A DNA stretch of 64,000 bases from an uncultured Acidobacteriota bacterium (GTDB taxonomy: Bacteria; Acidobacteriota; Polarisedimenticolia; J045). The stretch spans positions 352,001-416,000 of the forward strand of contig CAVPCQ010000006.1 of assembly GCA_963702425.1 (NCBI GenBank), given 5' to 3'. Each line of letters begins with the position of its first letter. Position 1 is the stretch's first letter. Made by a program: the position numbers and the translations under genes. Of the stretch, positions 1 through 64,000 are shown one piece after another. The notes beneath the pieces were generated by a model that saw only the letters and a program-made list of their open reading frames with translations, had not been told where the DNA came from and ran no database searches.

Positions 1-346
1 GGCGGCCCTCGAGGGCCTTGAGGCCGTCCCCCTTGGCCGGGTCGCGGTCGCCGTGCAGCTTCTCCAGGTCGGGGAAGAGCTGCGGGTTGGTCTTGCCGCG
101 GTTGAAGAGCGTGACCTTCCAGCCCCTGGCGAGCGCGGCCTCCACGACCTCGGGCCCGAGGAACGCGGTGCCGCCGAGCACGAGCAGCGTCCTGCCCCCG
201 TCGCTTGCGGCCGCCCTCTCCTCGGCGGCTGCCAGGCGCGAGAGCGCGGCCGGGAACCCGATTGCCGGCGCGGCGAGTGCCAGCCCCTTCAACACCGCCC
301 GCCGACTCGCCATCCGCTTCGCCCCTTCCGCCGTCCCTGCCGTCAT
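1..346 (-). CDS. NAD-dependent epimerase/dehydratase family protein with Tat-like signal (5' part; runs off the window start)
   Basis: Manual translation from ATG at 346 after GGAGG: MTAGTAEGAKRMASRRAVLKG...LLVLGGTAFLGPEVVEAALARGWKVTLFNRGKTNP (Rossmann GGTxFxG motif, SRRxVLK twin-Arg). Confidence 0.8.
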   Translation of the reverse strand, partial: MTAGTAEGAKRMASRRAVLKGLALAAPAIGFPAALSRLAAAEERAAASDGGRTLLVLGGTAFLGPEVVEAALARGWKVTLFNRGKTNPQLFPDLEKLHGDRDPAKGDGLKALEGR

Positions 347-376
347 CGCCTTCTTCCTCCGTCGATCCCGAGCATC

Positions 377-1120
377 CTAGCCGGGACCCGGGGCGGCGCT
401 GACGCCGTTCGGCCTGCCCTCGCGACCACCAGGCACGAGCTTCCGCTCCAGCGCGGCGAGCACGATCGAGGCCGCCGACGTGGGAGTCATCGACCCGAGG
501 TTGATGACCAGGTCGTAGCCCAGCGGATCGTCCACGTCACGCCCGAAGGACTGCCTGATGAACGCCTTCTGCTCGGCGTCCAGGTCGCGGACCCGGCGCG
601 CGGCCTGCTCGCGCCGGACCCCCAGGCTCACCGCCAGGGCGTCGATCCGCTGGTCCAACGGCGCGACGACCCGCAGCCGCAGGCCGCAGCGCGCGTCGAG
701 GAACCAGTTCGCGCCGCGGCCAATGAAGATCGCGTTCCCGCCGCGGGCGATCGCGCGGATCGTCCCGACCATCTCCTCGATGAAGCGCGTCTGGCCCGGG
801 TCGCCGGGGACGATCAGGTAGGAGAGGTAGTCGTCGAGCGGTCCGGACGCATGCTCGTCGTGGGCCGCGACGATCGGCTCGGAGCGGTGCATCGTGCGCG
901 CGATCTCGACCACGATCTCGCGGTCGAGCACGCGCCAGCCGAGTTGCTCGCCGATGGTCCGCGCGAGCACCGCGCCACCGGAGCCAACCTGGCGCGACAC
1001 GGAAACCCAGCGGTGCTCTCCGCTCCCGGGGCAAACCGGCCGCTCCTCGAGGGCGCGGCGCAGACCGCTCCACCGCGCCTGGTGCTCGACGAGTTCGTGA
1101 ACGCTCTTCGCGGGGCTCAT
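377..1120 (-). CDS. Cytidylate kinase-like family protein
   Basis: SVSRQVGSGG P-loop-like motif, IGRGAN, YDLVINL typical of the Cytidylate_kin2 family. Confidence 0.8.
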   Translation of the reverse strand: MSPAKSVHELVEHQARWSGLRRALEERPVCPGSGEHRWVSVSRQVGSGGAVLARTIGEQLGWRVLDREIVVEIARTMHRSEPIVAAHDEHASGPLDDYLSYLIVPGDPGQTRFIEEMVGTIRAIARGGNAIFIGRGANWFLDARCGLRLRVVAPLDQRIDALAVSLGVRREQAARRVRDLDAEQKAFIRQSFGRDVDDPLGYDLVINLGSMTPTSAASIVLAALERKLVPGGREGRPNGVSAAPGPG

Positions 1121-1253
1121 GGCGCCTCCCTGCCGCGAAGTCGCGCCGCGAAGCCGAGGGCCATCGGTGCGCCCCCGGATCGGGGCGGGGCCCCGCGCGC
1201 GATCGACCAGTTGATATTACCGCCAAACGGCACGGGGCGGCGCCGTACGCCGC

Positions 1254-2732
1254 TCAGCGATCCTGCACAGCGACGACGAAGCCCAGCCGTGCGACTCCCG
1301 GCGGCAGCTCGGCGTCGTCGAAGTACCGACCAGCCAAGTCCTCCAGCAGCAGCGGGTTCTCGACGGTGCGCCCGACGAGCGCCGCGTCGAGCAGCACGAT
1401 CGGTTCGCGCGCCCCGAGCACCAGGAAGGTCTCGATCCCGCCCGGCCCGGCCCTCCAGTTGACGATCCGATCGGTGGCGGGGCCGGGTACGCGGACGCGG
1501 CTTCCGGCCGGAACGAGGCCGGCCGCCGTCCCGGGAGCGTCGGGCAGCAGCCCCTCCAGGCGCCCATCGGCCGAGCGGTGCAGCACGTAGAGGAACTGCT
1601 CCTCGGCCGGCGCGAGCATCAGGTAGAGCTCGTCGCCGGGAGCCACCTGGGACGCGGTTTCCAGCGGCTCGTCGCGCACCAGGCCGGAGCGGAAAAGGCG
1701 CGCCGCGAGCACCGGCGCGCTGGCGGCCACGGACTCGGCCCTGGATCCCGGGAGTTCCGGGGGAACCGTCGCGCCGCCCCGCAGCACGGGCCAGATCCCG
1801 GCCACGCCCGCCAGCAGCGCAGCAACCACCGCGAGCCAGGTCCAGGCACCGGGTCGGCGGATGCGAGCGCGCTCCGGAAGCTCCTCGAGCCGAGCGGGCC
1901 GAGGCGGGACCGCCTCTCCCAGAAGCGCCCTTTCCATCTCCGCCGCGTCGGCGAACCGCGCGCGCGGATCGCGGGCGAGCGCGCGGTCGATCGACTCTGC
2001 GACCGCTTCGGGAAGGTCCCGCCGCAGCTTCCCCGTTGGCCTGCGGCTGCCCTTCTCGTGGGCGGCGCGCAGCGCGATCAGGTCCTCGCCCTCCACCGGG
2101 AGGACCCCGGTCGCCAGCAGGTAGAGCGTCGCGCCGAGCGCGTAGAGGTCGCTGGCCGGAGCAGGCGCTTCGCCGTGCAGCAGCTCGGGCGCCGCGAAAA
2201 AGGCCGGGGAGCCGGCGGCCAGCGGGATCGAGGCCGCCGCACCGCGGGCCGGCAACGCCGCCGGACCGGGGTCCATCAGCACGACGCGCTGGCCGCGCGC
2301 GCGCAGGACGTTCCCGGCTCTCACGTCGCCGTGCACCAGGCCGGCCGCGTGCAGCGCGCCGAGCGCGCGACAGAGCGCGGTACCGGCCGCGACCAGTTCC
2401 TGGGGCGGGAGCGGGCCGTGCTCGTCGAGGAACCGGGCCATCGAGACCCCGTCCAGCAGCTCCATGAAGCGGCCGGGACGACCACCGTGCACCCCCGCGC
2501 CGAGCACGCGCACGAGGTGGGGATGCTCGATCCGGGCGAGTCGCCGACCCCACTCGACCAGTGCGAGGGCCTCCGCCGCGTCGGGTGGGGCCCCTGCTGG
2601 TAGCAGCCGCAGGACGACGATCCCGCCGCCGTCCGTGACACGGGCCCGGAAGACCTCGCCCGACGCTCCACCGCCGAGGCGCTCGAGCACCTCGAGGGGG
2701 CCCCACCTCATCCCGCTCTTCGCTTCCGCCAT
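1254..2732 (-). CDS. Hanks-type Ser/Thr protein kinase (degenerate motifs) with TM helix and C-terminal DUF4384-like domain
   Basis: LGGGASGEVF, HGDVRAGNVL, MDPG, APE, SDLYALG; TM segment WLAVVAALLAGVAGIW; start at ATG 2732 inferred. Confidence 0.8.
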   Translation of the reverse strand: MAEAKSGMRWGPLEVLERLGGGASGEVFRARVTDGGGIVVLRLLPAGAPPDAAEALALVEWGRRLARIEHPHLVRVLGAGVHGGRPGRFMELLDGVSMARFLDEHGPLPPQELVAAGTALCRALGALHAAGLVHGDVRAGNVLRARGQRVVLMDPGPAALPARGAAASIPLAAGSPAFFAAPELLHGEAPAPASDLYALGATLYLLATGVLPVEGEDLIALRAAHEKGSRRPTGKLRRDLPEAVAESIDRALARDPRARFADAAEMERALLGEAVPPRPARLEELPERARIRRPGAWTWLAVVAALLAGVAGIWPVLRGGATVPPELPGSRAESVAASAPVLAARLFRSGLVRDEPLETASQVAPGDELYLMLAPAEEQFLYVLHRSADGRLEGLLPDAPGTAAGLVPAGSRVRVPGPATDRIVNWRAGPGGIETFLVLGAREPIVLLDAALVGRTVENPLLLEDLAGRYFDDAELPPGVARLGFVVAVQDR

Positions 2733-2857
2733 CGGCAGCGAAAGGTAGCCCCTGCGCCACCGCGCCGTCCACGGCGCCGCGCTCGCCGGCGCGGCGCGCG
2801 CGGGGTGGAGCCAGCCGGCCTTCGTGTCAGACTGGATCGATCCGCGGAGGGGATGCG

Positions 2858-3847
2858 ATGCCCCCGCAGCCGCCGCACCCGCAGCTCGACCTGTTCGGCG
2901 ACGCCGTTCCCGGTCCGGCGCCGGTGCGGGAGGATCTTCTTGCGCTGGCGGCCGCGCTCCCTCCCGGCGTGAGGCTCGGCACCTCGTCCTGGTCCTTCCC
3001 CGGCTGGGCCGGACTCGTCTACGACCCGGCCGCGAACGTCGACGAGTCGGCGCTCGCGCGCCACGGGCTCGCGGCCTACGCGAGGCATCCGCTGCTGCGC
3101 ACCGTCGGCCTCGACCGGAGCTACCACGCCCCGCTTTCGGCAAGCGACTTCGCGCGCTGCGCGGCCCAGGTGCCGAACGATTTCCGCTTCGTCGTCAAGG
3201 CCTGGCAGGATCTCGTGCGCCCGAGCGTCGTCGAGGAGACCGCGTGGCACCGCGGCCTCGCCCGCAATCCGCACTTCCTCGCGGGATCCGTCGCCGAGGC
3301 CGCGGTGCTTCACCCCGCCCGCGAGGGGCTCGGAGAGAAGCTGGGCGTCGTGCTGTTCCAGTTCCCGCCGCTGCGCCGCTCCGAGAGCGGTACTCCGGCG
3401 GCCTTCGCCACCCGGCTCGCCGCGTTCCTCGCCGCGCTGCCGCGGGGGCTGGCCTACGCGGTCGAGCTGCGGACGCGCGAGCTGCTGACGCGCGCGTTCG
3501 CCCACGTGCTGCAGGAGGCCGGCGCGTCGCCCGGCTTCGTCGTCCACCCGGCGATGCCTCCGCTGGCGCGCCAGGTCGCGGTCTGCGAGCCCACGCGCTA
3601 CCCGCTGCTCGTGGTGCGCTGGATGCTGGGCGCCGGCCAGACTGACGAGGGGGCGGGCCTGCGCTACCAGCCGTTCGACCGCCTGGTCGACGAGGACCCG
3701 GTGGTGCGGTACGCCGTGGCCGGCCTCATCCGGGACGCCGCGCGCGACGGAAAGCCCGCCTACGTGATCGCGAACAACAAGGCCGAAGGGTCGGCGCCGC
3801 TGACGCTCGTGGCACTCGCGCGTGCGCTCGCGGCCGGCGGAGCGTGA
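2858..3847 (+). CDS. DUF72 family protein
   Basis: RLGTSSWSFPGW, FVVKA, VLFQFPP, YAVELR, NNKAEGSAP motifs. Confidence 0.85.
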   Translation: MPPQPPHPQLDLFGDAVPGPAPVREDLLALAAALPPGVRLGTSSWSFPGWAGLVYDPAANVDESALARHGLAAYARHPLLRTVGLDRSYHAPLSASDFARCAAQVPNDFRFVVKAWQDLVRPSVVEETAWHRGLARNPHFLAGSVAEAAVLHPAREGLGEKLGVVLFQFPPLRRSESGTPAAFATRLAAFLAALPRGLAYAVELRTRELLTRAFAHVLQEAGASPGFVVHPAMPPLARQVAVCEPTRYPLLVVRWMLGAGQTDEGAGLRYQPFDRLVDEDPVVRYAVAGLIRDAARDGKPAYVIANNKAEGSAPLTLVALARALAAGGA

Positions 3848-3859
3848 ACGGCCCGCGCG

Positions 3860-4423
3860 CTAGCGCGCCGGGGCGGCCTCGGGGGCGGTCAGGGACAGCA
3901 GCTCGTTCTTGACCCCCTCGGTCCCCCCGGTCCGCACCGCCTCGGCCAGGGCTTCGGGGAGCTTCCGGCTCAGCGTGCCCCGCAGCCGGGCGTAGAGGAC
4001 CTGCTGCTCGCCCCCCGCCACGAGCACGAGGTCGCCGAGCGTGTCGCCCTGCTCGCCGCGCACCAGGACCAGCGCCGAGCGGGCGCCGTCGCGTGTCTTG
4101 ACGACCGGCTCCCACCCGGTGATCGGCATCCGCGTGAAGTCGACGCCGGCCCCGGCGGGGGCGTCGTAGACGGCCAGTTCGAGCGCGTCGAGCCCCGCCA
4201 GCGGCAGCCCGGCGCCGTCGTTCGACGCGCCGCCGAGCACCGCGCGGGCGAGCGACATCGTCGTCGGACCGAGGGTGAACTCGAACACGCGCTGCGGATC
4301 CTGTCCGGACTGGCGGGCGATCTCGTTGCGGATCTTCGCCGGACTGAAGGAGGTGGCGCACCCGCCGGCCGCGAGCACGCCGCTGAGCGTGACCGCGAGC
4401 GCGGCCGCGGCGGGGCGCATCAT
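3860..4423 (-). CDS. Hypothetical lipoprotein (DUF4252-like)
   Basis: Hydrophobic signal ending LAAGGC; ATGA overlap with the upstream DsbA gene. Confidence 0.65.
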   Translation of the reverse strand: MMRPAAAALAVTLSGVLAAGGCATSFSPAKIRNEIARQSGQDPQRVFEFTLGPTTMSLARAVLGGASNDGAGLPLAGLDALELAVYDAPAGAGVDFTRMPITGWEPVVKTRDGARSALVLVRGEQGDTLGDLVLVAGGEQQVLYARLRGTLSRKLPEALAEAVRTGGTEGVKNELLSLTAPEAAPAR

Positions 4424-5073
4424 GCCGGGCCCTCCTCCGACGCCGCGTGGCGCATCGCCTCGAGCAGGACTTCCGTGGACTGGGAGCCCGTCACCACGTA
4501 GCGGCGGTTGAACACGAAGACCGGCACGCCGTCCACTTCGATCTCGCGCGCCGCCTCCTCCTCTGCCGCGACCCGGTCCAGCCCCGCCCCTTCCCCGAGG
4601 ACCGCGCGGATCGCGCTCCCGTCGAGCCCCGCGCGCAGCGCAACCGTCTCGAGGTTCCTCGGCTGCGTCAGGTCGACCCCTTCGACGAAGAACGCGCGGA
4701 ACAGTCCTTCGACGAGTTCCTCCTGCACCGCCGCGTCGGGGGCCGCGGCGATCAGCGCGTGGGCCACGCGGGTGTTCGGCTGGCGGGCGATGCGGTCGAA
4801 TGCGAACACGATCCCGGCGTCCCGCCCAGCCGACTGAACGCGGCCGATCGTCTCCTCGTGATCCTCGCCGAACTTCGCCAGATAGTGCTCGCGGCGGTCG
4901 ACCCCGGCGGCGGCGAGGTCCGGGTTGAGCTCGAAGGCTCGCCAGCGGACTTCCGTGGGTGGAGCCTCCGGGTTCTCACGGCCGTAGGCCGCGAGGGCCT
5001 GCTCCAGCCGCCGCTTGCCGATGTAGCACCAGGGACAGACCACGTCGGAGATCACATCGATCGTCAATGCCAT
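4420..5073 (-). CDS. DsbA/FrnE family oxidoreductase
   Basis: IDVISDVVCPWCYIGKRRL, VDGVPVFVF. Confidence 0.9.
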   Translation of the reverse strand: MALTIDVISDVVCPWCYIGKRRLEQALAAYGRENPEAPPTEVRWRAFELNPDLAAAGVDRREHYLAKFGEDHEETIGRVQSAGRDAGIVFAFDRIARQPNTRVAHALIAAAPDAAVQEELVEGLFRAFFVEGVDLTQPRNLETVALRAGLDGSAIRAVLGEGAGLDRVAAEEEAAREIEVDGVPVFVFNRRYVVTGSQSTEVLLEAMRHAASEEGPA

Positions 5074-5252
5074 GGGAACGGGCCTCGGCGCCGCGCCGGA
5101 CGCAGCCGGCGGACGTCGTAGGATAAGGCCTTTCCGGACGGCCGGGAGGCGGGATGCCCGGGCGCCGGCAAGTTGCGGCGGGGAGACGAACGCTTCCCTC
5201 CGGCGCGACATCCACTCTCGCCGATAATGCGCCCGTGAGGAGGCCTGCCGTC

Positions 5253-7013
5253 ATGAGCCGTCGCCGGGAAGACCGCGTCACCGGAAGGGCCTGTTTCGCG
5301 TGTCTCGTGCTGCTGTTGCTGCCGGCTTCGTCGGCCCGGGCGCAGGCCGCGAACCCGGTGGCTGCACCGCCCGCGGCCCCGTCCTCCGACCGCGCCGCGG
5401 TCGCGCCGCTCGACGTCGCGACCGCGCCCGTCGACAGCGCCGCGGCCGCGCAGGCGCTCGCCGACGCGATGCTCGCCGAATCCGGCCCTCCCGTCCGCAG
5501 CGAAGCGGGCGCGGCGGTCTTCGAGTTCAACCACCGCCCGATCGCCACGCTGCGCGCCAACATCGCCGCGTTCACCCCGGCCGAGCGTGCCGCCGGCGGC
5601 GCGCGGCGCCTGAAACGGGTGCTCGAGACCTCGGGCCGCCAGCCGGTGACGGCCTTTCCGATCTCCCACGGCGCGCTGCTGACCGTCGGCACGACACCGA
5701 TCGTCGCGATCGTCCACGAGGATCTCGACGAGGCGGGCGGCGAATCGCTCCTCGAAGCGACGGCCGGCGCGCGGGAGACGCTCGAACGGGTCGTGCAGGA
5801 AGCGACCGAGGAGATGCTCCTCCCGTACCTGCTGCGGGCGCTCGTGCTCTCGCTCGTGGGAGCCGCGCTGGCTGCGACGGGGGTGCTGGTGGTGCTCCGG
5901 CTGCGCCAGCGCCTGGCCCGGCGGCTGACCCGGGAGGCCGAGGTGCGACTGGGCAAGGCCAAGCTGGGCCACCTCGCCACGGTGGGCTCGGCCCAGCTCT
6001 TCCTCTGGCTCAACCGGCTGCTCACCCTCGCCGCCTGGTCGATCGGGCTGGCGATCCTGTTCCTCTGGCTCACCTTCGCGCTGCAGCGCTTCCCCGTCAC
6101 GCGGCCCTGGGGCGAGCAGATGGGAAGCTACGTCGTCTCGGCCCTCAAGACCGTCGGGACCGGGATCGTCGCCTCGATCCCCAAGCTGCTCGTGGTGCTG
6201 CTGATCGGGCTCGCGGCGCGGGTCGTCTCGCGCCTGGTCGGCGATCTCTTTCACGCGATCGAGGAGGGGCGCCTCGACGCCTCCGAGGCGCTGCGGGAGA
6301 CGGCCCCGCCGACCCGCCGCCTGCTGCAGGGCCTGGTCTGGATCTTCGCGCTGGTCCTCGCCTATCCCTACCTGCCGGGCAGCGAATCCGCAGCGTTCAA
6401 GGGTGTTTCGGTGATGATGGGTGTCATCATCTCGCTCGGTTCGGCGGGAATCGTCGGCCAGTTGATGAGCGGGCTGGTGCTGATGTACTCGCGCGCCGTG
6501 CGCCCCGGCGACTACGTCCGGATCGGGAGCGTCGAGGGGACGGTCAGCGAGCTTTCGCTGCTCTCGACCAAGCTCCGGACCAACCGGCGCGAGGAGGTCA
6601 CCATCCCCAACTCGGTCGTCGTCTCGGGGTCGACGACCAACTACCACCGGTACGCGGCGGAAGGGGTCTTGGCCGGGACGACGGTCACGATCGGTTACGA
6701 CACCCCCTGGCGCCAGGTGCACTCGCTGCTGGCGCAGGCGGCGGACCGCACTCCCGGCCTGCGGCGGCCGCCCGACCCGCGCGTGCTGCAGACCGCGCTG
6801 GGGGATTTCTACGTCGAGTACACGCTCCTGGTCTGCATCGAGCGGCCGGAGCTGCGGATCGTCACGCTGGCGACGCTGCACGAGAACATCCAGGACCTGT
6901 TCAACGAGTACGGGGTCCAGATCATGTCCCCGCACTACGAGATGGACCCGGAGGGGAAGAAGGTGGTGCCGCAGGGCGAGTGGTTCGCCCCCCCGGCGAA
7001 GAAACCGGAGTGA
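5253..7013 (+). CDS. Mechanosensitive ion channel (MscS family) with N-terminal periplasmic extension
   Basis: Signal peptide, TM helices, SGLVLMYSRAVRPGDYVRIG, EVTIPNS, TIGYDTPW, GVQIMSPHY. Confidence 0.9.
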   Translation: MSRRREDRVTGRACFACLVLLLLPASSARAQAANPVAAPPAAPSSDRAAVAPLDVATAPVDSAAAAQALADAMLAESGPPVRSEAGAAVFEFNHRPIATLRANIAAFTPAERAAGGARRLKRVLETSGRQPVTAFPISHGALLTVGTTPIVAIVHEDLDEAGGESLLEATAGARETLERVVQEATEEMLLPYLLRALVLSLVGAALAATGVLVVLRLRQRLARRLTREAEVRLGKAKLGHLATVGSAQLFLWLNRLLTLAAWSIGLAILFLWLTFALQRFPVTRPWGEQMGSYVVSALKTVGTGIVASIPKLLVVLLIGLAARVVSRLVGDLFHAIEEGRLDASEALRETAPPTRRLLQGLVWIFALVLAYPYLPGSESAAFKGVSVMMGVIISLGSAGIVGQLMSGLVLMYSRAVRPGDYVRIGSVEGTVSELSLLSTKLRTNRREEVTIPNSVVVSGSTTNYHRYAAEGVLAGTTVTIGYDTPWRQVHSLLAQAADRTPGLRRPPDPRVLQTALGDFYVEYTLLVCIERPELRIVTLATLHENIQDLFNEYGVQIMSPHYEMDPEGKKVVPQGEWFAPPAKKPE

Positions 7014-7044
7014 GCCGCGGCGCGGTCCCGGGAGGACGGAATCG

Positions 7045-7356
7045 ATGACCCGCTGCGCCGGGTGCCGCCACCGGCTGGATGACGAGTCGGTCTGCCTGAT
7101 CGCCTCGATGCACGGCTCGCTGCTGGGCGACGAGTACGTCGAGTCGTACTTCCGCTGCCCGCACTGCGGGACCTGCACCCTGTCGGTCGTGCGCGACCGG
7201 TTCGCGGGCGAGGAGGTCGTCGTGACCGAGGCGGCGGCTCTCTCCGAGGACGAGGCGGCGCGGCGCCTGGCGCTGATCGGGCGCTGCCCCGAACCGTGGA
7301 ACAAGCGTTGCCGGTGCGAGGCGCACCGGGAATACTTCGGCGACGGGCTCGACTGA
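7045..7356 (+). CDS. Small Cys-rich (putative Zn-binding) hypothetical protein
   Basis: GGAGG RBS; CAGC, CPHC, CRCEAH motifs in 103 aa. Confidence 0.7.
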   Translation: MTRCAGCRHRLDDESVCLIASMHGSLLGDEYVESYFRCPHCGTCTLSVVRDRFAGEEVVVTEAAALSEDEAARRLALIGRCPEPWNKRCRCEAHREYFGDGLD

Positions 7357-7388
7357 CGGTCGAGACGCCCGATGGAGTGGACCTGACG

Positions 7389-8084
7389 ATGCACCTCCTC
7401 CCCCGCTCGACACGAACCCTCGCGGCCCTGGGGGCCGCGCTCGCCCTCGCAGCGCTGCTGCCTTCCTGCGGTCGCGGCCCCGAGGCACCCCCGGCGGGAG
7501 CCCGGACGACGCCTGACGCGGCCGCGCCGGCCCCCGTCCCCGTGCCGGTCCAGCCCGCGCCGCCGCCGCCGCCGGCACCACCACCTCCACCACCGCCGCG
7601 CGAGCTGGCCTGGAACGGGAAGGTCGACATGAAGCTCTGGTCGCCGGGCCGGGTGAAGGCCTACAAGGCGGCGCGGCAGCTCGAGGCACCCCCTGCGCTC
7701 GCCGTCCTGAGGATCCCGCGGCTCGGCCTCGAGGTGCCGGTCTACGACGGCACCACCGACGCCGTACTGGATCTCGCGGCGGGGCGGATCGACGGCACCG
7801 CGCTGCCCGGGACCTCGGGCAACGTCGGGATCGCGGCGCACCGCGACGGCTTCTTCAGGGTGCTCAAGGACATCAAGGCCGGCGACGCGCTGGTCCTCGA
7901 GACGCCGGCGGCGACCGAGAGTTACCGGGTGGAGTGGACCCGGATCACGACGCCGGAGGATGTCAGCGTGATCGGCCCGACGGAAGGGGCAGCCGTGACG
8001 CTCGTCGGATGCTATCCGTTCTACCACGTGGGTCCGGCGCCGCAGCGGTTCATCGTGCGGGCGGTGCCGGTGAAGAAGGGCTAG
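7389..8084 (+). CDS. Class D-like sortase with lipoprotein-type signal and Pro-rich linker
   Basis: LRIPRLGL, GNVGIAAHRDGFF (catalytic His), TLVGCYPF (catalytic Cys), QRFIVRA (Arg); N-terminal LLPSC. Confidence 0.88.
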   Translation: MHLLPRSTRTLAALGAALALAALLPSCGRGPEAPPAGARTTPDAAAPAPVPVPVQPAPPPPPAPPPPPPPRELAWNGKVDMKLWSPGRVKAYKAARQLEAPPALAVLRIPRLGLEVPVYDGTTDAVLDLAAGRIDGTALPGTSGNVGIAAHRDGFFRVLKDIKAGDALVLETPAATESYRVEWTRITTPEDVSVIGPTEGAAVTLVGCYPFYHVGPAPQRFIVRAVPVKKG

Positions 8085-8184
8085 GCGCGGGCTCCGGCGA
8101 GGGGGCGGCGCTTGCTCGGCGGAGACTTACCGGCAAATAATGTGCGAGTCTGAACGGTCCCGCTCCCTCCCGAAAGGAGATCCC

Positions 8185-8811
8185 ATGAAACGCCTCGCTC
8201 TCCTCGCGACGATCGCCGCGCTCGTCGCCCTCGTCGCTCCGCTTGCCCTCGCCGCCGGCATGGCGCAGGTGACGGTCGGCACCACGCTCGAAAACCTCCA
8301 GGCCGCCTACAACGGCGAGTCCAACGCCTCCGCCAAGTACCTCGAGTTCGCGAAGCAGGCGGACAAGGAAGGTTACGCCGGCGTGGCCTCGCTGTTCCGC
8401 GCCGCGTCCCGGGCCGAGCAGGTCCACGCCGCGAAGCACGCCACCGTGATCAAGTCGCTGGGCGGAACGCCGACCGCCAAGATCGAGCCGGCCGAGGTCA
8501 AGTCGACGAAGGAGAACCTCGCGGCCGCAATCGCCGGCGAGAGCTACGAGCGCGACGCGATGTACCCGCAGTTCATCGGCAGGGCCAAGACGGACCGCAA
8601 CAGGGACGCGATCGAAAGCTTCAATTACGCCAAGACCGCCGAGGCCGAGCACGCCGTGTTCTACGCCGACGCGCTCAAGAACCTCGACGCGTGGAAGGCC
8701 AAGAAGACCTTCTACGTCTGCACCATCTGCGGCTACACCGTGATCGATCTTCCCAAGGACAAGTGCGTCTCCTGCTTCAGCCCGAAGGACAAGTACGAGG
8801 TGGTGTCCTGA
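8185..8811 (+). CDS. Rubrerythrin family protein with N-terminal signal peptide
   Basis: AAGGAG RBS; NLQAAYNGES, EQVH, NLAAAIAGES, EAEH diiron motifs; C-terminal CTICG...CVSC rubredoxin-like site. Confidence 0.9.
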   Translation: MKRLALLATIAALVALVAPLALAAGMAQVTVGTTLENLQAAYNGESNASAKYLEFAKQADKEGYAGVASLFRAASRAEQVHAAKHATVIKSLGGTPTAKIEPAEVKSTKENLAAAIAGESYERDAMYPQFIGRAKTDRNRDAIESFNYAKTAEAEHAVFYADALKNLDAWKAKKTFYVCTICGYTVIDLPKDKCVSCFSPKDKYEVVS

Positions 8812-8838
8812 TCGGCGCGCGCGCCGCAGAGGGCAGAC

Positions 8839-9339
8839 ATGCTCCCCCCGATCCCCAGCTTCGACGGCCTGCACCCGATCGTCGTCCACTTCCCCGTCGC
8901 GCTGCTGATGGTGGCGCCGCTCTTCCTCGCCCTCGCAGCGCTCTTCCCGTCGAAGGCGGGCTGCTTCGGCCGGTCGGCGCTCGTGCTGCTGGCGCTCGGG
9001 ACGACCGCGTCGTTCGTCGCGGTGGAGAGCGGCGAGGCGGCGGCCCGGCTGGCCGACCGCACCCCTGAGATTAACGCGCAGATCGAGCGCCACCAGGATC
9101 TCGCCGGCACGACGCGGAACGTTTTCGCGGTGCTTACCGTCGCCTACGCGGCCCTTCTCTTCTGGCCCAAGCTGCTGCGGAAGGAATGGGGTGCCGGAGC
9201 GCTCCGGCTGCTGAACGCCGTCGCGCTGGTCGCCGCCCTCGGCGGCGCGCTGCTGGTGGCCAACACCGGTCACGCCGGCGGGGTGCTGGTCCACGGCCTG
9301 GGCGTCCAGGCGATGATCGACGCGGCGCCGGCGCCCTGA
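8839..9339 (+). CDS. DUF2231-type membrane protein
   Basis: LHPIVVHFPVALL, four TM helices, GHAGGVLVHG. Confidence 0.8.
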   Translation: MLPPIPSFDGLHPIVVHFPVALLMVAPLFLALAALFPSKAGCFGRSALVLLALGTTASFVAVESGEAAARLADRTPEINAQIERHQDLAGTTRNVFAVLTVAYAALLFWPKLLRKEWGAGALRLLNAVALVAALGGALLVANTGHAGGVLVHGLGVQAMIDAAPAP

Positions 9340-9384
9340 GGGAAGGTCGCGCGCGGCACGGTGCGACCACGGCGGAACACGAAA

Positions 9385-9414
9385 CGGGCCGGGAGGCTGC
9401 CGCCTTCCGGCCCG
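9385..9414 (-). terminator. Intrinsic terminator-like hairpin downstream of tRNA-fMet copy 1
   Basis: CGGGCCGGGAGGC-TGCC-GCCTTCCGGCCCG stem followed by TTT on the minus strand; a near-identical hairpin lies at 11457-11486. Confidence 0.65.
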
Positions 9415-9455
9415 AACTTTCTGTGCCTCGGCGATGCCGAAGCGCGCATCAGCGA

Positions 9456-9532
<77 letters not shown>

Positions 9533-9554
9533 TCAAGTCGTTCAAAGCGGCGGG

Positions 9555-9583
9555 ATTGTTGGGGGCACACCCCGGTGTGTCAA
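9555..9583 (-). promoter_or_regulatory. Sigma70-type promoter of tRNA-fMet copy 1 (TTGACA-17-AACAAT)
   Basis: Perfect -35 and 17-bp spacer; -10 has a T>A change relative to copy 2. Confidence 0.6.
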
Positions 9584-10019
9584 CTTCCGTGCCCGCCTGC
9601 TCCTACAATGCGCTGTCCGGCCGCGGTTTGGTCCGGCCGCCGGGGGACGCCACGCCACCGACCGGATCCAGCACATCCAGCACCGCTTCGGCCCTGGCGT
9701 CGCTCGCACTGCTGGGGATCGTCGTCGGTTCGGGCTGCGGGCGGGAGCGCTCCGCCGCGCAACCCGGGCGAGAGGTCGTGCTGAAGCGGGGCACCACGTT
9801 CGCCGTCCGGCTGCATGGTGACCTCCCCCGCGGGAGCGCGCGGGTCGGGCAGCCGGTCGAAGGCACCGTCCTCTCCGCGCTCGCTGGGGACGACGGCTCG
9901 ATCCCGTGCGCCGGCTGGACGGCGATCGGTACGGTCGCGCGGATCGACCCTCCGGCGCGGGGGGGGGCGACGGAGACGGCGCTGCTGCTCTTCCGCGAGC
10001 TGCGCTCCCCCCAAGGGCA

Positions 10020-10775
10020 ATCGAGGAGGGGCGCCTCGACGCCTCCGAGGCGCTGCGGGAGACGGCCCCGCCGACCCGCCGCCTGCTGCAGGGCCTGGTC
10101 TGGATCTTCGCGCTGGTCCTCGCCTATCCCTACCTGCCGGGCAGCGAATCCGCAGCGTTCAAGGGTGTTTCGGTGATGATGGGTGTCATCATCTCGCTCG
10201 GTTCGGCGGGAATCGTCGGCCAGTTGATGAGCGGGCTGGTGCTGATGTACTCGCGCGCCGTGCGCCCCGGCGACTACGTCCGGATCGGGAGCGTCGAGGG
10301 GACGGTCAGCGAGCTTTCGCTGCTCTCGACCAAGCTCCGGACCAACCGGCGCGAGGAGGTCACCATCCCCAACTCGGTCGTCGTCTCGGGGTCGACGACC
10401 AACTACCACCGGTACGCGGCGGAAGGGGTCTTGGCCGGGACGACGGTCACGATCGGTTACGACACCCCCTGGCGCCAGGTGCACTCGCTGCTGGCGCAGG
10501 CGGCGGACCGCACTCCCGGCCTGCGGCGGCCGCCCGACCCGCGCGTGCTGCAGACCGCGCTGGGGGATTTCTACGTCGAGTACACGCTCCTGGTCTGCAT
10601 CGAGCGGCCGGAGCTGCGGATCGTCACGCTGGCGACGCTGCACGAGAACATCCAGGACCTGTTCAACGAGTACGGGGTCCAGATCATGTCCCCGCACTAC
10701 GAGATGGACCCGGAGGGGAAGAAGGTGGTGCCGCAGGGCGAGTGGTTCGCCCCCCCGGCGAAGAAACCGGAGTGA
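10020..10775 (+). pseudogene. 5'-truncated copy of the MscS gene
   Basis: Identical C-terminal protein from IEEGRLDASE to KKPE; no native start. Confidence 0.85.
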
Positions 10776-10806
10776 GCCGCGGCGCGGTCCCGGGAGGACG
10801 GAATCG

Positions 10807-11433
10807 ATGACCCGCTGCGCCGGGTGCCGCCACCGGCTGGATGACGAGTCGGTCTGCCTGATCGCCTCGATGCACGGCTCGCTGCTGGGCGACGAGTACG
10901 TCGAGTCGTACTTCCGCTGCCCGCACTGCGGGACCTGCACCCTGTCGGTCGTGCGCGACCGGTTCGCGGGCGAGGAGGTCGTCGTGACCGAGGCGGCGGC
11001 TCTCTCCGAGGACGAGGCGGCGCGGCAGCTCGAGGCACCCCCTGCGCTCGCCGTCCTGAGGATCCCGCGGCTCGGCCTCGAGGTGCCGGTCTACGACGGC
11101 ACCACCGACGCCGTACTGGATCTCGCGGCGGGGCGGATCGACGGCACCGCGCTGCCCGGGACCTCGGGCAACGTCGGGATCGCGGCCCACCGCGACGGGT
11201 TCTTCCGGGTGCTCAAGGACATCAAGGCCGGCGACGCGCTGGTCCTCGAGACGCCGGCGGCGACCGAGAGTTACCGGGTGGAGTGGACCCGGATCACGAC
11301 GCCGGAGGATGTCAGCGTGATCGGCCCGACGGAAGGGGCAGCCGTGACGCTCGTCGGATGCTATCCGTTCTACCACGTGGGTCCGGCGCCGCAGCGGTTC
11401 ATCGTGCGGGCGGTGCCGGTGAAGAAGGGCTAG
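10807..11433 (+). CDS. In-frame fusion of the Cys-rich protein N-terminus and the sortase catalytic domain
   Basis: MTRCAGC...SEDEAAR joined to QLEAPPALAVLRIP...VKKG; product of the 413-bp deletion. Confidence 0.6.
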   Translation: MTRCAGCRHRLDDESVCLIASMHGSLLGDEYVESYFRCPHCGTCTLSVVRDRFAGEEVVVTEAAALSEDEAARQLEAPPALAVLRIPRLGLEVPVYDGTTDAVLDLAAGRIDGTALPGTSGNVGIAAHRDGFFRVLKDIKAGDALVLETPAATESYRVEWTRITTPEDVSVIGPTEGAAVTLVGCYPFYHVGPAPQRFIVRAVPVKKG

Positions 11434-11456
11434 CGCGCCGGGACAGGGAAAGAAAA

Positions 11457-11486
11457 CGGGCCGGGAGGCTTCCGCCTGCCGGCCCG
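11457..11486 (-). terminator. Terminator-like hairpin, homologous to 9385-9414
   Basis: GC stem followed by TTTTCTTT on the minus strand; lies between convergent genes. Confidence 0.7.
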
Positions 11487-11531
11487 ATCGTCACGCGCTC
11501 CGCAGATGCCGGGGCGGCTGAGTACACCTTG

Positions 11532-11885
11532 CTACGAGCTTTTCTCCTGTTCGCGGGTTGATGCCAGAGCCAGGAGCGCCGTAAGAACCCCATGCACGAT
11601 GACCGCTGGCCACAGCAGCAAGCCGGTTGAGCCGCCCGACAAACCGACAGAGGCGAGAACCAGCGTGACGGCCGCGCCGTAGATCAACATGCCGAGTCGC
11701 GGCGGTCCGGGCCAGCATGCGACCCCCAGTCCGATCAGGGCGATGCCGGCCACACGCGCCACGGTCGTCGCGATGCCGGTCAGTTCGGCGCCAAGCAGCA
11801 GTCGTCCGACCGCCGAAGGAGCGAGCAGCAACGCCGCCCCAGTCAGGGTTTCACAGACCGCAGCGAAAACGAGCACCCGCTTCAT
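11532..11885 (-). CDS. Small 4-TM hypothetical membrane protein
   Basis: 117-aa hydrophobic ORF with AAAGAG RBS, directly downstream of the sulfatase. Confidence 0.75.
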   Translation of the reverse strand: MKRVLVFAAVCETLTGAALLLAPSAVGRLLLGAELTGIATTVARVAGIALIGLGVACWPGPPRLGMLIYGAAVTLVLASVGLSGGSTGLLLWPAVIVHGVLTALLALASTREQEKSS

Positions 11886-11942
11886 CGCATCTCTTTCCAG
11901 TCCTCTCGCGCTCCCTACCCGGCCCGCAACAGCTTGAAGCCT

Positions 11943-14423
11943 CTACCGGCTCGCTGCCGCCTTGGGCTCCGGTTCGAGCTTGAAGGTCACCTTGTCGATC
12001 GTGCCGGTGAACTTGAACGGGCTGTCGTAGCGATACTCGAGCAGCGCGACGCCGGTGCGCGTGTCCAGGCCGACGTCGAAGGTCTCATCTTCCGGGAAGG
12101 TGATCGGGATGCCGTGTTCCATCGAATTCCTGGCCACTTCCTTGCCGTCCACGGAGAGCACGCCCGTTCCGCCCTTGCCCAGGCCCGGCCCATCGATCTT
12201 GTAGTCAAAGACGATCGTGTGCTTGCCAGCGCTCAGCTCGGGCCCTTCCCAGATCGTGCGCTTGAGGTCGAGCAGGTTGTAGAGGAAGACCACCTTGCCG
12301 CGGCCGACTCCGAACTCACCCTTGCTCAGGAAGAGTCCGTAGCCGCCGAAACGCCCGCCTTCGGTGACGATCATCCCTTCCGCGCCGCCGCTCGGGATCG
12401 TGACCTCGGCGGTGATCGTGTACGACTTGTTCAGGATGTTCGGCGCCGTGCTGCCCGGCACGCTGGCCAGGGGACCCGTGTACGTGAATGACGTCCGCCC
12501 CGCCGTCAGGCTCGGCTTCGGCGAATTCCAGCGCAGGAGTGTCGTATTGTCGAGCGGCAGTACGTTGTACTTCGCCGCCTCGAGGTAGAAGAGGTTCTGC
12601 AGCTGTTTGAGCTTGTCCGGCATCCTGGCCGCCAGGTCGTTGTTCTGGGTGGGATCCTCCATGACGTTGTAGAGCTCCCACCGGTACCCGGTGATCACAT
12701 CCGGCGCCGGCGCCGTGCTCAACACCCACGGGATCGTCACCGGGGTCGTGGCCGCCACCCAGCCGTCGTGATAGACGGAGCGGTTGCCGAGCATCTCGAA
12801 GTACTGCGTGGTGTGCCGCGTCGGGGCGTTGGCGGCAGCTTTGTCCCAGGTGTAGGCCATGCTCACGCCCTCGATCGGCAACTGCTTGATGCCGTTGATC
12901 GTGTCGGGCGCCGGGATGCCGCTCGCCTCGAGGATGGTCGGCACGATGTCGATGACGTGGTGGAATTGGCGGCGGATGCCACCCGGGTCGTTGATGTGGC
13001 CGGGCCACGACATGGCCACGCCCTGCGCCGTACCGCCAAAGTGCGACGGCACCTGCTTCATCCACTTGAACGGCGTGTCCATCGCCCACGCCCAGCCCGC
13101 CGCAAAGTGCGGGAAGGTCCGCTCCGAGCCCCAGAACTCGTACCAGAGGAACTGATCCTTGACCGGGACCTCGATGCCGTTGAAGGTGGTGAATTCGTTC
13201 GGAGTGCCGTTGACCATGCCTTCCGCGCTGGCACCGTTGTCACCGCTGATGTAGATGATCAAGGTGTTGTCGAGCTGGCCGAGATTTTCGACCGCCTGTA
13301 TGACGCGGCCGATCTCATGATCGGTGTAGGCCTGGTACGCCGCGTAGACCTCCATCTGCTTGATGAAGAGCTTCTTTTCGAACAACCCAAGCGAGTCCCA
13401 CCGGGGCAGCTTCGCGCCGCCGAAGGCTTCCTGTCCGTCAGGCCACGGCGTCAGCTGCGCGTTCGCCGGCATGATTCCGAGACGCTTCTGGTTGGCGAAA
13501 ATGGTCTCTCGCAACTTCTCCCAGCCGTCGTCGAAGAGATGCATGGCGCTGATCTTGTCGATCCACTCCTTCGTCGGATGATGCGGCGCGTGGGTGCCGC
13601 CCGGCACGTAGTAAACGAAGAACGGCTTCTCGGGCGCGAGCTCCTTCAACTGCCTCATGTACTGGATCGCCTCGTCGGCCATGGCCGTGGTCAGGTTCCA
13701 GCCCGGGTTGCCCTCGAACGGATAGATCGGCGTCGTGTTGCGGAACAGGTTCGGCTGCCACTGGCTGGCGTCGCCGCCGACGAAGCCGTAGAAGTACTCG
13801 AAGCCCATGCCGTTGGGCCACTGCTCGAAGGGCCCGGCCTGGCTATTGGCGAAGAAGGGCGTGTTGTGGTCCTTGCCGAACCACGAGGTGGCGTAGCCGT
13901 TGTCTCTGAGGATCGTGCCGATGGTGCCCTTCTCGATCGGGATGATCGAGTCGTAGCCCGGGAACCCCGTCGCTATCTCGCCCACGACCCCGAAGCCCAC
14001 TGAGTGATGGTTGCGTCCGGTGATGATCGCCGCCCGCGTCGGTGAGCAGAGCGAAGTGGAGTGAAAGTTCGTATACCGCACCCCGCTCTTGGCGATGCGA
14101 TCCAGGGCCGGGGTCGGGATCACGCCGCCGAAGGTGCTCGGCGCTCCAAAGCCGTCGTCGTCGGTCATGATCAGCAGCACGTTCGGCGCGCCTTTCGGCG
14201 GCACGACGCGCGGTGGCCACCAGGCTTTCGACTCCGTGGCCTTCTCTTTGATCACTCCGCCGAACTTCGGATCGGGTGGCGGAAGCTGCTTGCCGTCCAG
14301 CGATGTCGTGGCGCTGGGTGAGCCCGGCACGCCGGTCACTTGCTGCGCGATGCAGCGCGAAGAACAGGATGCAACGGCGACAGCGGAAACCGCCATGGCG
14401 ACAACCAGCTGGACGAATCTCAT
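11943..14423 (-). CDS. Arylsulfatase (Cys-type, formylglycine-dependent), exported
   Basis: PNVLLIMTDD, LCSPTRAAIITGR (CxPxR), FGKDH, SGDNG; signal peptide; GGGAGG RBS. Confidence 0.95.
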   Translation of the reverse strand: MRFVQLVVAMAVSAVAVASCSSRCIAQQVTGVPGSPSATTSLDGKQLPPPDPKFGGVIKEKATESKAWWPPRVVPPKGAPNVLLIMTDDDGFGAPSTFGGVIPTPALDRIAKSGVRYTNFHSTSLCSPTRAAIITGRNHHSVGFGVVGEIATGFPGYDSIIPIEKGTIGTILRDNGYATSWFGKDHNTPFFANSQAGPFEQWPNGMGFEYFYGFVGGDASQWQPNLFRNTTPIYPFEGNPGWNLTTAMADEAIQYMRQLKELAPEKPFFVYYVPGGTHAPHHPTKEWIDKISAMHLFDDGWEKLRETIFANQKRLGIMPANAQLTPWPDGQEAFGGAKLPRWDSLGLFEKKLFIKQMEVYAAYQAYTDHEIGRVIQAVENLGQLDNTLIIYISGDNGASAEGMVNGTPNEFTTFNGIEVPVKDQFLWYEFWGSERTFPHFAAGWAWAMDTPFKWMKQVPSHFGGTAQGVAMSWPGHINDPGGIRRQFHHVIDIVPTILEASGIPAPDTINGIKQLPIEGVSMAYTWDKAAANAPTRHTTQYFEMLGNRSVYHDGWVAATTPVTIPWVLSTAPAPDVITGYRWELYNVMEDPTQNNDLAARMPDKLKQLQNLFYLEAAKYNVLPLDNTTLLRWNSPKPSLTAGRTSFTYTGPLASVPGSTAPNILNKSYTITAEVTIPSGGAEGMIVTEGGRFGGYGLFLSKGEFGVGRGKVVFLYNLLDLKRTIWEGPELSAGKHTIVFDYKIDGPGLGKGGTGVLSVDGKEVARNSMEHGIPITFPEDETFDVGLDTRTGVALLEYRYDSPFKFTGTIDKVTFKLEPEPKAAASR

Positions 14424-14728
14424 CTGTTGCCCCTCCCGTTCGATGTGAATATGTCGGTCACGGCGGCAGGCGGTATGGCGCGGTATTGGCCGCACTGCGG
14501 CACAGCCTCAGGATACCACCGGCGGGCGGATTCGGGGCGGAGTCGGGACCGCATGCGTCACAGCGCCCGCCACGGCGCCGGCTGGACGATCCCGCGTTCC
14601 CTGCGGGCCGGAGGCGCTCGGAACCCGGCACACCTCTCCCGGCTGGCCCTCGAACTGGTGGTCGAGAGGATCGACCTGAAGCCGCTCGACGGGGACTGGC
14701 AGTACGGCCGGCTGCTCCAAATAAAGAC

Positions 14729-14761
14729 TCGCCCTTGGGCCGTTGCGGTGCCCAAGGGCGA
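14729..14761. terminator. Hairpin immediately 3' of tRNA-fMet copy 2
   Basis: TCGCCCTTGGGC...GCCCAAGGGCGA 12-bp stem. Confidence 0.55.
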
Positions 14762-14776
14762 AGTCGCGCGTTCTTT

Positions 14777-14853
<77 letters not shown>

Positions 14854-14875
14854 TCAAGTCGTTCAAAGCGGCGGG

Positions 14876-14904
14876 ATTGTAGGGGGCACACCCCGGCGTG
14901 TCAA
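14876..14904 (-). promoter_or_regulatory. Sigma70 promoter of tRNA-fMet copy 2 (TTGACA-17-TACAAT)
   Basis: Near-consensus -35/-10 with 17-bp spacer and GC-rich discriminator. Confidence 0.85.
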
Positions 14905-15542
14905 CTTCCGTGCCCGCCTGCTCCTACAATGCGCTGTCCGGCCGCGGTTTGGTCCGGCCGCCGGGGGACGCCACGCGACCGACCGGATCCAGCACATCCT
15001 GCACCGCTTCGGCCCTGGCGTCGCTCGCACTGCTGGGGATCGTCGTCGGTTCGGGCTGCGGGCGGGAGCGCTCCGCCGCGCAACCCGGGCGAGAGGTCGT
15101 GCTGAAGCGGGGCACCACGTTCGCCGTCCGGCTGCATGGTGACCTCCCCCGCGGGAGCGCGCGGGTCGGACAGCCGGTCGAAGGCACGGTCCTCTCCGCG
15201 CTCGCTGGGGACGACGGCTCGATCCCCTGCACCGGCTGGACGGCGATCGGTACGGTCGCGCGGATCGACCCTCCGGCGCGGGGGGAGTCGATAGAGACGG
15301 CGCTGCTGCTCTTCCGCGAGCTGCGCTCCCCCGAAGGGCAGACGATCGGGATCCGCGCCGAGGCGACGCTCGTGCCGCAGCGGGCGGCGAGCCGTTCGCT
15401 CGGGATCGTCGCCGGCGGCGCGGTGGCCGGCGCCATCCTCGACCGGGAACTCGACAAGTCGGGCCGTCCGCCTCCCGGGCCGGGTCCCGAGCTCGTCGCG
15501 CGCCTCGTCGTCGAACTGCGGCTTCCGCGGACCGGCTACTGA
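14898..15542 (+). CDS. Hypothetical lipoprotein with TrbI/VirB10-like beta domain, ending in LPRTGY (true start probably downstream of 14898)
   Basis: LALLGIVVGSGC lipobox-like; VLKRGTTFAVRL...VGQPVEGTV pattern; glycine-zipper GGAVAGA. Confidence 0.6.
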   Translation: MSTSVPACSYNALSGRGLVRPPGDATRPTGSSTSCTASALASLALLGIVVGSGCGRERSAAQPGREVVLKRGTTFAVRLHGDLPRGSARVGQPVEGTVLSALAGDDGSIPCTGWTAIGTVARIDPPARGESIETALLLFRELRSPEGQTIGIRAEATLVPQRAASRSLGIVAGGAVAGAILDRELDKSGRPPPGPGPELVARLVVELRLPRTGY

Positions 15543-15555
15543 GCGCGCCCCGCGG

Positions 15556-16008
15556 TCACTTCGCGGTCGAGGCGGCGGCCGGCGAGGCCAGCACGGAACC
15601 TCCCGCGGCGGGAGCGGCCGGCTTCGGCTTCTTCCGGTTCTCGGGGGCCAGCGGATCGTCCTCGCCGGTGATCAGCACGATCTCCCCGCGCCGCTGGTAG
15701 TCGAGCCGGCGCCGGATCTCCTGCTCGATCCGCAGGTCGTCGCTGCGCAGCGCCTCGACCTCCTGCCGGATCCCGTCGTTGACCGCGCGCTCGGCGGCCA
15801 GCCGGGCGCGCAGCGCGTCCCGCTGCTGCAGCCGCTCGTACTGCCGGAACAGCCCCTCCGAGCCGAACAGCGCGTAGATCCAGCCCAGCGCTGCGAGCAG
15901 GAAGACAGCCCAGCGCAGCGCGGTGACGCGCAGCGCCCGCTCGCGCTTCGCCGCCGCCGCCCCGCGGGCCGCCCTTCGCCTGCCGGGCTTCTCTCCTGCC
16001 CCCGCCAT
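15556..16008 (-). CDS. ftsB: Septum formation initiator FtsB/DivIC
   Basis: TM helix, FGSEG, coiled coil, IEQEIRRRLDYQRRGE; conserved position downstream of eno. Confidence 0.85.
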   Translation of the reverse strand: MAGAGEKPGRRRAARGAAAAKRERALRVTALRWAVFLLAALGWIYALFGSEGLFRQYERLQQRDALRARLAAERAVNDGIRQEVEALRSDDLRIEQEIRRRLDYQRRGEIVLITGEDDPLAPENRKKPKPAAPAAGGSVLASPAAASTAK

Positions 16009-16015
16009 CGCCCCG

Positions 16016-17747
<1,732 letters not shown>

Positions 17748-17751
<4 letters not shown>

Positions 17752-19418
17752 TCCGAGGCGCGCGACGGAGCGCCGCGGCCTGCGCGATCGCGGCCGTGCT
17801 GCCGGTGCTGGCCGGAGAGACCGAGCCGCCGTCGGCGGTCCCGCCCGCACCGCCCGATCCGGCGGCGCTCTGCGCCCCGGGGACCGTGATCGGCGCGATC
17901 GACGTCGTGTGCGTCAACGTCTTCGACACCAGCCTCCCGGCCGAGAACAAGTGGGTCTACCGGGCCGCGAACTGGGTCCACTCGATCAACCTGACCCGCG
18001 AGTCGCGGGTGCGAAGCCTGCTGATCCTCCGCCCGGGGGAGCCCTGCGACCTCGAGCGGCTGGCCGAGGCCGAGCGCGAGCTGCGGAACCTCCCGTTCCT
18101 CTCCGACGCCTGGATCGAGCCGATCGCCCGCGAGGGGAACGACGTCCGGGTCAAGGTCCGGGTCCGCGATTCCTGGTCGACGCGGATCGGGATCTCCGCC
18201 GGAGTCGCCGGCGGCGCGGGAGAGGCGAGCTTCCGGATCGTCGAGCGGAACCTGCTCGGAACCGGGGTCGGGCTGGGCTGGCGCTACGAGAAGGACATCG
18301 ACCGGACGCTGCGGACCTTCGATCTGTACGCCCCGGCCCTGACCCGCCAGCGCTGGCAGGTCGACGCGCTCTACAGCGACAACTCCGACGGCTACCAGCG
18401 TACGCTGGTTGTTTCGCGCCCGTTCTTCTCGCTCGACACCCCGTGGAACAGCGTGGCCTCGTACGACCGTCAGCAGCTGGAGCAGAAGGTCTACTCGAAC
18501 GGCGAGGAGGTCGACCTGTGGCGCGAGAACTACCAGGGGGCCAGGGCGATGGTCGGCTGGGCCCGCCCGCGGGACCGGAACGGGAGCGTCCTGCGCTGGT
18601 CGGGGGGGGTGCGGCAGCTGGTCGAGGAGTGGGAGCGGGTCGATCCGGCGCGGCCCGTCGTCGTGCCCGAGATCGTGCCGCCGGACGCCGACGCGTGGCT
18701 GGTGGAGGCGGGGGTCGAGTGGATCCTGCCGCGCTTCGTCCGGACGACCTTCCTGGACTCGGGGCGCCGGATCGAGGACGTCGACCTCTCGACGCACGTC
18801 CTGCTGTCGGCCGGCCGCTCCGTCGCCGGCCCGAGCGAGTCCCGGGCCTTCGAGCTGGAGGCCGCCGCCTCGACCGGGTTCGCGTTCGGGCAGAAGAACA
18901 CCCTCCTGATCCAGGTCGCGCAGATCGTCCGGATGTCGGGCGGCGACTGGTACGACGTCATCACCACGCTCGGGGCCCAGTACTACCTCAAGCCCGCCGC
19001 GCTGCACACGACCTTCCTGTCCTTCACGGCCTCCCACGGCAACGACCTCCCGAGCACCTCGCAGTTCCTGCTCGGCGCCGAAAACGGCCTGCGCGGCTAC
19101 GCCGCGCGCCAGTTCGACGGCGACCGGATGCTGCTGCTGCAGGCCGAGCACCGGATCTTTCTGTCCCGCGAGTGGCTGCGCCTGGTCCGGCTGGCCTTCG
19201 TCGGCTTCGTCGACGTCGGGGCGGCCTGGGACTCGGCGAAACGACTCTCGTGGAGCGATCTGCGGCCCGACGCGGGGCTCGGCGTGCGGATCTCCCTGCT
19301 GCGCGGGACCAAGGGGGCGGGACTCGCCGCCTATGCCGGGTACCCCCTGAACCGCTCCGGGCTCCCCGCGGACGAGGACGGCTGGCAGTTCACCGTCTTC
19401 ACCTTCACCGGATTCTGA
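17748..19418 (+). CDS. Omp85/BamA-TamA family outer-membrane protein
   Basis: POTRA-like segment, ERNLLGTG, LGAENGLRGY, C-terminal Phe; GTGA overlap with cutA. Confidence 0.85.
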
Positions 19419-19421
19419 TTC

Positions 19422-19451
19422 TTGACAGGGCGCCGACCCAAACCCTAGACT
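19422..19451 (+). promoter_or_regulatory. Putative sigma70 promoter of rho (TTGACA-18-TAGACT)
   Basis: Consensus -35 and near-consensus -10 upstream of rho. Confidence 0.6.
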
Positions 19452-19562
19452 CCTCGGGCTTTTCCCCAGCGGCACAGGATGCCCCGCGGCGCACCGCCGC
19501 CGGGCAGCCCCGCCAGCGACCCCCCCGAGCCATCCCCCCCGGCCAACAGTGCGAGACCACCC

Positions 19563-20870
19563 ATGGGCATGAGCGCCACGAACGGTGGCCCGACCGGCAG
19601 CGATCGGACGGAAGCCCATTCGCTGAACGCGCTGAACAAGATGCGCGCCGATCAGCTCCAGGTGGTGGCCCGCGAGCTCGCGATGACCGGAACCACCGGG
19701 CTGCGTAAGCCGGACCTGATCTTCGAGATCCTGCGGGCCCAGACCGAGCGCCGGGGGCTGGTCTTCGCGGAGGGGGTGCTGGAAGCGCTGGACGAAGGCT
19801 ACGGCTTCCTGCGCTCGGCGGAGAACAGCTACCTCCCGGGCCCCGACGACATCTACGTCTCCCCGTCCCAGATCAACCGCTTCCTGCTCCAGACCGGCGA
19901 CACGGTCGCGGGACAGGTCCGCCCGCCGAAGGAGGACGAGAAGTTCTTCGCCCTGATCAAGGTCGAGGCGATCAACGGCGCCGATCCCGAGAAGTCGCGC
20001 GAGCGGATCTTCTTCGAGAACCTCGTCCCGCTCTACCCGCTGGAGCAGATCCGGCTCGAGACGGAGCCGGAGAACCTGACCGGGCGAGTGATGGACCTGC
20101 TGACGCCGGTGGGCAAGGGGCAGCGCGGCCTGATCGTCGCCGCGCCGCGCACCGGCAAGACGATGCTGCTGCAGTCGATCGCCAACTCGATCACCGCGAA
20201 CCACCCCGAGGTCGTGCTGATCATCCTGCTGATCGACGAGCGGCCCGAGGAAGTCACAGACGTGCTGCGGGCGGTCAAGGCGGAGGTGATCGCCTCGACC
20301 TTCGACGAGCCGGCGACGCGCCACGTCCAGGTCGCCGAGATGGTGATCGAGCGCGCCCGGCGCCTGGTCGAATACGGGCGCGACGTGGTCATCCTGCTCG
20401 ACTCGATCACCCGGCTGGCGCGGGCCTACAACAACGTCCAGCCCTCGTCCGGCAAGGTCCTCTCGGGCGGGCTCGACAGCAACGCGCTGCAGCGCCCCAA
20501 GCGCTTCTTCGGCGCCGCGCGCCACCTGGAGGAGGGGGGCTCGCTGACGATCATCGCCACCGCCCTGGTCGACACCGGATCGCGGATGGACGAGGTGATC
20601 TTCGAAGAGTTCAAGGGGACCGGCAACATGGAGCTGCACCTCGACCGGCGGCTGGCCGACCGGCGCGTCTTCCCGGCTTTCGACATCACGCGCTCGGGGA
20701 CGCGCAAGGAGGAGCTGCTGCTCGACCCGGACACGCTCAACGCGGTCTGGATCCTCAGGAAGGTGCTGGCACAGATGAACGGCACGGAGGCGCTCGAGCT
20801 GCTGCTCGACCGTCTCTCGAAGACGAACGACAACGCGGATTTCATCCGCATGATGCGCGAAGGCGCCTGA
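19563..20870 (+). CDS. rho: Transcription termination factor Rho (start uncertain: 19479, 19563 or 19569)
   Basis: [45 protein letters not shown]. Confidence 0.99.
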
Positions 20871-20893
20871 CGCCCGCGCCACCGGAGGGGACC

Positions 20894-21202
20894 TTGGGGA
20901 ACAAGCCGATCGAGAAGGCACTGGACGTGATCAGCAATCGGTTTCTGCTGACGACCGTGGTCGCGCGCCGCTGGGAGAACATCGTCGCCGGAGCCCCGCC
21001 GCTGATCGCGACGAAGAGCGGCGAGTCGAAGCTGGCGGTCGTGCTGGAGGAGGTGATCGACGGCTGCGTCACCGTCGACCCCGAGACCCGCGAGATCCGT
21101 CTGCACGGCGCGCCGCTGATCGACGACAACCAGGAAGCGCTCTTCTCCGAGCCGATCGAACCGGAGGCCGCGCCGCCCGCCCCGAAGGGGCGCGAGCGCT
21201 AG
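20894..21202 (+). CDS. rpoZ: RNA polymerase omega subunit
   Basis: [21 protein letters not shown]...VVLEEV; GGAGG RBS before TTG. Confidence 0.8.
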
Positions 21203-21220
21203 CCGCTCCGCCGCCGCACC

Positions 21221-22618
21221 GTGCCGCGTCTGCGCCTCGCGCGCCGCCCGCCGGTCCCCGTCGAGGCGCTCGTCGTCCTCGAGGGTCATCCGCTTCCCCT
21301 GACGCTGCGGCGGGAGGTGCTGCGGCAGTGGGCTCGCGGGCCGGTCGCCGTCACTGCGACGCTCGACCGGCTGCCGCAGCCGCTGCTGGTGGCGCTGCGC
21401 GCCCCCGACTGGGACGACCCGCTGGCGACGACGTGCCGCTTCGGCGCCGCCTCGCGGGCGCTGCTCACCGAACGGGTGCGGAGCGCGGCGGTGCTCGTCC
21501 CGGACGACCTGCCGGACGGCGCGGTGGAAGCCGTCGTGCTGGGCCTGTCGCGGGGCCTCTACCGCTTCGACCGCTACCTTCCCGATCCCCCGCCGCGCCC
21601 CGAGGTCACCGTCGTCGCCCCGCGCCGCTCCTTCGAAGCGGCCGGGCGCCGCGCGCTCGACCTCGCGCGCGGAATCCGGCTGGCGCGCGACCTGGTCAAC
21701 ACCCCGGCCGAGGAGATGGGGCCGGACGAAATCGAGGACGAAGCGCGCCGCGTGGCCCGGCACGGCGGGCTCGCGCTGCGGGTGCTCGATCGCGCGCAGC
21801 TCCGCCGGCTGGGGGCGGGTGCGCTGCTGGCGGTCGGGCGCGCCAGCCCGCGCGCGCCGCGGCTGGTCGTGCTCGAGCACCGCGGTGCACCCCGCAGCGA
21901 CGAGTGGCTCGCGCTCGCCGGCAAGGGGATCGCGTTCGACACCGGGGGCCTGAACCTCAAGTCGGCGGAGGGGATGGCGCTGATGAAGAAGGACATGGCC
22001 GGGGCCGCGGCCGTGCTGGGGGCGGCCCTCGCCGTCGGCCGGCAGCGGCCGCGGCGGAACGTGCGCTTCTACCTCGCGCTCGCGGAGAACTCCGTTGCCG
22101 GCAACGCGCTGCGGCCGGGCGACGTGATCCGCGCGCTCGACGGGACGACGATCGAGATCGGCAACACCGACGCCGAGGGGCGGCTGGTGCTGGCCGATGC
22201 GGTCGCGCTGGCGGCGCGCGAGGGAGCCTCCCGGATCCTCGACGTGGCCACGCTGACCGGGGCCGCGCTCGTGGCGCTCGGGCGGGCCCGCGTCCCGCTC
22301 GTCGGCAACGACGAAGCCTGGCTGGCCGAGGTGGAACGCGCCGCCGCGCTCGCGGGCGAGCGCGTCTGGCGCTTCCCCGCTGATCCCGAGGTCAGGGACG
22401 CGATCCGCTCGCGGATCGCCACCCTGAAGAACACCGGCAAGGGGAGCGAGGCGGGGGTCGTCGCCGGCGCGCTCTTCATCGGCCACTTCGCCGGGAAGAT
22501 CCCCTGGGCGCACCTCGACATCTCCCCCGCGTCGTGGGCCGACGCCGCGGGAGACCTCGGCCCCGAGGGGGCGACCGGCGTGATGGTCCCGACGCTGGCC
22601 CGGCTGGCGGGGGCGTAG
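21221..22618 (+). CDS. pepA: Leucyl aminopeptidase (M17)
   Basis: [31 protein letters not shown]. Confidence 0.92.
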
Positions 22619-22635
22619 CCGAGGGCGCTCGCGCC

Positions 22636-23532
22636 TCACCGCCGGAGCGCGAGGAACACCCCGGCGAAGATCAGCAGCGCCCCGGCCAGCACGGAGAACG
22701 CCGGGCGTTCTCCGAAGAGCGCCGCCGACAGCGTGGCGGCGACCAGCGGCTGGACGTAGATGAAGAGCGCCACGACCGACGACGGGACGCGGGCCAGCGC
22801 CCAGTAGTTGAGCACGTAGGTCAGCACCGTCGCGAAGACGATCACGAAGGCCGCCAGCCCCCAGGTGCCGGCCGAGACGGGAGCCGGATCGAAGGCGATG
22901 AGCGCCGGCCAGGCGACGGCGAGGATCCCCAGCGCGCCGAAGCCCATCAACGCCGCCGTCGCCGCCAGCGGGTCGGTCCGCACGAGCAGGTCGCGCGAGA
23001 TCACGAGGAAGAGCGAGAACGACATCGAGTTGATCAGCGTGAGCAGGTCGCCGGTCAGCGTCCCGCTCGCCAAGGCGGTTCGACCGAACGGCCAGATCAC
23101 GAGCAGCACCCCGGCCAGGGCCACCGCCAGCGCGAACACCTTCCGGCCGGAGATCCGCTCGCGTCCGGCGAGCACCGCGAACAGCAGCGCGAAGACCGGG
23201 ATCGTCGTGTTGATCAGCGCGGAGTGGGTCGGCGTGGTGCGCTTGAGCCCCTCGACGAAACAGAGCTGGTTGATGACGACGCCGAACAGCGCGTAGACCG
23301 CGAGTCGACGGAGATCGGCGCGGGCGGTCGGGAGGCGCCGGCCGGAGAGGCGCACGAGCGCCAGCAGGATCAACGCCGCCGCGCCGATCCGGATCGCCGC
23401 CCAGGCGCGCGGCGGGATCTCCGCCAGGACCAGCTTGGCGGCGAGGTAGTGCAGGCCGAAGCAGAGCTGCACCGCGAGCAGCGCGGAGACGACGGCGGCG
23501 CGCTCGCGCGCGGGGTGGTCGCGAAGGGTCAT
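22636..23532 (-). CDS. DMT/EamA family transporter
   Basis: About 10 TM helices in two EamA repeats; FIYVQPL, LFGER. Confidence 0.9.
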
Positions 23533-23650
23533 CGGTCTCCCGGGGAGGGGACGAGTATCGCGCGATCGTCGAGCCCCGGGGTTGACAGAGGGTCACCGCG
23601 CGGCGCTAGAGTGCGGCCGTCGGATCCCGTCGACGAGAGAAAGGGACGTC

Positions 23651-24043
23651 ATGAACGCACTCGCGCTCCTGGCCCAGGCGGGCTGGGAATCCAGCGGATC
23701 GGCGATGCAGTGGTGGACCAGCTGGTACGGCTGCGGCACGGGCTTGATCACCTACGCGGTCGTCGCCTGGTCGACGATGGTCATCGCCCGGAAGACCGGC
23801 TTCGCGGAGAACGCCTGGTGGGGCTGGATCCCGATCCTGAACGTGGTGCTCCTGCTCCAGATCGCGGGCCGTCCGCTGTGGTGGCTGATCTTGTTCCTGA
23901 TCCCCTGCGTCAACCTCGTGATCTGCGCGATCATGCTGATGGACGTCGCGACCAAGCGCGGCAAGCCGGCGTTCCTCGGGATCCTGGGGATCATCCCGTG
24001 CGTCCAGCTGGTCGTCTTCCCCTACATCGCCTTCAGCGACTAG
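23651..24043 (+). CDS. DUF5684-like small membrane protein
   Basis: RKTG...WWGWIPILN, GRPLWWLIL, KRGK, YIAFSD. Confidence 0.75.
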   Translation: MNALALLAQAGWESSGSAMQWWTSWYGCGTGLITYAVVAWSTMVIARKTGFAENAWWGWIPILNVVLLLQIAGRPLWWLILFLIPCVNLVICAIMLMDVATKRGKPAFLGILGIIPCVQLVVFPYIAFSD

Positions 24044-24468
24044 AGACCCCACGCGAGCCGCAGCACCCACCGGGCCAGCATCGCGACCAGAACGACCGTG
24101 AGCGCGCCGACGAAGGCGCGGTCGGCCCACTTCAATCGGGAACCCGACCAGCCGGCGAGGCTCGCGCCGCGCAGGATCACCTGAACTCCGGCCAGTCCCA
24201 GCAGCGGCAGCGCGAACGGGTGCGCCTGCCAGGCTGCGCGCGGTTCGCCGTGCAGCGCCAGCACGACGGCGCGCGTCATTCCGCAGCCGGCGCATGGCAT
24301 GCCGGTGGCGAGTCGGAACCAGCAGGTCGCAGGCAGCGGCAGGCCGAAGAGCCGCAGCGTGACGCTACCTTCCTCGACCGACGACTGGAGCGCGAGCCCG
24401 ATCGCGAGCGCCGCGCCGAGGCCGGCCACGACGGCGAGGTCGAAGCGCCGGCGGCACGCGTCCGTCAA
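24040..24468 (-). CDS. DUF2752 family membrane protein
   Basis: CWFRLATGMPCAGCGMTRA...AWQAHP; TTG start overlaps the recG stop. Confidence 0.8.
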   Translation of the reverse strand: MTDACRRRFDLAVVAGLGAALAIGLALQSSVEEGSVTLRLFGLPLPATCWFRLATGMPCAGCGMTRAVVLALHGEPRAAWQAHPFALPLLGLAGVQVILRGASLAGWSGSRLKWADRAFVGALTVVLVAMLARWVLRLAWGL

Positions 24469-26553
24469 CCGACCTCCGCCAGGCGCAGGCGATCGCCATG
24501 GCGCCGCAGGACCTCCTCGTGCAGCGGCTGGGGGACGCGCTCCTCGCCCCCTTCGTCGACCAGCCGGAACGCCGCCTCGCGCGCCGCGATCAGCAGGTCC
24601 TGGTGGCGCACGAGGTCGGCCGCGTGGAATGTCGCCAGGCCGGACTGCGCGGTCCCGGCCAGCTCGCCCGGGCCGCGCATCCTGAGATCCTGCTCCGCGA
24701 CGCGAAAGCCGTCGTCGGTCTGCTCCAGCACCTTCAGCCTTGCCAGCGCCTCCGGCGCCGCCTCGGTCGACGCCACCAGCACGCAGTACGACTTGACGTC
24801 GCCGCGGCCGACGCGGCCGCGCAGCTGGTGCAGCTGGGCCAGTCCAAATCGGTCGGCGTCCTCGACCACGATCACCGAGGCCTCGCGCACGTCGATCCCG
24901 ACCTCGATCACGGTCGTCGCGACCAGGATCTGCACCTCGCCTGATGCGAAGCGCTCGAGGTTCCGCTGGCGCTCGATGGACTTCATCCGGCCGTGGACCA
25001 GCGCTACGGGGACGCCGGGAAAGCGCGCGGCGTACTCCCGGAGCCCCTCCTCGGCCGCCTTGAGCCCGGCGCTCCCCTCCTCCACCGCCGGCCGCACGAC
25101 GTAGATCCGCCGCCCTTCGGCCAGGGCGCGCCCGACCCCTTCCAGCACCCCTTCGCGCTGCTCGTGCAGGCGGACCACCGTGCGGATCGGCCGGCGTCCG
25201 GGCGGCTTCTCGTCGAGGATCGAGACGTCGAGGTCGCCGTACAGCACCATCGCCAGCGTGCGCGGGATCGGCGTCGCCGACATGACGAGGGTGTCGGGGT
25301 GGGTCCCCTTGGCGGCCAGGTCGGCGCGCTGCTCCACGCCGAAGCGGTGCTGCTCGTCGATCACGACGAGACCCAGCCGCGCGAAGGCGGTGCTCTCCGA
25401 GAAGAGCGCATGGGTCCCGACCACGACCCGTGAGCGGCCCGAGGCGATCCGCTCGCGCGCCTCGCGCTGCAGGGGCGCCGGCAGCCCGGCGGTCAGCAGT
25501 TCGACCCGCTGCCCCGCCGGCGCGAGCAGTCGCTGCAGCGAGCCGGCGTGCTGCTGCGCCAGGATCTCGGTCGGCGCCATCAGCGCCGCCTGCCAGCCGT
25601 TCTCGACCGCGACCATCATCGCCAGCGCGGCGACGACCGTCTTCCCGGAGCCGACGTCGCCCATCAGCAGGCGGTTCATCGGCCACGGCGCGCGCAGGTC
25701 CTGCTCGATCTCCGCCACCACCCGCCGCTGGGCGGAGGTCAGCGCGAAGGGAAGCAGCGCGAGCGAGCCGCGCACGGAGCGCGTCGTCGATCGCGTAGCC
25801 GCCGCTGCGGCGCTCCGCCCGGCGCCGGAAGCGGCGCAGCGCGAGCCCCAGCTCGAGCAGGAAGAACTCCTCGAACGCCAGCCGCTGGTGAGCCAGCGTG
25901 CGGCCCTGCGCCAGCTCGGCCGCATCGGTCGCGGGGGCCGGGCGGTGGACCGCGTGCAGCGCATCGAACCGCGCGGGGAAGCGGTACGGCGCGAGCAGCG
26001 CCGGCGGGAACGGGTCCGGGACCCCCTCGAGCGCAGCCAGCGCGACGCGGATCGCCGACCGCATCCGCTTCGGCGTCAGCGGTCCGACCTTCTCGTAGAC
26101 CGGCAGCCAGCCCAGCGCGTCGGCCGGGTCCTCGCCCGGGCGCACCAGGTCGAAGTCGGGCGAGTGGAGCTCGACCTTGCGCCCGGCCAGCCGCGGCGTG
26201 CCGTGGACGACGAGCCGCGTCCCGGGGATCATCCACTGGCCCAGGTAGCCCCGGTTGAAGAACACCAGCGGGAGCGCGGCCGTCCCGTCGTCGAGCAGGA
26301 CGGTCAGGATCTCCATCCCGCGGCCCCGGGTGCGGATCAGGCGGGCCGAGAGGATCAGACCGACCGCGGTGAGTTCCTCGCCTGCTCGCGCCTCGGCCAG
26401 CGGCTGGGGCCGCCGTCGATCCTCGTAACGGAACGGCAGGCAGGCGAGCAGGTCGCCGACGCTGACGACCCCTTTCCCGGCCAGCTCGGAGGCCCAGCGC
26501 GGCCCGATCCCGCGCAGCACCGTGACCGGATCGTCGGGTCGGACCGGGGTCAC
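24465..26553 (-). CDS. recG: ATP-dependent DNA helicase RecG (frameshift near 25764)
   Basis: N-half (LRGIGP, LPFRYED, QRLAFEE) and C-half (GDVGSGKT, DEQHRFG, QLRGRVGRG) are in different frames. Confidence 0.92.
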
Positions 26554-26575
26554 GCCGCGCGCCGGGCGCGTGGCC

Positions 26576-27562
26576 TCACACGCCCTCCGCCGCGCCGGGA
26601 GGCAGGGCCCCGATCGCACCCCGGGCGAGCAGCGTGGCGACGGCCCGCGCGATCTCGACGTCGGAGGCTTCGATCCGCTCGAGCATCGTGGCGAGGCTCG
26701 AGCGCTCGCGCGCCTCGCGGATCACCGCCAGCTCGAGCGGTGTCAGCGCGGTCGGGCTGGCCAGCAGCTCGCGCACCCCCTCGGCGACGCCGAGCGGGAC
26801 CTCCTCGGGCGGAAGCTGGCTCTTGAGGCGGGCCAGGTCGTCGAGCGCGACGAGCGCATCCATCACCAGACGTTGCGCGCTCGGGCCGAGGTCGTCGGCG
26901 ACCGCCGTGTCATCCTGCGGATCGAACTGGAAGTCGGCGTCGGTCCAGCCGACCATCCGGTAGAGCGCCTTGCTTCCCCGTACCGCTCCGGCGACGGCGC
27001 CCACGATCCGGCCCTCGCGCATGTGGACGCGGCCGCTCTCCTGGCCGTTGACGAGCAGCGTCCCCGTCTTGCCGTTGACCGACAGCAGCTGTAGCAGGTC
27101 GGCGATCGTGAGGTGGCTGGTGTGCCCGGCCAGCGCCTGGCGCACGGCGTCGCCCCCGGCCTCCCCGTCGGCCGCAGCGGCCGGGCCGTGGGTGCGGTCG
27201 AGGATCAGCCGGGCACGGACCAGCAGCTCCTCGACCGAGAACGGCTTGCAGAGGTAGTCGTACGCCCCGAGCCGGAAGCCGCGCAGCCGCTCCGGGACCT
27301 CGCGGTGGCTGGCGAGGAAGACGAGCGGGATCCCGCTGAACCGCGCGTCCCCCTTCACCGCCTCGCAGAACGCCCAGCCGTCCATCTCCGGCATCGCGAC
27401 GTCGGTGATGATCAGGTCGGTCCTGGACTCCTCGAGCCGCTCGAGCGCCTCGGCGCCCCCGGCGGCCGTCAGGACGGCGAAGCCGGCCTCCGTGAACGCG
27501 TCGCGGATCAGTTCGCGCACGAGCCGGTTGTCATCGACCACCAGAATCGTCGCGGTTTCCAC
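26576..27562 (-). CDS. Response regulator with DUF4388 domain
   Basis: ILVVDD, DLIITDVAMPEMDG, KPF; LAGHTSHLTIADLLQLL...KTGTL. Confidence 0.88.
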   Translation of the reverse strand: METATILVVDDNRLVRELIRDAFTEAGFAVLTAAGGAEALERLEESRTDLIITDVAMPEMDGWAFCEAVKGDARFSGIPLVFLASHREVPERLRGFRLGAYDYLCKPFSVEELLVRARLILDRTHGPAAAADGEAGGDAVRQALAGHTSHLTIADLLQLLSVNGKTGTLLVNGQESGRVHMREGRIVGAVAGAVRGSKALYRMVGWTDADFQFDPQDDTAVADDLGPSAQRLVMDALVALDDLARLKSQLPPEEVPLGVAEGVRELLASPTALTPLELAVIREARERSSLATMLERIEASDVEIARAVATLLARGAIGALPPGAAEGV

Positions 27563-27711
27563 GGCAGGCAGGCGCTCCTCGGAACGGACATGGTAGGGAG
27601 CCGGCCGGGCCGAGGTCAACCCTGCCGGGGTTGCCCGAACGGGAGGGCCGCGCGAGACTCCTCGCCGGCGCGCGGCCCCACGGCGCGCGACCCACCCCCC
27701 CCGGAGCGCCG

Positions 27712-28449
27712 ATGTTCTTCCCGAAGAGCGTGCGCGTCGCCTCCTTCGACCCGTTCGGAACCGTCATCGACGGGGAACGCGGGCTCGCCGAGGCGGTGCG
27801 TGCGGCGACCGATACGGGCGACCCGCAGCAGCTGCGCCTGCTCGCCGCGGCCCGGGCCGACGCCGAGTGGGAGCTGATCGAACAGCTCGAGGACTATCGG
27901 CCGTACCGCGACGTTCTGGCGGAGACGCTGCCCGGTGCGGCGGCCCGCGCCGGGATCACGCTCTCCCCGGAGCAGGCCCGCGCGATCGCCGGCACGCTGC
28001 CCGAGTGGCCGTTCTATCCCGACGCGGCCCCGGCGCTCGCGCGGATCGCGGCGCGCTTTGCGCTGGCTTTCGTCACCAACCTCGACCGCGCCGACTGGGA
28101 GCGGATCGCGCGGCGCCTGCCGTTCCCGGTGGCGCGCGCGGTGACCAGCAGCGACGTCCTCTGCTACAAGCCGGAGGCCGACCACCTGCTGGCGCTGCTG
28201 CACGAGATGGAGCTCGACGAGGAGGAGCTGCTCCACGTCTCGGCCTCCCCGCAGCTCGATCTCGCCACCGCCGAGGATCTCGGCATCCCCGGGGTCTTTC
28301 TCGACCGCTCCGGCGAGCCGCTCCCCGAGGAGATCACCGCGCTCGCGACGGTATCGACGATGACGGAGCTGGCCGACTGGATGCTGGCCGCTCCCCCGCC
28401 CGCCCGGCGCCGGGCCGCCCCGCGCCGCACCAGAGGAGATTCCCGGTGA
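27712..28449 (+). CDS. HAD superfamily hydrolase (haloacid dehalogenase type II-like)
   Basis: [21 protein letters not shown]...DL. Confidence 0.8.
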
Positions 28450-29387
28450 ACCAGGACAGTGCCACGCACAAGGTCGTCATCATCGGCTCCGGCCCCGCGG
28501 GGTTGACCGCGGCGCTCTACGCCTCGCGGGCCAACCTCGCCCCCCTGGTCTTCGAGGGGATCCAGCCCGGGGGCCAGCTGATGATCACGACCGACGTCGA
28601 GAACTACCCCGGGTTCCCGGAGGGGATCATGGGGCCGGAGCTGATGGAGAAGTTCCGGGCCCAGGCGGCACGCTTCGGCGGGCAGCTGTTCCCGAACCGC
28701 GTGACGGCGGTCGACCTGGCGTCGCGCCCGTTCGGGCTGACGATCGACGACGGGCGCACGGTCACGGCGAAGACCGTCATCATCGCGACCGGTGCGACGG
28801 CCAAGAAGCTCGGCATTCCGTCGGAGTCGCGGCTGCTCGGCCACGGCGTCTCGATGTGCGCGACCTGCGACGGGTTCTTCTTCCGCGACCAGGAGATCTT
28901 CGTCGTCGGCGGCGGAGACACCGCGATGGAGGAGGCGCTCTTCCTGACGCGTTTCGGCAGCCGCGTGACGGTGGTCCACCGGCGCGACAAGCTGCGCGCC
29001 TCGCAGGCGATGCAGCAGCGCGCGCTCGAGCACCCCAAGATCCGCTTCTTCTGGAACTCGGCGGTGGCGGAGGTGCTCGGCGACGACCACGTCACCGGGG
29101 TCCGGATCGAGAACCTCAAGACGGGCGCGATCGAGGACCACCTCGCGGGCGCGGTCTTCGTGGCGATCGGCCACCACCCCAACAGCGAGCTCTTCGCCGG
29201 CCGGCTGGCGATGAACGAGAACGGCTACCTGGTCACGAAACCCGGCACGACCTCGACGGAGATCGAGGGGGTCTTCGCCTGCGGCGACGTCCAGGACTGG
29301 GTCTACCGCCAGGCGGTGACCGCCGCGGGCACGGGGTGCATGGCGGCGATCGAAGCGGAGCGCTGGCTGGAGGCGAGCGGTCTGTAG
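28446..29387 (+). CDS. trxB: Thioredoxin-disulfide reductase
   Basis: [43 protein letters not shown]. Confidence 0.98.
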
Positions 29388-29418
29388 GTGGTGCGGGGGG
29401 CGCGAGAGCGCGCGGGGG

Positions 29419-29499
29419 GCGCGGGAGCCGCGAGGGGCCCCCTGGCGAGTGGGTCGCAGGCTCCAACACTCGCCAGGGGGCCCCTCGCGGCTCCCGCGC
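29419..29499 (+). repeat. Long hairpin repeat, copy A1
   Basis: 33-bp perfect stem around loop GGTCGCAGGCTCCAA. Confidence 0.95.
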
Positions 29500-29520
29500 G
29501 GCGCACCGCCACTGAAAAAA

Positions 29521-29652
29521 TGGGAGAGAAGTCTGTACAGCGACCGGGACGCGTTCGGTCGGTGTGGGAGAGAAGCCTGTACGGCGACCGGGACGCGTTC
29601 GGTCGGTGTGGGAGAGAAGCCTGTACGGCGACCGGGACGCGTTCGGTCGGTG
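29521..29652 (+). repeat. 3 x 44-bp tandem repeat
   Basis: TGGGAGAGAAGCCTGTACGGCGACCGGGACGCGTTCGGTCGGTG; unit 1 differs at two positions. Confidence 0.95.
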
Positions 29653-29691
29653 TAAAGATTCTTCTTTTTCTCTTTTTCCGGGAGCGGGATT

Positions 29692-29786
29692 GGCGGCCGG
29701 CTGCGGGCGGGGAATGTCCCCCCGGCGAGTGTTGGAGCCTGCGACCCACTCGCCGGGGGGACATTCCCCGCCCGCGGCCGGCCGCC
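29692..29786 (-). repeat. Long hairpin repeat, copy A2 (inverted relative to A1)
   Basis: 40-bp stem with one mismatch around the same loop in reverse orientation. Confidence 0.95.
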
Positions 29787-30965
29787 CTAGCGCGCCCCCC
29801 TCGCCGTTCCGAACCACGCCGACGGGTCCTCGGGCCTGCCGTCGACGCGCACCTCCAGGTACAAGTACGGCCCGCGCACGGAACCGGTGTCGCCGACGCG
29901 GCCGAGGCTCTCGCCCTGCGCGATCGGGTCGCCGGCCTGCACGATCGCGGCCGAAAGGTGGCCGTAGACCGTGTGCACCGCGCTGCCGTGGTCGAGCACC
30001 ACGACGAGGCCGTAGCCCTTCAGCCAGCCGCTCCACGCGACGCGCGCGTCGAACGGTGCGCGGACCACGGCCCCGAACGGCGCCGCGAGGTCCCAGCCCG
30101 GGTGCGGCAGGCGCGTGCCGAAGCGCGGATCGACCCGGTCGCCGAACGGCTCGTCGATCGTCCCTTCCTCGACCGGCAGGCGGAACACCCCTCTGAATCG
30201 CCGGGCGTCGAGGCGCACGGGGTCGGCGTCGGGAACGCCGGCGAGCACCGACTCCAGGCTGCCGCGCGCGCGCTCCAGCTCGACGACCGCCTGCTCGCGC
30301 ACCGCCGTCTGCTGCCGCATGTCGGCCAGCAGGTCCTGGCGCGCGCGGATCGACTGGTCGAGCGCGGCCCGCGCGGCGAGCGCGTCGTCCTGCAGCCGCG
30401 CGACCTCCGCCTGGCGGGTCCGCTGTTCGGCCTCGAGCGCCGCGAGTCGGGCCTCGCTGTCCCGGATCGCGCCGACCTCGCCCTTGTAGCGCCAGGCCAG
30501 CTCGTGCGTGCTACGCAGGCCGGCGCCCAGGGACTGGGTGTCGGCCGCCCCGAGCACCGGCTTGAGCCGGCCGAGCGGCCCCGCCTGCTGGAGCAGCCGC
30601 GCGATCGTCGACAGCCGGACCCGTCCCGCGTCCAGCCGCTCCTGCGCCGCGGCGCGTTCTGCCGCCGTCGCGGCCAGCGCCGACTCGGCCTGCGTCCGCT
30701 CCAGCGTCAGCTCCTCGATCCGCGCGTCCTGGAAGCGCGCCTCCGCGGCCAGCGCGTCGAGCCGCGCCAGCACGCCCGCCGAGTCCTTGTCGAGGCGCTC
30801 CCGCTCCGCCGACAGCCGGGCGACTTCCTCGCGCACCCGCTGCAGCTGGCGCTCGGGGTTCTCGTCGACCGGCCCGGGCCCGGGGCCGGCGCCGAACGCG
30901 GCGGCGACTGCCGCCGCGAGCACGAGGGCCGCGGCGGGCAGGCGACGCGCAGGGCCCGCTACCAG
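29787..30965 (-). CDS. EnvC-like murein hydrolase activator (coiled coil plus M23 domain); start uncertain
   Basis: Signal-like N-terminus, long coiled coil, HPGWD, GYGLVVVLDHG, YGHL, LYLEVR. Confidence 0.85.
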   Translation of the reverse strand: MVAGPARRLPAAALVLAAAVAAAFGAGPGPGPVDENPERQLQRVREEVARLSAERERLDKDSAGVLARLDALAAEARFQDARIEELTLERTQAESALAATAAERAAAQERLDAGRVRLSTIARLLQQAGPLGRLKPVLGAADTQSLGAGLRSTHELAWRYKGEVGAIRDSEARLAALEAEQRTRQAEVARLQDDALAARAALDQSIRARQDLLADMRQQTAVREQAVVELERARGSLESVLAGVPDADPVRLDARRFRGVFRLPVEEGTIDEPFGDRVDPRFGTRLPHPGWDLAAPFGAVVRAPFDARVAWSGWLKGYGLVVVLDHGSAVHTVYGHLSAAIVQAGDPIAQGESLGRVGDTGSVRGPYLYLEVRVDGRPEDPSAWFGTARGAR

Positions 30966-33223
30966 ATCACCCTCCCGTCGAGCTCGGCGTCGGGCTTGAG
31001 GTCGAGCGTGCCGAGAATCGACGGTGCGACGTCGATGATCCGGGGGTCGTTGACCTTGAGCTTGCGGTTCACGATCAGGATCCCGGGCACGAAGCTGGGC
31101 TCGAGCGAGCAGTGGTCGCCGGACCAGACGCGGTCGTTGTTCTCGAACACATCGGTCGCCAACCCTCCCAGCGTATCCTGCCACGAGACGCGGTAGTTGA
31201 GCCGGTTGGAGGGCCTGAGGTCGGGGATCTTGTTCGGGTCGTAGCCCTTGTAGAGCTCGTCGCGCCGGTAGACCCTGTAGACTGGCTTCTCGCCGGTCAC
31301 CGGGTCGATCTCGTTCTGCAGCCCTTCCTGCAGCGCCTTGACGACCTCCTCGTACTCCTGGCCGGGCATCACGATCCCCTGCGGCTCGCGGCCGACGAGG
31401 TTGATGTAGAGCGAGCCGAGGCCCATCGCCCAGGCCTTGGTGCGGCTCCAGTCGATGCCCGAGAAGACGTCGACGCCGGAGACGTCCTTGTCGAAGAGCT
31501 GTTCGAGGCTGCGGCTGCGAGGCTGCCCCTTCAGCGCCAGGTAGCCGTTCTTGTAGAGCCAGGTGTTGTAGTTGATCTGGCGCCGGAAGGACGAGAAGCC
31601 GTGGTCGGACAGGACGATGAACAGTGCGTCCTCGCCGGCCAGCTCGTGCGCGCGGCCGATCAGCTCGTCCATCCGCCGGTAGGTGGCCTCCATCGCCGCG
31701 CGGTACTTGGCGGCCAGCTCCGGCTTGTACATCGGGTGCCCCTCGTCCAGCTCGTGCCACAGCATGTGCCCGGCGCGGTCGGGGAAGTCGAAGATCTGGA
31801 CCAGGACGTCGGCGTCCTGCTGCGCGAACGAGGCCTCGAGGATCTTCGTCGAAGCGTCGACGGTGAACCACATGTCCTCGAGGAACAGGTCGATCCCGCC
31901 AACTCCCGAGGGATAAGACCAGGTGTCGATCGTCCAGCCGATCGTCTTGAACAGGCCGATGTCGCCGGACAGCTTCTTCGCCCAGTCCGGCGGCCAGGAA
32001 TAGGCCACCGGGTGACACGAGGGGTGGAAGTTGACCGGCGAGAGGTAGAGCTCGATCTCCGGCTCCAGCTTGATCAGCTTGAAGCGCCCCATCCCGCGCA
32101 GCGGCTGCAGCCAGTCGACGAGCCAGTTCAGCGGGAAGTCGAAGACCACCCAGTCCGACCACTCCCCCGGCTCGAGCGTTCCCTTCTGGCCGCTGACCTC
32201 CCAGGCCAGCGCGCTGTCGGTCACGTCGAGCTTCATCGGCAGGTCGATTCGCTTGAGCGTTCCCTTCGCCTCGAGCGCGGTCGTCAGCTCCTTCTCCTTC
32301 GCCTTGCGGTCGGCGGTGGAGAGGCCCTCCTTCGCCCAGCCCTCGCGCGCGCGGTCGAGCACGTACTGGTAGAAGGGATAGTTGAACGGCCCGACGACCG
32401 TGGTCTCGATCGCCCCGCGCTTGGCCGGGAGCCGGATCGGCTCGAGGCTGAACTGGTTGTCGCCGAGCTGAAACTGCGGATCGGAGGTGTAGTACGACGG
32501 CGTCCCGACGCGGCCGCGCATGTCGGGCACGCCGAGGCCCGAGATCATCGTCGAGCCGGAGGGAAGCGGCTCGGCCGGGAAGGTGACCGGCACGTGGGTG
32601 ACCTTCACCTTCATGCCCGCCTGCGCGGCAAGCGTCCAGAACGGCGTCCCCTGGCGGTTGTTCGTCGCCGACGGGACGTCCGCGGGCAACAGGTTCCCGA
32701 GCGGCCGGGCCAGCCCGCCCGCGATCCCGACCGTCGCGATCAGCGCGCCGGCCAGCGCGGCCAGCCAGCGGACGCGGAGCAGCCGGAGCACGAGCAGCAG
32801 CACCAGGCCGACGAGCAGGCCGGCCATCCCCGCCAGGAACAACCCGTTCTTCTCGCGGAACAGCAGCGGCGTCTTGCCCGGCGTCGCCAGCGCGAGGTCG
32901 GGCACGTACTGCCCCTCGCGGCGCTGCAGGAAGTCGAAGATCTCGGTCCGCCCGGGGTTCAGCCCGGTGGCGAAGGTCGACCAGGAGACCGGGGTCTGCG
33001 GCGGATTCGTCGGCATCAGCGAGGAGTAGGTCCCCTCCCGGGCGATCGCCGCGACGTGAGGGAGCTTCCCCTGCTGGAGGTAGTAGTTGACCAGGTTGGG
33101 ATCGGCGCCGTCGAAGCCGATCACGACGACCTTGGGCTTGCCGGCCGCCGCCCCGACGGAACCGGCCGCGAGCGCGAGCGCACCCCCCAGGACGAGACAC
33201 CACCCCCACGCCGAACGCCGCAT
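30959..33223 (-). CDS. Alkaline phosphatase superfamily (nucleotide pyrophosphatase/phosphodiesterase-like) protein
   Basis: VVVIGFDGAD, PPQTPVSWSTFATG, DRAGH, LSDHGF, WSGDH, DVAPSIL. Confidence 0.9.
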   Translation of the reverse strand: MRRSAWGWCLVLGGALALAAGSVGAAAGKPKVVVIGFDGADPNLVNYYLQQGKLPHVAAIAREGTYSSLMPTNPPQTPVSWSTFATGLNPGRTEIFDFLQRREGQYVPDLALATPGKTPLLFREKNGLFLAGMAGLLVGLVLLLVLRLLRVRWLAALAGALIATVGIAGGLARPLGNLLPADVPSATNNRQGTPFWTLAAQAGMKVKVTHVPVTFPAEPLPSGSTMISGLGVPDMRGRVGTPSYYTSDPQFQLGDNQFSLEPIRLPAKRGAIETTVVGPFNYPFYQYVLDRAREGWAKEGLSTADRKAKEKELTTALEAKGTLKRIDLPMKLDVTDSALAWEVSGQKGTLEPGEWSDWVVFDFPLNWLVDWLQPLRGMGRFKLIKLEPEIELYLSPVNFHPSCHPVAYSWPPDWAKKLSGDIGLFKTIGWTIDTWSYPSGVGGIDLFLEDMWFTVDASTKILEASFAQQDADVLVQIFDFPDRAGHMLWHELDEGHPMYKPELAAKYRAAMEATYRRMDELIGRAHELAGEDALFIVLSDHGFSSFRRQINYNTWLYKNGYLALKGQPRSRSLEQLFDKDVSGVDVFSGIDWSRTKAWAMGLGSLYINLVGREPQGIVMPGQEYEEVVKALQEGLQNEIDPVTGEKPVYRVYRRDELYKGYDPNKIPDLRPSNRLNYRVSWQDTLGGLATDVFENNDRVWSGDHCSLEPSFVPGILIVNRKLKVNDPRIIDVAPSILGTLDLKPDAELDGRVIW

Positions 33224-33283
33224 GCCACCCTCTCCTACCCCGAGACGAACGCGGAAATGTACCATCGGGCGCGGAGACCGCCC

Positions 33284-34111
33284 ATGGAGAGGCCCTTACC
33301 GATCGTGAAGGCGATGTCCCATCCGCGGGCGGCGCTGGCTCGCGAGCTCGCGCGCGGCGTTCGGGAGCGACGGGCGGCGGGGATGTTCCTGGTCGAGGGG
33401 CCGCGGGGGCTGTCGGAAGCGCTCGACGTCGGCGCCGCGCTGGCGTTCGTGCTGGTCGCCGCCGGCCGGGCGGAGCGCTCTCCGACGCGCGAGGTCGTCG
33501 TGCGCTGCCGGCAGGCCGATGTCCCGGTCGAACTGGTCCAGGACGCCTTGCTCGAGCGGTTGGCGCCGTCCGAGACGCCGAGCGGCCTCTTGGCGGCCTG
33601 CGCCTTGCCTGCGGCCTGCGACCGCCCGGAAGCGGTCCTCGCCGGTGCGAGCGGGATCGTGGTGCTGGCGGTGCGGGTCCAGAACCCTGGAAGCGTCGGG
33701 ACCCTGGTCCGCAGCGCGGCCGCATTCGGGGCCGACGGGCTCGTCGCCGCGGGGGGAGCCGACCCGTGGGGACCCAAGGCGGTCCGCGCCAGCGCCGGCG
33801 CGATCCACCGCCTGCCGGTCGCGCGCGCGGAGGGGGGCGAAAGAGACCCCGCGCTGGCCGCGGGACTGCGCGACGGCGCCTTCCGGCTGGTCGCCGCGGT
33901 CCCGCGCGGCGGGACCGACCCGGCCGCGGTCGACTGGTCCGGGCCGGTCGCGCTCCTGCTCGGGGCCGAGGTGGCGGGCCTGCCGCGGGAGCTCGTCGAG
34001 CGGGCCGAGACGGTCACGATCCCGATGGCGGCCGGAGTCGAGTCGCTCTCGGTGCCGATCGCCGGATCGATCCTGCTCGCGCTCGCCGCCTCGTCCGGCC
34101 GCGCGCGCTAG
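33284..34111 (+). CDS. TrmH family RNA methyltransferase
   Basis: FLVEG, VQNPGSVGTLVRSAAAFG, LGAEVAGL, IPM...ESLSV. Confidence 0.92.
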   Translation: MERPLPIVKAMSHPRAALARELARGVRERRAAGMFLVEGPRGLSEALDVGAALAFVLVAAGRAERSPTREVVVRCRQADVPVELVQDALLERLAPSETPSGLLAACALPAACDRPEAVLAGASGIVVLAVRVQNPGSVGTLVRSAAAFGADGLVAAGGADPWGPKAVRASAGAIHRLPVARAEGGERDPALAAGLRDGAFRLVAAVPRGGTDPAAVDWSGPVALLLGAEVAGLPRELVERAETVTIPMAAGVESLSVPIAGSILLALAASSGRAR

Positions 34112-36345
34112 GCCGAGGCCGCCGCGGAGATCGCGCGCGGCCAGGTGACCCGGAAGGTCGAGCCGTGACCGACGGAGCTCTCGACCTCCACCCGGCCGCC
34201 GTGGCGCAGCACGACGCTGCGCACGAGCGCGAGCCCGATCCCGGTGCCCGGCATCGCCGCAGCCCCGCGGCCGCGGTAGAAGCGGTCGAAGATCCGATTC
34301 TGCTCGTCCGGCGCGATCCCGATCCCCGTGTCCGTGAACTCGAGCGTCACGGCGTCGCCCGGACCGGGGCGAACGGCAACGAGCACGCTGCCGCCAGAGC
34401 GGTTGAACTTCACCGCGTTCCCCAGCAGGTTGTCGAGCACGCGGGCCAACCCCTCGCGCTCGGCGACGACTGCCAGGCCGGACGGAACCGGCCGGGCCTC
34501 GAGCCGGACGCCGCGCCGCACCGCCGCGGGGTGGACGCGGTCGAGCGCCTCCTGCAGCGCGCCCGCGAGATCGACCGGCTCGGCCTCGAGCGGGCTCGAG
34601 CGGTCGGTGCGGGCCAGCGCGAGCAGGTTGCCGATCATCTCCACCATCCGGTCGACGTTCCGCAGCGCCACCTCCAGCCCGCGGCGCTGCTCGTCGTTGA
34701 CTCGCCCGAGACGGCCCTCGAGGACCATCTGCGTGTAACCGCGGATCGAGACCAGCGGGGTCTGCAGCTCGTGCGACACGTCGGTCAACAGTTGGGCGCG
34801 GGCGCGGTCCAGCTCCAGCAGCTCGTGATTCACGCGGTCCAGCTCGGCCGTCTTCTTCTCGAGATCGCGGTGAACGGATGAGATCTCCTCGTAGGCCCGC
34901 TGCAGCGCCTCGCGCGAGCGGGTCATCGCCGCGGCGTCGGCCTCCAGCCGGCGCTCCGTCGCGCGGTGGTGCGTCACGTCGCGGACGACGACCAGGCGCC
35001 CCAGCAGCTCGCCCTCCTCGCCCGCGACCGGGCGGGCGACGATCTCGACGCTCTGCGGCTCGGGCCCGCGGGTGTCGAACGTCGCGAGGTGGTCGCCGCC
35101 GGGTGCCGCGGCGGCCCGCTCGAGGAATCCCACGCATCCGGCGGCGTCGCGGAATCGTTGCGCGAGCAGGGCGACGAACTCGGCCTCGCTCGCCGCGAGG
35201 AGACCCACCGCGTCCATCCCGACCAGACTCGCCATCCGCCGGTTGACGAGCCCGACCCGCCACTCCGCGGCCTCCGTCCCGGAGGGGGCGAGCAGGGCGA
35301 CTCCTTCCGCGACGGCGTCGAGCACCGAGCGCAGGCGGGCCTCGTGGGTGCGCGCACGGCGGCGGGCCACCTGCCCGGCGGCGGCGTCGCGCAGCGTGAC
35401 GACCGCCTCGCCGGGAAACTCGGGCCCCGCGGAGACGGCCTCGAGCTCCACTTCCCTCGCCCGCACCCGGCCGCCCAGCGGCTGCAGCCGCGCCCGGACT
35501 GTCCCGCCCGTGTCCCCGCTTCCGGCGCGGGCCACGCGATCGAGCGCGACCAGCAGCGATTCGGCGCCAAAGAGGTCGCGCAGCAGGTGACCGGCCGGAT
35601 CGCCGCCGTACCAGGCGCGCGCCGCGGGGTTCGACTCGCGGACCGTGCCGCCGGCGACGACCAGGACCCCGTCCGCGACGCCGGCGAGGATGGCACGGGT
35701 CCGCGCGAGGGCCTTCGCCGGGGACTCGCCCTCCGGCTGCGCCTCGGCCTGCGGATCGATCCAGAGCGCGATCCCGTCGATCGGGTCGTCGACGAAACCG
35801 ACGTGGACCTGGGCCGTGATCGGAGCGCCGCCCAGGCGGCGCATCTCGCCTCGGATCGCCAGCGGCTCGCGCCGCCGGCGCGCGTCGAGCAGCGCCACGG
35901 CGACCTCGCGCCACGATTCCGGGGTGAAGAGCAGCTCCGCCTTGCGCCCTTCGAGGTCTGCCACCCGCTCCCCGGCCGCCCGTGCGTAAGACTCGCCGAC
36001 CGCCGCCACCAGCAGATCGCGATCGAGCAGCACCAGCCCGGGTCCGCTCATCGCTTCCGTCGCCGCGCCGAAGCGCGCCAGCCGGCGCTCGCGCGGGCCC
36101 CGCCGGTCGGCCAGCTCGTGGGCGAGCGCCGCGACCTGGTGCAGGGCGCGCTCGGCCGGATCGCCCGGCGTGATCTCCGACTCCTGCGCGCGTCCTTCGA
36201 CGACCTCGGCCAGGGCCTGCTCGACGCGCCGCAGTCCACGCGGCCGCGAGCGGCGACCGAGGTACCAGCCCAGCGCCAGCAGCAGCGCCGCCGCGAGCGC
36301 CCCGACGAGCGCCGGCCACCAGGCCGCGAGTGCGCCCGCCGTCAC
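34108..36345 (-). CDS. Multi-PAS sensor histidine kinase
   Basis: N-terminal TM; VSHELQTPL H-box, NLLGNAVKF, DTGIGI, GTGIGL. Confidence 0.92.
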   Translation of the reverse strand: MTAGALAAWWPALVGALAAALLLALGWYLGRRSRPRGLRRVEQALAEVVEGRAQESEITPGDPAERALHQVAALAHELADRRGPRERRLARFGAATEAMSGPGLVLLDRDLLVAAVGESYARAAGERVADLEGRKAELLFTPESWREVAVALLDARRRREPLAIRGEMRRLGGAPITAQVHVGFVDDPIDGIALWIDPQAEAQPEGESPAKALARTRAILAGVADGVLVVAGGTVRESNPAARAWYGGDPAGHLLRDLFGAESLLVALDRVARAGSGDTGGTVRARLQPLGGRVRAREVELEAVSAGPEFPGEAVVTLRDAAAGQVARRRARTHEARLRSVLDAVAEGVALLAPSGTEAAEWRVGLVNRRMASLVGMDAVGLLAASEAEFVALLAQRFRDAAGCVGFLERAAAAPGGDHLATFDTRGPEPQSVEIVARPVAGEEGELLGRLVVVRDVTHHRATERRLEADAAAMTRSREALQRAYEEISSVHRDLEKKTAELDRVNHELLELDRARAQLLTDVSHELQTPLVSIRGYTQMVLEGRLGRVNDEQRRGLEVALRNVDRMVEMIGNLLALARTDRSSPLEAEPVDLAGALQEALDRVHPAAVRRGVRLEARPVPSGLAVVAEREGLARVLDNLLGNAVKFNRSGGSVLVAVRPGPGDAVTLEFTDTGIGIAPDEQNRIFDRFYRGRGAAAMPGTGIGLALVRSVVLRHGGRVEVESSVGHGSTFRVTWPRAISAAASA

Positions 36346-36394
36346 CGCGTCACCTCGCCCGCTCCCGCCCCGCACCGTGCGCGGTCGGTCGCGC

Positions 36395-37099
36395 TCATGT
36401 CGCGTCCGGGGCGGAGGTTTCGACGGCGTGCCCGCGCCGCTCGGCCGCGGCCCGCACGAAGCGCGCCAGCTGGGCGCTCGCCTCGACCCCGAGCGGGAGG
36501 AACTGCAATCCCCAACCGCGCTCGCCGCCGCGCCCGTCGCCTTCGCGAACGATCTCGATCGCGACCTCGATCGGGCGTGCACCGTTCTGGAAGTGCAGCA
36601 CGCCCGGCTGTTCGCGCGGCGGATCGTCGAAGCGCACGAACGCGCCGTCGAGCGACAGCTCGACGCAGCGCCCGGCGAAGCCCTTGCCTTCCTGCTGCAG
36701 CTCGCAGGGCACGTCCACCACTCGGCGCGCGCCGCGGCGGGCGTTCCCGCTCAGCAGCCGACGGACCGCCTGGTCCAGTTCGTGGCGCGTGACCGGCTTG
36801 GAGAGGAACTCCGCCACGCCGCACTCGGTGCAGCGCTCGCGGTGGAGCGAGAGCCCGATGTAGAGGACGGGGATGCCGGCGGTGTCCGGGGCGTCGCCGA
36901 GGCTGCGGCAGGCCTCGAAGGCCTCGGGAAAGAACTCGCCTTCCTCGATCACCACGAGGTCGGGGCGCGAGGACCGCGCCCGCTCGACGACGTCGTCGCC
37001 CGGCCGCAGCAGCGCGACCTCGACCGCCGCCCGGCCGAGCGGCGTGGACCCGATCTCCGCCAGGAGCCGCACGTCGTCGACGATCAGGACGCGTGTCAT
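36395..37099 (-). CDS. Atypical receiver domain plus PilZ domain protein
   Basis: MTRVLIVDD, FLSKPV; RRGARR and ELSLDG PilZ-like motifs; GGAGG RBS. Confidence 0.75.
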   Translation of the reverse strand: MTRVLIVDDVRLLAEIGSTPLGRAAVEVALLRPGDDVVERARSSRPDLVVIEEGEFFPEAFEACRSLGDAPDTAGIPVLYIGLSLHRERCTECGVAEFLSKPVTRHELDQAVRRLLSGNARRGARRVVDVPCELQQEGKGFAGRCVELSLDGAFVRFDDPPREQPGVLHFQNGARPIEVAIEIVREGDGRGGERGWGLQFLPLGVEASAQLARFVRAAAERRGHAVETSAPDAT

Positions 37100-37318
37100 C
37101 GATCCCTCGACGCCCTCCCGGCGTTCCCGGCGCCCCGCAGGCGCCGCCTCGTCCGAACCGGGCGAACGGGATAGAAAGCGCTTGAAAAGCCTTGCGCGGC
37201 AAGCGTTCTCGCCGATCGACCCCGCTGCCGGACCGGAATGTACCACCCTCGGGGGGGGCGAACAATCCGGTTTCGGGCGCGCCGCACGGACGTTCGCGAG
37301 ACGGGCTGAGAGGAAGGG

Positions 37319-37363
37319 TTGGAGCGGGCGACGAGGCTTGAACTCGCGACCCTCAGCTTGGGA
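37319..37363 (-). repeat. att-site copy: 45-bp duplicate of the tRNA-Gly 3' half
   Basis: Exact match to 38467-38511. Confidence 0.95.
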
Positions 37364-38466
37364 GGGTGGACCGACGATGCAAGCTGTTGACGCTGCGTGA
37401 TGCTTGACGCGCCTGGCGTCTCCTGACAACGCCTGGCTGCAGGTACCCATGCAAACGCGGCGAAGACGTGCCGACCGCATGTGGTCGCACTCGGAAAGTG
37501 CACGACCAACCCTCGGGGCCAGGGACTGAACGAATAGGGTGTCCCATTGTCCGGTTAGCCGTCTGCGCGCGTTATCGAAGGCAGGCGATCTACTCGCCGG
37601 ACGCCTCCGTGGCAGACCGGCCCTGTCCGAGCCTGTCGGAGACTCGACGAGGACGCCAAAGGAGGTAGTCATGCGACATCGCAATGCACTGATGGTAGCC
37701 GCCGTGACGTGCGCTCTCGCGCTCTTGACCCCCCTCCCGGCGGTCGCGGCTGACCCGGATCGGGTCTCATCGCGGGGACGCCACGAGCTGGCGGGGGTCT
37801 GGTACCGCGAGGTCGCGTATGGAACGAGCAGCGAGGGCGGCGTGATCATGGTTGTGACCGAGGTCGATCCGAGAACTTTCATCGTCGCTCCCGCCACATT
37901 CAGCATCCCGCTCGGCCCACCGCCGCAGACCCCACCCGTCCCCCCCACGGATACCCAGTCCCCCTGGGTCGTCCGCTTCGAAAGGACGGGCCTCAATACC
38001 TATGACGTCACGTCCCTCTCGCATCTGGCGAACACGCAGGCTCCTCCGGGCCAGCCCAAGACGGCTTGGGCCCTCCCCTGCAATGGAACCGCCGTCCAGA
38101 CGGACGAAGACGTCCTGATCATCGACTGGTCCTGCTTCGCCTCGTGCAACCCCTGCTACCCGGGGTGCTGGAACTACGGCAGCTCTTTCATCGCCTGCGA
38201 CCCGAACCGACTCTGGAACCCGTTCGAGGATCCGACCTCGTTCTGCGTCGGCGGAACCCAGACCGAGTTCAGGAAGATGCCGATGAATGACGAGTGCGTC
38301 CCGGACTAGGGCGTGCTCGTTGGCGGGACGAGGGTGGATGGACCTTCGGGGGGCGCACCGCCGGTCGGCGGGGCGCTCCTGACGCCCGGCGCCTCCCCCG
38401 CCTGCGGCTAGGCAACCGGAGGCCCCGGCGACGGGCCTCGGCAACCTGCTCGTGGACTTGGGGTTA
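37364..38466. mobile_element. Integrase-less mini genomic islet at tRNA-Gly
   Basis: Bounded by 45-bp direct repeats ending in the anticodon loop; lower GC by eye. Confidence 0.8.
37671..38309 (+). CDS. Secreted Cys-rich hypothetical protein
   Basis: AAGGAGG RBS, signal peptide ending AVAA, eight Cys in the C-terminal third. Confidence 0.75.
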   Translation: MRHRNALMVAAVTCALALLTPLPAVAADPDRVSSRGRHELAGVWYREVAYGTSSEGGVIMVVTEVDPRTFIVAPATFSIPLGPPPQTPPVPPTDTQSPWVVRFERTGLNTYDVTSLSHLANTQAPPGQPKTAWALPCNGTAVQTDEDVLIIDWSCFASCNPCYPGCWNYGSSFIACDPNRLWNPFEDPTSFCVGGTQTEFRKMPMNDECVPD

Positions 38467-38467
38467 T

Positions 38468-38543
38468 TGGAGCGGGCGACGAGGCTTGAACTCGCGACCC
38501 TCAGCTTGGGAAGCTGATGCTCTACCAACTGAGCTACGCCCGC
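38468..38543 (-). tRNA. tRNA-Gly (CCC)
   Basis: GCGGGCGTAGCTCAGTTGGTAGAGCATCAGCTTCCCAAGCTGAGGGTCGCGAGTTCAAGCCTCGTCGCCCGCTCCA. Confidence 0.97.
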
Positions 38544-38557
38544 TCGGACGATGGCGG

Positions 38558-38586
38558 ACTGTAGCGCGGCCCCTGCCGGGTCGCAA
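38558..38586 (-). promoter_or_regulatory. Putative tRNA-Gly promoter (TTGCGA-17-TACAGT)
   Basis: Sigma70-like hexamers with 17-bp spacer just upstream of the tRNA. Confidence 0.6.
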
Positions 38587-38626
38587 CGGGGCACCGTCTC
38601 GCGGGCCGGCGGCGCCCGCGGTGCAG

Positions 38627-39991
<1,365 letters not shown>

Positions 39992-40093
39992 CCTTCCCCT
40001 CCGCCCGAAGGCGCTCCGGTCGTCCCCGCAGGGTTCCGACAGACCTATCGGTCGCGGGGGGCCGGGCTTGAGACGGGGGTGGATCGATCCTGG

Positions 40094-40462
40094 TCAGGGA
40101 GTGTTCGAAGGGCGAACGCCGACGTCGATCCGACCGTCGAGAAGCGCGGCACCGGCTGCATCGAATCGGCGCGCCGCGACCGTGCCGGTGAGCGCGCCGC
40201 CCGGGGCCACCGCGACCGGACCGTCGACCCGGAAGCGCCCGCGGGCCCGCCCCTCGACGCGCAGCGAGGCGCAGCGCGCGGCCTCCGCGACGAGTTGCCC
40301 GCCGGGCCCGACGATCACCTCCCCGCCCAGCGCCAGGTCGGCCGTCGCCTCGCCGAGGACGATCAGCATCCCCGATCCGGAGATCGTCCCCGTCCAGACG
40401 GCGCCACGGCCGACCTGGCTGTAGGCGGGGGCCTCCGGGCGGGAGAGGAACCAGAACTTCAT
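40094..40462 (-). CDS. Bactofilin (polymer-forming cytoskeletal protein)
   Basis: QVGRGAVWTGTI, LIVLG, LRVEGRARG, LLDGRI beta-helix pattern. Confidence 0.75.
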   Translation of the reverse strand: MKFWFLSRPEAPAYSQVGRGAVWTGTISGSGMLIVLGEATADLALGGEVIVGPGGQLVAEAARCASLRVEGRARGRFRVDGPVAVAPGGALTGTVAARRFDAAGAALLDGRIDVGVRPSNTP

Positions 40463-41595
40463 GCCGCCTCCCGGACCGCGTCGGCGAGGATCGCCGCAGC
40501 CCGCGAGAGGTCCTCGTCTCCGCTCCCGGGGCCGAGGCTCACGCGCACGAGCCCGCGCTGCCAAGCGGGCTCGAAGCCCAGCGCGCGCATCACGGCCGAC
40601 GGGCCCTCGCGCCCGGCGTGACAGGCCGAGCCGGCCGACACCGCCAGGCCCCGGGCATCGCAGGCGGCGGCCACGGCCCGCCCGTCGCGGCGCTCGAAGA
40701 CCAGCGCCGTCGTGTTGGGAAGCCGGGGCGCACCGGCCCCGGCGACGCGGGTGCCGGGAATGCGCCGCAGCAACTCGGCCTCGAACCGGTCGCGCCGGGC
40801 CGCCACGGCCGCCCCCGCCACGAGACGCTCCGGCACGCGTTCCGCCGCCGCGCCGAAGGCGACGACCAGCGGCAGGGCCTCGGTGCCGGGACGGCGGTCC
40901 CCTTCCTGCCCACCGCCCGCGCAGAACGGGAGCGGCTCCAGCCCTTCGCGGACGAGCAGTGCTCCGACCCCCGGAGGCCCGCCGAGCTTGTGCGAGGAGA
41001 GCGACACCAGGTCGGCGCCGAGCGCGTCGAAATCGAGCGCGATCTTTCCGAACGCCTGCACCGCGTCGACGTGGACCAGCGCCCCGGCCGCGTGGGCCCG
41101 CGCCGCGATCGCACCGACGTCGTTCACGGTCCCGATCTCGTTCTGCGCCAGCATCACGGAGACGAGCGCGCGGCGCGTCCCGGCGAGCGCCTCGGCGACC
41201 GCGTCGGGCTCGATCACCCCCAGCTTCGAAGCGCGCACCGTCACGAGCGGGAGGCGGTGGGTCGCCGCCAGCCGGGCCGCCGTCTCGCCGACTGCCGGGT
41301 GCTCCAGCTCGCCGATCACGAGCGCGTCGACCAGGCCGCGTTCGACCAGCCCGCGCAGGGCGAGCGCGTCGGACTCGCTGCCGCCGGAGCAGAACACGAC
41401 CGCCTCGCGTGCCGCGCCCGACGCCGCGGCGACCTGCCCGCGCGCCGCCTCGAGCAGCGCCCGGGCGCGGCGGCCCTCGGCGTGGGCCGACGACGGGTTG
41501 CCCCACCCCTCGGCCCAGAGCCGCCCGAGCAGCTCGGCGATCCCGGGCGCGGGGGGCGCGGTGGCGTTGTGGTCGAGGTAGATCCGACCGCTCAC
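40459..41595 (-). CDS. Cysteine desulfurase (IscS/NifS family)
   Basis: IYLDHNAT, GNPSSAH, HVDAVQ, SSHKLGGP, SAGSAC. Confidence 0.93.
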   Translation of the reverse strand: MSGRIYLDHNATAPPAPGIAELLGRLWAEGWGNPSSAHAEGRRARALLEAARGQVAAASGAAREAVVFCSGGSESDALALRGLVERGLVDALVIGELEHPAVGETAARLAATHRLPLVTVRASKLGVIEPDAVAEALAGTRRALVSVMLAQNEIGTVNDVGAIAARAHAAGALVHVDAVQAFGKIALDFDALGADLVSLSSHKLGGPPGVGALLVREGLEPLPFCAGGGQEGDRRPGTEALPLVVAFGAAAERVPERLVAGAAVAARRDRFEAELLRRIPGTRVAGAGAPRLPNTTALVFERRDGRAVAAACDARGLAVSAGSACHAGREGPSAVMRALGFEPAWQRGLVRVSLGPGSGDEDLSRAAAILADAVREAA

Positions 41596-44500
41596 GCCCG
41601 CCTCGCGACCCCGAAGCGAACCGGCTGCCCCTCGATGTCGGTTTCCTTGACCGTCGCCCCCGGCCGCGGCGCGCCGACCTCCAGCACCGCGGCGAGCGTC
41701 TCGCCGGCGATCAGCTCCCGGTGCCGCTCGATCGCCGCTGCGAGCGCTCCTGCGGCGTCGATCGTGACCTCGATCCGGTCGGCGTAGTCGAGATCGAGCT
41801 CCTTGCGCAGGCTCTGGATCCGGTTGACCACCTCGCGCGCCAACCCCTCGGCCAGGAGCGCCTCGTCGAGGTCGGTCTCGAGCACGACCACGGCCCGCGC
41901 CGACGACGAGGCCGCGTAGTGCTCCCGGGCGGTGAGCGAGATCGCGACCTCTTCCGGCCCCAGCGTCACGATCTGGCCGTCGACCGCGATCCGGATCTCC
42001 CCGTCCGCGTCGAGCTGCCTCCGCAGCGCGGCGACGTCGGCCGTGCCGAGCGCCTTCTTGACGCCCGGAACGAGCGCGCCGACCCGCGGCCCGATCAGGC
42101 GGAAGTTGGGCTGCATCTTCCAGACGACGAAAGCGTCGGCGTCGCCGCCGACGACCACCTCCCGGACGTTCAGTTCCTCGGCGATGATCGGCGCCAGCGC
42201 GGTGAGCGCGGCGTCCTCGGAGTTCTCCGCCAGGAAGATCCGCGCCGCCTTGAGCGGCTGCCGCACGCGCAGTTTCTGGTTCGCGCGCGCCGAGAGGCCG
42301 AGCGAGACGACCTCGCGCGCGAGCGACATCGACTGCGACAGCGGCTCGTCGATCCAGGCCGCCGGCAGCTCCGGCCACGGCGCGAGGTGCACGCTGTCGG
42401 GCTGCGCGCCCGGCCAGGCCCCGCCGACCAGCGTGCGCCAGGTGTGCTCGGCGAAGAACGGGACGAAGGGCGCGGCCATCAGCGAGAGGTCGACGAGCAC
42501 CTCCCAGAGCGTCCAGAACGCGTCCGCCTTGTCGTCCGAGAAGCCGGGGGCCCAGAAGCGGTCGCGGCCACGCCGGACGTACCAGTTGGAGAGCGCGTCG
42601 ACGAACTCCCCGAGCGCGCGGGCGGCGTCGTAGATGCGGTAGCCGTCCAGCGCCTCGGTCACGCGGCGGCAGGTCAGCGCCGTCTCCGAGAGGATCCAGC
42701 GATCCATCTGCGGCCGCGCCGCCGCAGGTCGGTACCCCTTCCCCCGGCGGACGTCGGGCACCCGCCCTCCGGTCGCCGCGAGATCGTCCGCCGGGTCGAA
42801 GCCGTCGATCGCGGCGTAGATCAGGAAGAACGACAGCACGTTCGACCAGCGGACGAGGAACTCGTTCTGCTGCTCGCGGATCCCGCGTAGCGAGTTGCGG
42901 GTGTTGCTCCAGGTCGGTCCGGAGGCGTAGAAGAACCAGCGGAACGCATCGGCCCCGGGGGGATCGTCGAGGACGTCGATCAGGACCGGGTCGTCGGGCG
43001 CGACGCCGAGCGTCGCGCGGACCGCCGAGCCGAGCACGATCGACTCCTTGCCGGCCGCCCCGGCGAGCAGGCGGGCCTCGAACGAGCGCTGCGGCTGCCG
43101 CGCGTTGTGCACGCGGACCCGCATCCCCTCCGGGAGCCCCAGGGATTTGACCTGCGCCGGCAGCAGGACGACGGCGTCGGGCGGTGGCGGCTCGCCGAGC
43201 CGCCCCTCGGGAGCGGTGCGCAGCGTGAAGCTCCCCTCCAGCACCAGGTCCGGCGGCGTGTAGTTGCCGACGCTCTTCGATTCCTTCTTGCCATCGGCGT
43301 CGCCGACGTGGCCGAGCACGATGCAGGTCCGGTACGGGTGCGGGTAGCCGCGCGGCGGAACGATCCCGAAACGCTGCTGCGTCTCTTCGTCGAAGACCAG
43401 CGTCGAGACCATCAGCATCGAGTAGAACCAGCCGCGCGTCTGGTCGATCGCCTCGGAGATGAAGTCGGCCGGGAAGGCCTCGCGGAAGGCCTCGAGCCCC
43501 TGGTGCGGGAAGCCCCACTGGGCGAACGGCATGCAGCCCGAGTCGAACCAGCAGTCGATCACCTCGGGCACGCGCCGCATCGTCCCGCCGCAGCCCGCGC
43601 AGGGGAAGGTCACCTTGTCGACCCACGGCTTGTGGACGACGAGGTGCTCGGGCAGGCCGGGGTCCTTCGCGCAGGCCGCCGCCCAGTCGGCGAGGCAGCC
43701 CGGGTTCCGCTCGAGCGCGCGGTCCAGCTTGTCGAGCGCCTCCAGCGCGCCGCAGGCCTCGCACTCCCAGATCGGCAGCGGCGTGCCCCAGTAACGCTCG
43801 CGCGACAGCGCCCAGTCGACGTTGTTGGCCAGGAAGTCGCCGAAGCGGCCGTCCTTGATGTGTTCCGGCAGCCACACGATCTGCTGGTTGTTGGCGATCG
43901 CGTCGCCGATCCGCTCGGTCGTGCGGATGAACCAGGCCGGCCGCGCGTACTGGATCAGCGGCTCGTCTCCGGCCCGCCAGCAGAACGGGTAGTCGTGGCG
44001 GACCGTCCCCTCCTTGAAGACCAGGCCGCGGGCGCGCAGGTGGCGCACGATCTCGCGGTCCGCCTCCTTGCAGAAGCGGCCGGCGAAGTCGGTCACCGCC
44101 TCGGGAAACCGGCCGTCGGGCTGGAGCAGCTGGAGGAACCCCATTCCCTGCTCGCGGCAGACGCGGAAGTCGTCCTCCCCGAAGGCCGGGGCGGTGTGGA
44201 CGATCCCGGTCCCCTGGGTGGCCCCGACGAAGTCGGCCGGAATGATCTGCCAGGCGCGTCCCCCCTCCGGCGTCGCGTAGCGGAACAGCGGTTCGTACGA
44301 CTCGCCGACGAGCCGCTCGCCGAGGAAGCGCTCGAGGATCTCGACCCCTTCGCTGCCGAGCACATCCTCCGCAAGCGCCTCGGCGACGATGACGAGCTCC
44401 TCGGGCTGCCCCTCGCGGGCCACCCGCGCCAGCACGTACTGCATGTCGGGCCGGACCGCGAGCGCGACGTTCGACGGCAGGGTCCAGGGGGTCGTGGTCC

Positions 44501-45170
44501 AGGCCAGGTAGGAGACCCCGGGGCGGGTCCGGCTGGCGAAGCGCGCGACGACTTCCGGGTCGTCGACCGACTTGTAGCCGAGGCCGACCTCGGCCGACGA
44601 GAGCGCGGTGCCGCCCTGCGGCCACCACCAGACGACCTTGTGGCCGCGGTAGAGCAGCCCCTTGCGGAAGAGCTCCGCCAGCGCCCACCAGACCGACTCG
44701 ACGTAGGAGCGGTGGAAGGTGACGTACGCGGTCGGCAGGTCGATCCAGAAGCCGATCCGTTCGGTCAGCTTCTCCCACTCCTCGGTGTAGCGGAAGACCG
44801 ACTCGATGCAGCGCCGGGTAAAGGGCTCGATCCCGTAGCGCTCGATCTCCGCCTTGCCGTGGATCCCGAGTTCCTTCTCGACCTCCACCTCGACCGGCAG
44901 ACCGTGCGTGTCCCAGCCCGCCTTGCGCGGCACGTGGTAGCCGCGCATCGCCTTGTAGCGCGGGAAGAGATCCTTGACGACGCGGGTCAGCACGTGGCCG
45001 TTGTGGGGCAGGCCGTTGGCGGTGGGCGGGCCCTCGTAGAAGACGAAGGTCGGGCCGCCCGCACGCTCGGCGAGCTGCCGCTCGAAGACCTTGCCGTCTT
45101 TCCAGAACTGGAGGATCTCCCGCTCGGCCTCGGCAAAGCGGAATTCCCCCCGCGGGCGCTGGTAGGGCAT
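41592..45170 (-). CDS. ileS: Isoleucine--tRNA ligase (type 2) with non-canonical motifs and an insertion
   Basis: FYEGPPTANGLPHNGH, GWDTHGLP, WTTTPWTLPSN, DWALSRERYWG, EAIDQTRGWF, KKESKS. Confidence 0.97.
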   Translation of the reverse strand: MPYQRPRGEFRFAEAEREILQFWKDGKVFERQLAERAGGPTFVFYEGPPTANGLPHNGHVLTRVVKDLFPRYKAMRGYHVPRKAGWDTHGLPVEVEVEKELGIHGKAEIERYGIEPFTRRCIESVFRYTEEWEKLTERIGFWIDLPTAYVTFHRSYVESVWWALAELFRKGLLYRGHKVVWWWPQGGTALSSAEVGLGYKSVDDPEVVARFASRTRPGVSYLAWTTTPWTLPSNVALAVRPDMQYVLARVAREGQPEELVIVAEALAEDVLGSEGVEILERFLGERLVGESYEPLFRYATPEGGRAWQIIPADFVGATQGTGIVHTAPAFGEDDFRVCREQGMGFLQLLQPDGRFPEAVTDFAGRFCKEADREIVRHLRARGLVFKEGTVRHDYPFCWRAGDEPLIQYARPAWFIRTTERIGDAIANNQQIVWLPEHIKDGRFGDFLANNVDWALSRERYWGTPLPIWECEACGALEALDKLDRALERNPGCLADWAAACAKDPGLPEHLVVHKPWVDKVTFPCAGCGGTMRRVPEVIDCWFDSGCMPFAQWGFPHQGLEAFREAFPADFISEAIDQTRGWFYSMLMVSTLVFDEETQQRFGIVPPRGYPHPYRTCIVLGHVGDADGKKESKSVGNYTPPDLVLEGSFTLRTAPEGRLGEPPPPDAVVLLPAQVKSLGLPEGMRVRVHNARQPQRSFEARLLAGAAGKESIVLGSAVRATLGVAPDDPVLIDVLDDPPGADAFRWFFYASGPTWSNTRNSLRGIREQQNEFLVRWSNVLSFFLIYAAIDGFDPADDLAATGGRVPDVRRGKGYRPAAARPQMDRWILSETALTCRRVTEALDGYRIYDAARALGEFVDALSNWYVRRGRDRFWAPGFSDDKADAFWTLWEVLVDLSLMAAPFVPFFAEHTWRTLVGGAWPGAQPDSVHLAPWPELPAAWIDEPLSQSMSLAREVVSLGLSARANQKLRVRQPLKAARIFLAENSEDAALTALAPIIAEELNVREVVVGGDADAFVVWKMQPNFRLIGPRVGALVPGVKKALGTADVAALRRQLDADGEIRIAVDGQIVTLGPEEVAISLTAREHYAASSSARAVVVLETDLDEALLAEGLAREVVNRIQSLRKELDLDYADRIEVTIDAAGALAAAIERHRELIAGETLAAVLEVGAPRPGATVKETDIEGQPVRFGVARRA

Positions 45171-45306
45171 GAAGGGTCGGCTCCGTGTCGGAAGGGGTTT
45201 GGCGAAACGCGGTATTCTGCCACGCCGCGACGGGCCGGGACACGGGAGACGGGCTATCCTTCCGCGGTTCGGGCGCCCGTCGCGCCCGGCTGGAAGGAGT
45301 TCCCCG

Positions 45307-45852
45307 GTGTCGCCGCGTACGCGCGATTTCGCCATCGCCGGCCTCGTGATCCTGCTCGACCAGGCGACCAAGGCCTGGGCCAGCACCCACTATCAGGCGC
45401 CGGTCCCGGTCATCCCCGGTCTCTTCCGCCTGGCGCTCTCGCACAACACGGGGGCGCTGTTCGGGATGTTCGCGGGGCTCGGCGACCCGTGGCGCTCGAT
45501 CCTGCTGACGCTGATCCCGGTCCTCGCGGTGTGCGGCGTCGCCTGGCTGATCTGGCGCTCCGATCCGTCCGAGACCTCCAGCCGGCTCGCTCTTTCCCTA
45601 ATTCTCGGCGGCGCGATCGGCAACCTGATCGACCGGGTGCTCTACGGCCACGTGATCGACTTCATCGACGTCTACTGGTCCTCCCCGCCGCTGTCGGACT
45701 GGCTGGTCTCGACCTTCGGCACGAACCGCTGGCCGACCTTCAACGTCGCCGACTCGGGCCTGACGATCGGCGCGGCCGTGCTGCTGTTCGATGTGCTCTT
45801 CCACCGCCCGACCGAGCGGAAGAAGGACGACATTGCATCCGTTTCTGATTGA
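45307..45852 (+). CDS. lspA: Lipoprotein signal peptidase II
   Basis: DQATK, NTGALFG, GNLIDR, VIDFID, FNVAD. Confidence 0.96.
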   Translation: MSPRTRDFAIAGLVILLDQATKAWASTHYQAPVPVIPGLFRLALSHNTGALFGMFAGLGDPWRSILLTLIPVLAVCGVAWLIWRSDPSETSSRLALSLILGGAIGNLIDRVLYGHVIDFIDVYWSSPPLSDWLVSTFGTNRWPTFNVADSGLTIGAAVLLFDVLFHRPTERKKDDIASVSD

Positions 45853-46674
45853 CTTCGGGACCGTCTCGCTGCCGCTGCTGGGCGAGTTGCGGCTTGCGCT
45901 CCCGTCGTACGGCCTCATGCTCGCGCTGGGGACGCTGGTCGGCTGGATCTGGTATCACCGCGAGGCGCGCCGGCGCGGGCTCGACCTCGACCTCGCCTCG
46001 GGCGTGCTGTTCTGGTCGATCGTCGGCGCGCTGGCTGGCGGCAAGCTCGGGCTGATCCTGGTCGAGCCCGGCGACTACCTGGGCGACCCGTCGCGGCTGT
46101 TCGGCGCCGATTTCCTGCGCGCCGGGGGGGTGGTCTGGACGGCGGTGCTGGCCGGCATCGCGACGCTGATCGCCCTGTGCCGGCGCTGGGGGCTCCCCGT
46201 GGCGTCGGTGCTGGATTGCGCCGCTCTGCCGATCCCGGTCGTGCAGGCGATCGGCCGCGTCGGCTGTCTGCTGGCCGGCTGCTGCCACGGCGCGGCCTGC
46301 GACCTGCCATGGGCCGTCGTGTACCGCTCGGCGGAGGCCCACGAACGGACGGGTGTCCCGCTCGGTGTCCCGCTCCACCCGGCCCCGCTCTACGAGTCGG
46401 CCTGGAACCTCGCCGTCGTGCTTCCCGTGCTGCTGCTCGTGCGGCGGCACCAGCGCTTCGCGGGCGAGGTGATGCTGGCCTACCTGACCACCTACAGCGT
46501 CGGCCGCGCGCTGCTCGAGTTCTTCCGCGGCGATGGAGCGCGCGGGCTCTGGTTCGGGGGCGCAATCTCGTCCGGGCAGATCGTCTCGCTCGCGGTCTTC
46601 CCGGTCGCGGCCGGCCTCTGGATCGCGCTCCGCCAGCGCGGCGGGGGGAGCCCCCGGCGGACCCGGCCCCGTGA
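45833..46674 (+). CDS. lgt: Prolipoprotein diacylglyceryl transferase (likely 1-base deletion in the G tract at 46643-46648)
   Basis: SYGLM, IGRVGCLLAGCCHG, LHPAPLYES, LEFFRGD; the natural TGA at 46672 is out of frame by one base. Confidence 0.9.
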
Positions 46675-47663
46675 GCCGCGCCGGCCGCGAGCGCGGCGAC
46701 GCGAGCCCCGGCGCGCACACGCGGGACGATGCGGCGGTGGCCGACGATGGGCTGCGGCTCGATCGCTTCTGCGCGCTGCGCCACCCGGAGGTCTCGCGTT
46801 CGCGCCTGACCGCGCTGATCCGGGAGGGCCGCGTCACGCTCGACGGTCAGGCCGCGCGGCCGTCCGAGACGGTGCGCGCCGGCGCGCGGGTCGAGATCGC
46901 GTTTCCGCCCGCCGTCGACTCGTCGCTCGTTCCCGAGCCGATCGCACTCGCCGTGCTCCACGAGGACGAGGACCTGCTCGTGCTCGACAAACCCGCCGGC
47001 CTCGTCGTCCACCCCGGCTCGGGGGTGCGGGCGGGGACGCTGGCCGCCGCGCTTCTGCACCGCGATCCGGCCGTCGCCGGGGTCGGCGGAGCGGAGCGTT
47101 CGGGGCTCGTGCACCGACTCGACCGCGGCACCTCCGGGCTGATGGTCGTGGCCCGCCACGACGCCGCGCACCGCGCGCTCGCCGCGCAGTTCCACGCGCG
47201 CACCGTGGAGAAGGTCTACGACGCGATCGTCTGGGGCCGGCCGCGCGAGCGCGAGGGCGAGATCGACCTCGGCGTGGGCCGCGACCCGAAGAACCGCGTC
47301 CGGATGCGCGCCGGCGTCGCCGGAGGGCGCGCGGCGCGCAGCGTCTACCGCGTCATCGAGGAGGTCCCGGGTTTCGCCTGGCTCGAAGTCCGGATCCTGA
47401 CGGGACGGACCCACCAGGTCCGAGTCCATCTCGCGGCGCTGGGCCATCCGATCGTCGGGGACGCGACCTACGGCGGCGAGCGCTCGGCCTCCGTCGGCGA
47501 CGCGCGGCGGCGCGGCGCGGTGCGGGGGATCGGCCGCCCCGCGCTACACGCGCGGCGGCTCGCCTTCGATCATCCGCGAACCGGCGAGCGCATGGCGTTC
47601 GAGGCCCCCTGGCCGGACGACCTGAGGACGCTCTGGAGCGCGCTCGGCGGACGTCTCCCGTGA
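46671..47663 (+). CDS. rluD: RluA family pseudouridine synthase (RluD-like)
   Basis: S4 domain RLDRF, KPAGLVVHP, VHRLDRGTSG, GRTHQVRVH, GDATYG. Confidence 0.9.
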   Translation: MSRAGRERGDASPGAHTRDDAAVADDGLRLDRFCALRHPEVSRSRLTALIREGRVTLDGQAARPSETVRAGARVEIAFPPAVDSSLVPEPIALAVLHEDEDLLVLDKPAGLVVHPGSGVRAGTLAAALLHRDPAVAGVGGAERSGLVHRLDRGTSGLMVVARHDAAHRALAAQFHARTVEKVYDAIVWGRPREREGEIDLGVGRDPKNRVRMRAGVAGGRAARSVYRVIEEVPGFAWLEVRILTGRTHQVRVHLAALGHPIVGDATYGGERSASVGDARRRGAVRGIGRPALHARRLAFDHPRTGERMAFEAPWPDDLRTLWSALGGRLP

Positions 47664-48604
47664 CGCGCGCCGACTGGGGGATCGCCGGCGCCGGCCGGGC
47701 CGGGGGGGCGCTGGCCCGCGCCCTGGCGCGGCGCGGCGCGACGGTGCTGGTCTGGGACCGCGATCCAGCGGCCGCCGCGCGGGTGGCCCGCGCCGCGGGC
47801 GCACGCCGGGCGCGGGACCTCTCCGATCTCGCGCGGGGCGCGCGGCGGCTCGTGCTGGCGGTGAGCGACGACGCGCTGCCCGAGGTGGCGCGCGCGCTGG
47901 CGCGCGCCTGGCCGCGCGCGGTGCGCGGCAGCGCGGCGCCGAGCGCCGTGCTGCACCTCGCCGGAGCGTTGCCGTCGACGGTGCTGCAGCCGCTCGCCGC
48001 GCGCGGAGCGGCCGTGGGGGTCTGCCAGCCCGCGGTCGCGTTGCACGGCGTGTCGAGCTCCGAGGCGTTGTCCCGGGGCTACGCGACCGTGTCGGGAGCG
48101 ACGCCGGCGGGACGCCTCGCCGCCGGCCGGCTGGCGCGCGCCGCCGGCCTGCGCCCGGTCCCTGTGGACGACGCCCTGCGACCGCTGGCCCACCTGGGCA
48201 TGGTGCTGGCGGCGGGCGATACGGTGGCGCTGCTGGCCGAGGCCGCCGCGCTGCTCGAACGCGCCGGCATCCCGCCGCGCGCCGCGCGGGCGATTGCGGC
48301 CGGGCTCGGCGAGGGCTCGGCCCGGGCCTTCGCCGCGCACGGAGCGGTGCGGGCGCTGACCGGACCGGCGGCGCGCGGTGACGCGCGGACGCTGCTCCGG
48401 CACCGCGCGGCACTCCTGGCGGCCGGGCTCGCCGGCTCGCCCGCGGCAGATGCTCACCGCGCGCTCGCCCGAGCCGGAGCCGCCCGCGCCGCGCGGGCGG
48501 GCTCCCTCTCGAAGGCGGCCCACGCCCGGGTGCGCGCGGCGCTCGACGGCTGGACGGGACTCCCGCGGTCCCGTACCTTGCCGCGCGGAGGACGCCGCCC
48601 GTGA
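47660..48604 (+). CDS. Rossmann-like plus DUF2520 domain protein
   Basis: GIAGAGRAG, LAVSDD, HLAGA, ALTGPAARGD. Confidence 0.85.
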   Translation: MTRADWGIAGAGRAGGALARALARRGATVLVWDRDPAAAARVARAAGARRARDLSDLARGARRLVLAVSDDALPEVARALARAWPRAVRGSAAPSAVLHLAGALPSTVLQPLAARGAAVGVCQPAVALHGVSSSEALSRGYATVSGATPAGRLAAGRLARAAGLRPVPVDDALRPLAHLGMVLAAGDTVALLAEAAALLERAGIPPRAARAIAAGLGEGSARAFAAHGAVRALTGPAARGDARTLLRHRAALLAAGLAGSPAADAHRALARAGAARAARAGSLSKAAHARVRAALDGWTGLPRSRTLPRGGRRP

Positions 48605-49221
48605 CCCGCTGCTCCCGCCACCCCGCGCTCGCCGCCTCGCTGGCCCTGCTCGCCGCCTGCGCTCTGCTCGCAACGCTCGGACCGGCCGCGATCGAGCCGG
48701 CCCACGCCGCCCTTCCCGAGATCCCGCCGCCGAGCGCCGCCGGGCGCTTCGAGGGGACCTGGTTCCGGCAGGAGCCGGGGTCGAAGCAGGTCGTCTGGAT
48801 CCGCCAGGCCGAAAAGTCCGGGCCGCTGGAGATTCGCCTCTCGTGGTGGACCGACCAGGGGCTCGAGTTCGACAGCGATTGGAAGTCGCGCGCCGAGTTC
48901 TCGTACCGCGGTTTCCAGGGCCTGCTCGAACTGGCCGTCGACCGCAAGCGTTCGACACCGGACCAGCTCCTGGTGCGCTACCGCCGCGAGCAGGACGGCG
49001 TCCGGAGCTCGCACCTCGTCGAGACCGGCGACGTCCGGCTCCAGCGGGTCGGCGACAAGGGCTGGGAGCTGCTCTGGATCCAGGACCCGATGAAGTCGGT
49101 GGTGACGGTCGCCGAGCCGCTCGAGCCCGGCCAGGAGCGGACCGAGAAGGACGGCCAGCGCCTCTGGCTCTTCCAGAAGGCGAGCGACCGCCTCCTGCCG
49201 CTCGACGAGATCCCCTGGTAA
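48601..49221 (+). CDS. Secreted hypothetical protein
   Basis: Signal peptide ending AHA; GTGA coupling to the upstream gene. Confidence 0.7.
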   Translation: MTRCSRHPALAASLALLAACALLATLGPAAIEPAHAALPEIPPPSAAGRFEGTWFRQEPGSKQVVWIRQAEKSGPLEIRLSWWTDQGLEFDSDWKSRAEFSYRGFQGLLELAVDRKRSTPDQLLVRYRREQDGVRSSHLVETGDVRLQRVGDKGWELLWIQDPMKSVVTVAEPLEPGQERTEKDGQRLWLFQKASDRLLPLDEIPW

Positions 49222-49324
49222 CACGCTTCGTCTCCCGGGCTGGCGACGACGCGCGACGCGGCAGCGTGTTGCGCCCCGCGGAGCGGTGCTACGCTCGGGC
49301 CGCGACGGGGAGATCCGGCGAACG

Positions 49325-49765
49325 ATGACGGCGGCGGACCGGCGAAACGAAGACGAGCTGCTGCGCCGGTTGCGGGCGGACGCGCAGCTTCTGGCCCAGT
49401 CGTACGGCCTGCCGCTCCGTTCGATCGCCAAGACCCGCCGCGACGCCCGCCTCTACGGGACGTGCGACGCCGGCGGGCAGATCCGGATCCGGCTGCGCTC
49501 GCGGACGTCGGGCGGGTTCCTCAAGTACTCCAGCCTCGTGGCGACGCTCTGCCACGAGCTGGCGCACCTGCGCCACTTCCACCACGGCCCGAGCTTCGTG
49601 CGCTTCTACCGCGAGCTGCTCGAAGCGGCGCGCGCCCGAGGACTTTACCGGCCCGCCTCGCCCGCCGCGCTGCGCGCGGCGCGCGCCCCCCGCCCCGGCC
49701 CGGTGCGCGAGGACCTCGCCGCCTCCGCCCCGCAGCGCCCTCGCCAGTTGCCGCTGTTCTGGTAG
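49325..49765 (+). CDS. Small zinc metalloprotease (WLM/YgjP/SprT-like)
   Basis: TLCHELAHLRHFHHGPSF. Confidence 0.8.
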   Translation: MTAADRRNEDELLRRLRADAQLLAQSYGLPLRSIAKTRRDARLYGTCDAGGQIRIRLRSRTSGGFLKYSSLVATLCHELAHLRHFHHGPSFVRFYRELLEAARARGLYRPASPAALRAARAPRPGPVREDLAASAPQRPRQLPLFW

Positions 49766-49769
49766 CCGC

Positions 49770-51035
49770 TCAGGCCAGCCCGTCGAGGTTCTCCCCCTTC
49801 GGGATCGCCACCAGTCCGCCCTCCGTGACGGTGAACCGGCGGCGATCGGCGTCCGGATCGATACCGACCTGGAAACCAGCCGGGATCCGGACCCCCTTGT
49901 CGACGATCGCCCGCTTCACGACGGCGTGCCGCCCGACCTCGACCCCGTCCATCAGGATCGAGTCCTCGACCAGGCTCCACGAGTTGATCCGGCAGCCCGG
50001 CCCGAGGATCGAGCGCTCCACGTGGCCGCCGCTGACGATGCAGCCCGGCGACACGAGCGAATCGTGCGCCTCGCCGATCCGCCCCTTCTCACCGCCCGCG
50101 AACACGAACTTGGCGGGTGGAGCCTGGATCGCCGCCGAGCGGATCGGCCAGGAGCGGTCGTAGAGGTTGAACTGCGGGGTGACCGAGATCAGGTCCTGGC
50201 TGGCGTCGAAGTAGGCGTCGAGCGTCCCGATGTCCATCCAGAACGGGGTCGGCGCACTGCCCGCGCCGCGAAACACGTGGGCCTGGACCCGCGCCCCGGC
50301 GCGCACGAGGCCCGGCAGCACGTCGTGGCCGAAGTCGTGCTGCGTGTCATCGCGCCGCGCGTCGCGGCAGACCGACTGCACCAGCACGTCGGTGCGGAAC
50401 AGGTAGACCCCCATGTTGGCCACCACGCCGGGTCCCTCCGGGTCGAGGTCCTGCGGCTTCTCGCGGAACCCGGTCACCGCCTGCCCGGGACCCAGTTCCA
50501 GCACGCCGAAGCGCGAGGCGTCGCGTGCCGGAACCTCGAGCACCGCGATCGTGACGTCCGCTTCCCCGGCGAGGTGCTCGGCCAGCATGTCGCGGTAGTC
50601 CATCCGGTAGATGTGGTCGCCGGAGAGGATCAGCGTATGCGCCGGTCGCTCCTCCTCGAGCGTGTAGACGTTCTGGTAGATCGCGTCCGCCGTTCCGAGG
50701 TACCAGGTGCTTCCCACGCGCAGCTGCGGCGGGATGGTGTAGATGAACTCTCCCAGCTCGGGCGCGAACAGGTCCCAGCCCTCCTTGATGTGCCGCATCA
50801 GGGAGTGCGCCTTGTACTGCGGCAGCACGCAGATCCGCTTCAGCCCCGAGTTCACGCAGTTCGAGAGCGTGAAGTCGATGATCCGGTAGGTCCCTCCGAA
50901 CGGGACCGCGGGCTTGCTGCGGTCCTTGGTCAGCGGGTAGAGCCGTTCCCCCTTGCCGCCGGCCAGCACGAAGGCCAGGACCGCCTTGAGCGTGTCGGGG
51001 TGGAGCGAGGCGTGGCCTCCGGCGGAGCGATCCAT
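49770..51035 (-). CDS. glgC: Glucose-1-phosphate adenylyltransferase
   Basis: VLAGGKGERL, RSKPAVPFGG, GTADA, LSGDHIYRMDY, DFGHD. Confidence 0.97.
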   Translation of the reverse strand: MDRSAGGHASLHPDTLKAVLAFVLAGGKGERLYPLTKDRSKPAVPFGGTYRIIDFTLSNCVNSGLKRICVLPQYKAHSLMRHIKEGWDLFAPELGEFIYTIPPQLRVGSTWYLGTADAIYQNVYTLEEERPAHTLILSGDHIYRMDYRDMLAEHLAGEADVTIAVLEVPARDASRFGVLELGPGQAVTGFREKPQDLDPEGPGVVANMGVYLFRTDVLVQSVCRDARRDDTQHDFGHDVLPGLVRAGARVQAHVFRGAGSAPTPFWMDIGTLDAYFDASQDLISVTPQFNLYDRSWPIRSAAIQAPPAKFVFAGGEKGRIGEAHDSLVSPGCIVSGGHVERSILGPGCRINSWSLVEDSILMDGVEVGRHAVVKRAIVDKGVRIPAGFQVGIDPDADRRRFTVTEGGLVAIPKGENLDGLA

Positions 51036-51036
51036 C

Positions 51037-51417
51037 TCAGAGCTCTCCCGGGCCGAGGTGCTCACGCTCCTCGAGCAGCTTCCGCACCGTGCGCTTGAGC
51101 TCCTCGGTGTCGGGGCCCTTCGTGACGTAGGCGTCGGCGGCCCACGAGGTGAAATCGTCGCGGTAGGAATCGAATGCCGTATTGAGCACGATCGGCACGC
51201 GGCGGTCCTTGTCCAGGATCCGCGCCATCGCCTCGAGCCCGTTCATACCCGGCATCCGGATGTCCATCACGATCAGGTCCGGGCGCTGCTGTTCGAAGGC
51301 CCGGATCCCCTCCTCCGCGGTCGCCGCCTCGACGACCTGGTAGCCGTCGTCCTCCAGCTCCCGGCGATAGAGGAGCCTCAGGTGCCGTTCGTCATCCACG
51401 ATCAGGATTCGTCGCAT
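51037..51417 (-). CDS. Single-domain response regulator
   Basis: ILIVDDE, DLIVMDIRMPGMNG, YVTK. Confidence 0.93.
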   Translation of the reverse strand: MRRILIVDDERHLRLLYRRELEDDGYQVVEAATAEEGIRAFEQQRPDLIVMDIRMPGMNGLEAMARILDKDRRVPIVLNTAFDSYRDDFTSWAADAYVTKGPDTEELKRTVRKLLEEREHLGPGEL

Positions 51418-53557
51418 CGTCGCTCTCCTCCGGGGTGCTCTCCGGGGTCGTCTCCGCGGGCTCGTGCGGCCGCAGCAGGATCCGGAACCGCGCCCCCTCG
51501 CCGGGGCGACTGTCGGCGCCCAGTGTGCCCCCGCACTGCGCCACCAAGCGCTTGCTGAGCGGCAGTCCGAGCCCCGTCCCCCCCACCTTCGTGGTGAAGA
51601 ACGGCTCGAAGATCTTATCCAGCCGGTCGGGCTCGATGCCCGGCCCGTTGTCCTCGACCACGAGGTGAACCGCTTCCTTGAGCCGCTGGGCCCGCACCGT
51701 CACCTTGCCCCCCTCGCCCACCGCATCGAAGGCGTTCGAGAGCAGATTGTCGAGGACCTCCAGCATCGTGTCGCGGTCGCCCGTGACCGGCGGCAGGTCG
51801 GGCTCGACCCGGGCCGACAGCCGCACCCGCCGCTCGAGCGCCAGGTCGCGGTAGCGGGCGACGACGGCGCGCACGAGGTCGCCCGGGTCGAGCGATCGGC
51901 CGGCCGGGGCCCGCGCGACGCGGACCTCCTGCCGGATCCGCTCGAGAATCGCCTCCATCCGCCGCGTTTCGTCGAGCACGATCTGCACGTCCGCGGCCCG
52001 CGGGTCGTCCTCCGGGAACTGTCGCGCGAGCCGGCGTGCGAAGCCGCCGACCACCGAGAGCGGGTTCCGGATCTGGTGCACGATCTCGGCCGCCAGCTCG
52101 CCGATCGCCGACAGCCGCTCGGCCTTGAGCACCTGCACCTGCAGGTTGCGCACGCGCGCGCTGGCCTCGCGCAGCTCCTCGAGCCGGTTCGAGAGCTCGT
52201 CGTGCAGGCGCGCCCGCTCGACCGCCCCGGCGGCGGTGGAGGCGATCATCGCCGCCAGCGCCAGCTCGTCCTCGTCCGGGAACCCGGCGTCGGGTGCCAC
52301 TGCGCCGAGCAGCACGCCGAGGTGTTTTCCCTGGTCGATCAGCGGGGCCAGCACGACGGGGCACCGCTCGAGCAGCGGCCCGAGAGACGGCTCGGCCGCA
52401 TCGAGCACCCCGGCCGGGTAGATCTGCACCGGCGACGCCCCCGCCAGGGCGAGCACGAGCGGGTGGCTCGCCTGGTCGAGCGGGACCGCGAGCCGGCGCG
52501 CCAGGGTCTCGATCATCCGGTCGGCGGCGGTCGGCGGGTCGAACGCGAGGGCTTCGAGCTCGTGCCCGGCGGCGCCCCGCCGCGGCGGACCGGCCGACTC
52601 GGGCGCCCGTCGCGCGAGGCGCCCGCGCAGCATCCCCTTGTCCTCCTCGGCCAGGAAGAGTGCGGCCGCGTGCATCCCCAGACCGCCCGGGTGGACCGCG
52701 GCGGCCAGCACGACGCGCAGCACCCGGTCCAGCCGCGCCGTCCGAGAGAGGACCAGTCCCATCTCGCGCAGTAGGGTGAGTTCGCCGACCTTGCGGGCCA
52801 GCGCCTCGTTCAGCGACCGTTGCCGGGTGACGTCGGTCAGGACCGCGACGGCCGCAGCGAGGCCGTGGTCGGGCCCCGGGACGGCAGCGAGGCAGGCGCG
52901 CACGACCCGCCGCTCGACGCCGCTCCCGAGCACCAGCTCGCGCTCCTCCACCGGGCGATGGGCGGCCAGTTCGGCGGCGGTCGGGAAATCGGCGGCCGGG
53001 TAGAGCCCTTCCGGGAAGACCGTGGGGTAGGGCGCGCCGCGCAGTTCCCACTCGCCTCGGCCGAGCAGCGCCGACGCCGCCGGGTTGGCGGCCACGACCC
53101 GCAGCTCGCGGTCGAGCAGCAGAACGCCAGCCGGGACGTGCCGGAGCCCTTCGGCGAGCACCCGCTCGCGGAAGACCTCGTAGGCCTGTTCACCGTCGGA
53201 GAGTGCGGTGTCGATCACCGCCTCGAGGATCGCCTCCGGTCCGACCCGGACCTGGACGAGCAGGCGCCGCGGTCCGGTCGCGCCGGGCCGCCCCTCGGGG
53301 ATCCAGGAACGGTGGGCGACACCGGTCGAGAGCACCTCCTCGCGCCGGCAGGTCCGGCAGTCCGCATCGCGCCGCCAGAGCGCGCCGTGACAGTCCGCGC
53401 CGATCAGCTTCGGGCCCCGCGACCGGATCAGCGACGGGCTGGCCCAGAGGACCTTGCGACCGGGACCGATCAGCGCCAGCTGCACGCCGTTCGCGTCGAG
53501 CACCTCGAGCAGCTGCTCGTGGGACGGTGCCTCGGTCGGAACGTCGCGCTCGCTCAC
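51392..53557 (-). CDS. Cytoplasmic PAS/GAF sensor histidine kinase
   Basis: IVHQIRNPL, NLLSNAFDA, DNGPGI, FFTTK, GTGLGL. Confidence 0.92.
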   Translation of the reverse strand: MSERDVPTEAPSHEQLLEVLDANGVQLALIGPGRKVLWASPSLIRSRGPKLIGADCHGALWRRDADCRTCRREEVLSTGVAHRSWIPEGRPGATGPRRLLVQVRVGPEAILEAVIDTALSDGEQAYEVFRERVLAEGLRHVPAGVLLLDRELRVVAANPAASALLGRGEWELRGAPYPTVFPEGLYPAADFPTAAELAAHRPVEERELVLGSGVERRVVRACLAAVPGPDHGLAAAVAVLTDVTRQRSLNEALARKVGELTLLREMGLVLSRTARLDRVLRVVLAAAVHPGGLGMHAAALFLAEEDKGMLRGRLARRAPESAGPPRRGAAGHELEALAFDPPTAADRMIETLARRLAVPLDQASHPLVLALAGASPVQIYPAGVLDAAEPSLGPLLERCPVVLAPLIDQGKHLGVLLGAVAPDAGFPDEDELALAAMIASTAAGAVERARLHDELSNRLEELREASARVRNLQVQVLKAERLSAIGELAAEIVHQIRNPLSVVGGFARRLARQFPEDDPRAADVQIVLDETRRMEAILERIRQEVRVARAPAGRSLDPGDLVRAVVARYRDLALERRVRLSARVEPDLPPVTGDRDTMLEVLDNLLSNAFDAVGEGGKVTVRAQRLKEAVHLVVEDNGPGIEPDRLDKIFEPFFTTKVGGTGLGLPLSKRLVAQCGGTLGADSRPGEGARFRILLRPHEPAETTPESTPEESDDATNPDRG

Positions 53558-53692
53558 GTCGATCCTCACGCGCCGCGGGGGTGCGCGTTGCCATTGTAGA
53601 CCCGGCCCGGTGTAATCTGTCGCTCCCGTCCCACCCCCACGCGCCCGGCGCAGCGTCCCGGGCCCGATCGTCGTTCGCCCAGGAGGTACCGC

Positions 53693-55330
53693 ATGCCCAA
53701 CGGGATCTATCGCGTTCCGTCCCCCGTCAACGAGCCGGTCAAGGGCTACGCGCCGGGCTCGCCCGAGCGGCGCGAACTCGGCGCCGCGATCGCGGCCCTC
53801 TCGCAGGAGGTGATGGAGATCCCCTGCGTGATCGGCGGCCGCGAGGTGCGCACCGGGCGGATCCTGGAACAGCACGTTCCCCACGCGCACCGGCGCGTCG
53901 TCGCCCGCGCCCACCAGGCCGGCCCGCGCGAGATGCAGGCCGCGATCAAGGCCGCACGCGAGGCCTGGCAGACCTGGTCGCGCACGCCGTGGGAGGCGCG
54001 CTTCGCGATCTTCCTCAAGGCTGCCGACCTGCTGGCCGGGCCGCGCCGGATGGCCGCCAACGCGGCGACGATGGTCGGCCAGTCCAAGACCTCGCACCAG
54101 GCGGAGATCGACGCGGCCGCGGAGCTGATCGACTTCTGGCGCTTCAACCCGCGGTTCGCGGAGACGATCTACGCCGACCAGCCGATCTCCTCGCCCGGCA
54201 CCTGGAACCAGCTGGAGTACCGCGCGCTGGAAGGATTCGTGCTGGCCATCACGCCCTTCAACTTCACCTCGATCGGCGGCAACCTCCCGACCGCCCCGGC
54301 GATGATGGGCAACACCGTGCTCTGGAAGCCGGCCTCGACCGCGATCGCGTCGTCGTGGGTCGTTTTCAAGGTGCTCGAGGAGGCCGGCCTGCCGCCGGGC
54401 GTGATCAACTTCATCCCCGGCCCCGGTTCACTGGTCGGGCCGATGGCGATCGCCAGCCCCGATCTCGCGGGGATCCACTTCACCGGCTCGACGGGGGTCT
54501 TCCACTCGATCTGGGAGGGCGTCGCCGCCAACATTCGCCGCTACCGGAACTACCCGCGCCTGGTCGGCGAAACGGGCGGCAAGGACTTCGTCTTCGTCCA
54601 CTCGTCGGCCGACCCGCTGGCCGTCGCCACGGCGCTGGTCCGGGGGGCATTCGAGTACCAGGGCCAGAAGTGCTCGGCAGCGAGCCGCACCTACGTTCCC
54701 CAGTCGCTCTGGCCGAAGGTCCGGCGCGCGCTGGTCGAGCAGCTGCGCGAGGTCCGCGTCGGCGACCCGACCGTCGCCACCAACTTCATGGGCGCGGTGA
54801 TCGACAAGGCGTCCTACCAGAACCTGACCGGCGCGATCGCCTCGGCCAAGCGCTCGACCGCCTGCTCGATCGTCTTCGGCGGCGAGTACGACGCGCGCGA
54901 GGGCTGGTTCATCCAGCCGACGGTGGTGCAGGTCACCGACCCGAAGCACCGGCTGATGAAGGAGGAACTGTTCGGACCGGTGCTCGCGGCGTTCGTCTAC
55001 CCCGACCGCGAGCTGGACGCCGCGCTCCAGCTCTGCGACAGCGCCAGCCCCTACGCGCTGACCGGCGCGGTCTTCGCGCGCGACCGGCAGGCGATCCAGG
55101 CGATCGCCAACTCGCTGCGCCACACGGCCGGCAACTTCTACATCAACGACAAACCGACCGGCGCGGTCGTCGGACAGCAGCCGTTCGGCGGCGCGCGCGC
55201 CTCGGGCACGAACGACAAGGCCGGCTCGTTGCTCAACATGATCCGCTGGACGTCGCCGCGGGCGATCAAGGAGACCTTCGTCCCGGCGACTCACTTCGCC
55301 TACCCGTTCCTCGCCCCGGACCAGGACTGA
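53693..55330 (+). CDS. pruA: L-glutamate gamma-semialdehyde (P5C) dehydrogenase
   Basis: PFNFTSIGGNL, FTGST, GETGGKDF, FEYQGQKCSA, SGTNDKAG. Confidence 0.95.
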   Translation: MPNGIYRVPSPVNEPVKGYAPGSPERRELGAAIAALSQEVMEIPCVIGGREVRTGRILEQHVPHAHRRVVARAHQAGPREMQAAIKAAREAWQTWSRTPWEARFAIFLKAADLLAGPRRMAANAATMVGQSKTSHQAEIDAAAELIDFWRFNPRFAETIYADQPISSPGTWNQLEYRALEGFVLAITPFNFTSIGGNLPTAPAMMGNTVLWKPASTAIASSWVVFKVLEEAGLPPGVINFIPGPGSLVGPMAIASPDLAGIHFTGSTGVFHSIWEGVAANIRRYRNYPRLVGETGGKDFVFVHSSADPLAVATALVRGAFEYQGQKCSAASRTYVPQSLWPKVRRALVEQLREVRVGDPTVATNFMGAVIDKASYQNLTGAIASAKRSTACSIVFGGEYDAREGWFIQPTVVQVTDPKHRLMKEELFGPVLAAFVYPDRELDAALQLCDSASPYALTGAVFARDRQAIQAIANSLRHTAGNFYINDKPTGAVVGQQPFGGARASGTNDKAGSLLNMIRWTSPRAIKETFVPATHFAYPFLAPDQD

Positions 55331-55380
55331 GCCCTTGCGGCAGGGACGCGGCCCGCGCCGCGTCCCTTCGGAGGTCCCCG

Positions 55381-56586
55381 ATGACTCGCGCCACCCTCCC
55401 GCTCCGGACCAGCAAGCGCGTCGAGGAGGTCACCTACGCCGTCCGCGACGTCGTGCTCTGGGCGCGCCAGGCCGCGGCCGCCGGCAAGGACATGATCTAT
55501 CTCAACATCGGCGACCCCTGCCAGTTCGACTTCCAGACGCCACCGCACGTCGTCGAGGCGATCGTCCGCGCCCTACAGGAGAACCGCACCAGTTACACCG
55601 CCTCGGAGGGGATCCGCGAGGCGGTCGACGCGATCCGCGCCGACGCCGAGGTCCGCAAGGGGATCCGGGGAGTGCGCAGCGTGCTGGTCGGCAACGGCGC
55701 CTCGGAGCCGATCGAGCTGCTGCTCACCGCGCTGCTCGACCCGGGCGATGCCGTGCTCGTGCCGAGCCCCGGGTACCCGCTCTATACCGCGGTGCTGGCC
55801 AAGCTCGGCGCCCGCGCGATTCCCTACTACCTCGACGAGGCGAACGCCTGGCAGCCCGATCCGGACGAGCTCGCGCGCACCGTCGACCTCGGCACGCGCG
55901 CCATCGTGCTGATCAACCCGAACAACCCGACCGGTTCGGTGGCCGGCCGGGAGACGCTCCTGCGGGTCCTCGAGATCGCGGCCCGCCACGGGCTGCTCGT
56001 GCTGTCGGACGAGATCTACGACCGGATGCTGCTCGATCCGGAGACCGCGTACGTCTCGACCGCGTCGCTCCGGGACGACGTCCCGGTGGCGACCTTCTAC
56101 GGCCTGTCCAAGGTCTGGCTCGGACCGGGACTGCGGATCGGCTGGTGCGTGCTCTCGGGCCCGGAAACGGCCGTGGCGCCGCTCGACGACGCGATGATGC
56201 GGCTCGCCCGCGCCCGGCTCTGCGCCAGCCACCCGGTGCAGTGCGCGATCAAGCCGGCGCTCGAGGGGCCGCAGGACCACATCGTCGCGGCCAACGCCAA
56301 GCTGCGCCGGCGGCGCGACATCACGGTGGAGAAGCTCCGCGCGATCCGCGGCTTCTCGGTCGTGCCACCGACCGCCGCGTTCTACGCCTTCCCGCGCTTC
56401 ACGCTGCCGATCGATGACGTCGAGCTGGTGAGGAGATTGGCGCTGGAGGAGGGGGTCGTGCTGGTGCACGGGTCGGGTTTCGGTCAGAAGCCGGGGACCC
56501 AGCACGTGCGCATCGTCTTCCTGCCGACCGAAGCTCAGCTCGACGAGGCGTTTCGGCGGATTGGTTCGTTTGTGGCTCGGTTGTAG
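55381..56586 (+). CDS. Aminotransferase class I/II (AlaA-like)
   Basis: YLNIGDP, INPNNPTG, SDEIYD, GLSK...GLRIGW. Confidence 0.93.
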   Translation: MTRATLPLRTSKRVEEVTYAVRDVVLWARQAAAAGKDMIYLNIGDPCQFDFQTPPHVVEAIVRALQENRTSYTASEGIREAVDAIRADAEVRKGIRGVRSVLVGNGASEPIELLLTALLDPGDAVLVPSPGYPLYTAVLAKLGARAIPYYLDEANAWQPDPDELARTVDLGTRAIVLINPNNPTGSVAGRETLLRVLEIAARHGLLVLSDEIYDRMLLDPETAYVSTASLRDDVPVATFYGLSKVWLGPGLRIGWCVLSGPETAVAPLDDAMMRLARARLCASHPVQCAIKPALEGPQDHIVAANAKLRRRRDITVEKLRAIRGFSVVPPTAAFYAFPRFTLPIDDVELVRRLALEEGVVLVHGSGFGQKPGTQHVRIVFLPTEAQLDEAFRRIGSFVARL

Positions 56587-56608
56587 GCGGCGGGATGGGC
56601 GCTGGGGC

Positions 56609-56687
56609 GGTGCGGAGGCGGATGGACCCCCTGGCGAGTGGGTCGCAGGCTCCAACACTCGCCAGGGGGTCCATCCGCCTCCGCACC
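56609..56687 (+). repeat. Long hairpin repeat, copy B1
   Basis: 32-bp perfect stem around loop GGTCGCAGGCTCCAA. Confidence 0.95.
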
Positions 56688-56928
56688 TCCGTCGCCGGCA
56701 CCGCGCGCTGCGCCTCCGTAGAGAGTGATTGAGAGGGAATGTTCTCCGCGCGCGATGCGTGACGGACGGCGAATACGTCACGCTCGGAGGGGTGGTCGCA
56801 CCAGCGCCACGGAGGAGATGGGAGAGAACGTATTCACCGCTCGGTTGGCGTCCCCGTGCGATGCATACACTTTTCTATTATTTTATTGGTGCGAGCCGGT
56901 GGGGGCGGGCGGTTCTTCCCTGCGAACA

Positions 56929-57009
56929 GGGCGCGTGACGGGAAGTGCCCCCTGGCGAGTGTTGGAGCCTGCGACCCACTCGCCAGGGGGCACTTCCCGT
57001 CACGCGCCC
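56929..57009 (-). repeat. Long hairpin repeat, copy B2 (inverted relative to B1)
   Basis: 33-bp perfect stem around the same loop in reverse orientation. Confidence 0.95.
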
Positions 57010-57026
57010 GCCGCAACAGGAACGGA

Positions 57027-57527
57027 CTACGCCGGATCCCCTGCGAGTTCCGCCAGGCCTGCCCAGGTCGCGGCGTCCTGGGCGGTCAGGGTGCGCAGGT
57101 ACAGCTCGACGTCTTCCTCGGGGAACTCCGACTTCACGGCTTCGACGGCGGACTTCAGCTTCTCGGGGGTGAGCTTGTCGGGGTCGAGGCCCTCGCCTTC
57201 CTTGAACAGGCCGTCGTCGTGCGGGATCTCGAGCAGGTCGAGAAAGCGTGCCAGCAGCGGGCGGCGGTGAGCGAGGTGGAAGGCGCTCAGGACTTGCATC
57301 GCCGTCTCCTCCGGCAGCCCGCCCTCGGCCAGCAGCGCCGCCCGGCGCGGGCGCGGCAGCTGCTCCAGGTAGGAGGCGCGGAAGCCGCGCGCGGTCAGCC
57401 ACGGCATGAGCGCCGCAAGCCGGTCCTCGCGCGAGACCTGCTCGCTCTCCCAGAGCGCCAGCGCGGCCTCGGTGCGGCGCTCTTTCGGCAGCGTCTTCCA
57501 GATCTGGCGCGCGGTCCAGAAAGCCAC
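57027..57527 (-). CDS. Hypothetical protein
   Basis: GGAGG RBS; LLARFLDLLEIPHDDG...VELYLRTL; normal codon bias. Confidence 0.75.
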   Translation of the reverse strand: MAFWTARQIWKTLPKERRTEAALALWESEQVSREDRLAALMPWLTARGFRASYLEQLPRPRRAALLAEGGLPEETAMQVLSAFHLAHRRPLLARFLDLLEIPHDDGLFKEGEGLDPDKLTPEKLKSAVEAVKSEFPEEDVELYLRTLTAQDAATWAGLAELAGDPA

Positions 57528-57580
57528 GACGGTCACCTCCCTCACGGAAACCGAAAGCCAACCATCCGCGCCCGCGCTTG

Positions 57581-58645
57581 TCAACGCCGCCGGGCGGCCG
57601 CGAGCGCGCGATAGAGCGCGAGATACCGGTCCGCGGTGCTCTCGATGTCGTAGGCTGCAACGCGCCGCCGCCCCTCCGCGACCAGCGCGGCGCGGCGCGG
57701 CGGATCCGCGGCGAGCGCGTCGATCGCGGCCGCCAGCCCGGAGGCGTCGCCGGCAGCGAAGGTCAGGGCGCTGACACCGTCCTCGAGCAGCTCCGCGGTG
57801 CCGGGGATCCGCGAGCCGATCACCGGCACGCCGAAGTGGAAGGCGTCGAGCAGCACGGTGCCCAGCCCCTCGTGGACGGACGGCAGCACGAAGAGGTCGG
57901 CGGCGGCGAACCAGCGGTCCGGATCGGCGTCGAACCCAACGAGGTGCAGCCGCTCTCCCGCCCCGCCGCCCGCGGCGCGCACCGCCGCACGCGTCGCCTC
58001 GCGCAGCGACCCGTCGCCGATCCACGCGTGGTGGTAGCCGGCAGCCGTCGCCGCCATCGCCCGCGCGAGCGTCAGCGGGTCCTTCTGCGGTTCGAGCGCG
58101 CCGACGGTGAGGCCGAGCGGCGCCGTCTCGGGAACCCCGAGCCCGGCCCGCAGCGCCGCCCGCGCCGCCGGCTCGAAGCGCCGGGTGCGATCGATCGCGG
58201 AGGGGATGCGCTCGACGAGCGCCGGCGGCACCCCGCCTGCGACGAGCGACCGCTCGACGCTCTCCGAGATCGCAACGACGCGGTCGAGCCGCCGCAGCCA
58301 GAAGGGAGACGCGGGACGGTCGAGGCGGCGCGTGGCCAGCGCCGCGTCCCCGCGGTGCCGCGCCAGGACCGCGAGCGGGGTCGTGTGGGCGGTGTGGGCG
58401 TGAAGCAGCTTCGGGCCCGCCAGCCCGCGGGCGAGCCGGAGCGCCTGGACCCGCCCCGCCACCTCGAGGACCTCGGTCCCCGGGATCTCCCGGTAGCGCT
58501 CGGCTGCGGTCTCGCCCCCGCGGGCGATCACGGTCGACCCGACCCCCCGCCGCGCCAGGGCCGCGAGCAGCAGCTGCAGTTGGCGCTGTCCTCCCCGCCA
58601 ACCGCGCTCGAGGTCGAGGTGCACGATCGCCGGCAATGCGTCCAC
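57581..58645 (-). CDS. Glycosyltransferase family 4
   Basis: WRGGQRQ, LLHAH, FVLPSVHEGLGTVLLDA. Confidence 0.92.
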   Translation of the reverse strand: MDALPAIVHLDLERGWRGGQRQLQLLLAALARRGVGSTVIARGGETAAERYREIPGTEVLEVAGRVQALRLARGLAGPKLLHAHTAHTTPLAVLARHRGDAALATRRLDRPASPFWLRRLDRVVAISESVERSLVAGGVPPALVERIPSAIDRTRRFEPAARAALRAGLGVPETAPLGLTVGALEPQKDPLTLARAMAATAAGYHHAWIGDGSLREATRAAVRAAGGGAGERLHLVGFDADPDRWFAAADLFVLPSVHEGLGTVLLDAFHFGVPVIGSRIPGTAELLEDGVSALTFAAGDASGLAAAIDALAADPPRRAALVAEGRRRVAAYDIESTADRYLALYRALAAARRR

Positions 58646-58670
58646 GGACTCGATCCTCCCGGCGGCGGCG

Positions 58671-59735
58671 CTACGCCGGCGTGGCGCGCGCGAGACGCGA
58701 CAGCTCGGCCCAGACCGTCGCTTCGTCGAGGGCCGCGAGGCAGGCGTGGTGGCCGAGCGGGCAGCGCGGATCCCCGCTCGGGCTGCAGGGCTGGCAGGGC
58801 AGCCCCAGCGCGAGCGCGTGGTAGGGGCGCCCGTCGCGCAGGGCGTCGGGGTCGGTCGGGCCGTGCAACGCGATCGCCGGCACCCCGAGCGCCCGCGCGA
58901 TGTGCGTCGGTCCCGAGTCGTTCCCGACGAAGGCGGCAGCATACGTCAGCTCGGCGACGAGGCCTCCGATCCCGGCGTCGCGCCGGTCGATGGCGTCGGG
59001 GCAGGCGGCACGCAGCGCGTCGAGCAGCGGCGCCTCCGCCGGACCGCCATAGAAGGCGGGCCGGAATCCGCCGTGCTTGCGGGCCAGCGCGAGTAACGCG
59101 GCGTAGCGCTCGATCGGCCAGCGCTTGGTCGCGTAGTGCGCACCGGGCGCGACCGCCAGGAGCGGCTCGCCCCGCCAGCCGGCCCCGACCAGGCGCGCGC
59201 GCGCGGCGCGGCGGCGTCCGTCGTCGACGACGAGGCGCAGCGGTCGCGGGGGGACGGTCCCGACGAGCGGCTCGAGCAGCGCGAGGGGCCGGGCCGGGAA
59301 GGTCCGTCCCGCATCGTCCCTCGAGACGAGGTGGGTGTAGGCCAACCCCTGACCCGGACCGGCGTACCCGACCCGCACGGTGGCGCCGGAGCGCCGCGCG
59401 AGCAGGCTCGTGCGGGCCGAACGCGAAACCCCGAAGAAGAGCTCGGGCCGGCGTCCCGTGACGGCGCCCGCGACCCGCAGGAGGCCCCGCGCACCGCGGT
59501 CGGCTCCGGACTTGTCATAGGCGAGCAGGACCGTCACCCGCGGATCTCCGGCCAGCACTTCGAGCGCCGCCGCCCGCCCGACGACGGCGATCTCGGCCGC
59601 CGGCCAGCGCTCGACGATCTCCTCGAGCAGTGGCGTCGTGAAGACCATGTCGCCGATGAAGGCCAGCTGGGCGACGACGATCGAGCGCGGCGGGCGCGCC
59701 GCGAACGATCGCGACAGGGAGGCATGGTGGTTCAT
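58671..59735 (-). CDS. Glycosyltransferase family 9 (LPS heptosyltransferase, WaaF-like)
   Basis: FIGDMVFTTP, APGAHYATKRWP, VGNDSGPTHIA, CQPC...CPLGHHAC. Confidence 0.92.
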   Translation of the reverse strand: MNHHASLSRSFAARPPRSIVVAQLAFIGDMVFTTPLLEEIVERWPAAEIAVVGRAAALEVLAGDPRVTVLLAYDKSGADRGARGLLRVAGAVTGRRPELFFGVSRSARTSLLARRSGATVRVGYAGPGQGLAYTHLVSRDDAGRTFPARPLALLEPLVGTVPPRPLRLVVDDGRRRAARARLVGAGWRGEPLLAVAPGAHYATKRWPIERYAALLALARKHGGFRPAFYGGPAEAPLLDALRAACPDAIDRRDAGIGGLVAELTYAAAFVGNDSGPTHIARALGVPAIALHGPTDPDALRDGRPYHALALGLPCQPCSPSGDPRCPLGHHACLAALDEATVWAELSRLARATPA

Positions 59736-59790
59736 CGTTCCGGAATGGTAGCCTCATCGCCTCGGCGCCGGGCCGCCGATGGAGGTCGCC

Positions 59791-60465
59791 ATGACCGCTT
59801 CCCGTTCGCTTTCCGTCGCGCTGGCGACCCTCGCCCTGGGGCTGACCGCTGCGCTCCTCGCCCGTGCCGCGGACGCCCCGGCCTGGAAGGAACCGGGCAC
59901 CGGGGAGGTCTTCCCCCTGACGGTCACGGCCCCCGGCGGAACACTGCCGCTCGTCCTGACCGGTGGCGGGGTGCGGACCAAGGTGGTCTTCAAGGTCTAT
60001 GCCCTGGGCTTCTACGTCGATCCGGCCGCGGCCGCGACCGGCCTCGCCTCATGGGCCGGCAAGCCGGCCGACGCACTGCGTACCGATCCGTCCTTCTACG
60101 CCGCGCTGATCGACTTCCCGGGCGACAAACTCGTGGTCATGAAGTTCGTGCGCAACCTCGAGGGTGGCCAGATCGGGGACGCGCTCGACGCGGCGGTTTC
60201 CCGGACGCTCCCTTCCGGGGATCCTGCACGCGCCCAGTTCCGTGCCCTGTGGAAAGACCCGATCAAGGAGGGCGACGAAACCTCGATCGTCATCGGCGCC
60301 GGGGGCGCGGTCTCGGTCGTGCGCGCGGGCTCCGTCATCGGCACCGTCGACTCGAAGCCGCTCGGGCGGGCGCTGCTGCTGGCCTGGTTCGGCGAGGAGC
60401 CGGTGTCGGACAGCATCCGGAAGGGGGCGGTGGAGCGCATCCCGAGTATCCTGCAGGGGAAGTAG
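59791..60465 (+). CDS. Chalcone isomerase-like family protein, exported
   Basis: Signal peptide; LTGGGVRTKVVFKVYALGFY; WFGEEPVS. Confidence 0.85.
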   Translation: MTASRSLSVALATLALGLTAALLARAADAPAWKEPGTGEVFPLTVTAPGGTLPLVLTGGGVRTKVVFKVYALGFYVDPAAAATGLASWAGKPADALRTDPSFYAALIDFPGDKLVVMKFVRNLEGGQIGDALDAAVSRTLPSGDPARAQFRALWKDPIKEGDETSIVIGAGGAVSVVRAGSVIGTVDSKPLGRALLLAWFGEEPVSDSIRKGAVERIPSILQGK

Positions 60466-60748
60466 GCTCGGCTTAGCGGCTGCAATTGCGCGTTAGCCGA
60501 GACCACCGGCAGTGCGAGGTGGTACCCTCGCCCGGGCCTCTGGAGGCTTCGGCCCCCCGGGCCTTGGCGGTTTCCCTTGATCGGCCCACGATCGGGTCGT
60601 TATATTGCCCCGGCACAGGGATTTGCCGGTTTCGTCCGGCCCGGAGTTCCGGATGGCTTCGCCCTCCCAACAGCCGCGCATCGGGAACGTGGTCCAGCAC
60701 CCGCGGAGCGTGGCCGCGGTGCCGCCGCCCGTCGAGAAGCGTCCCGCG

Positions 60749-61303
60749 ATGAGCACGCGGCCGCCCCTGACCGAGTCGTCATCGACGGCGAAAGGCGGGC
60801 GGCAGACCTTCGGGGACATCATCCGGCGGGCCCGCGAGCTGCGCGGCATCGAGCTGCGCGAGGTGGCCGAGGCGACGAAGATCAACCTCCGCTACCTCGA
60901 GGCCCTCGAGCGCAACGACTTCACCTTCGTTCCCGGCGGAATTCACGTTCGCAACTTCGTGCGCGCCTACGCGAGGCAGATCGGCGTGGACGAAGCGGAG
61001 ATGGTGAATGCCTTCCTCTACGAGTTGACCCTGCAGCACAAGAAGGGACCGGCCGAGGAGCCGCACGTCGTCGTGCCGCTCAGGACCGACGACCCGACGG
61101 TGCGTTCGCTGCGCTCGCACTACCGGGTCGAGTCGGGAAGCGACGATCGGCGGCGGCACCGCGCACGCAGCGTTCTCCTTCTCGCGGCGCTCGCGATCGC
61201 AGCGGCCGCAGCCGGTGCCGGCTACTGGCTCGTCGCCCACTCGGCGCGCGGTCAAGCCGCGGCGCCGGTGACAGCCCCCGTCCCGGGCCCTCCCGCTCGG
61301 TGA
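60749..61303 (+). CDS. RodZ-like helix-turn-helix membrane protein (short)
   Basis: FGDIIRRARELRGI...TKINLRYLEALERND...RNFVRAYA plus a single TM. Confidence 0.8.
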   Translation: MSTRPPLTESSSTAKGGRQTFGDIIRRARELRGIELREVAEATKINLRYLEALERNDFTFVPGGIHVRNFVRAYARQIGVDEAEMVNAFLYELTLQHKKGPAEEPHVVVPLRTDDPTVRSLRSHYRVESGSDDRRRHRARSVLLLAALAIAAAAAGAGYWLVAHSARGQAAAPVTAPVPGPPAR

Positions 61304-62439
61304 CCTCTCCCGCCGGAACCGGTGCGCGCATCGTCGCCGCGGTGCGGGCGGGGACCGCGCCGCGGCCAGCACGTCTTGCCGCGGCTCGCGGTGCGCTTCC
61401 GCTCGATCCGGGCGACCTGGCGCTGCTGCAGGTGCTGCTCGCGAGGGACGAGGACCCCGAGATCGCGGAGTCCGCGGAGCGGTCGCTGTCCGAGCTGGCA
61501 CCCGAGACGGCCCTGGCCCTCGCCGACGAGCAGGACACCGCGTACGAGGTCCTGAGCTTCCTCTCTGCCGGTGCGGAGCGCTGGCCCGCCGCGGCGGCGA
61601 CCCTCGCCGGGCGGCGGGGCCTCGATCCGGCTTGCTATCGCGCACTGGCCGCATCCAGCGCCGCCGCGCCGCTCGACATGCTGGCGCTCAACCAGGAGGC
61701 GCTGGCCGCCGACCCCGGCCTTGGAACGCTGCTCGCCGCCAACCCCGCGCTGCCGGGGCAGGCGCGCGCGCGCCTGCTCGACTTCCTGGACGAGCTCGCA
61801 AAGGGGTCGGAACCGGCCGCCGAGCCCGAACACGCGGGGGGCGAGACCGCCGAGGCCCCGCCCCCGGCGCGGGACCCCTTCCTGGCCTCGCTCGGAATCG
61901 ACGCCGAGGTCGAGGCGCTCCTGCCGCAGCTCGACCTCGATCTCGGGATGCTGGCCGACCGCTCGGAGCTGCTCGGATCGATCGAGGAGGGGGACGACCT
62001 CTCGCTGATCGTGCGGCTCTCGAAGATGAACGTCGGGCAGAAGCTGCGGGCGGCGCTGTTCGGCTCGCGCGAAGAGCGCGGGATCCTGGTGCGGGACAGC
62101 AACCGCCTGGTCTCCTGCTCCGTCGTCAAGAACCCGAAGTTCACGGTGACCGAGGCCGACCAGGTCGCCAAGAGCCGGAACATCTCGACCGAAGTGCTGC
62201 GCTTGATCGCCCGCCACCGCGACTTCGGCAAGGCCTACTCGATCCAGAAGAACCTCGTCGTCAACCCGCGCTGCCCGGCCGACCTCGCGCTGAACCTGGT
62301 GGCGGTGCTGAACGACCACGACCTGAAGCTGATGCTGCGGAACCGGAACATCGGCGAGGCGGTGCGGCGGCAGGCCAAGAAGGTATTCGACGTCCGGGAG
62401 GAGCGGAAGCGCGTCCGCGTCGCGCCCGGAAAGCACTGA
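61300..62439 (+). CDS. Hypothetical alpha-helical repeat protein
   Basis: KMNVGQKLRAALFGSREERGILVRDSNRLV...NPK, LVVNPRCP; GTGA coupling. Confidence 0.75.
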   Translation: MTSPAGTGARIVAAVRAGTAPRPARLAAARGALPLDPGDLALLQVLLARDEDPEIAESAERSLSELAPETALALADEQDTAYEVLSFLSAGAERWPAAAATLAGRRGLDPACYRALAASSAAAPLDMLALNQEALAADPGLGTLLAANPALPGQARARLLDFLDELAKGSEPAAEPEHAGGETAEAPPPARDPFLASLGIDAEVEALLPQLDLDLGMLADRSELLGSIEEGDDLSLIVRLSKMNVGQKLRAALFGSREERGILVRDSNRLVSCSVVKNPKFTVTEADQVAKSRNISTEVLRLIARHRDFGKAYSIQKNLVVNPRCPADLALNLVAVLNDHDLKLMLRNRNIGEAVRRQAKKVFDVREERKRVRVAPGKH

Positions 62440-62544
62440 ACCCGGTTGCGCCGCGCCGGGCCTGTTTGCGCTAGATTAGAGACCGCGTCCGCCGAGAACC
62501 CCCGGGTCCCGGTCGTGGCGCGACCGAGGAGCAGCGTACCGTCG

Positions 62545-63363
62545 ATGATCGTCGCCGGGGCAGGCCTGACCGACCGCGGACGGTTGCGTCCGCACAACGA
62601 GGACTCGCTCCTCGTGGAGGCGGAACACGGTCTTTTCGCGGTGGCCGACGGGATGGGGGGGCACGCCGCCGGAGAGGTCGCGTCGCATCTCGCGATCGAG
62701 GCCGTCCGCGCATCGCTCGCCGAGGGTCCGCATCCGGACGGGGACATACCGACGCGGCTGAGAAGCGCGATCGAAGACGCCAACCGCCGGATCGCCGACC
62801 AGATCGAACAGCAGCCCGAGTGCCGGGGCATGGGAACGACCCTCGTCGTGGCGGTTTCCGACGGGCCGCGTTGCTGGATCGCCCATATCGGTGATTCCCG
62901 CGCCTACCTGATCCGCGGGGAACAGATCACGCAGCTGACGGCCGACCACTCGTTCGTCAACGAGCTGGTCCGGCTCGGGATGCTGTCGCGCGAGCAGGCG
63001 GCGCGCGATCCGCGCCGGAACGTCGTGACCCGGGCGCTCGGCAGCGGCGCGATGGTAGTGCCCGAGATTCACGAGTACCGGGTCGAGCCGGGCGACACCT
63101 TGCTGCTCTGTTCGGACGGGCTGAACACGATGCTCGCCGACGAGCGGATCCTGGCCGTCATGCGGGAGTCGGGCGCCTCGCTCGAAGAGGCCTGCTCCGG
63201 CCTGGTCGCGGCCGCCAACGCCGCGGGCGGGGAAGACAACATCTCGGTCGTGGCCGTCCGCTGGGAGGGTGACGGGGCGGCATCGGACGGCGGCGCCCCG
63301 CCGCCTCCCCCCTCCGAGGGGACGGAACCGTCCTCGGAGACCGAGCCGACGGCCGAGGCCTGA
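62545..63363 (+). CDS. PP2C-family Ser/Thr phosphatase (Stp1-like)
   Basis: RPHNEDS, VADGMGGH, MGTT, HIGDSR, CSDGL, EDNIS. Confidence 0.95.
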   Translation: MIVAGAGLTDRGRLRPHNEDSLLVEAEHGLFAVADGMGGHAAGEVASHLAIEAVRASLAEGPHPDGDIPTRLRSAIEDANRRIADQIEQQPECRGMGTTLVVAVSDGPRCWIAHIGDSRAYLIRGEQITQLTADHSFVNELVRLGMLSREQAARDPRRNVVTRALGSGAMVVPEIHEYRVEPGDTLLLCSDGLNTMLADERILAVMRESGASLEEACSGLVAAANAAGGEDNISVVAVRWEGDGAASDGGAPPPPPSEGTEPSSETEPTAEA

Positions 63364-63419
63364 GCCGACCGCCCCGCGGGTCCCGATTCGCGGAATCCCC
63401 GCGCCGGGAGGCCGTTTTC

Positions 63420-63448
63420 TTGACCGGACGGGAACCGCTCCTTATAGT
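63420..63448 (+). promoter_or_regulatory. Sigma70 promoter (TTGACC-17-TATAGT)
   Basis: Near-consensus hexamers 13 bp upstream of ATG 63462. Confidence 0.7.
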
Positions 63449-63461
63449 CGCTCCAACCTTC

Positions 63462-64000
63462 ATGATGCCGCGCCCGGCCCTGCTGCTCACGACCCTCGCG
63501 GTCGTGTCGATTGCGATCGCGCCCACCCGGGCCGCGGCCGACGGCGACTCCGCGTCCTTCGGCGTGGCGGTTCGGGCGGCGGCGGCGCAGACCGGACTCA
63601 GCGGCGACGACCTCTCCCCCGCCCTGCGCCCTGACGGAGCCCTGGCCCCGGACCACCCGCTGCGGCGCCGGCCGGCCGCCGCCTCGCCGGGTGCGCTGTC
63701 CTCGATCGCCTCGCGGGAGCCCGCGGTTCGCGTGCACTGGCCGGCGACACTGGCGGGCCTGCGCGACGGCGACCTGGACGGCATCCCCGACCGGGCCTCC
63801 GCCGCGCTGCGGACCGCTCTCCGGACGCTGAGCTTCTGCCGGACCGTCGGGCTCGGCGCCCCGGCCGACGATGCGGACCGCGAACTCGACCTCTACCTGG
63901 TCGACCTCGGGGGCGATGCGCGCGGCTTCGCGGTGATCGAGCCCGCCACGCCCGGCGAGCGTGCCGCGCCCGGTTTCGCGGTGCTCGACTCTTCGTCGCG
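63462..64000 (+). CDS. Secreted protein, possibly MXAN_6640-like metalloprotease family (runs off the window end)
   Basis: Manual translation MMPRPALLLTTLAVVSIAIAPTRA...VRVHW...DGDLDGIPD...LDLYLVDL, open to the end. Confidence 0.55.
   Translation, partial: MMPRPALLLTTLAVVSIAIAPTRAAADGDSASFGVAVRAAAAQTGLSGDDLSPALRPDGALAPDHPLRRRPAAASPGALSSIASREPAVRVHWPATLAGLRDGDLDGIPDRASAALRTALRTLSFCRTVGLGAPADDADRELDLYLVDLGGDARGFAVIEPATPGERAAPGFAVLDSSS

Follow-up and report, generated by a model that had tools for sequence, protein, structure and literature searches.

A low-copy foldback element with a conserved hairpin apex and drifting but paired arms in convergent-gene gaps of an uncultured Acidobacteriota genus

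Two pairs of long hairpins with a common apex were characterized in a window of 64,000 nucleotides from an uncultured Acidobacteriota bacterium. Each hairpin pair is one foldback element of 290–440 bp, which is a head-to-head dimer of a half-unit. Among the genomes searched, the family is confined to one genus of uncultured Acidobacteriota. The apex of the hairpins is kept by purifying selection. We see about an even chance that the family represents a low-copy, non-autonomous foldback element similar to REPINs and MITEs, in which the apex is the selected recognition site and the arms are symmetric on both strands.

The initial annotation had described four hairpins with a common core in two inverted pairs, and this description could be confirmed. 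The stems were measured by extension outward from the loop. All four hairpins of the window have a loop of 15 nt and stems of about 32–40 bp (in B_L, 32 pairs at 56609–56687 are perfect), and the folding energies of the 99-nt hairpin segments range from −87 to −102 kcal/mol. The 25-mer GAGTGGGTCGCAGGCTCCAACACTC is present without any mismatch at 29447 (+), 29727 (−), 56636 (+) and 56957 (−), and it was matched in 0 of 100 shuffled controls; none of the four exact copies is expected by chance. The partner hairpins are separated by 192 and 241 bp, and they lie between a thioredoxin-reductase-like gene and an M23 peptidase gene, and between an aminotransferase gene and a 524-aa ORF, both pairs being convergent. 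All four flanking genes end with TAG, three of them with GTAG, and A_R borders directly on the M23 stop codon. The features are compiled in Table 1.

Table 1. Coordinates of the two elements of the window, their parts and the flanking genes
Feature	Position	Strand	Remarks
Unit A, whole insertion	29388..29786	.	trxB-like stop (TAG, 29385-29387) to M23 peptidase stop (CTA, 29787-29789)
Period-19 repeat, 2.5 copies	29393..29438	+	outer flank and start of A_L 5' arm
Hairpin A_L	29419..29499	+	33-bp stem, no mismatch, loop GGTCGCAGGCTCCAA
Three 44-bp tandem copies of purine tract and module (TGGGAGAGAAGCCTGTACGGCGACCGGGACGCGTTCGGTCGGTG)	29521..29653	+	
Pyrimidine-rich tract (TTCTTCTTTTTCTCTTTTTCC) and spacer	29654..29691	+	minus strand = right-half purine tract
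Hairpin A_R	29692..29786	-	40-bp stem, one C.A mismatch; A_L apex, inverted
Unit B, whole insertion	56587..57026	.	aminotransferase stop (TAG, 56584-56586) to 524-aa ORF stop (CTA, 57027-57029)
Hairpin B_L	56606..56690	+	35-bp stem, one mismatch at pair 33
Best-kept unit B module	56829..56889	-	A-rich purine tract, then GTGTATGCATCGCACGGGGACGCCAACCGAGCGGTGAATACG
Hairpin B_R	56929..57009	-	33-bp perfect stem; common apex, inverted
Thioredoxin-reductase-like gene (Pyr_redox_2)	28470..29387	+	start approximate; outside element
Gene with Peptidase_M23 domain encoded at 3' end	29787..33725	-	ORF as listed; outside element
Class I/II aminotransferase gene	55486..56586	+	start approximate; outside element
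524-aa ORF, no Pfam match	57027..58601	-	outside element

The alignment of all eight half-units of the genome revealed that the family unit is not a single hairpin, but the complete inverted dimer including its interior. Every half-unit (about 190 nt) starts with an outer flank and a near-perfect hairpin of about 95 nt, followed by a spacer of about 30 nt, a purine-rich tract and a conserved module (about 40 nt). The inverted ends share an identical 41-nt core, and the asymmetric loop is inverted between both hairpins of every unit. The best-kept module of unit B is common to loci C and D, and each 44-bp tandem copy of unit A contains a small hairpin. Tandem Repeats Finder (TRF, minimum score 30) did not detect arrays of short tandem repeats in the arms of units B, C and D, and the only TRF repeat near the A_L arm was one 19-nt period at its flank. 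A small ORF within the element was also considered and rejected, as no conserved ORF was found in the units.

To describe the distribution of the family, the genome of the window (G000) and its relatives were searched. An exact or near-exact core was present at six sites of G000, and a covariance model added a fourth, diverged pair; the genome contains four units (A to D) with eight hairpins. Six hairpins were found in G004 and two each in G001, G003 and G002, one of the latter's being degenerate and the other one cut by a contig end. This corresponds to one to four copies per genome across the genus, and in the three species with a single copy the apex is still conserved. The core pattern was retrieved from 5 of 41 related genomes, which all belong to one genus, and the covariance model (E ≤ 1e-5) gave hits in 5 of 119 genomes from the class, again exclusively of this genus. 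The element was thus found in 5/5 genomes of the genus and in 0/114 other genomes of the class.

Several loci were also found in an empty state. Locus A is empty in two genomes of the same genus, with 22 nt between the stop codons, and the element is also lacking in other genera that possess this pair of convergent genes. Locus B is empty in three genomes of the genus (30–32 nt), and locus C is filled in all five genomes of the genus and absent in four outgroup genomes with the same neighbours. The short empty sites in sister species and outgroups at three loci therefore indicate that the copies were inserted into the gaps of convergent gene pairs. This bore out the earlier proposal of a non-autonomous repeat element, and it ran counter to the possibility that only the copies of the window exist, without empty-site polymorphism. 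All four units of G000, as well as every orthologue, are located in 3'-3' gaps, and six of the eight outer ends lie 0–32 nt from a stop codon. One orthologue has a spacer of about 750 bp, which carries an extra ORF. The comparison of filled and empty sites did not reveal a recognizable target-site duplication, and the exact ends of the element are not definable from it.

It might be argued that the hairpins are ordinary terminators that arose independently, or an assembly artefact, and that the common apex does not reflect a common history. Long hairpins are frequent between convergent genes of GC-rich genomes, and several contigs of metagenome-assembled genomes end inside the apex. However, identical apexes of 25–41 nt are present at eight sites, where none are expected, the same loci recur in five assemblies and four metagenome contigs, and the homology extends beyond the apex into the flanks and the interior. 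These results refute this explanation, which we regard as next to impossible.

The conservation of the apex became evident from the comparison of orthologues. The conserved part comprises 8–13 bp of the inner stem and the loop flanks (GGCGAGTG-GGTCGC-N3-4-CTCCAA-CACTCGCC), and it is 93–100% identical between orthologues. For the most distant locus C orthologues, the identity is 95–98% in the apex, 64–69% in the interior, 52–62% in the left arms, and 91% in the neighbouring panD coding DNA. The arms and the interior diverge at similar rates (identities of 0.73–0.96 and 0.70–0.89, respectively), which makes a "neutral-rate" drift of the arms an approximation, because the interior may not be neutral. 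It had been claimed that the arms differ completely between copies. Within the window this is nearly so, with pairwise outer-arm identities of 0.59–0.73 compared to 0.60 ± 0.08 for shuffled arms. It does not hold for the whole family, because the A_L arm is 0.91 identical to the D_L arm at the fourth locus (99th percentile of shuffles: 0.77). The arms are therefore inherited, and they are homologous and diverged instead of unrelated.

In spite of this divergence the arms have stayed paired, as had been proposed. The outer part of the stem that is free to drift comprises 19–27 bp, and 97.4% of 624 cells are paired. Changes on both sides were found at 21 of 33 pairs and in 111 cells, compared to 29.9 ± 4.4 in shuffled controls (0/500 reached 111) and 10–21 in slid controls. 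Between G000 and G004 there are 11 both-sided and only 2 one-sided pair changes. Several observations are in line with strand symmetry. Whole base pairs have been lost symmetrically in A_R, B_L and C_L. There are 2 G.U cells of 624, about 5 A.C cells, and about 12 each of transversion-type and transition-type pair switches (G000 versus G004). These counts, from which the bulged hairpin C_L in G004 has been omitted, are small and partly alignment-dependent. In comparison, for RNA-selected terminators of Bacillus cereus PMC5381666 gives 4% G.U, 79% AU<->GC among the switches, and a route via G.U for 89.5% of the switches with an inferred intermediate.

A possible, if tentative, alternative is that the element has been co-opted as a cis-acting RNA element of the convergent genes, i.e., as a 3'-end hairpin lacking a U-tract that could act as a terminator, as an exonuclease block or as an insulator. 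Each facing gene would read into its proximal hairpin, always with the loop GGUCGC..CUCCAA, a putative loop-specific RNA-binding protein would read the apex, and the transcription of both strands would keep the pairing perfect on both. The exclusive location in 3'-3' gaps, the closeness of the outer ends to the stop codons and the conservation of the apex in place even in single-copy genomes are in accordance with this reading. The inverted dimer presents the same hairpin to both incoming transcripts, and the insertion adds strong hairpins to sites that contain only tiny GC palindromes when empty. The purine tracts may resemble (ARN)n motifs. According to PMC5381666, bidirectional terminators are moreover under stronger constraint than one-way terminators. 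Several observations speak against the cis-RNA reading. G.U pairs are nearly absent, and at locus C the left neighbour has its own T-run terminator ahead of the hairpin. Perfect duplexes of 33–40 bp are expected to be cut by RNase III. A U-tract is missing after all hairpins, the sequence that follows being purine-rich in each case, and a consensus scan did not reveal a terminator-like site in either region; an intrinsic (Rho-independent) terminator was rejected on these grounds.

Alternatively, the whole unit could be the gene of a structured non-coding RNA of about 300–400 nt with two terminal hairpins and a central stem, in which the complementary 15-nt loops could form a loop-loop kissing interaction. 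Unit D indeed folds into three hairpins, with −211 (plus strand) and −201 kcal/mol (minus strand) and z-scores of about −10 for both. The two loops are exact complements, and in unit B of G004 the same A-to-G change is present in both loops. In contrast, neither the loop variants in unit D nor those in C_R of G004 are accompanied by a matching change in the partner loop, and a search for promoter-like sites within or next to the units was negative. For the interior, a weak consensus structure was obtained with either strand (−30 and −33 kcal/mol; covariation terms −0.55 and +2.08). A loop complement of at least 13 nt was not found elsewhere in the genome, with the exception of one same-sense 13-mer. 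At the gathering score, none of the Rfam families matches the element, and the only matches of the window are three tRNAs; in the E-value mode, the hairpins match only generic long-hairpin models of miRNA precursors, all far below threshold. The initial annotation was supported in that the element does not match a known Rfam family. A structured RNA gene appears very improbable.

For the favoured reading as a REPIN/MITE-like foldback element the following scenario is proposed. Copies were inserted into short 3'-3' gaps between convergent transcription units, and after insertion two separate constraints act, one on the apex and one on the outer arms. The apex would be the sequence-specific recognition site of a putative trans-acting factor that reads the folded single strand. 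The outer 19–27 bp drift near the neutral rate, with Watson–Crick pairing being equal on both strands. The pairing may be maintained at the DNA level, by an arm-against-arm correction via template switching within the palindrome; alternatively or additionally, selection could act on a hairpin whose formation is required on either strand. Such a behaviour would be like that of REP/REPIN-type hairpins, which are single-stranded DNA substrates, and unlike that of an RNA motif that is read from one strand.

Several considerations speak against this scenario. The low copy number together with the conserved apex in single-copy species fits a host role at least as well as mobility. Strand-symmetric pairing is also expected if read-through from both facing genes transcribes both strands. 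Convergent transcription is expected to generate positive supercoils, which oppose cruciform extrusion.

It is tempting to speculate further that a trans-acting factor other than a RAYT reads the apex and that the long arms are actively re-symmetrized, which would constitute an undescribed system; we regard this as rather unlikely. The arms could be re-symmetrized by hairpin-templated synthesis at mobilization or by arm-to-arm template switching at replication, and this would explain why they drift at a neutral rate while the palindrome is still perfect. If true, the element would be a self-correcting DNA hairpin that is kept by the host at convergent gene ends, and it might have a strand-symmetric job, e.g., as a barrier for forks, topology or transcription.

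A mobilizing enzyme was not found, and none lies beside any copy. A domain scan of 43 ORFs of the window did not detect any transposase, recombinase or RT domain, in agreement with the initial annotation. Insertion sequences with these ends were found neither with model searches nor in viral, plasmid and phage collections.

Small palindromic repeats, REPs, REPINs and MITEs among them, are common, but their function is a matter of debate. Studies have mostly dealt with high-copy families of Proteobacteria. The family described here is very small and belongs to a poorly known phylum, and its history can be traced for each single copy on the basis of dated insertions, empty sites and orthologues from five species. 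Two constraints can be separated, i.e., the apex is sequence-selected, and the arms are sequence-free but paired symmetrically on both strands. This makes the family a tractable case for asking if hairpins of this kind function as DNA or RNA, and if templated correction keeps palindromes perfect. The family also explains a practical nuisance, the tendency of assemblies of these genomes to be interrupted within the apex.

Bacterial MITEs, such as Correia/NEMIS of Neisseria and ERIC/IRU of enterobacteria, are intergenic, non-coding elements of 100–400 bp with inverted ends that fold in transcripts. They are polymorphic among relatives and can form long hairpins. The element shares these features, being small and non-coding, with inverted ends and with presence/absence polymorphism at loci A, B and C. 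It differs from MITEs in that a complete hairpin of 95 nt makes up each end, that neither a target-site duplication nor a parent insertion sequence was found, that its copy number is far lower, and that its apex is under selection in place. With the palindrome-associated elements derived from IS200/IS605 it would share the recognition of a folded single-stranded hairpin by specific features of loop and stem, there by a Y1 transposase. The hairpins at the two ends of IS200/IS605 have the same orientation on one strand. In the units the hairpins are always inverted, and neither TnpA nor TnpB is encoded next to any copy; ends of this type were rejected. Terminators without a U-tract ("I-shaped") and bidirectional terminators (PMC5381666) between convergent genes of GC-rich bacteria share the position, the strong hairpins and the pairing constraint on both strands. 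However, such terminators have unique sequences of local origin, whereas the units form a dispersed family in which the 41-nt apex is invariant and which has an interior and insertion polymorphism.

A further similarity is to REP/BIME and REPIN sequences. According to PMC3116915 and PMC3733652, these are extragenic palindromes in inverted doublets, with conserved ends, a less conserved spacer and paired both-sided changes in spacer stems, and they are often located at gene 3' ends, vertically inherited and persistent for long times. The published REP palindrome has 20–40 bp, a stem of 5–13 bp and a loop of 2–20 nt (PMC3733652), and the apex alone (41 nt, with a 13-bp stem and a loop of 15–16 nt) is within or near this size. 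In addition, one strong match to PF01797 (Y1_Tnp) was found in the five genomes of the genus, in G000. Nevertheless, an ordinary REP/REPIN family that is mobilized by a RAYT (a Y1 HUH transposase) is weakened as an explanation by the present results, and it is regarded as improbable. The Y1_Tnp gene is bordered by unrelated repeats of the type GGGGACAGC..GTTAGCCGGTAAGCCG, so that a cognate RAYT flanked by the element's own repeat was not found, and G001 carries the element and lacks a Y1_Tnp match. The full stems have 32–40 bp and the hairpins 79–95 nt, the spacers of the inverted doublets, which are present in 4/4 units, have 192–241 bp compared to about 20–100 bp in REPINs, and there are 2–8 hairpins per genome (8 in G000) instead of the tens to thousands of a REP population. 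The palindrome is devoid of a GTAG/CGTC tag. The GTAGs that had been suggested as a tag are host stop codons 0–32 nt from the hairpins; those of trxB, the aminotransferase gene and the convergent neighbour of the latter are also present in genomes without the element, i.e., at empty sites, and the panD-side copy in G000 abuts TGA. Furthermore, a separate, classical GTAG-tagged REP family with 223 matches is present in the same genome. Taken together, the hallmarks of a REP are absent, which supports the earlier view that the hairpins are not a classical REP. The element is akin to REP and MITE, and it is unusual in that the tip is conserved while the stems, the variable base of each hairpin, drift and yet stay paired.

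The hairpins in the window belong to a foldback insertion element that is small, specific to one genus and unusual in how constraint is divided between its parts. An exact 25-mer, GAGTGGGTCGCAGGCTCCAACACTC, is present in four copies, two on each strand, and was matched in none of 100 shuffles. When pairing was followed from the 15-nt loop towards the outside, stems of 33-40 bp were obtained, and folding energies of -87 to -102 kcal/mol were predicted for 99-nt hairpin segments. The paired hairpins are 192 bp apart in unit A and 241 bp apart in unit B. Unit A lies between the convergent genes for a thioredoxin-reductase-like protein and an M23 peptidase, and unit B between a class I/II aminotransferase gene and a 524-aa ORF of unknown kind. 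It was thus verified that four hairpins with a shared core form two inverted pairs between convergent genes, as the initial annotation had proposed, and that the hairpin family is real and goes beyond chance. In the whole genome of the window, 39 hairpins have a stem of at least 24 bp and a loop of 3-24 nt, and seven of these belong to the foldback family.

Features of the foldback units and of other sequences discussed in the text (plain positions are those of the window; G000, genome of the window; G004, a relative of the same genus; C, contigs of G000; L, retrieved loci)
Feature	Position	Strand or orientation	Description
Unit A	29388-29786
Hairpin A_L	29419-29499	plus, left	33-bp stem, perfect
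Hairpin A_R	29692-29786	minus, right	40-bp stem, one C.A mismatch
Unit B	56587-57026
Hairpin B_L	56606-56690	plus, left	35-bp stem, one mismatch at pair 33
Hairpin B_R	56929-57009	minus, right	33-bp stem, perfect
Half-unit, outer flank			type GGTTCGCGCTGGGGC in one class of ends
Half-unit, hairpin			about 95 nt
Half-unit, spacer			about 30 nt
Half-unit, purine-rich tract			e.g. GGGAGAGAAG, AAGAAGAAGAGAAG
Half-unit, module			about 40 nt, GTATGCAKCGCACGGGGACGCC...GGTGAATAC
tRNA genes	9459-9532, 14780-14853, 38471-38543 (minus strand)
Unit A in G004	L009 1600-2260		extra stretch of about 560 bp with orphan 162-aa ORF
Locus D cassette in G004	L113 1999-3038		98-aa ORF and 219-aa protein with AbiEii toxin domain
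Non-coding stretch left of unit C	L006 1184-1470; counterparts L129, L131, L133, L144		about 200-280 nt, canonical T-run terminator at its end
Y1_Tnp gene	G000:C16:177685-178014 (L119 1141-1863)	minus	IS200-like, 240 aa
Classical REP examples	C6:109339-109405, C6:229352-229416		GGGGCCGGCCTCCGTGCCGGCCC family of G000, none listed inside the window

A genome-wide search of G000 (5.1 Mb in 42 contigs, 91% complete) revealed, on a different contig, a third hairpin pair that shares this core (unit C), and a covariance model derived from 20 hairpins added a fourth, diverged pair (unit D), whose loop centres deviate (GGTCGC-TTCG-CTCCAA and GGTCGC-GCCG-CTCCAA). The core was recovered by pattern search in 5 of 41 related genomes, namely G000 and all four congeners, and in none of 36 genomes of other genera. 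At the family level the model matched 6 of 23 genomes; the sixth match (G021, 32 bits) was set aside, because it scored equally on both strands and the sequence reads as coding. At the class level, using Infernal's stricter filters, 5 of 119 genomes matched at E <= 1e-5, all in this same genus. The five genomes of the genus contain 4, 3, 1, 1 and 1 units. Seven matches were obtained in public metagenome collections, comprising four contigs with the element and three coding sequences. Most of the 39 matches to an 18-mer in the collection genome_contigs appear to be due to chance; three were examined, of which one is coding and two are loci with an inverted pair, both in Acidobacteria/Acidobacteriota MAGs. 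The collections viral_contigs, plasmids and phages yielded no match, and a phage or plasmid origin was rejected. Several MAG or metagenome contigs (L010/L048, L056, L060, L061) terminate inside or right at a hairpin apex, so that the repeat seems to break short-read assemblies; contigs assembled from four DNA runs contained fragments only, none of which joined across the element.

The eight halves of the four G000 units were aligned, each read from the outside inward, and all share the common plan of flank, hairpin, spacer, purine tract and module. The hairpins are therefore the ends of a larger unit, which is a head-to-head dimer of a half-unit. The short units A and D have one central module common to both halves, while the long units B and C have a separate module in each half; unit A contains three 44-bp tandem copies of purine tract and module. 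The predicted fold of unit D has three hairpins on either strand (z about -10). A conserved interior structure was rejected, as the consensus structure was weak on both strands. No promoter-like or terminator-like sites were found in units A and B. A 43-aa ORF at locus C (MQRTGTPT...) was dismissed as a conserved small protein, because a metagenome orthologue lacks its ATG and, at locus B, the homologous sequence runs into a stop after 10 codons. The idea that the arms consist of short tandem repeats was rejected as well. A target of the loop in trans was also rejected: outside the elements, G000 contains no loop match of at least 14 nt, the best being one same-sense 13-mer. The loop may resemble a tRNA T-arm, a likeness that was given no weight.

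Comparison with empty sites revealed that the units are insertions. Locus A is empty in two congeneric genomes, with 22 nt between the stop codons of trxB and the M23 gene (a third congeneric contig ends too early and was not counted), and the element is likewise missing from genomes outside the genus that have this facing gene pair. Locus B is empty in three congeneric genomes, with 30-32 nt between both stops. Locus C has panD on one side and, on the other, a conserved non-coding stretch that carries a T-run terminator of its own; it is filled in all five genomes of the genus as well as in a single metagenome contig. Four outgroup genomes with these neighbours have the locus empty, the terminator coming almost directly after the stop of panD. 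Locus D is filled only in G000. In G004 the same 19 nt follow the stop codon, and a cassette encoding an AbiEii toxin domain then lies between the same two boundaries; the cassette thus retains the 19-nt outer flank of unit D. Because the apex of unit D is the most diverged, we read this unit as an old copy since lost by the relative, rather than as a recent insertion. Neither a target duplication nor exact element ends could be recognised in the comparisons of filled and empty sites. The GTAG motif noted in the initial annotation does not belong to the element: the same GTAG stops occur at empty sites.

Several observations were made at these loci. Imperfect direct repeats of about 18-22 bp, derived from the module end, lie on both sides of the extra stretch in unit A of G004. 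The ORF in this stretch was considered as the missing enzyme and rejected, having no Pfam match, a single near-identical relative and a hydrophobic C-terminal half. The non-coding stretch left of unit C is kept across several genera and converges on panD; an Rfam search gave no match even at E <= 1, and it may represent an undescribed sRNA or 3' UTR. At locus B of G004 (L111), the aminotransferase aligns only to residues 1-143 of a 159-aa query and its last 100 codons are out of frame with the window gene; either a frameshift or a misassembly close to the 3' end could account for this.

The apex and the arms of the hairpins evolve differently. At locus C, comparison of the most distant orthologues gave an identity of 95-98% for the two 41-nt apexes, 64-69% for the interior, 52-62% for the left arms, 80-90% for the right arms, 70-72% for the left flank and 91% for panD coding DNA. 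Gene conversion within a genome cannot hold the apex identical between species, and therefore we infer that it is under purifying selection in place. The core had initially been described as invariant, which holds for GGCGAGTG, GGTCGC, CTCCAA and CACTCGCC, while variation occurs at 3-4 bases in the loop centre and at the outer pairs of the core. The arms evolve quickly: they were 0.73-0.96 identical, compared with 0.70-0.89 for the interior and 0.85-0.95 for third codon positions, one B-locus flank (0.77) and one frame-broken comparison having been set aside. The arms of A_L and D_L are 0.91 identical, and only 2 of 28 arm pairs lay above the 99th percentile of shuffles. Judging from the sequences, the arms are inherited.

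Pairing was analysed in a model-fitted alignment of 19 hairpins, in which 97.4% of 624 cells are paired and 21 of 33 pairs have changed on both sides. Both-sided changes were found in 111 cells, compared with 29.9 +/- 4.4 in shuffles (none of 500 reached 111) and 10-21 when the partner column was slid. An alignment fitted to structure favours pairing; loop-anchored, model-free comparisons agree. Between G000 and G004, loop-anchored comparison of A_L, A_R, B_L, B_R and C_R gave 11 both-sided and 2 one-sided pair changes (C_L of G004 was dropped, as a 1-nt bulge shifts the register). Templated correction from arm to arm is a known mechanism in quasipalindromes, and it would result in a near-neutral rate with very few mismatches.

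G.U pairs occupy 2 of the 624 cells, and A.C mismatches, which are G.U on the opposite strand, are about as rare (roughly 5). Transversion-type switches (such as GC<->CG and AU<->UA) and AU<->GC switches are similarly common, at about 12 each as counted by eye. Three hairpins have lost whole base pairs symmetrically, and a single bulge is left that has not been symmetrised. The scarcity of both mismatch types, the balanced switches and the symmetric losses speak for a constraint that acts alike on the two strands. Terminators of Bacillus cereus that are under selection as RNA differ from the foldback hairpins: G.U makes up 4% of their stem pairs, AU<->GC accounts for 79% of their switches, of those for which an intermediate was inferred 89.5% went via G.U, and stems evolve more slowly than loops (PMC5381666). 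A strand-symmetric role at the DNA level is thus favoured over a role at RNA 3' ends, though only moderately, because transcription of both strands across the unit would lead to the same symmetry, and because the mismatch and switch counts are small and in part alignment-dependent. A role as a replication terminus or fork trap was not supported, as the GC skew of contig C6 switches near 170 kb, compared with unit positions of 381 and 408 kb, and contig C12 has no switch. A terminus or an origin of replication may lie at the cumulative skew peak of C6, which is outside the window, at a distance of about 210-240 kb from the two units A and B.

The Rfam search suggested in the initial annotation gave no family match for the element at gathering score, and the sole hits of the hairpins below threshold were to generic models of miRNA precursors, with scores far under the cut-offs; the tRNA genes are the sole matches of the window at gathering score. 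In line with the lack of a cognate enzyme noted in the initial annotation, a scan of 43 window ORFs, which were picked greedily and many of which had no match at all, yielded no transposase, recombinase or RT domain. The sole clear Y1_Tnp gene of G000 has repeats on its flanks that are unrelated to the element; they are about 35 nt long, inverted and tandemly doubled, and of the GGGGACAGCAACCGTTAGCCGGTAAGCCG type, and the layout of gene and repeats matches that of RAYT or TIRYT. A few long hairpins related to these repeats occur elsewhere in G000. In one element-bearing genome, the search for Y1_Tnp gave no match. In the literature as far as accessible, nothing specific was found on such an element in Acidobacteria or on families with conserved apex and variable stem at convergent genes.

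In published descriptions, REP sequences have 5-13-bp stems and 2-20-nt loops, are tagged with GTAG or CGTC, are separated by spacers of 20-100 bp, occur in tens to thousands of copies and are associated with RAYT genes (PMC3733652; PMC3116915). Measured against these descriptions, the element has in common with REP/REPIN only the inverted-doublet layout and the compensated spacer. A separate, classical REP family is present in G000 itself, with 223 matches to GGGGCCGGCCTCCGTGCCGGCCC at up to 2 mismatches, often with GTAG in front, many of them in inverted doublets and some in tandem clusters. Its stems are conserved and its loops of 12-24 nt are variable, in direct contrast to the foldback family. 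Taken together, the element works most like one of the REP, REPIN or MITE type, yet judged by its features it does not qualify as a REP/REPIN member.
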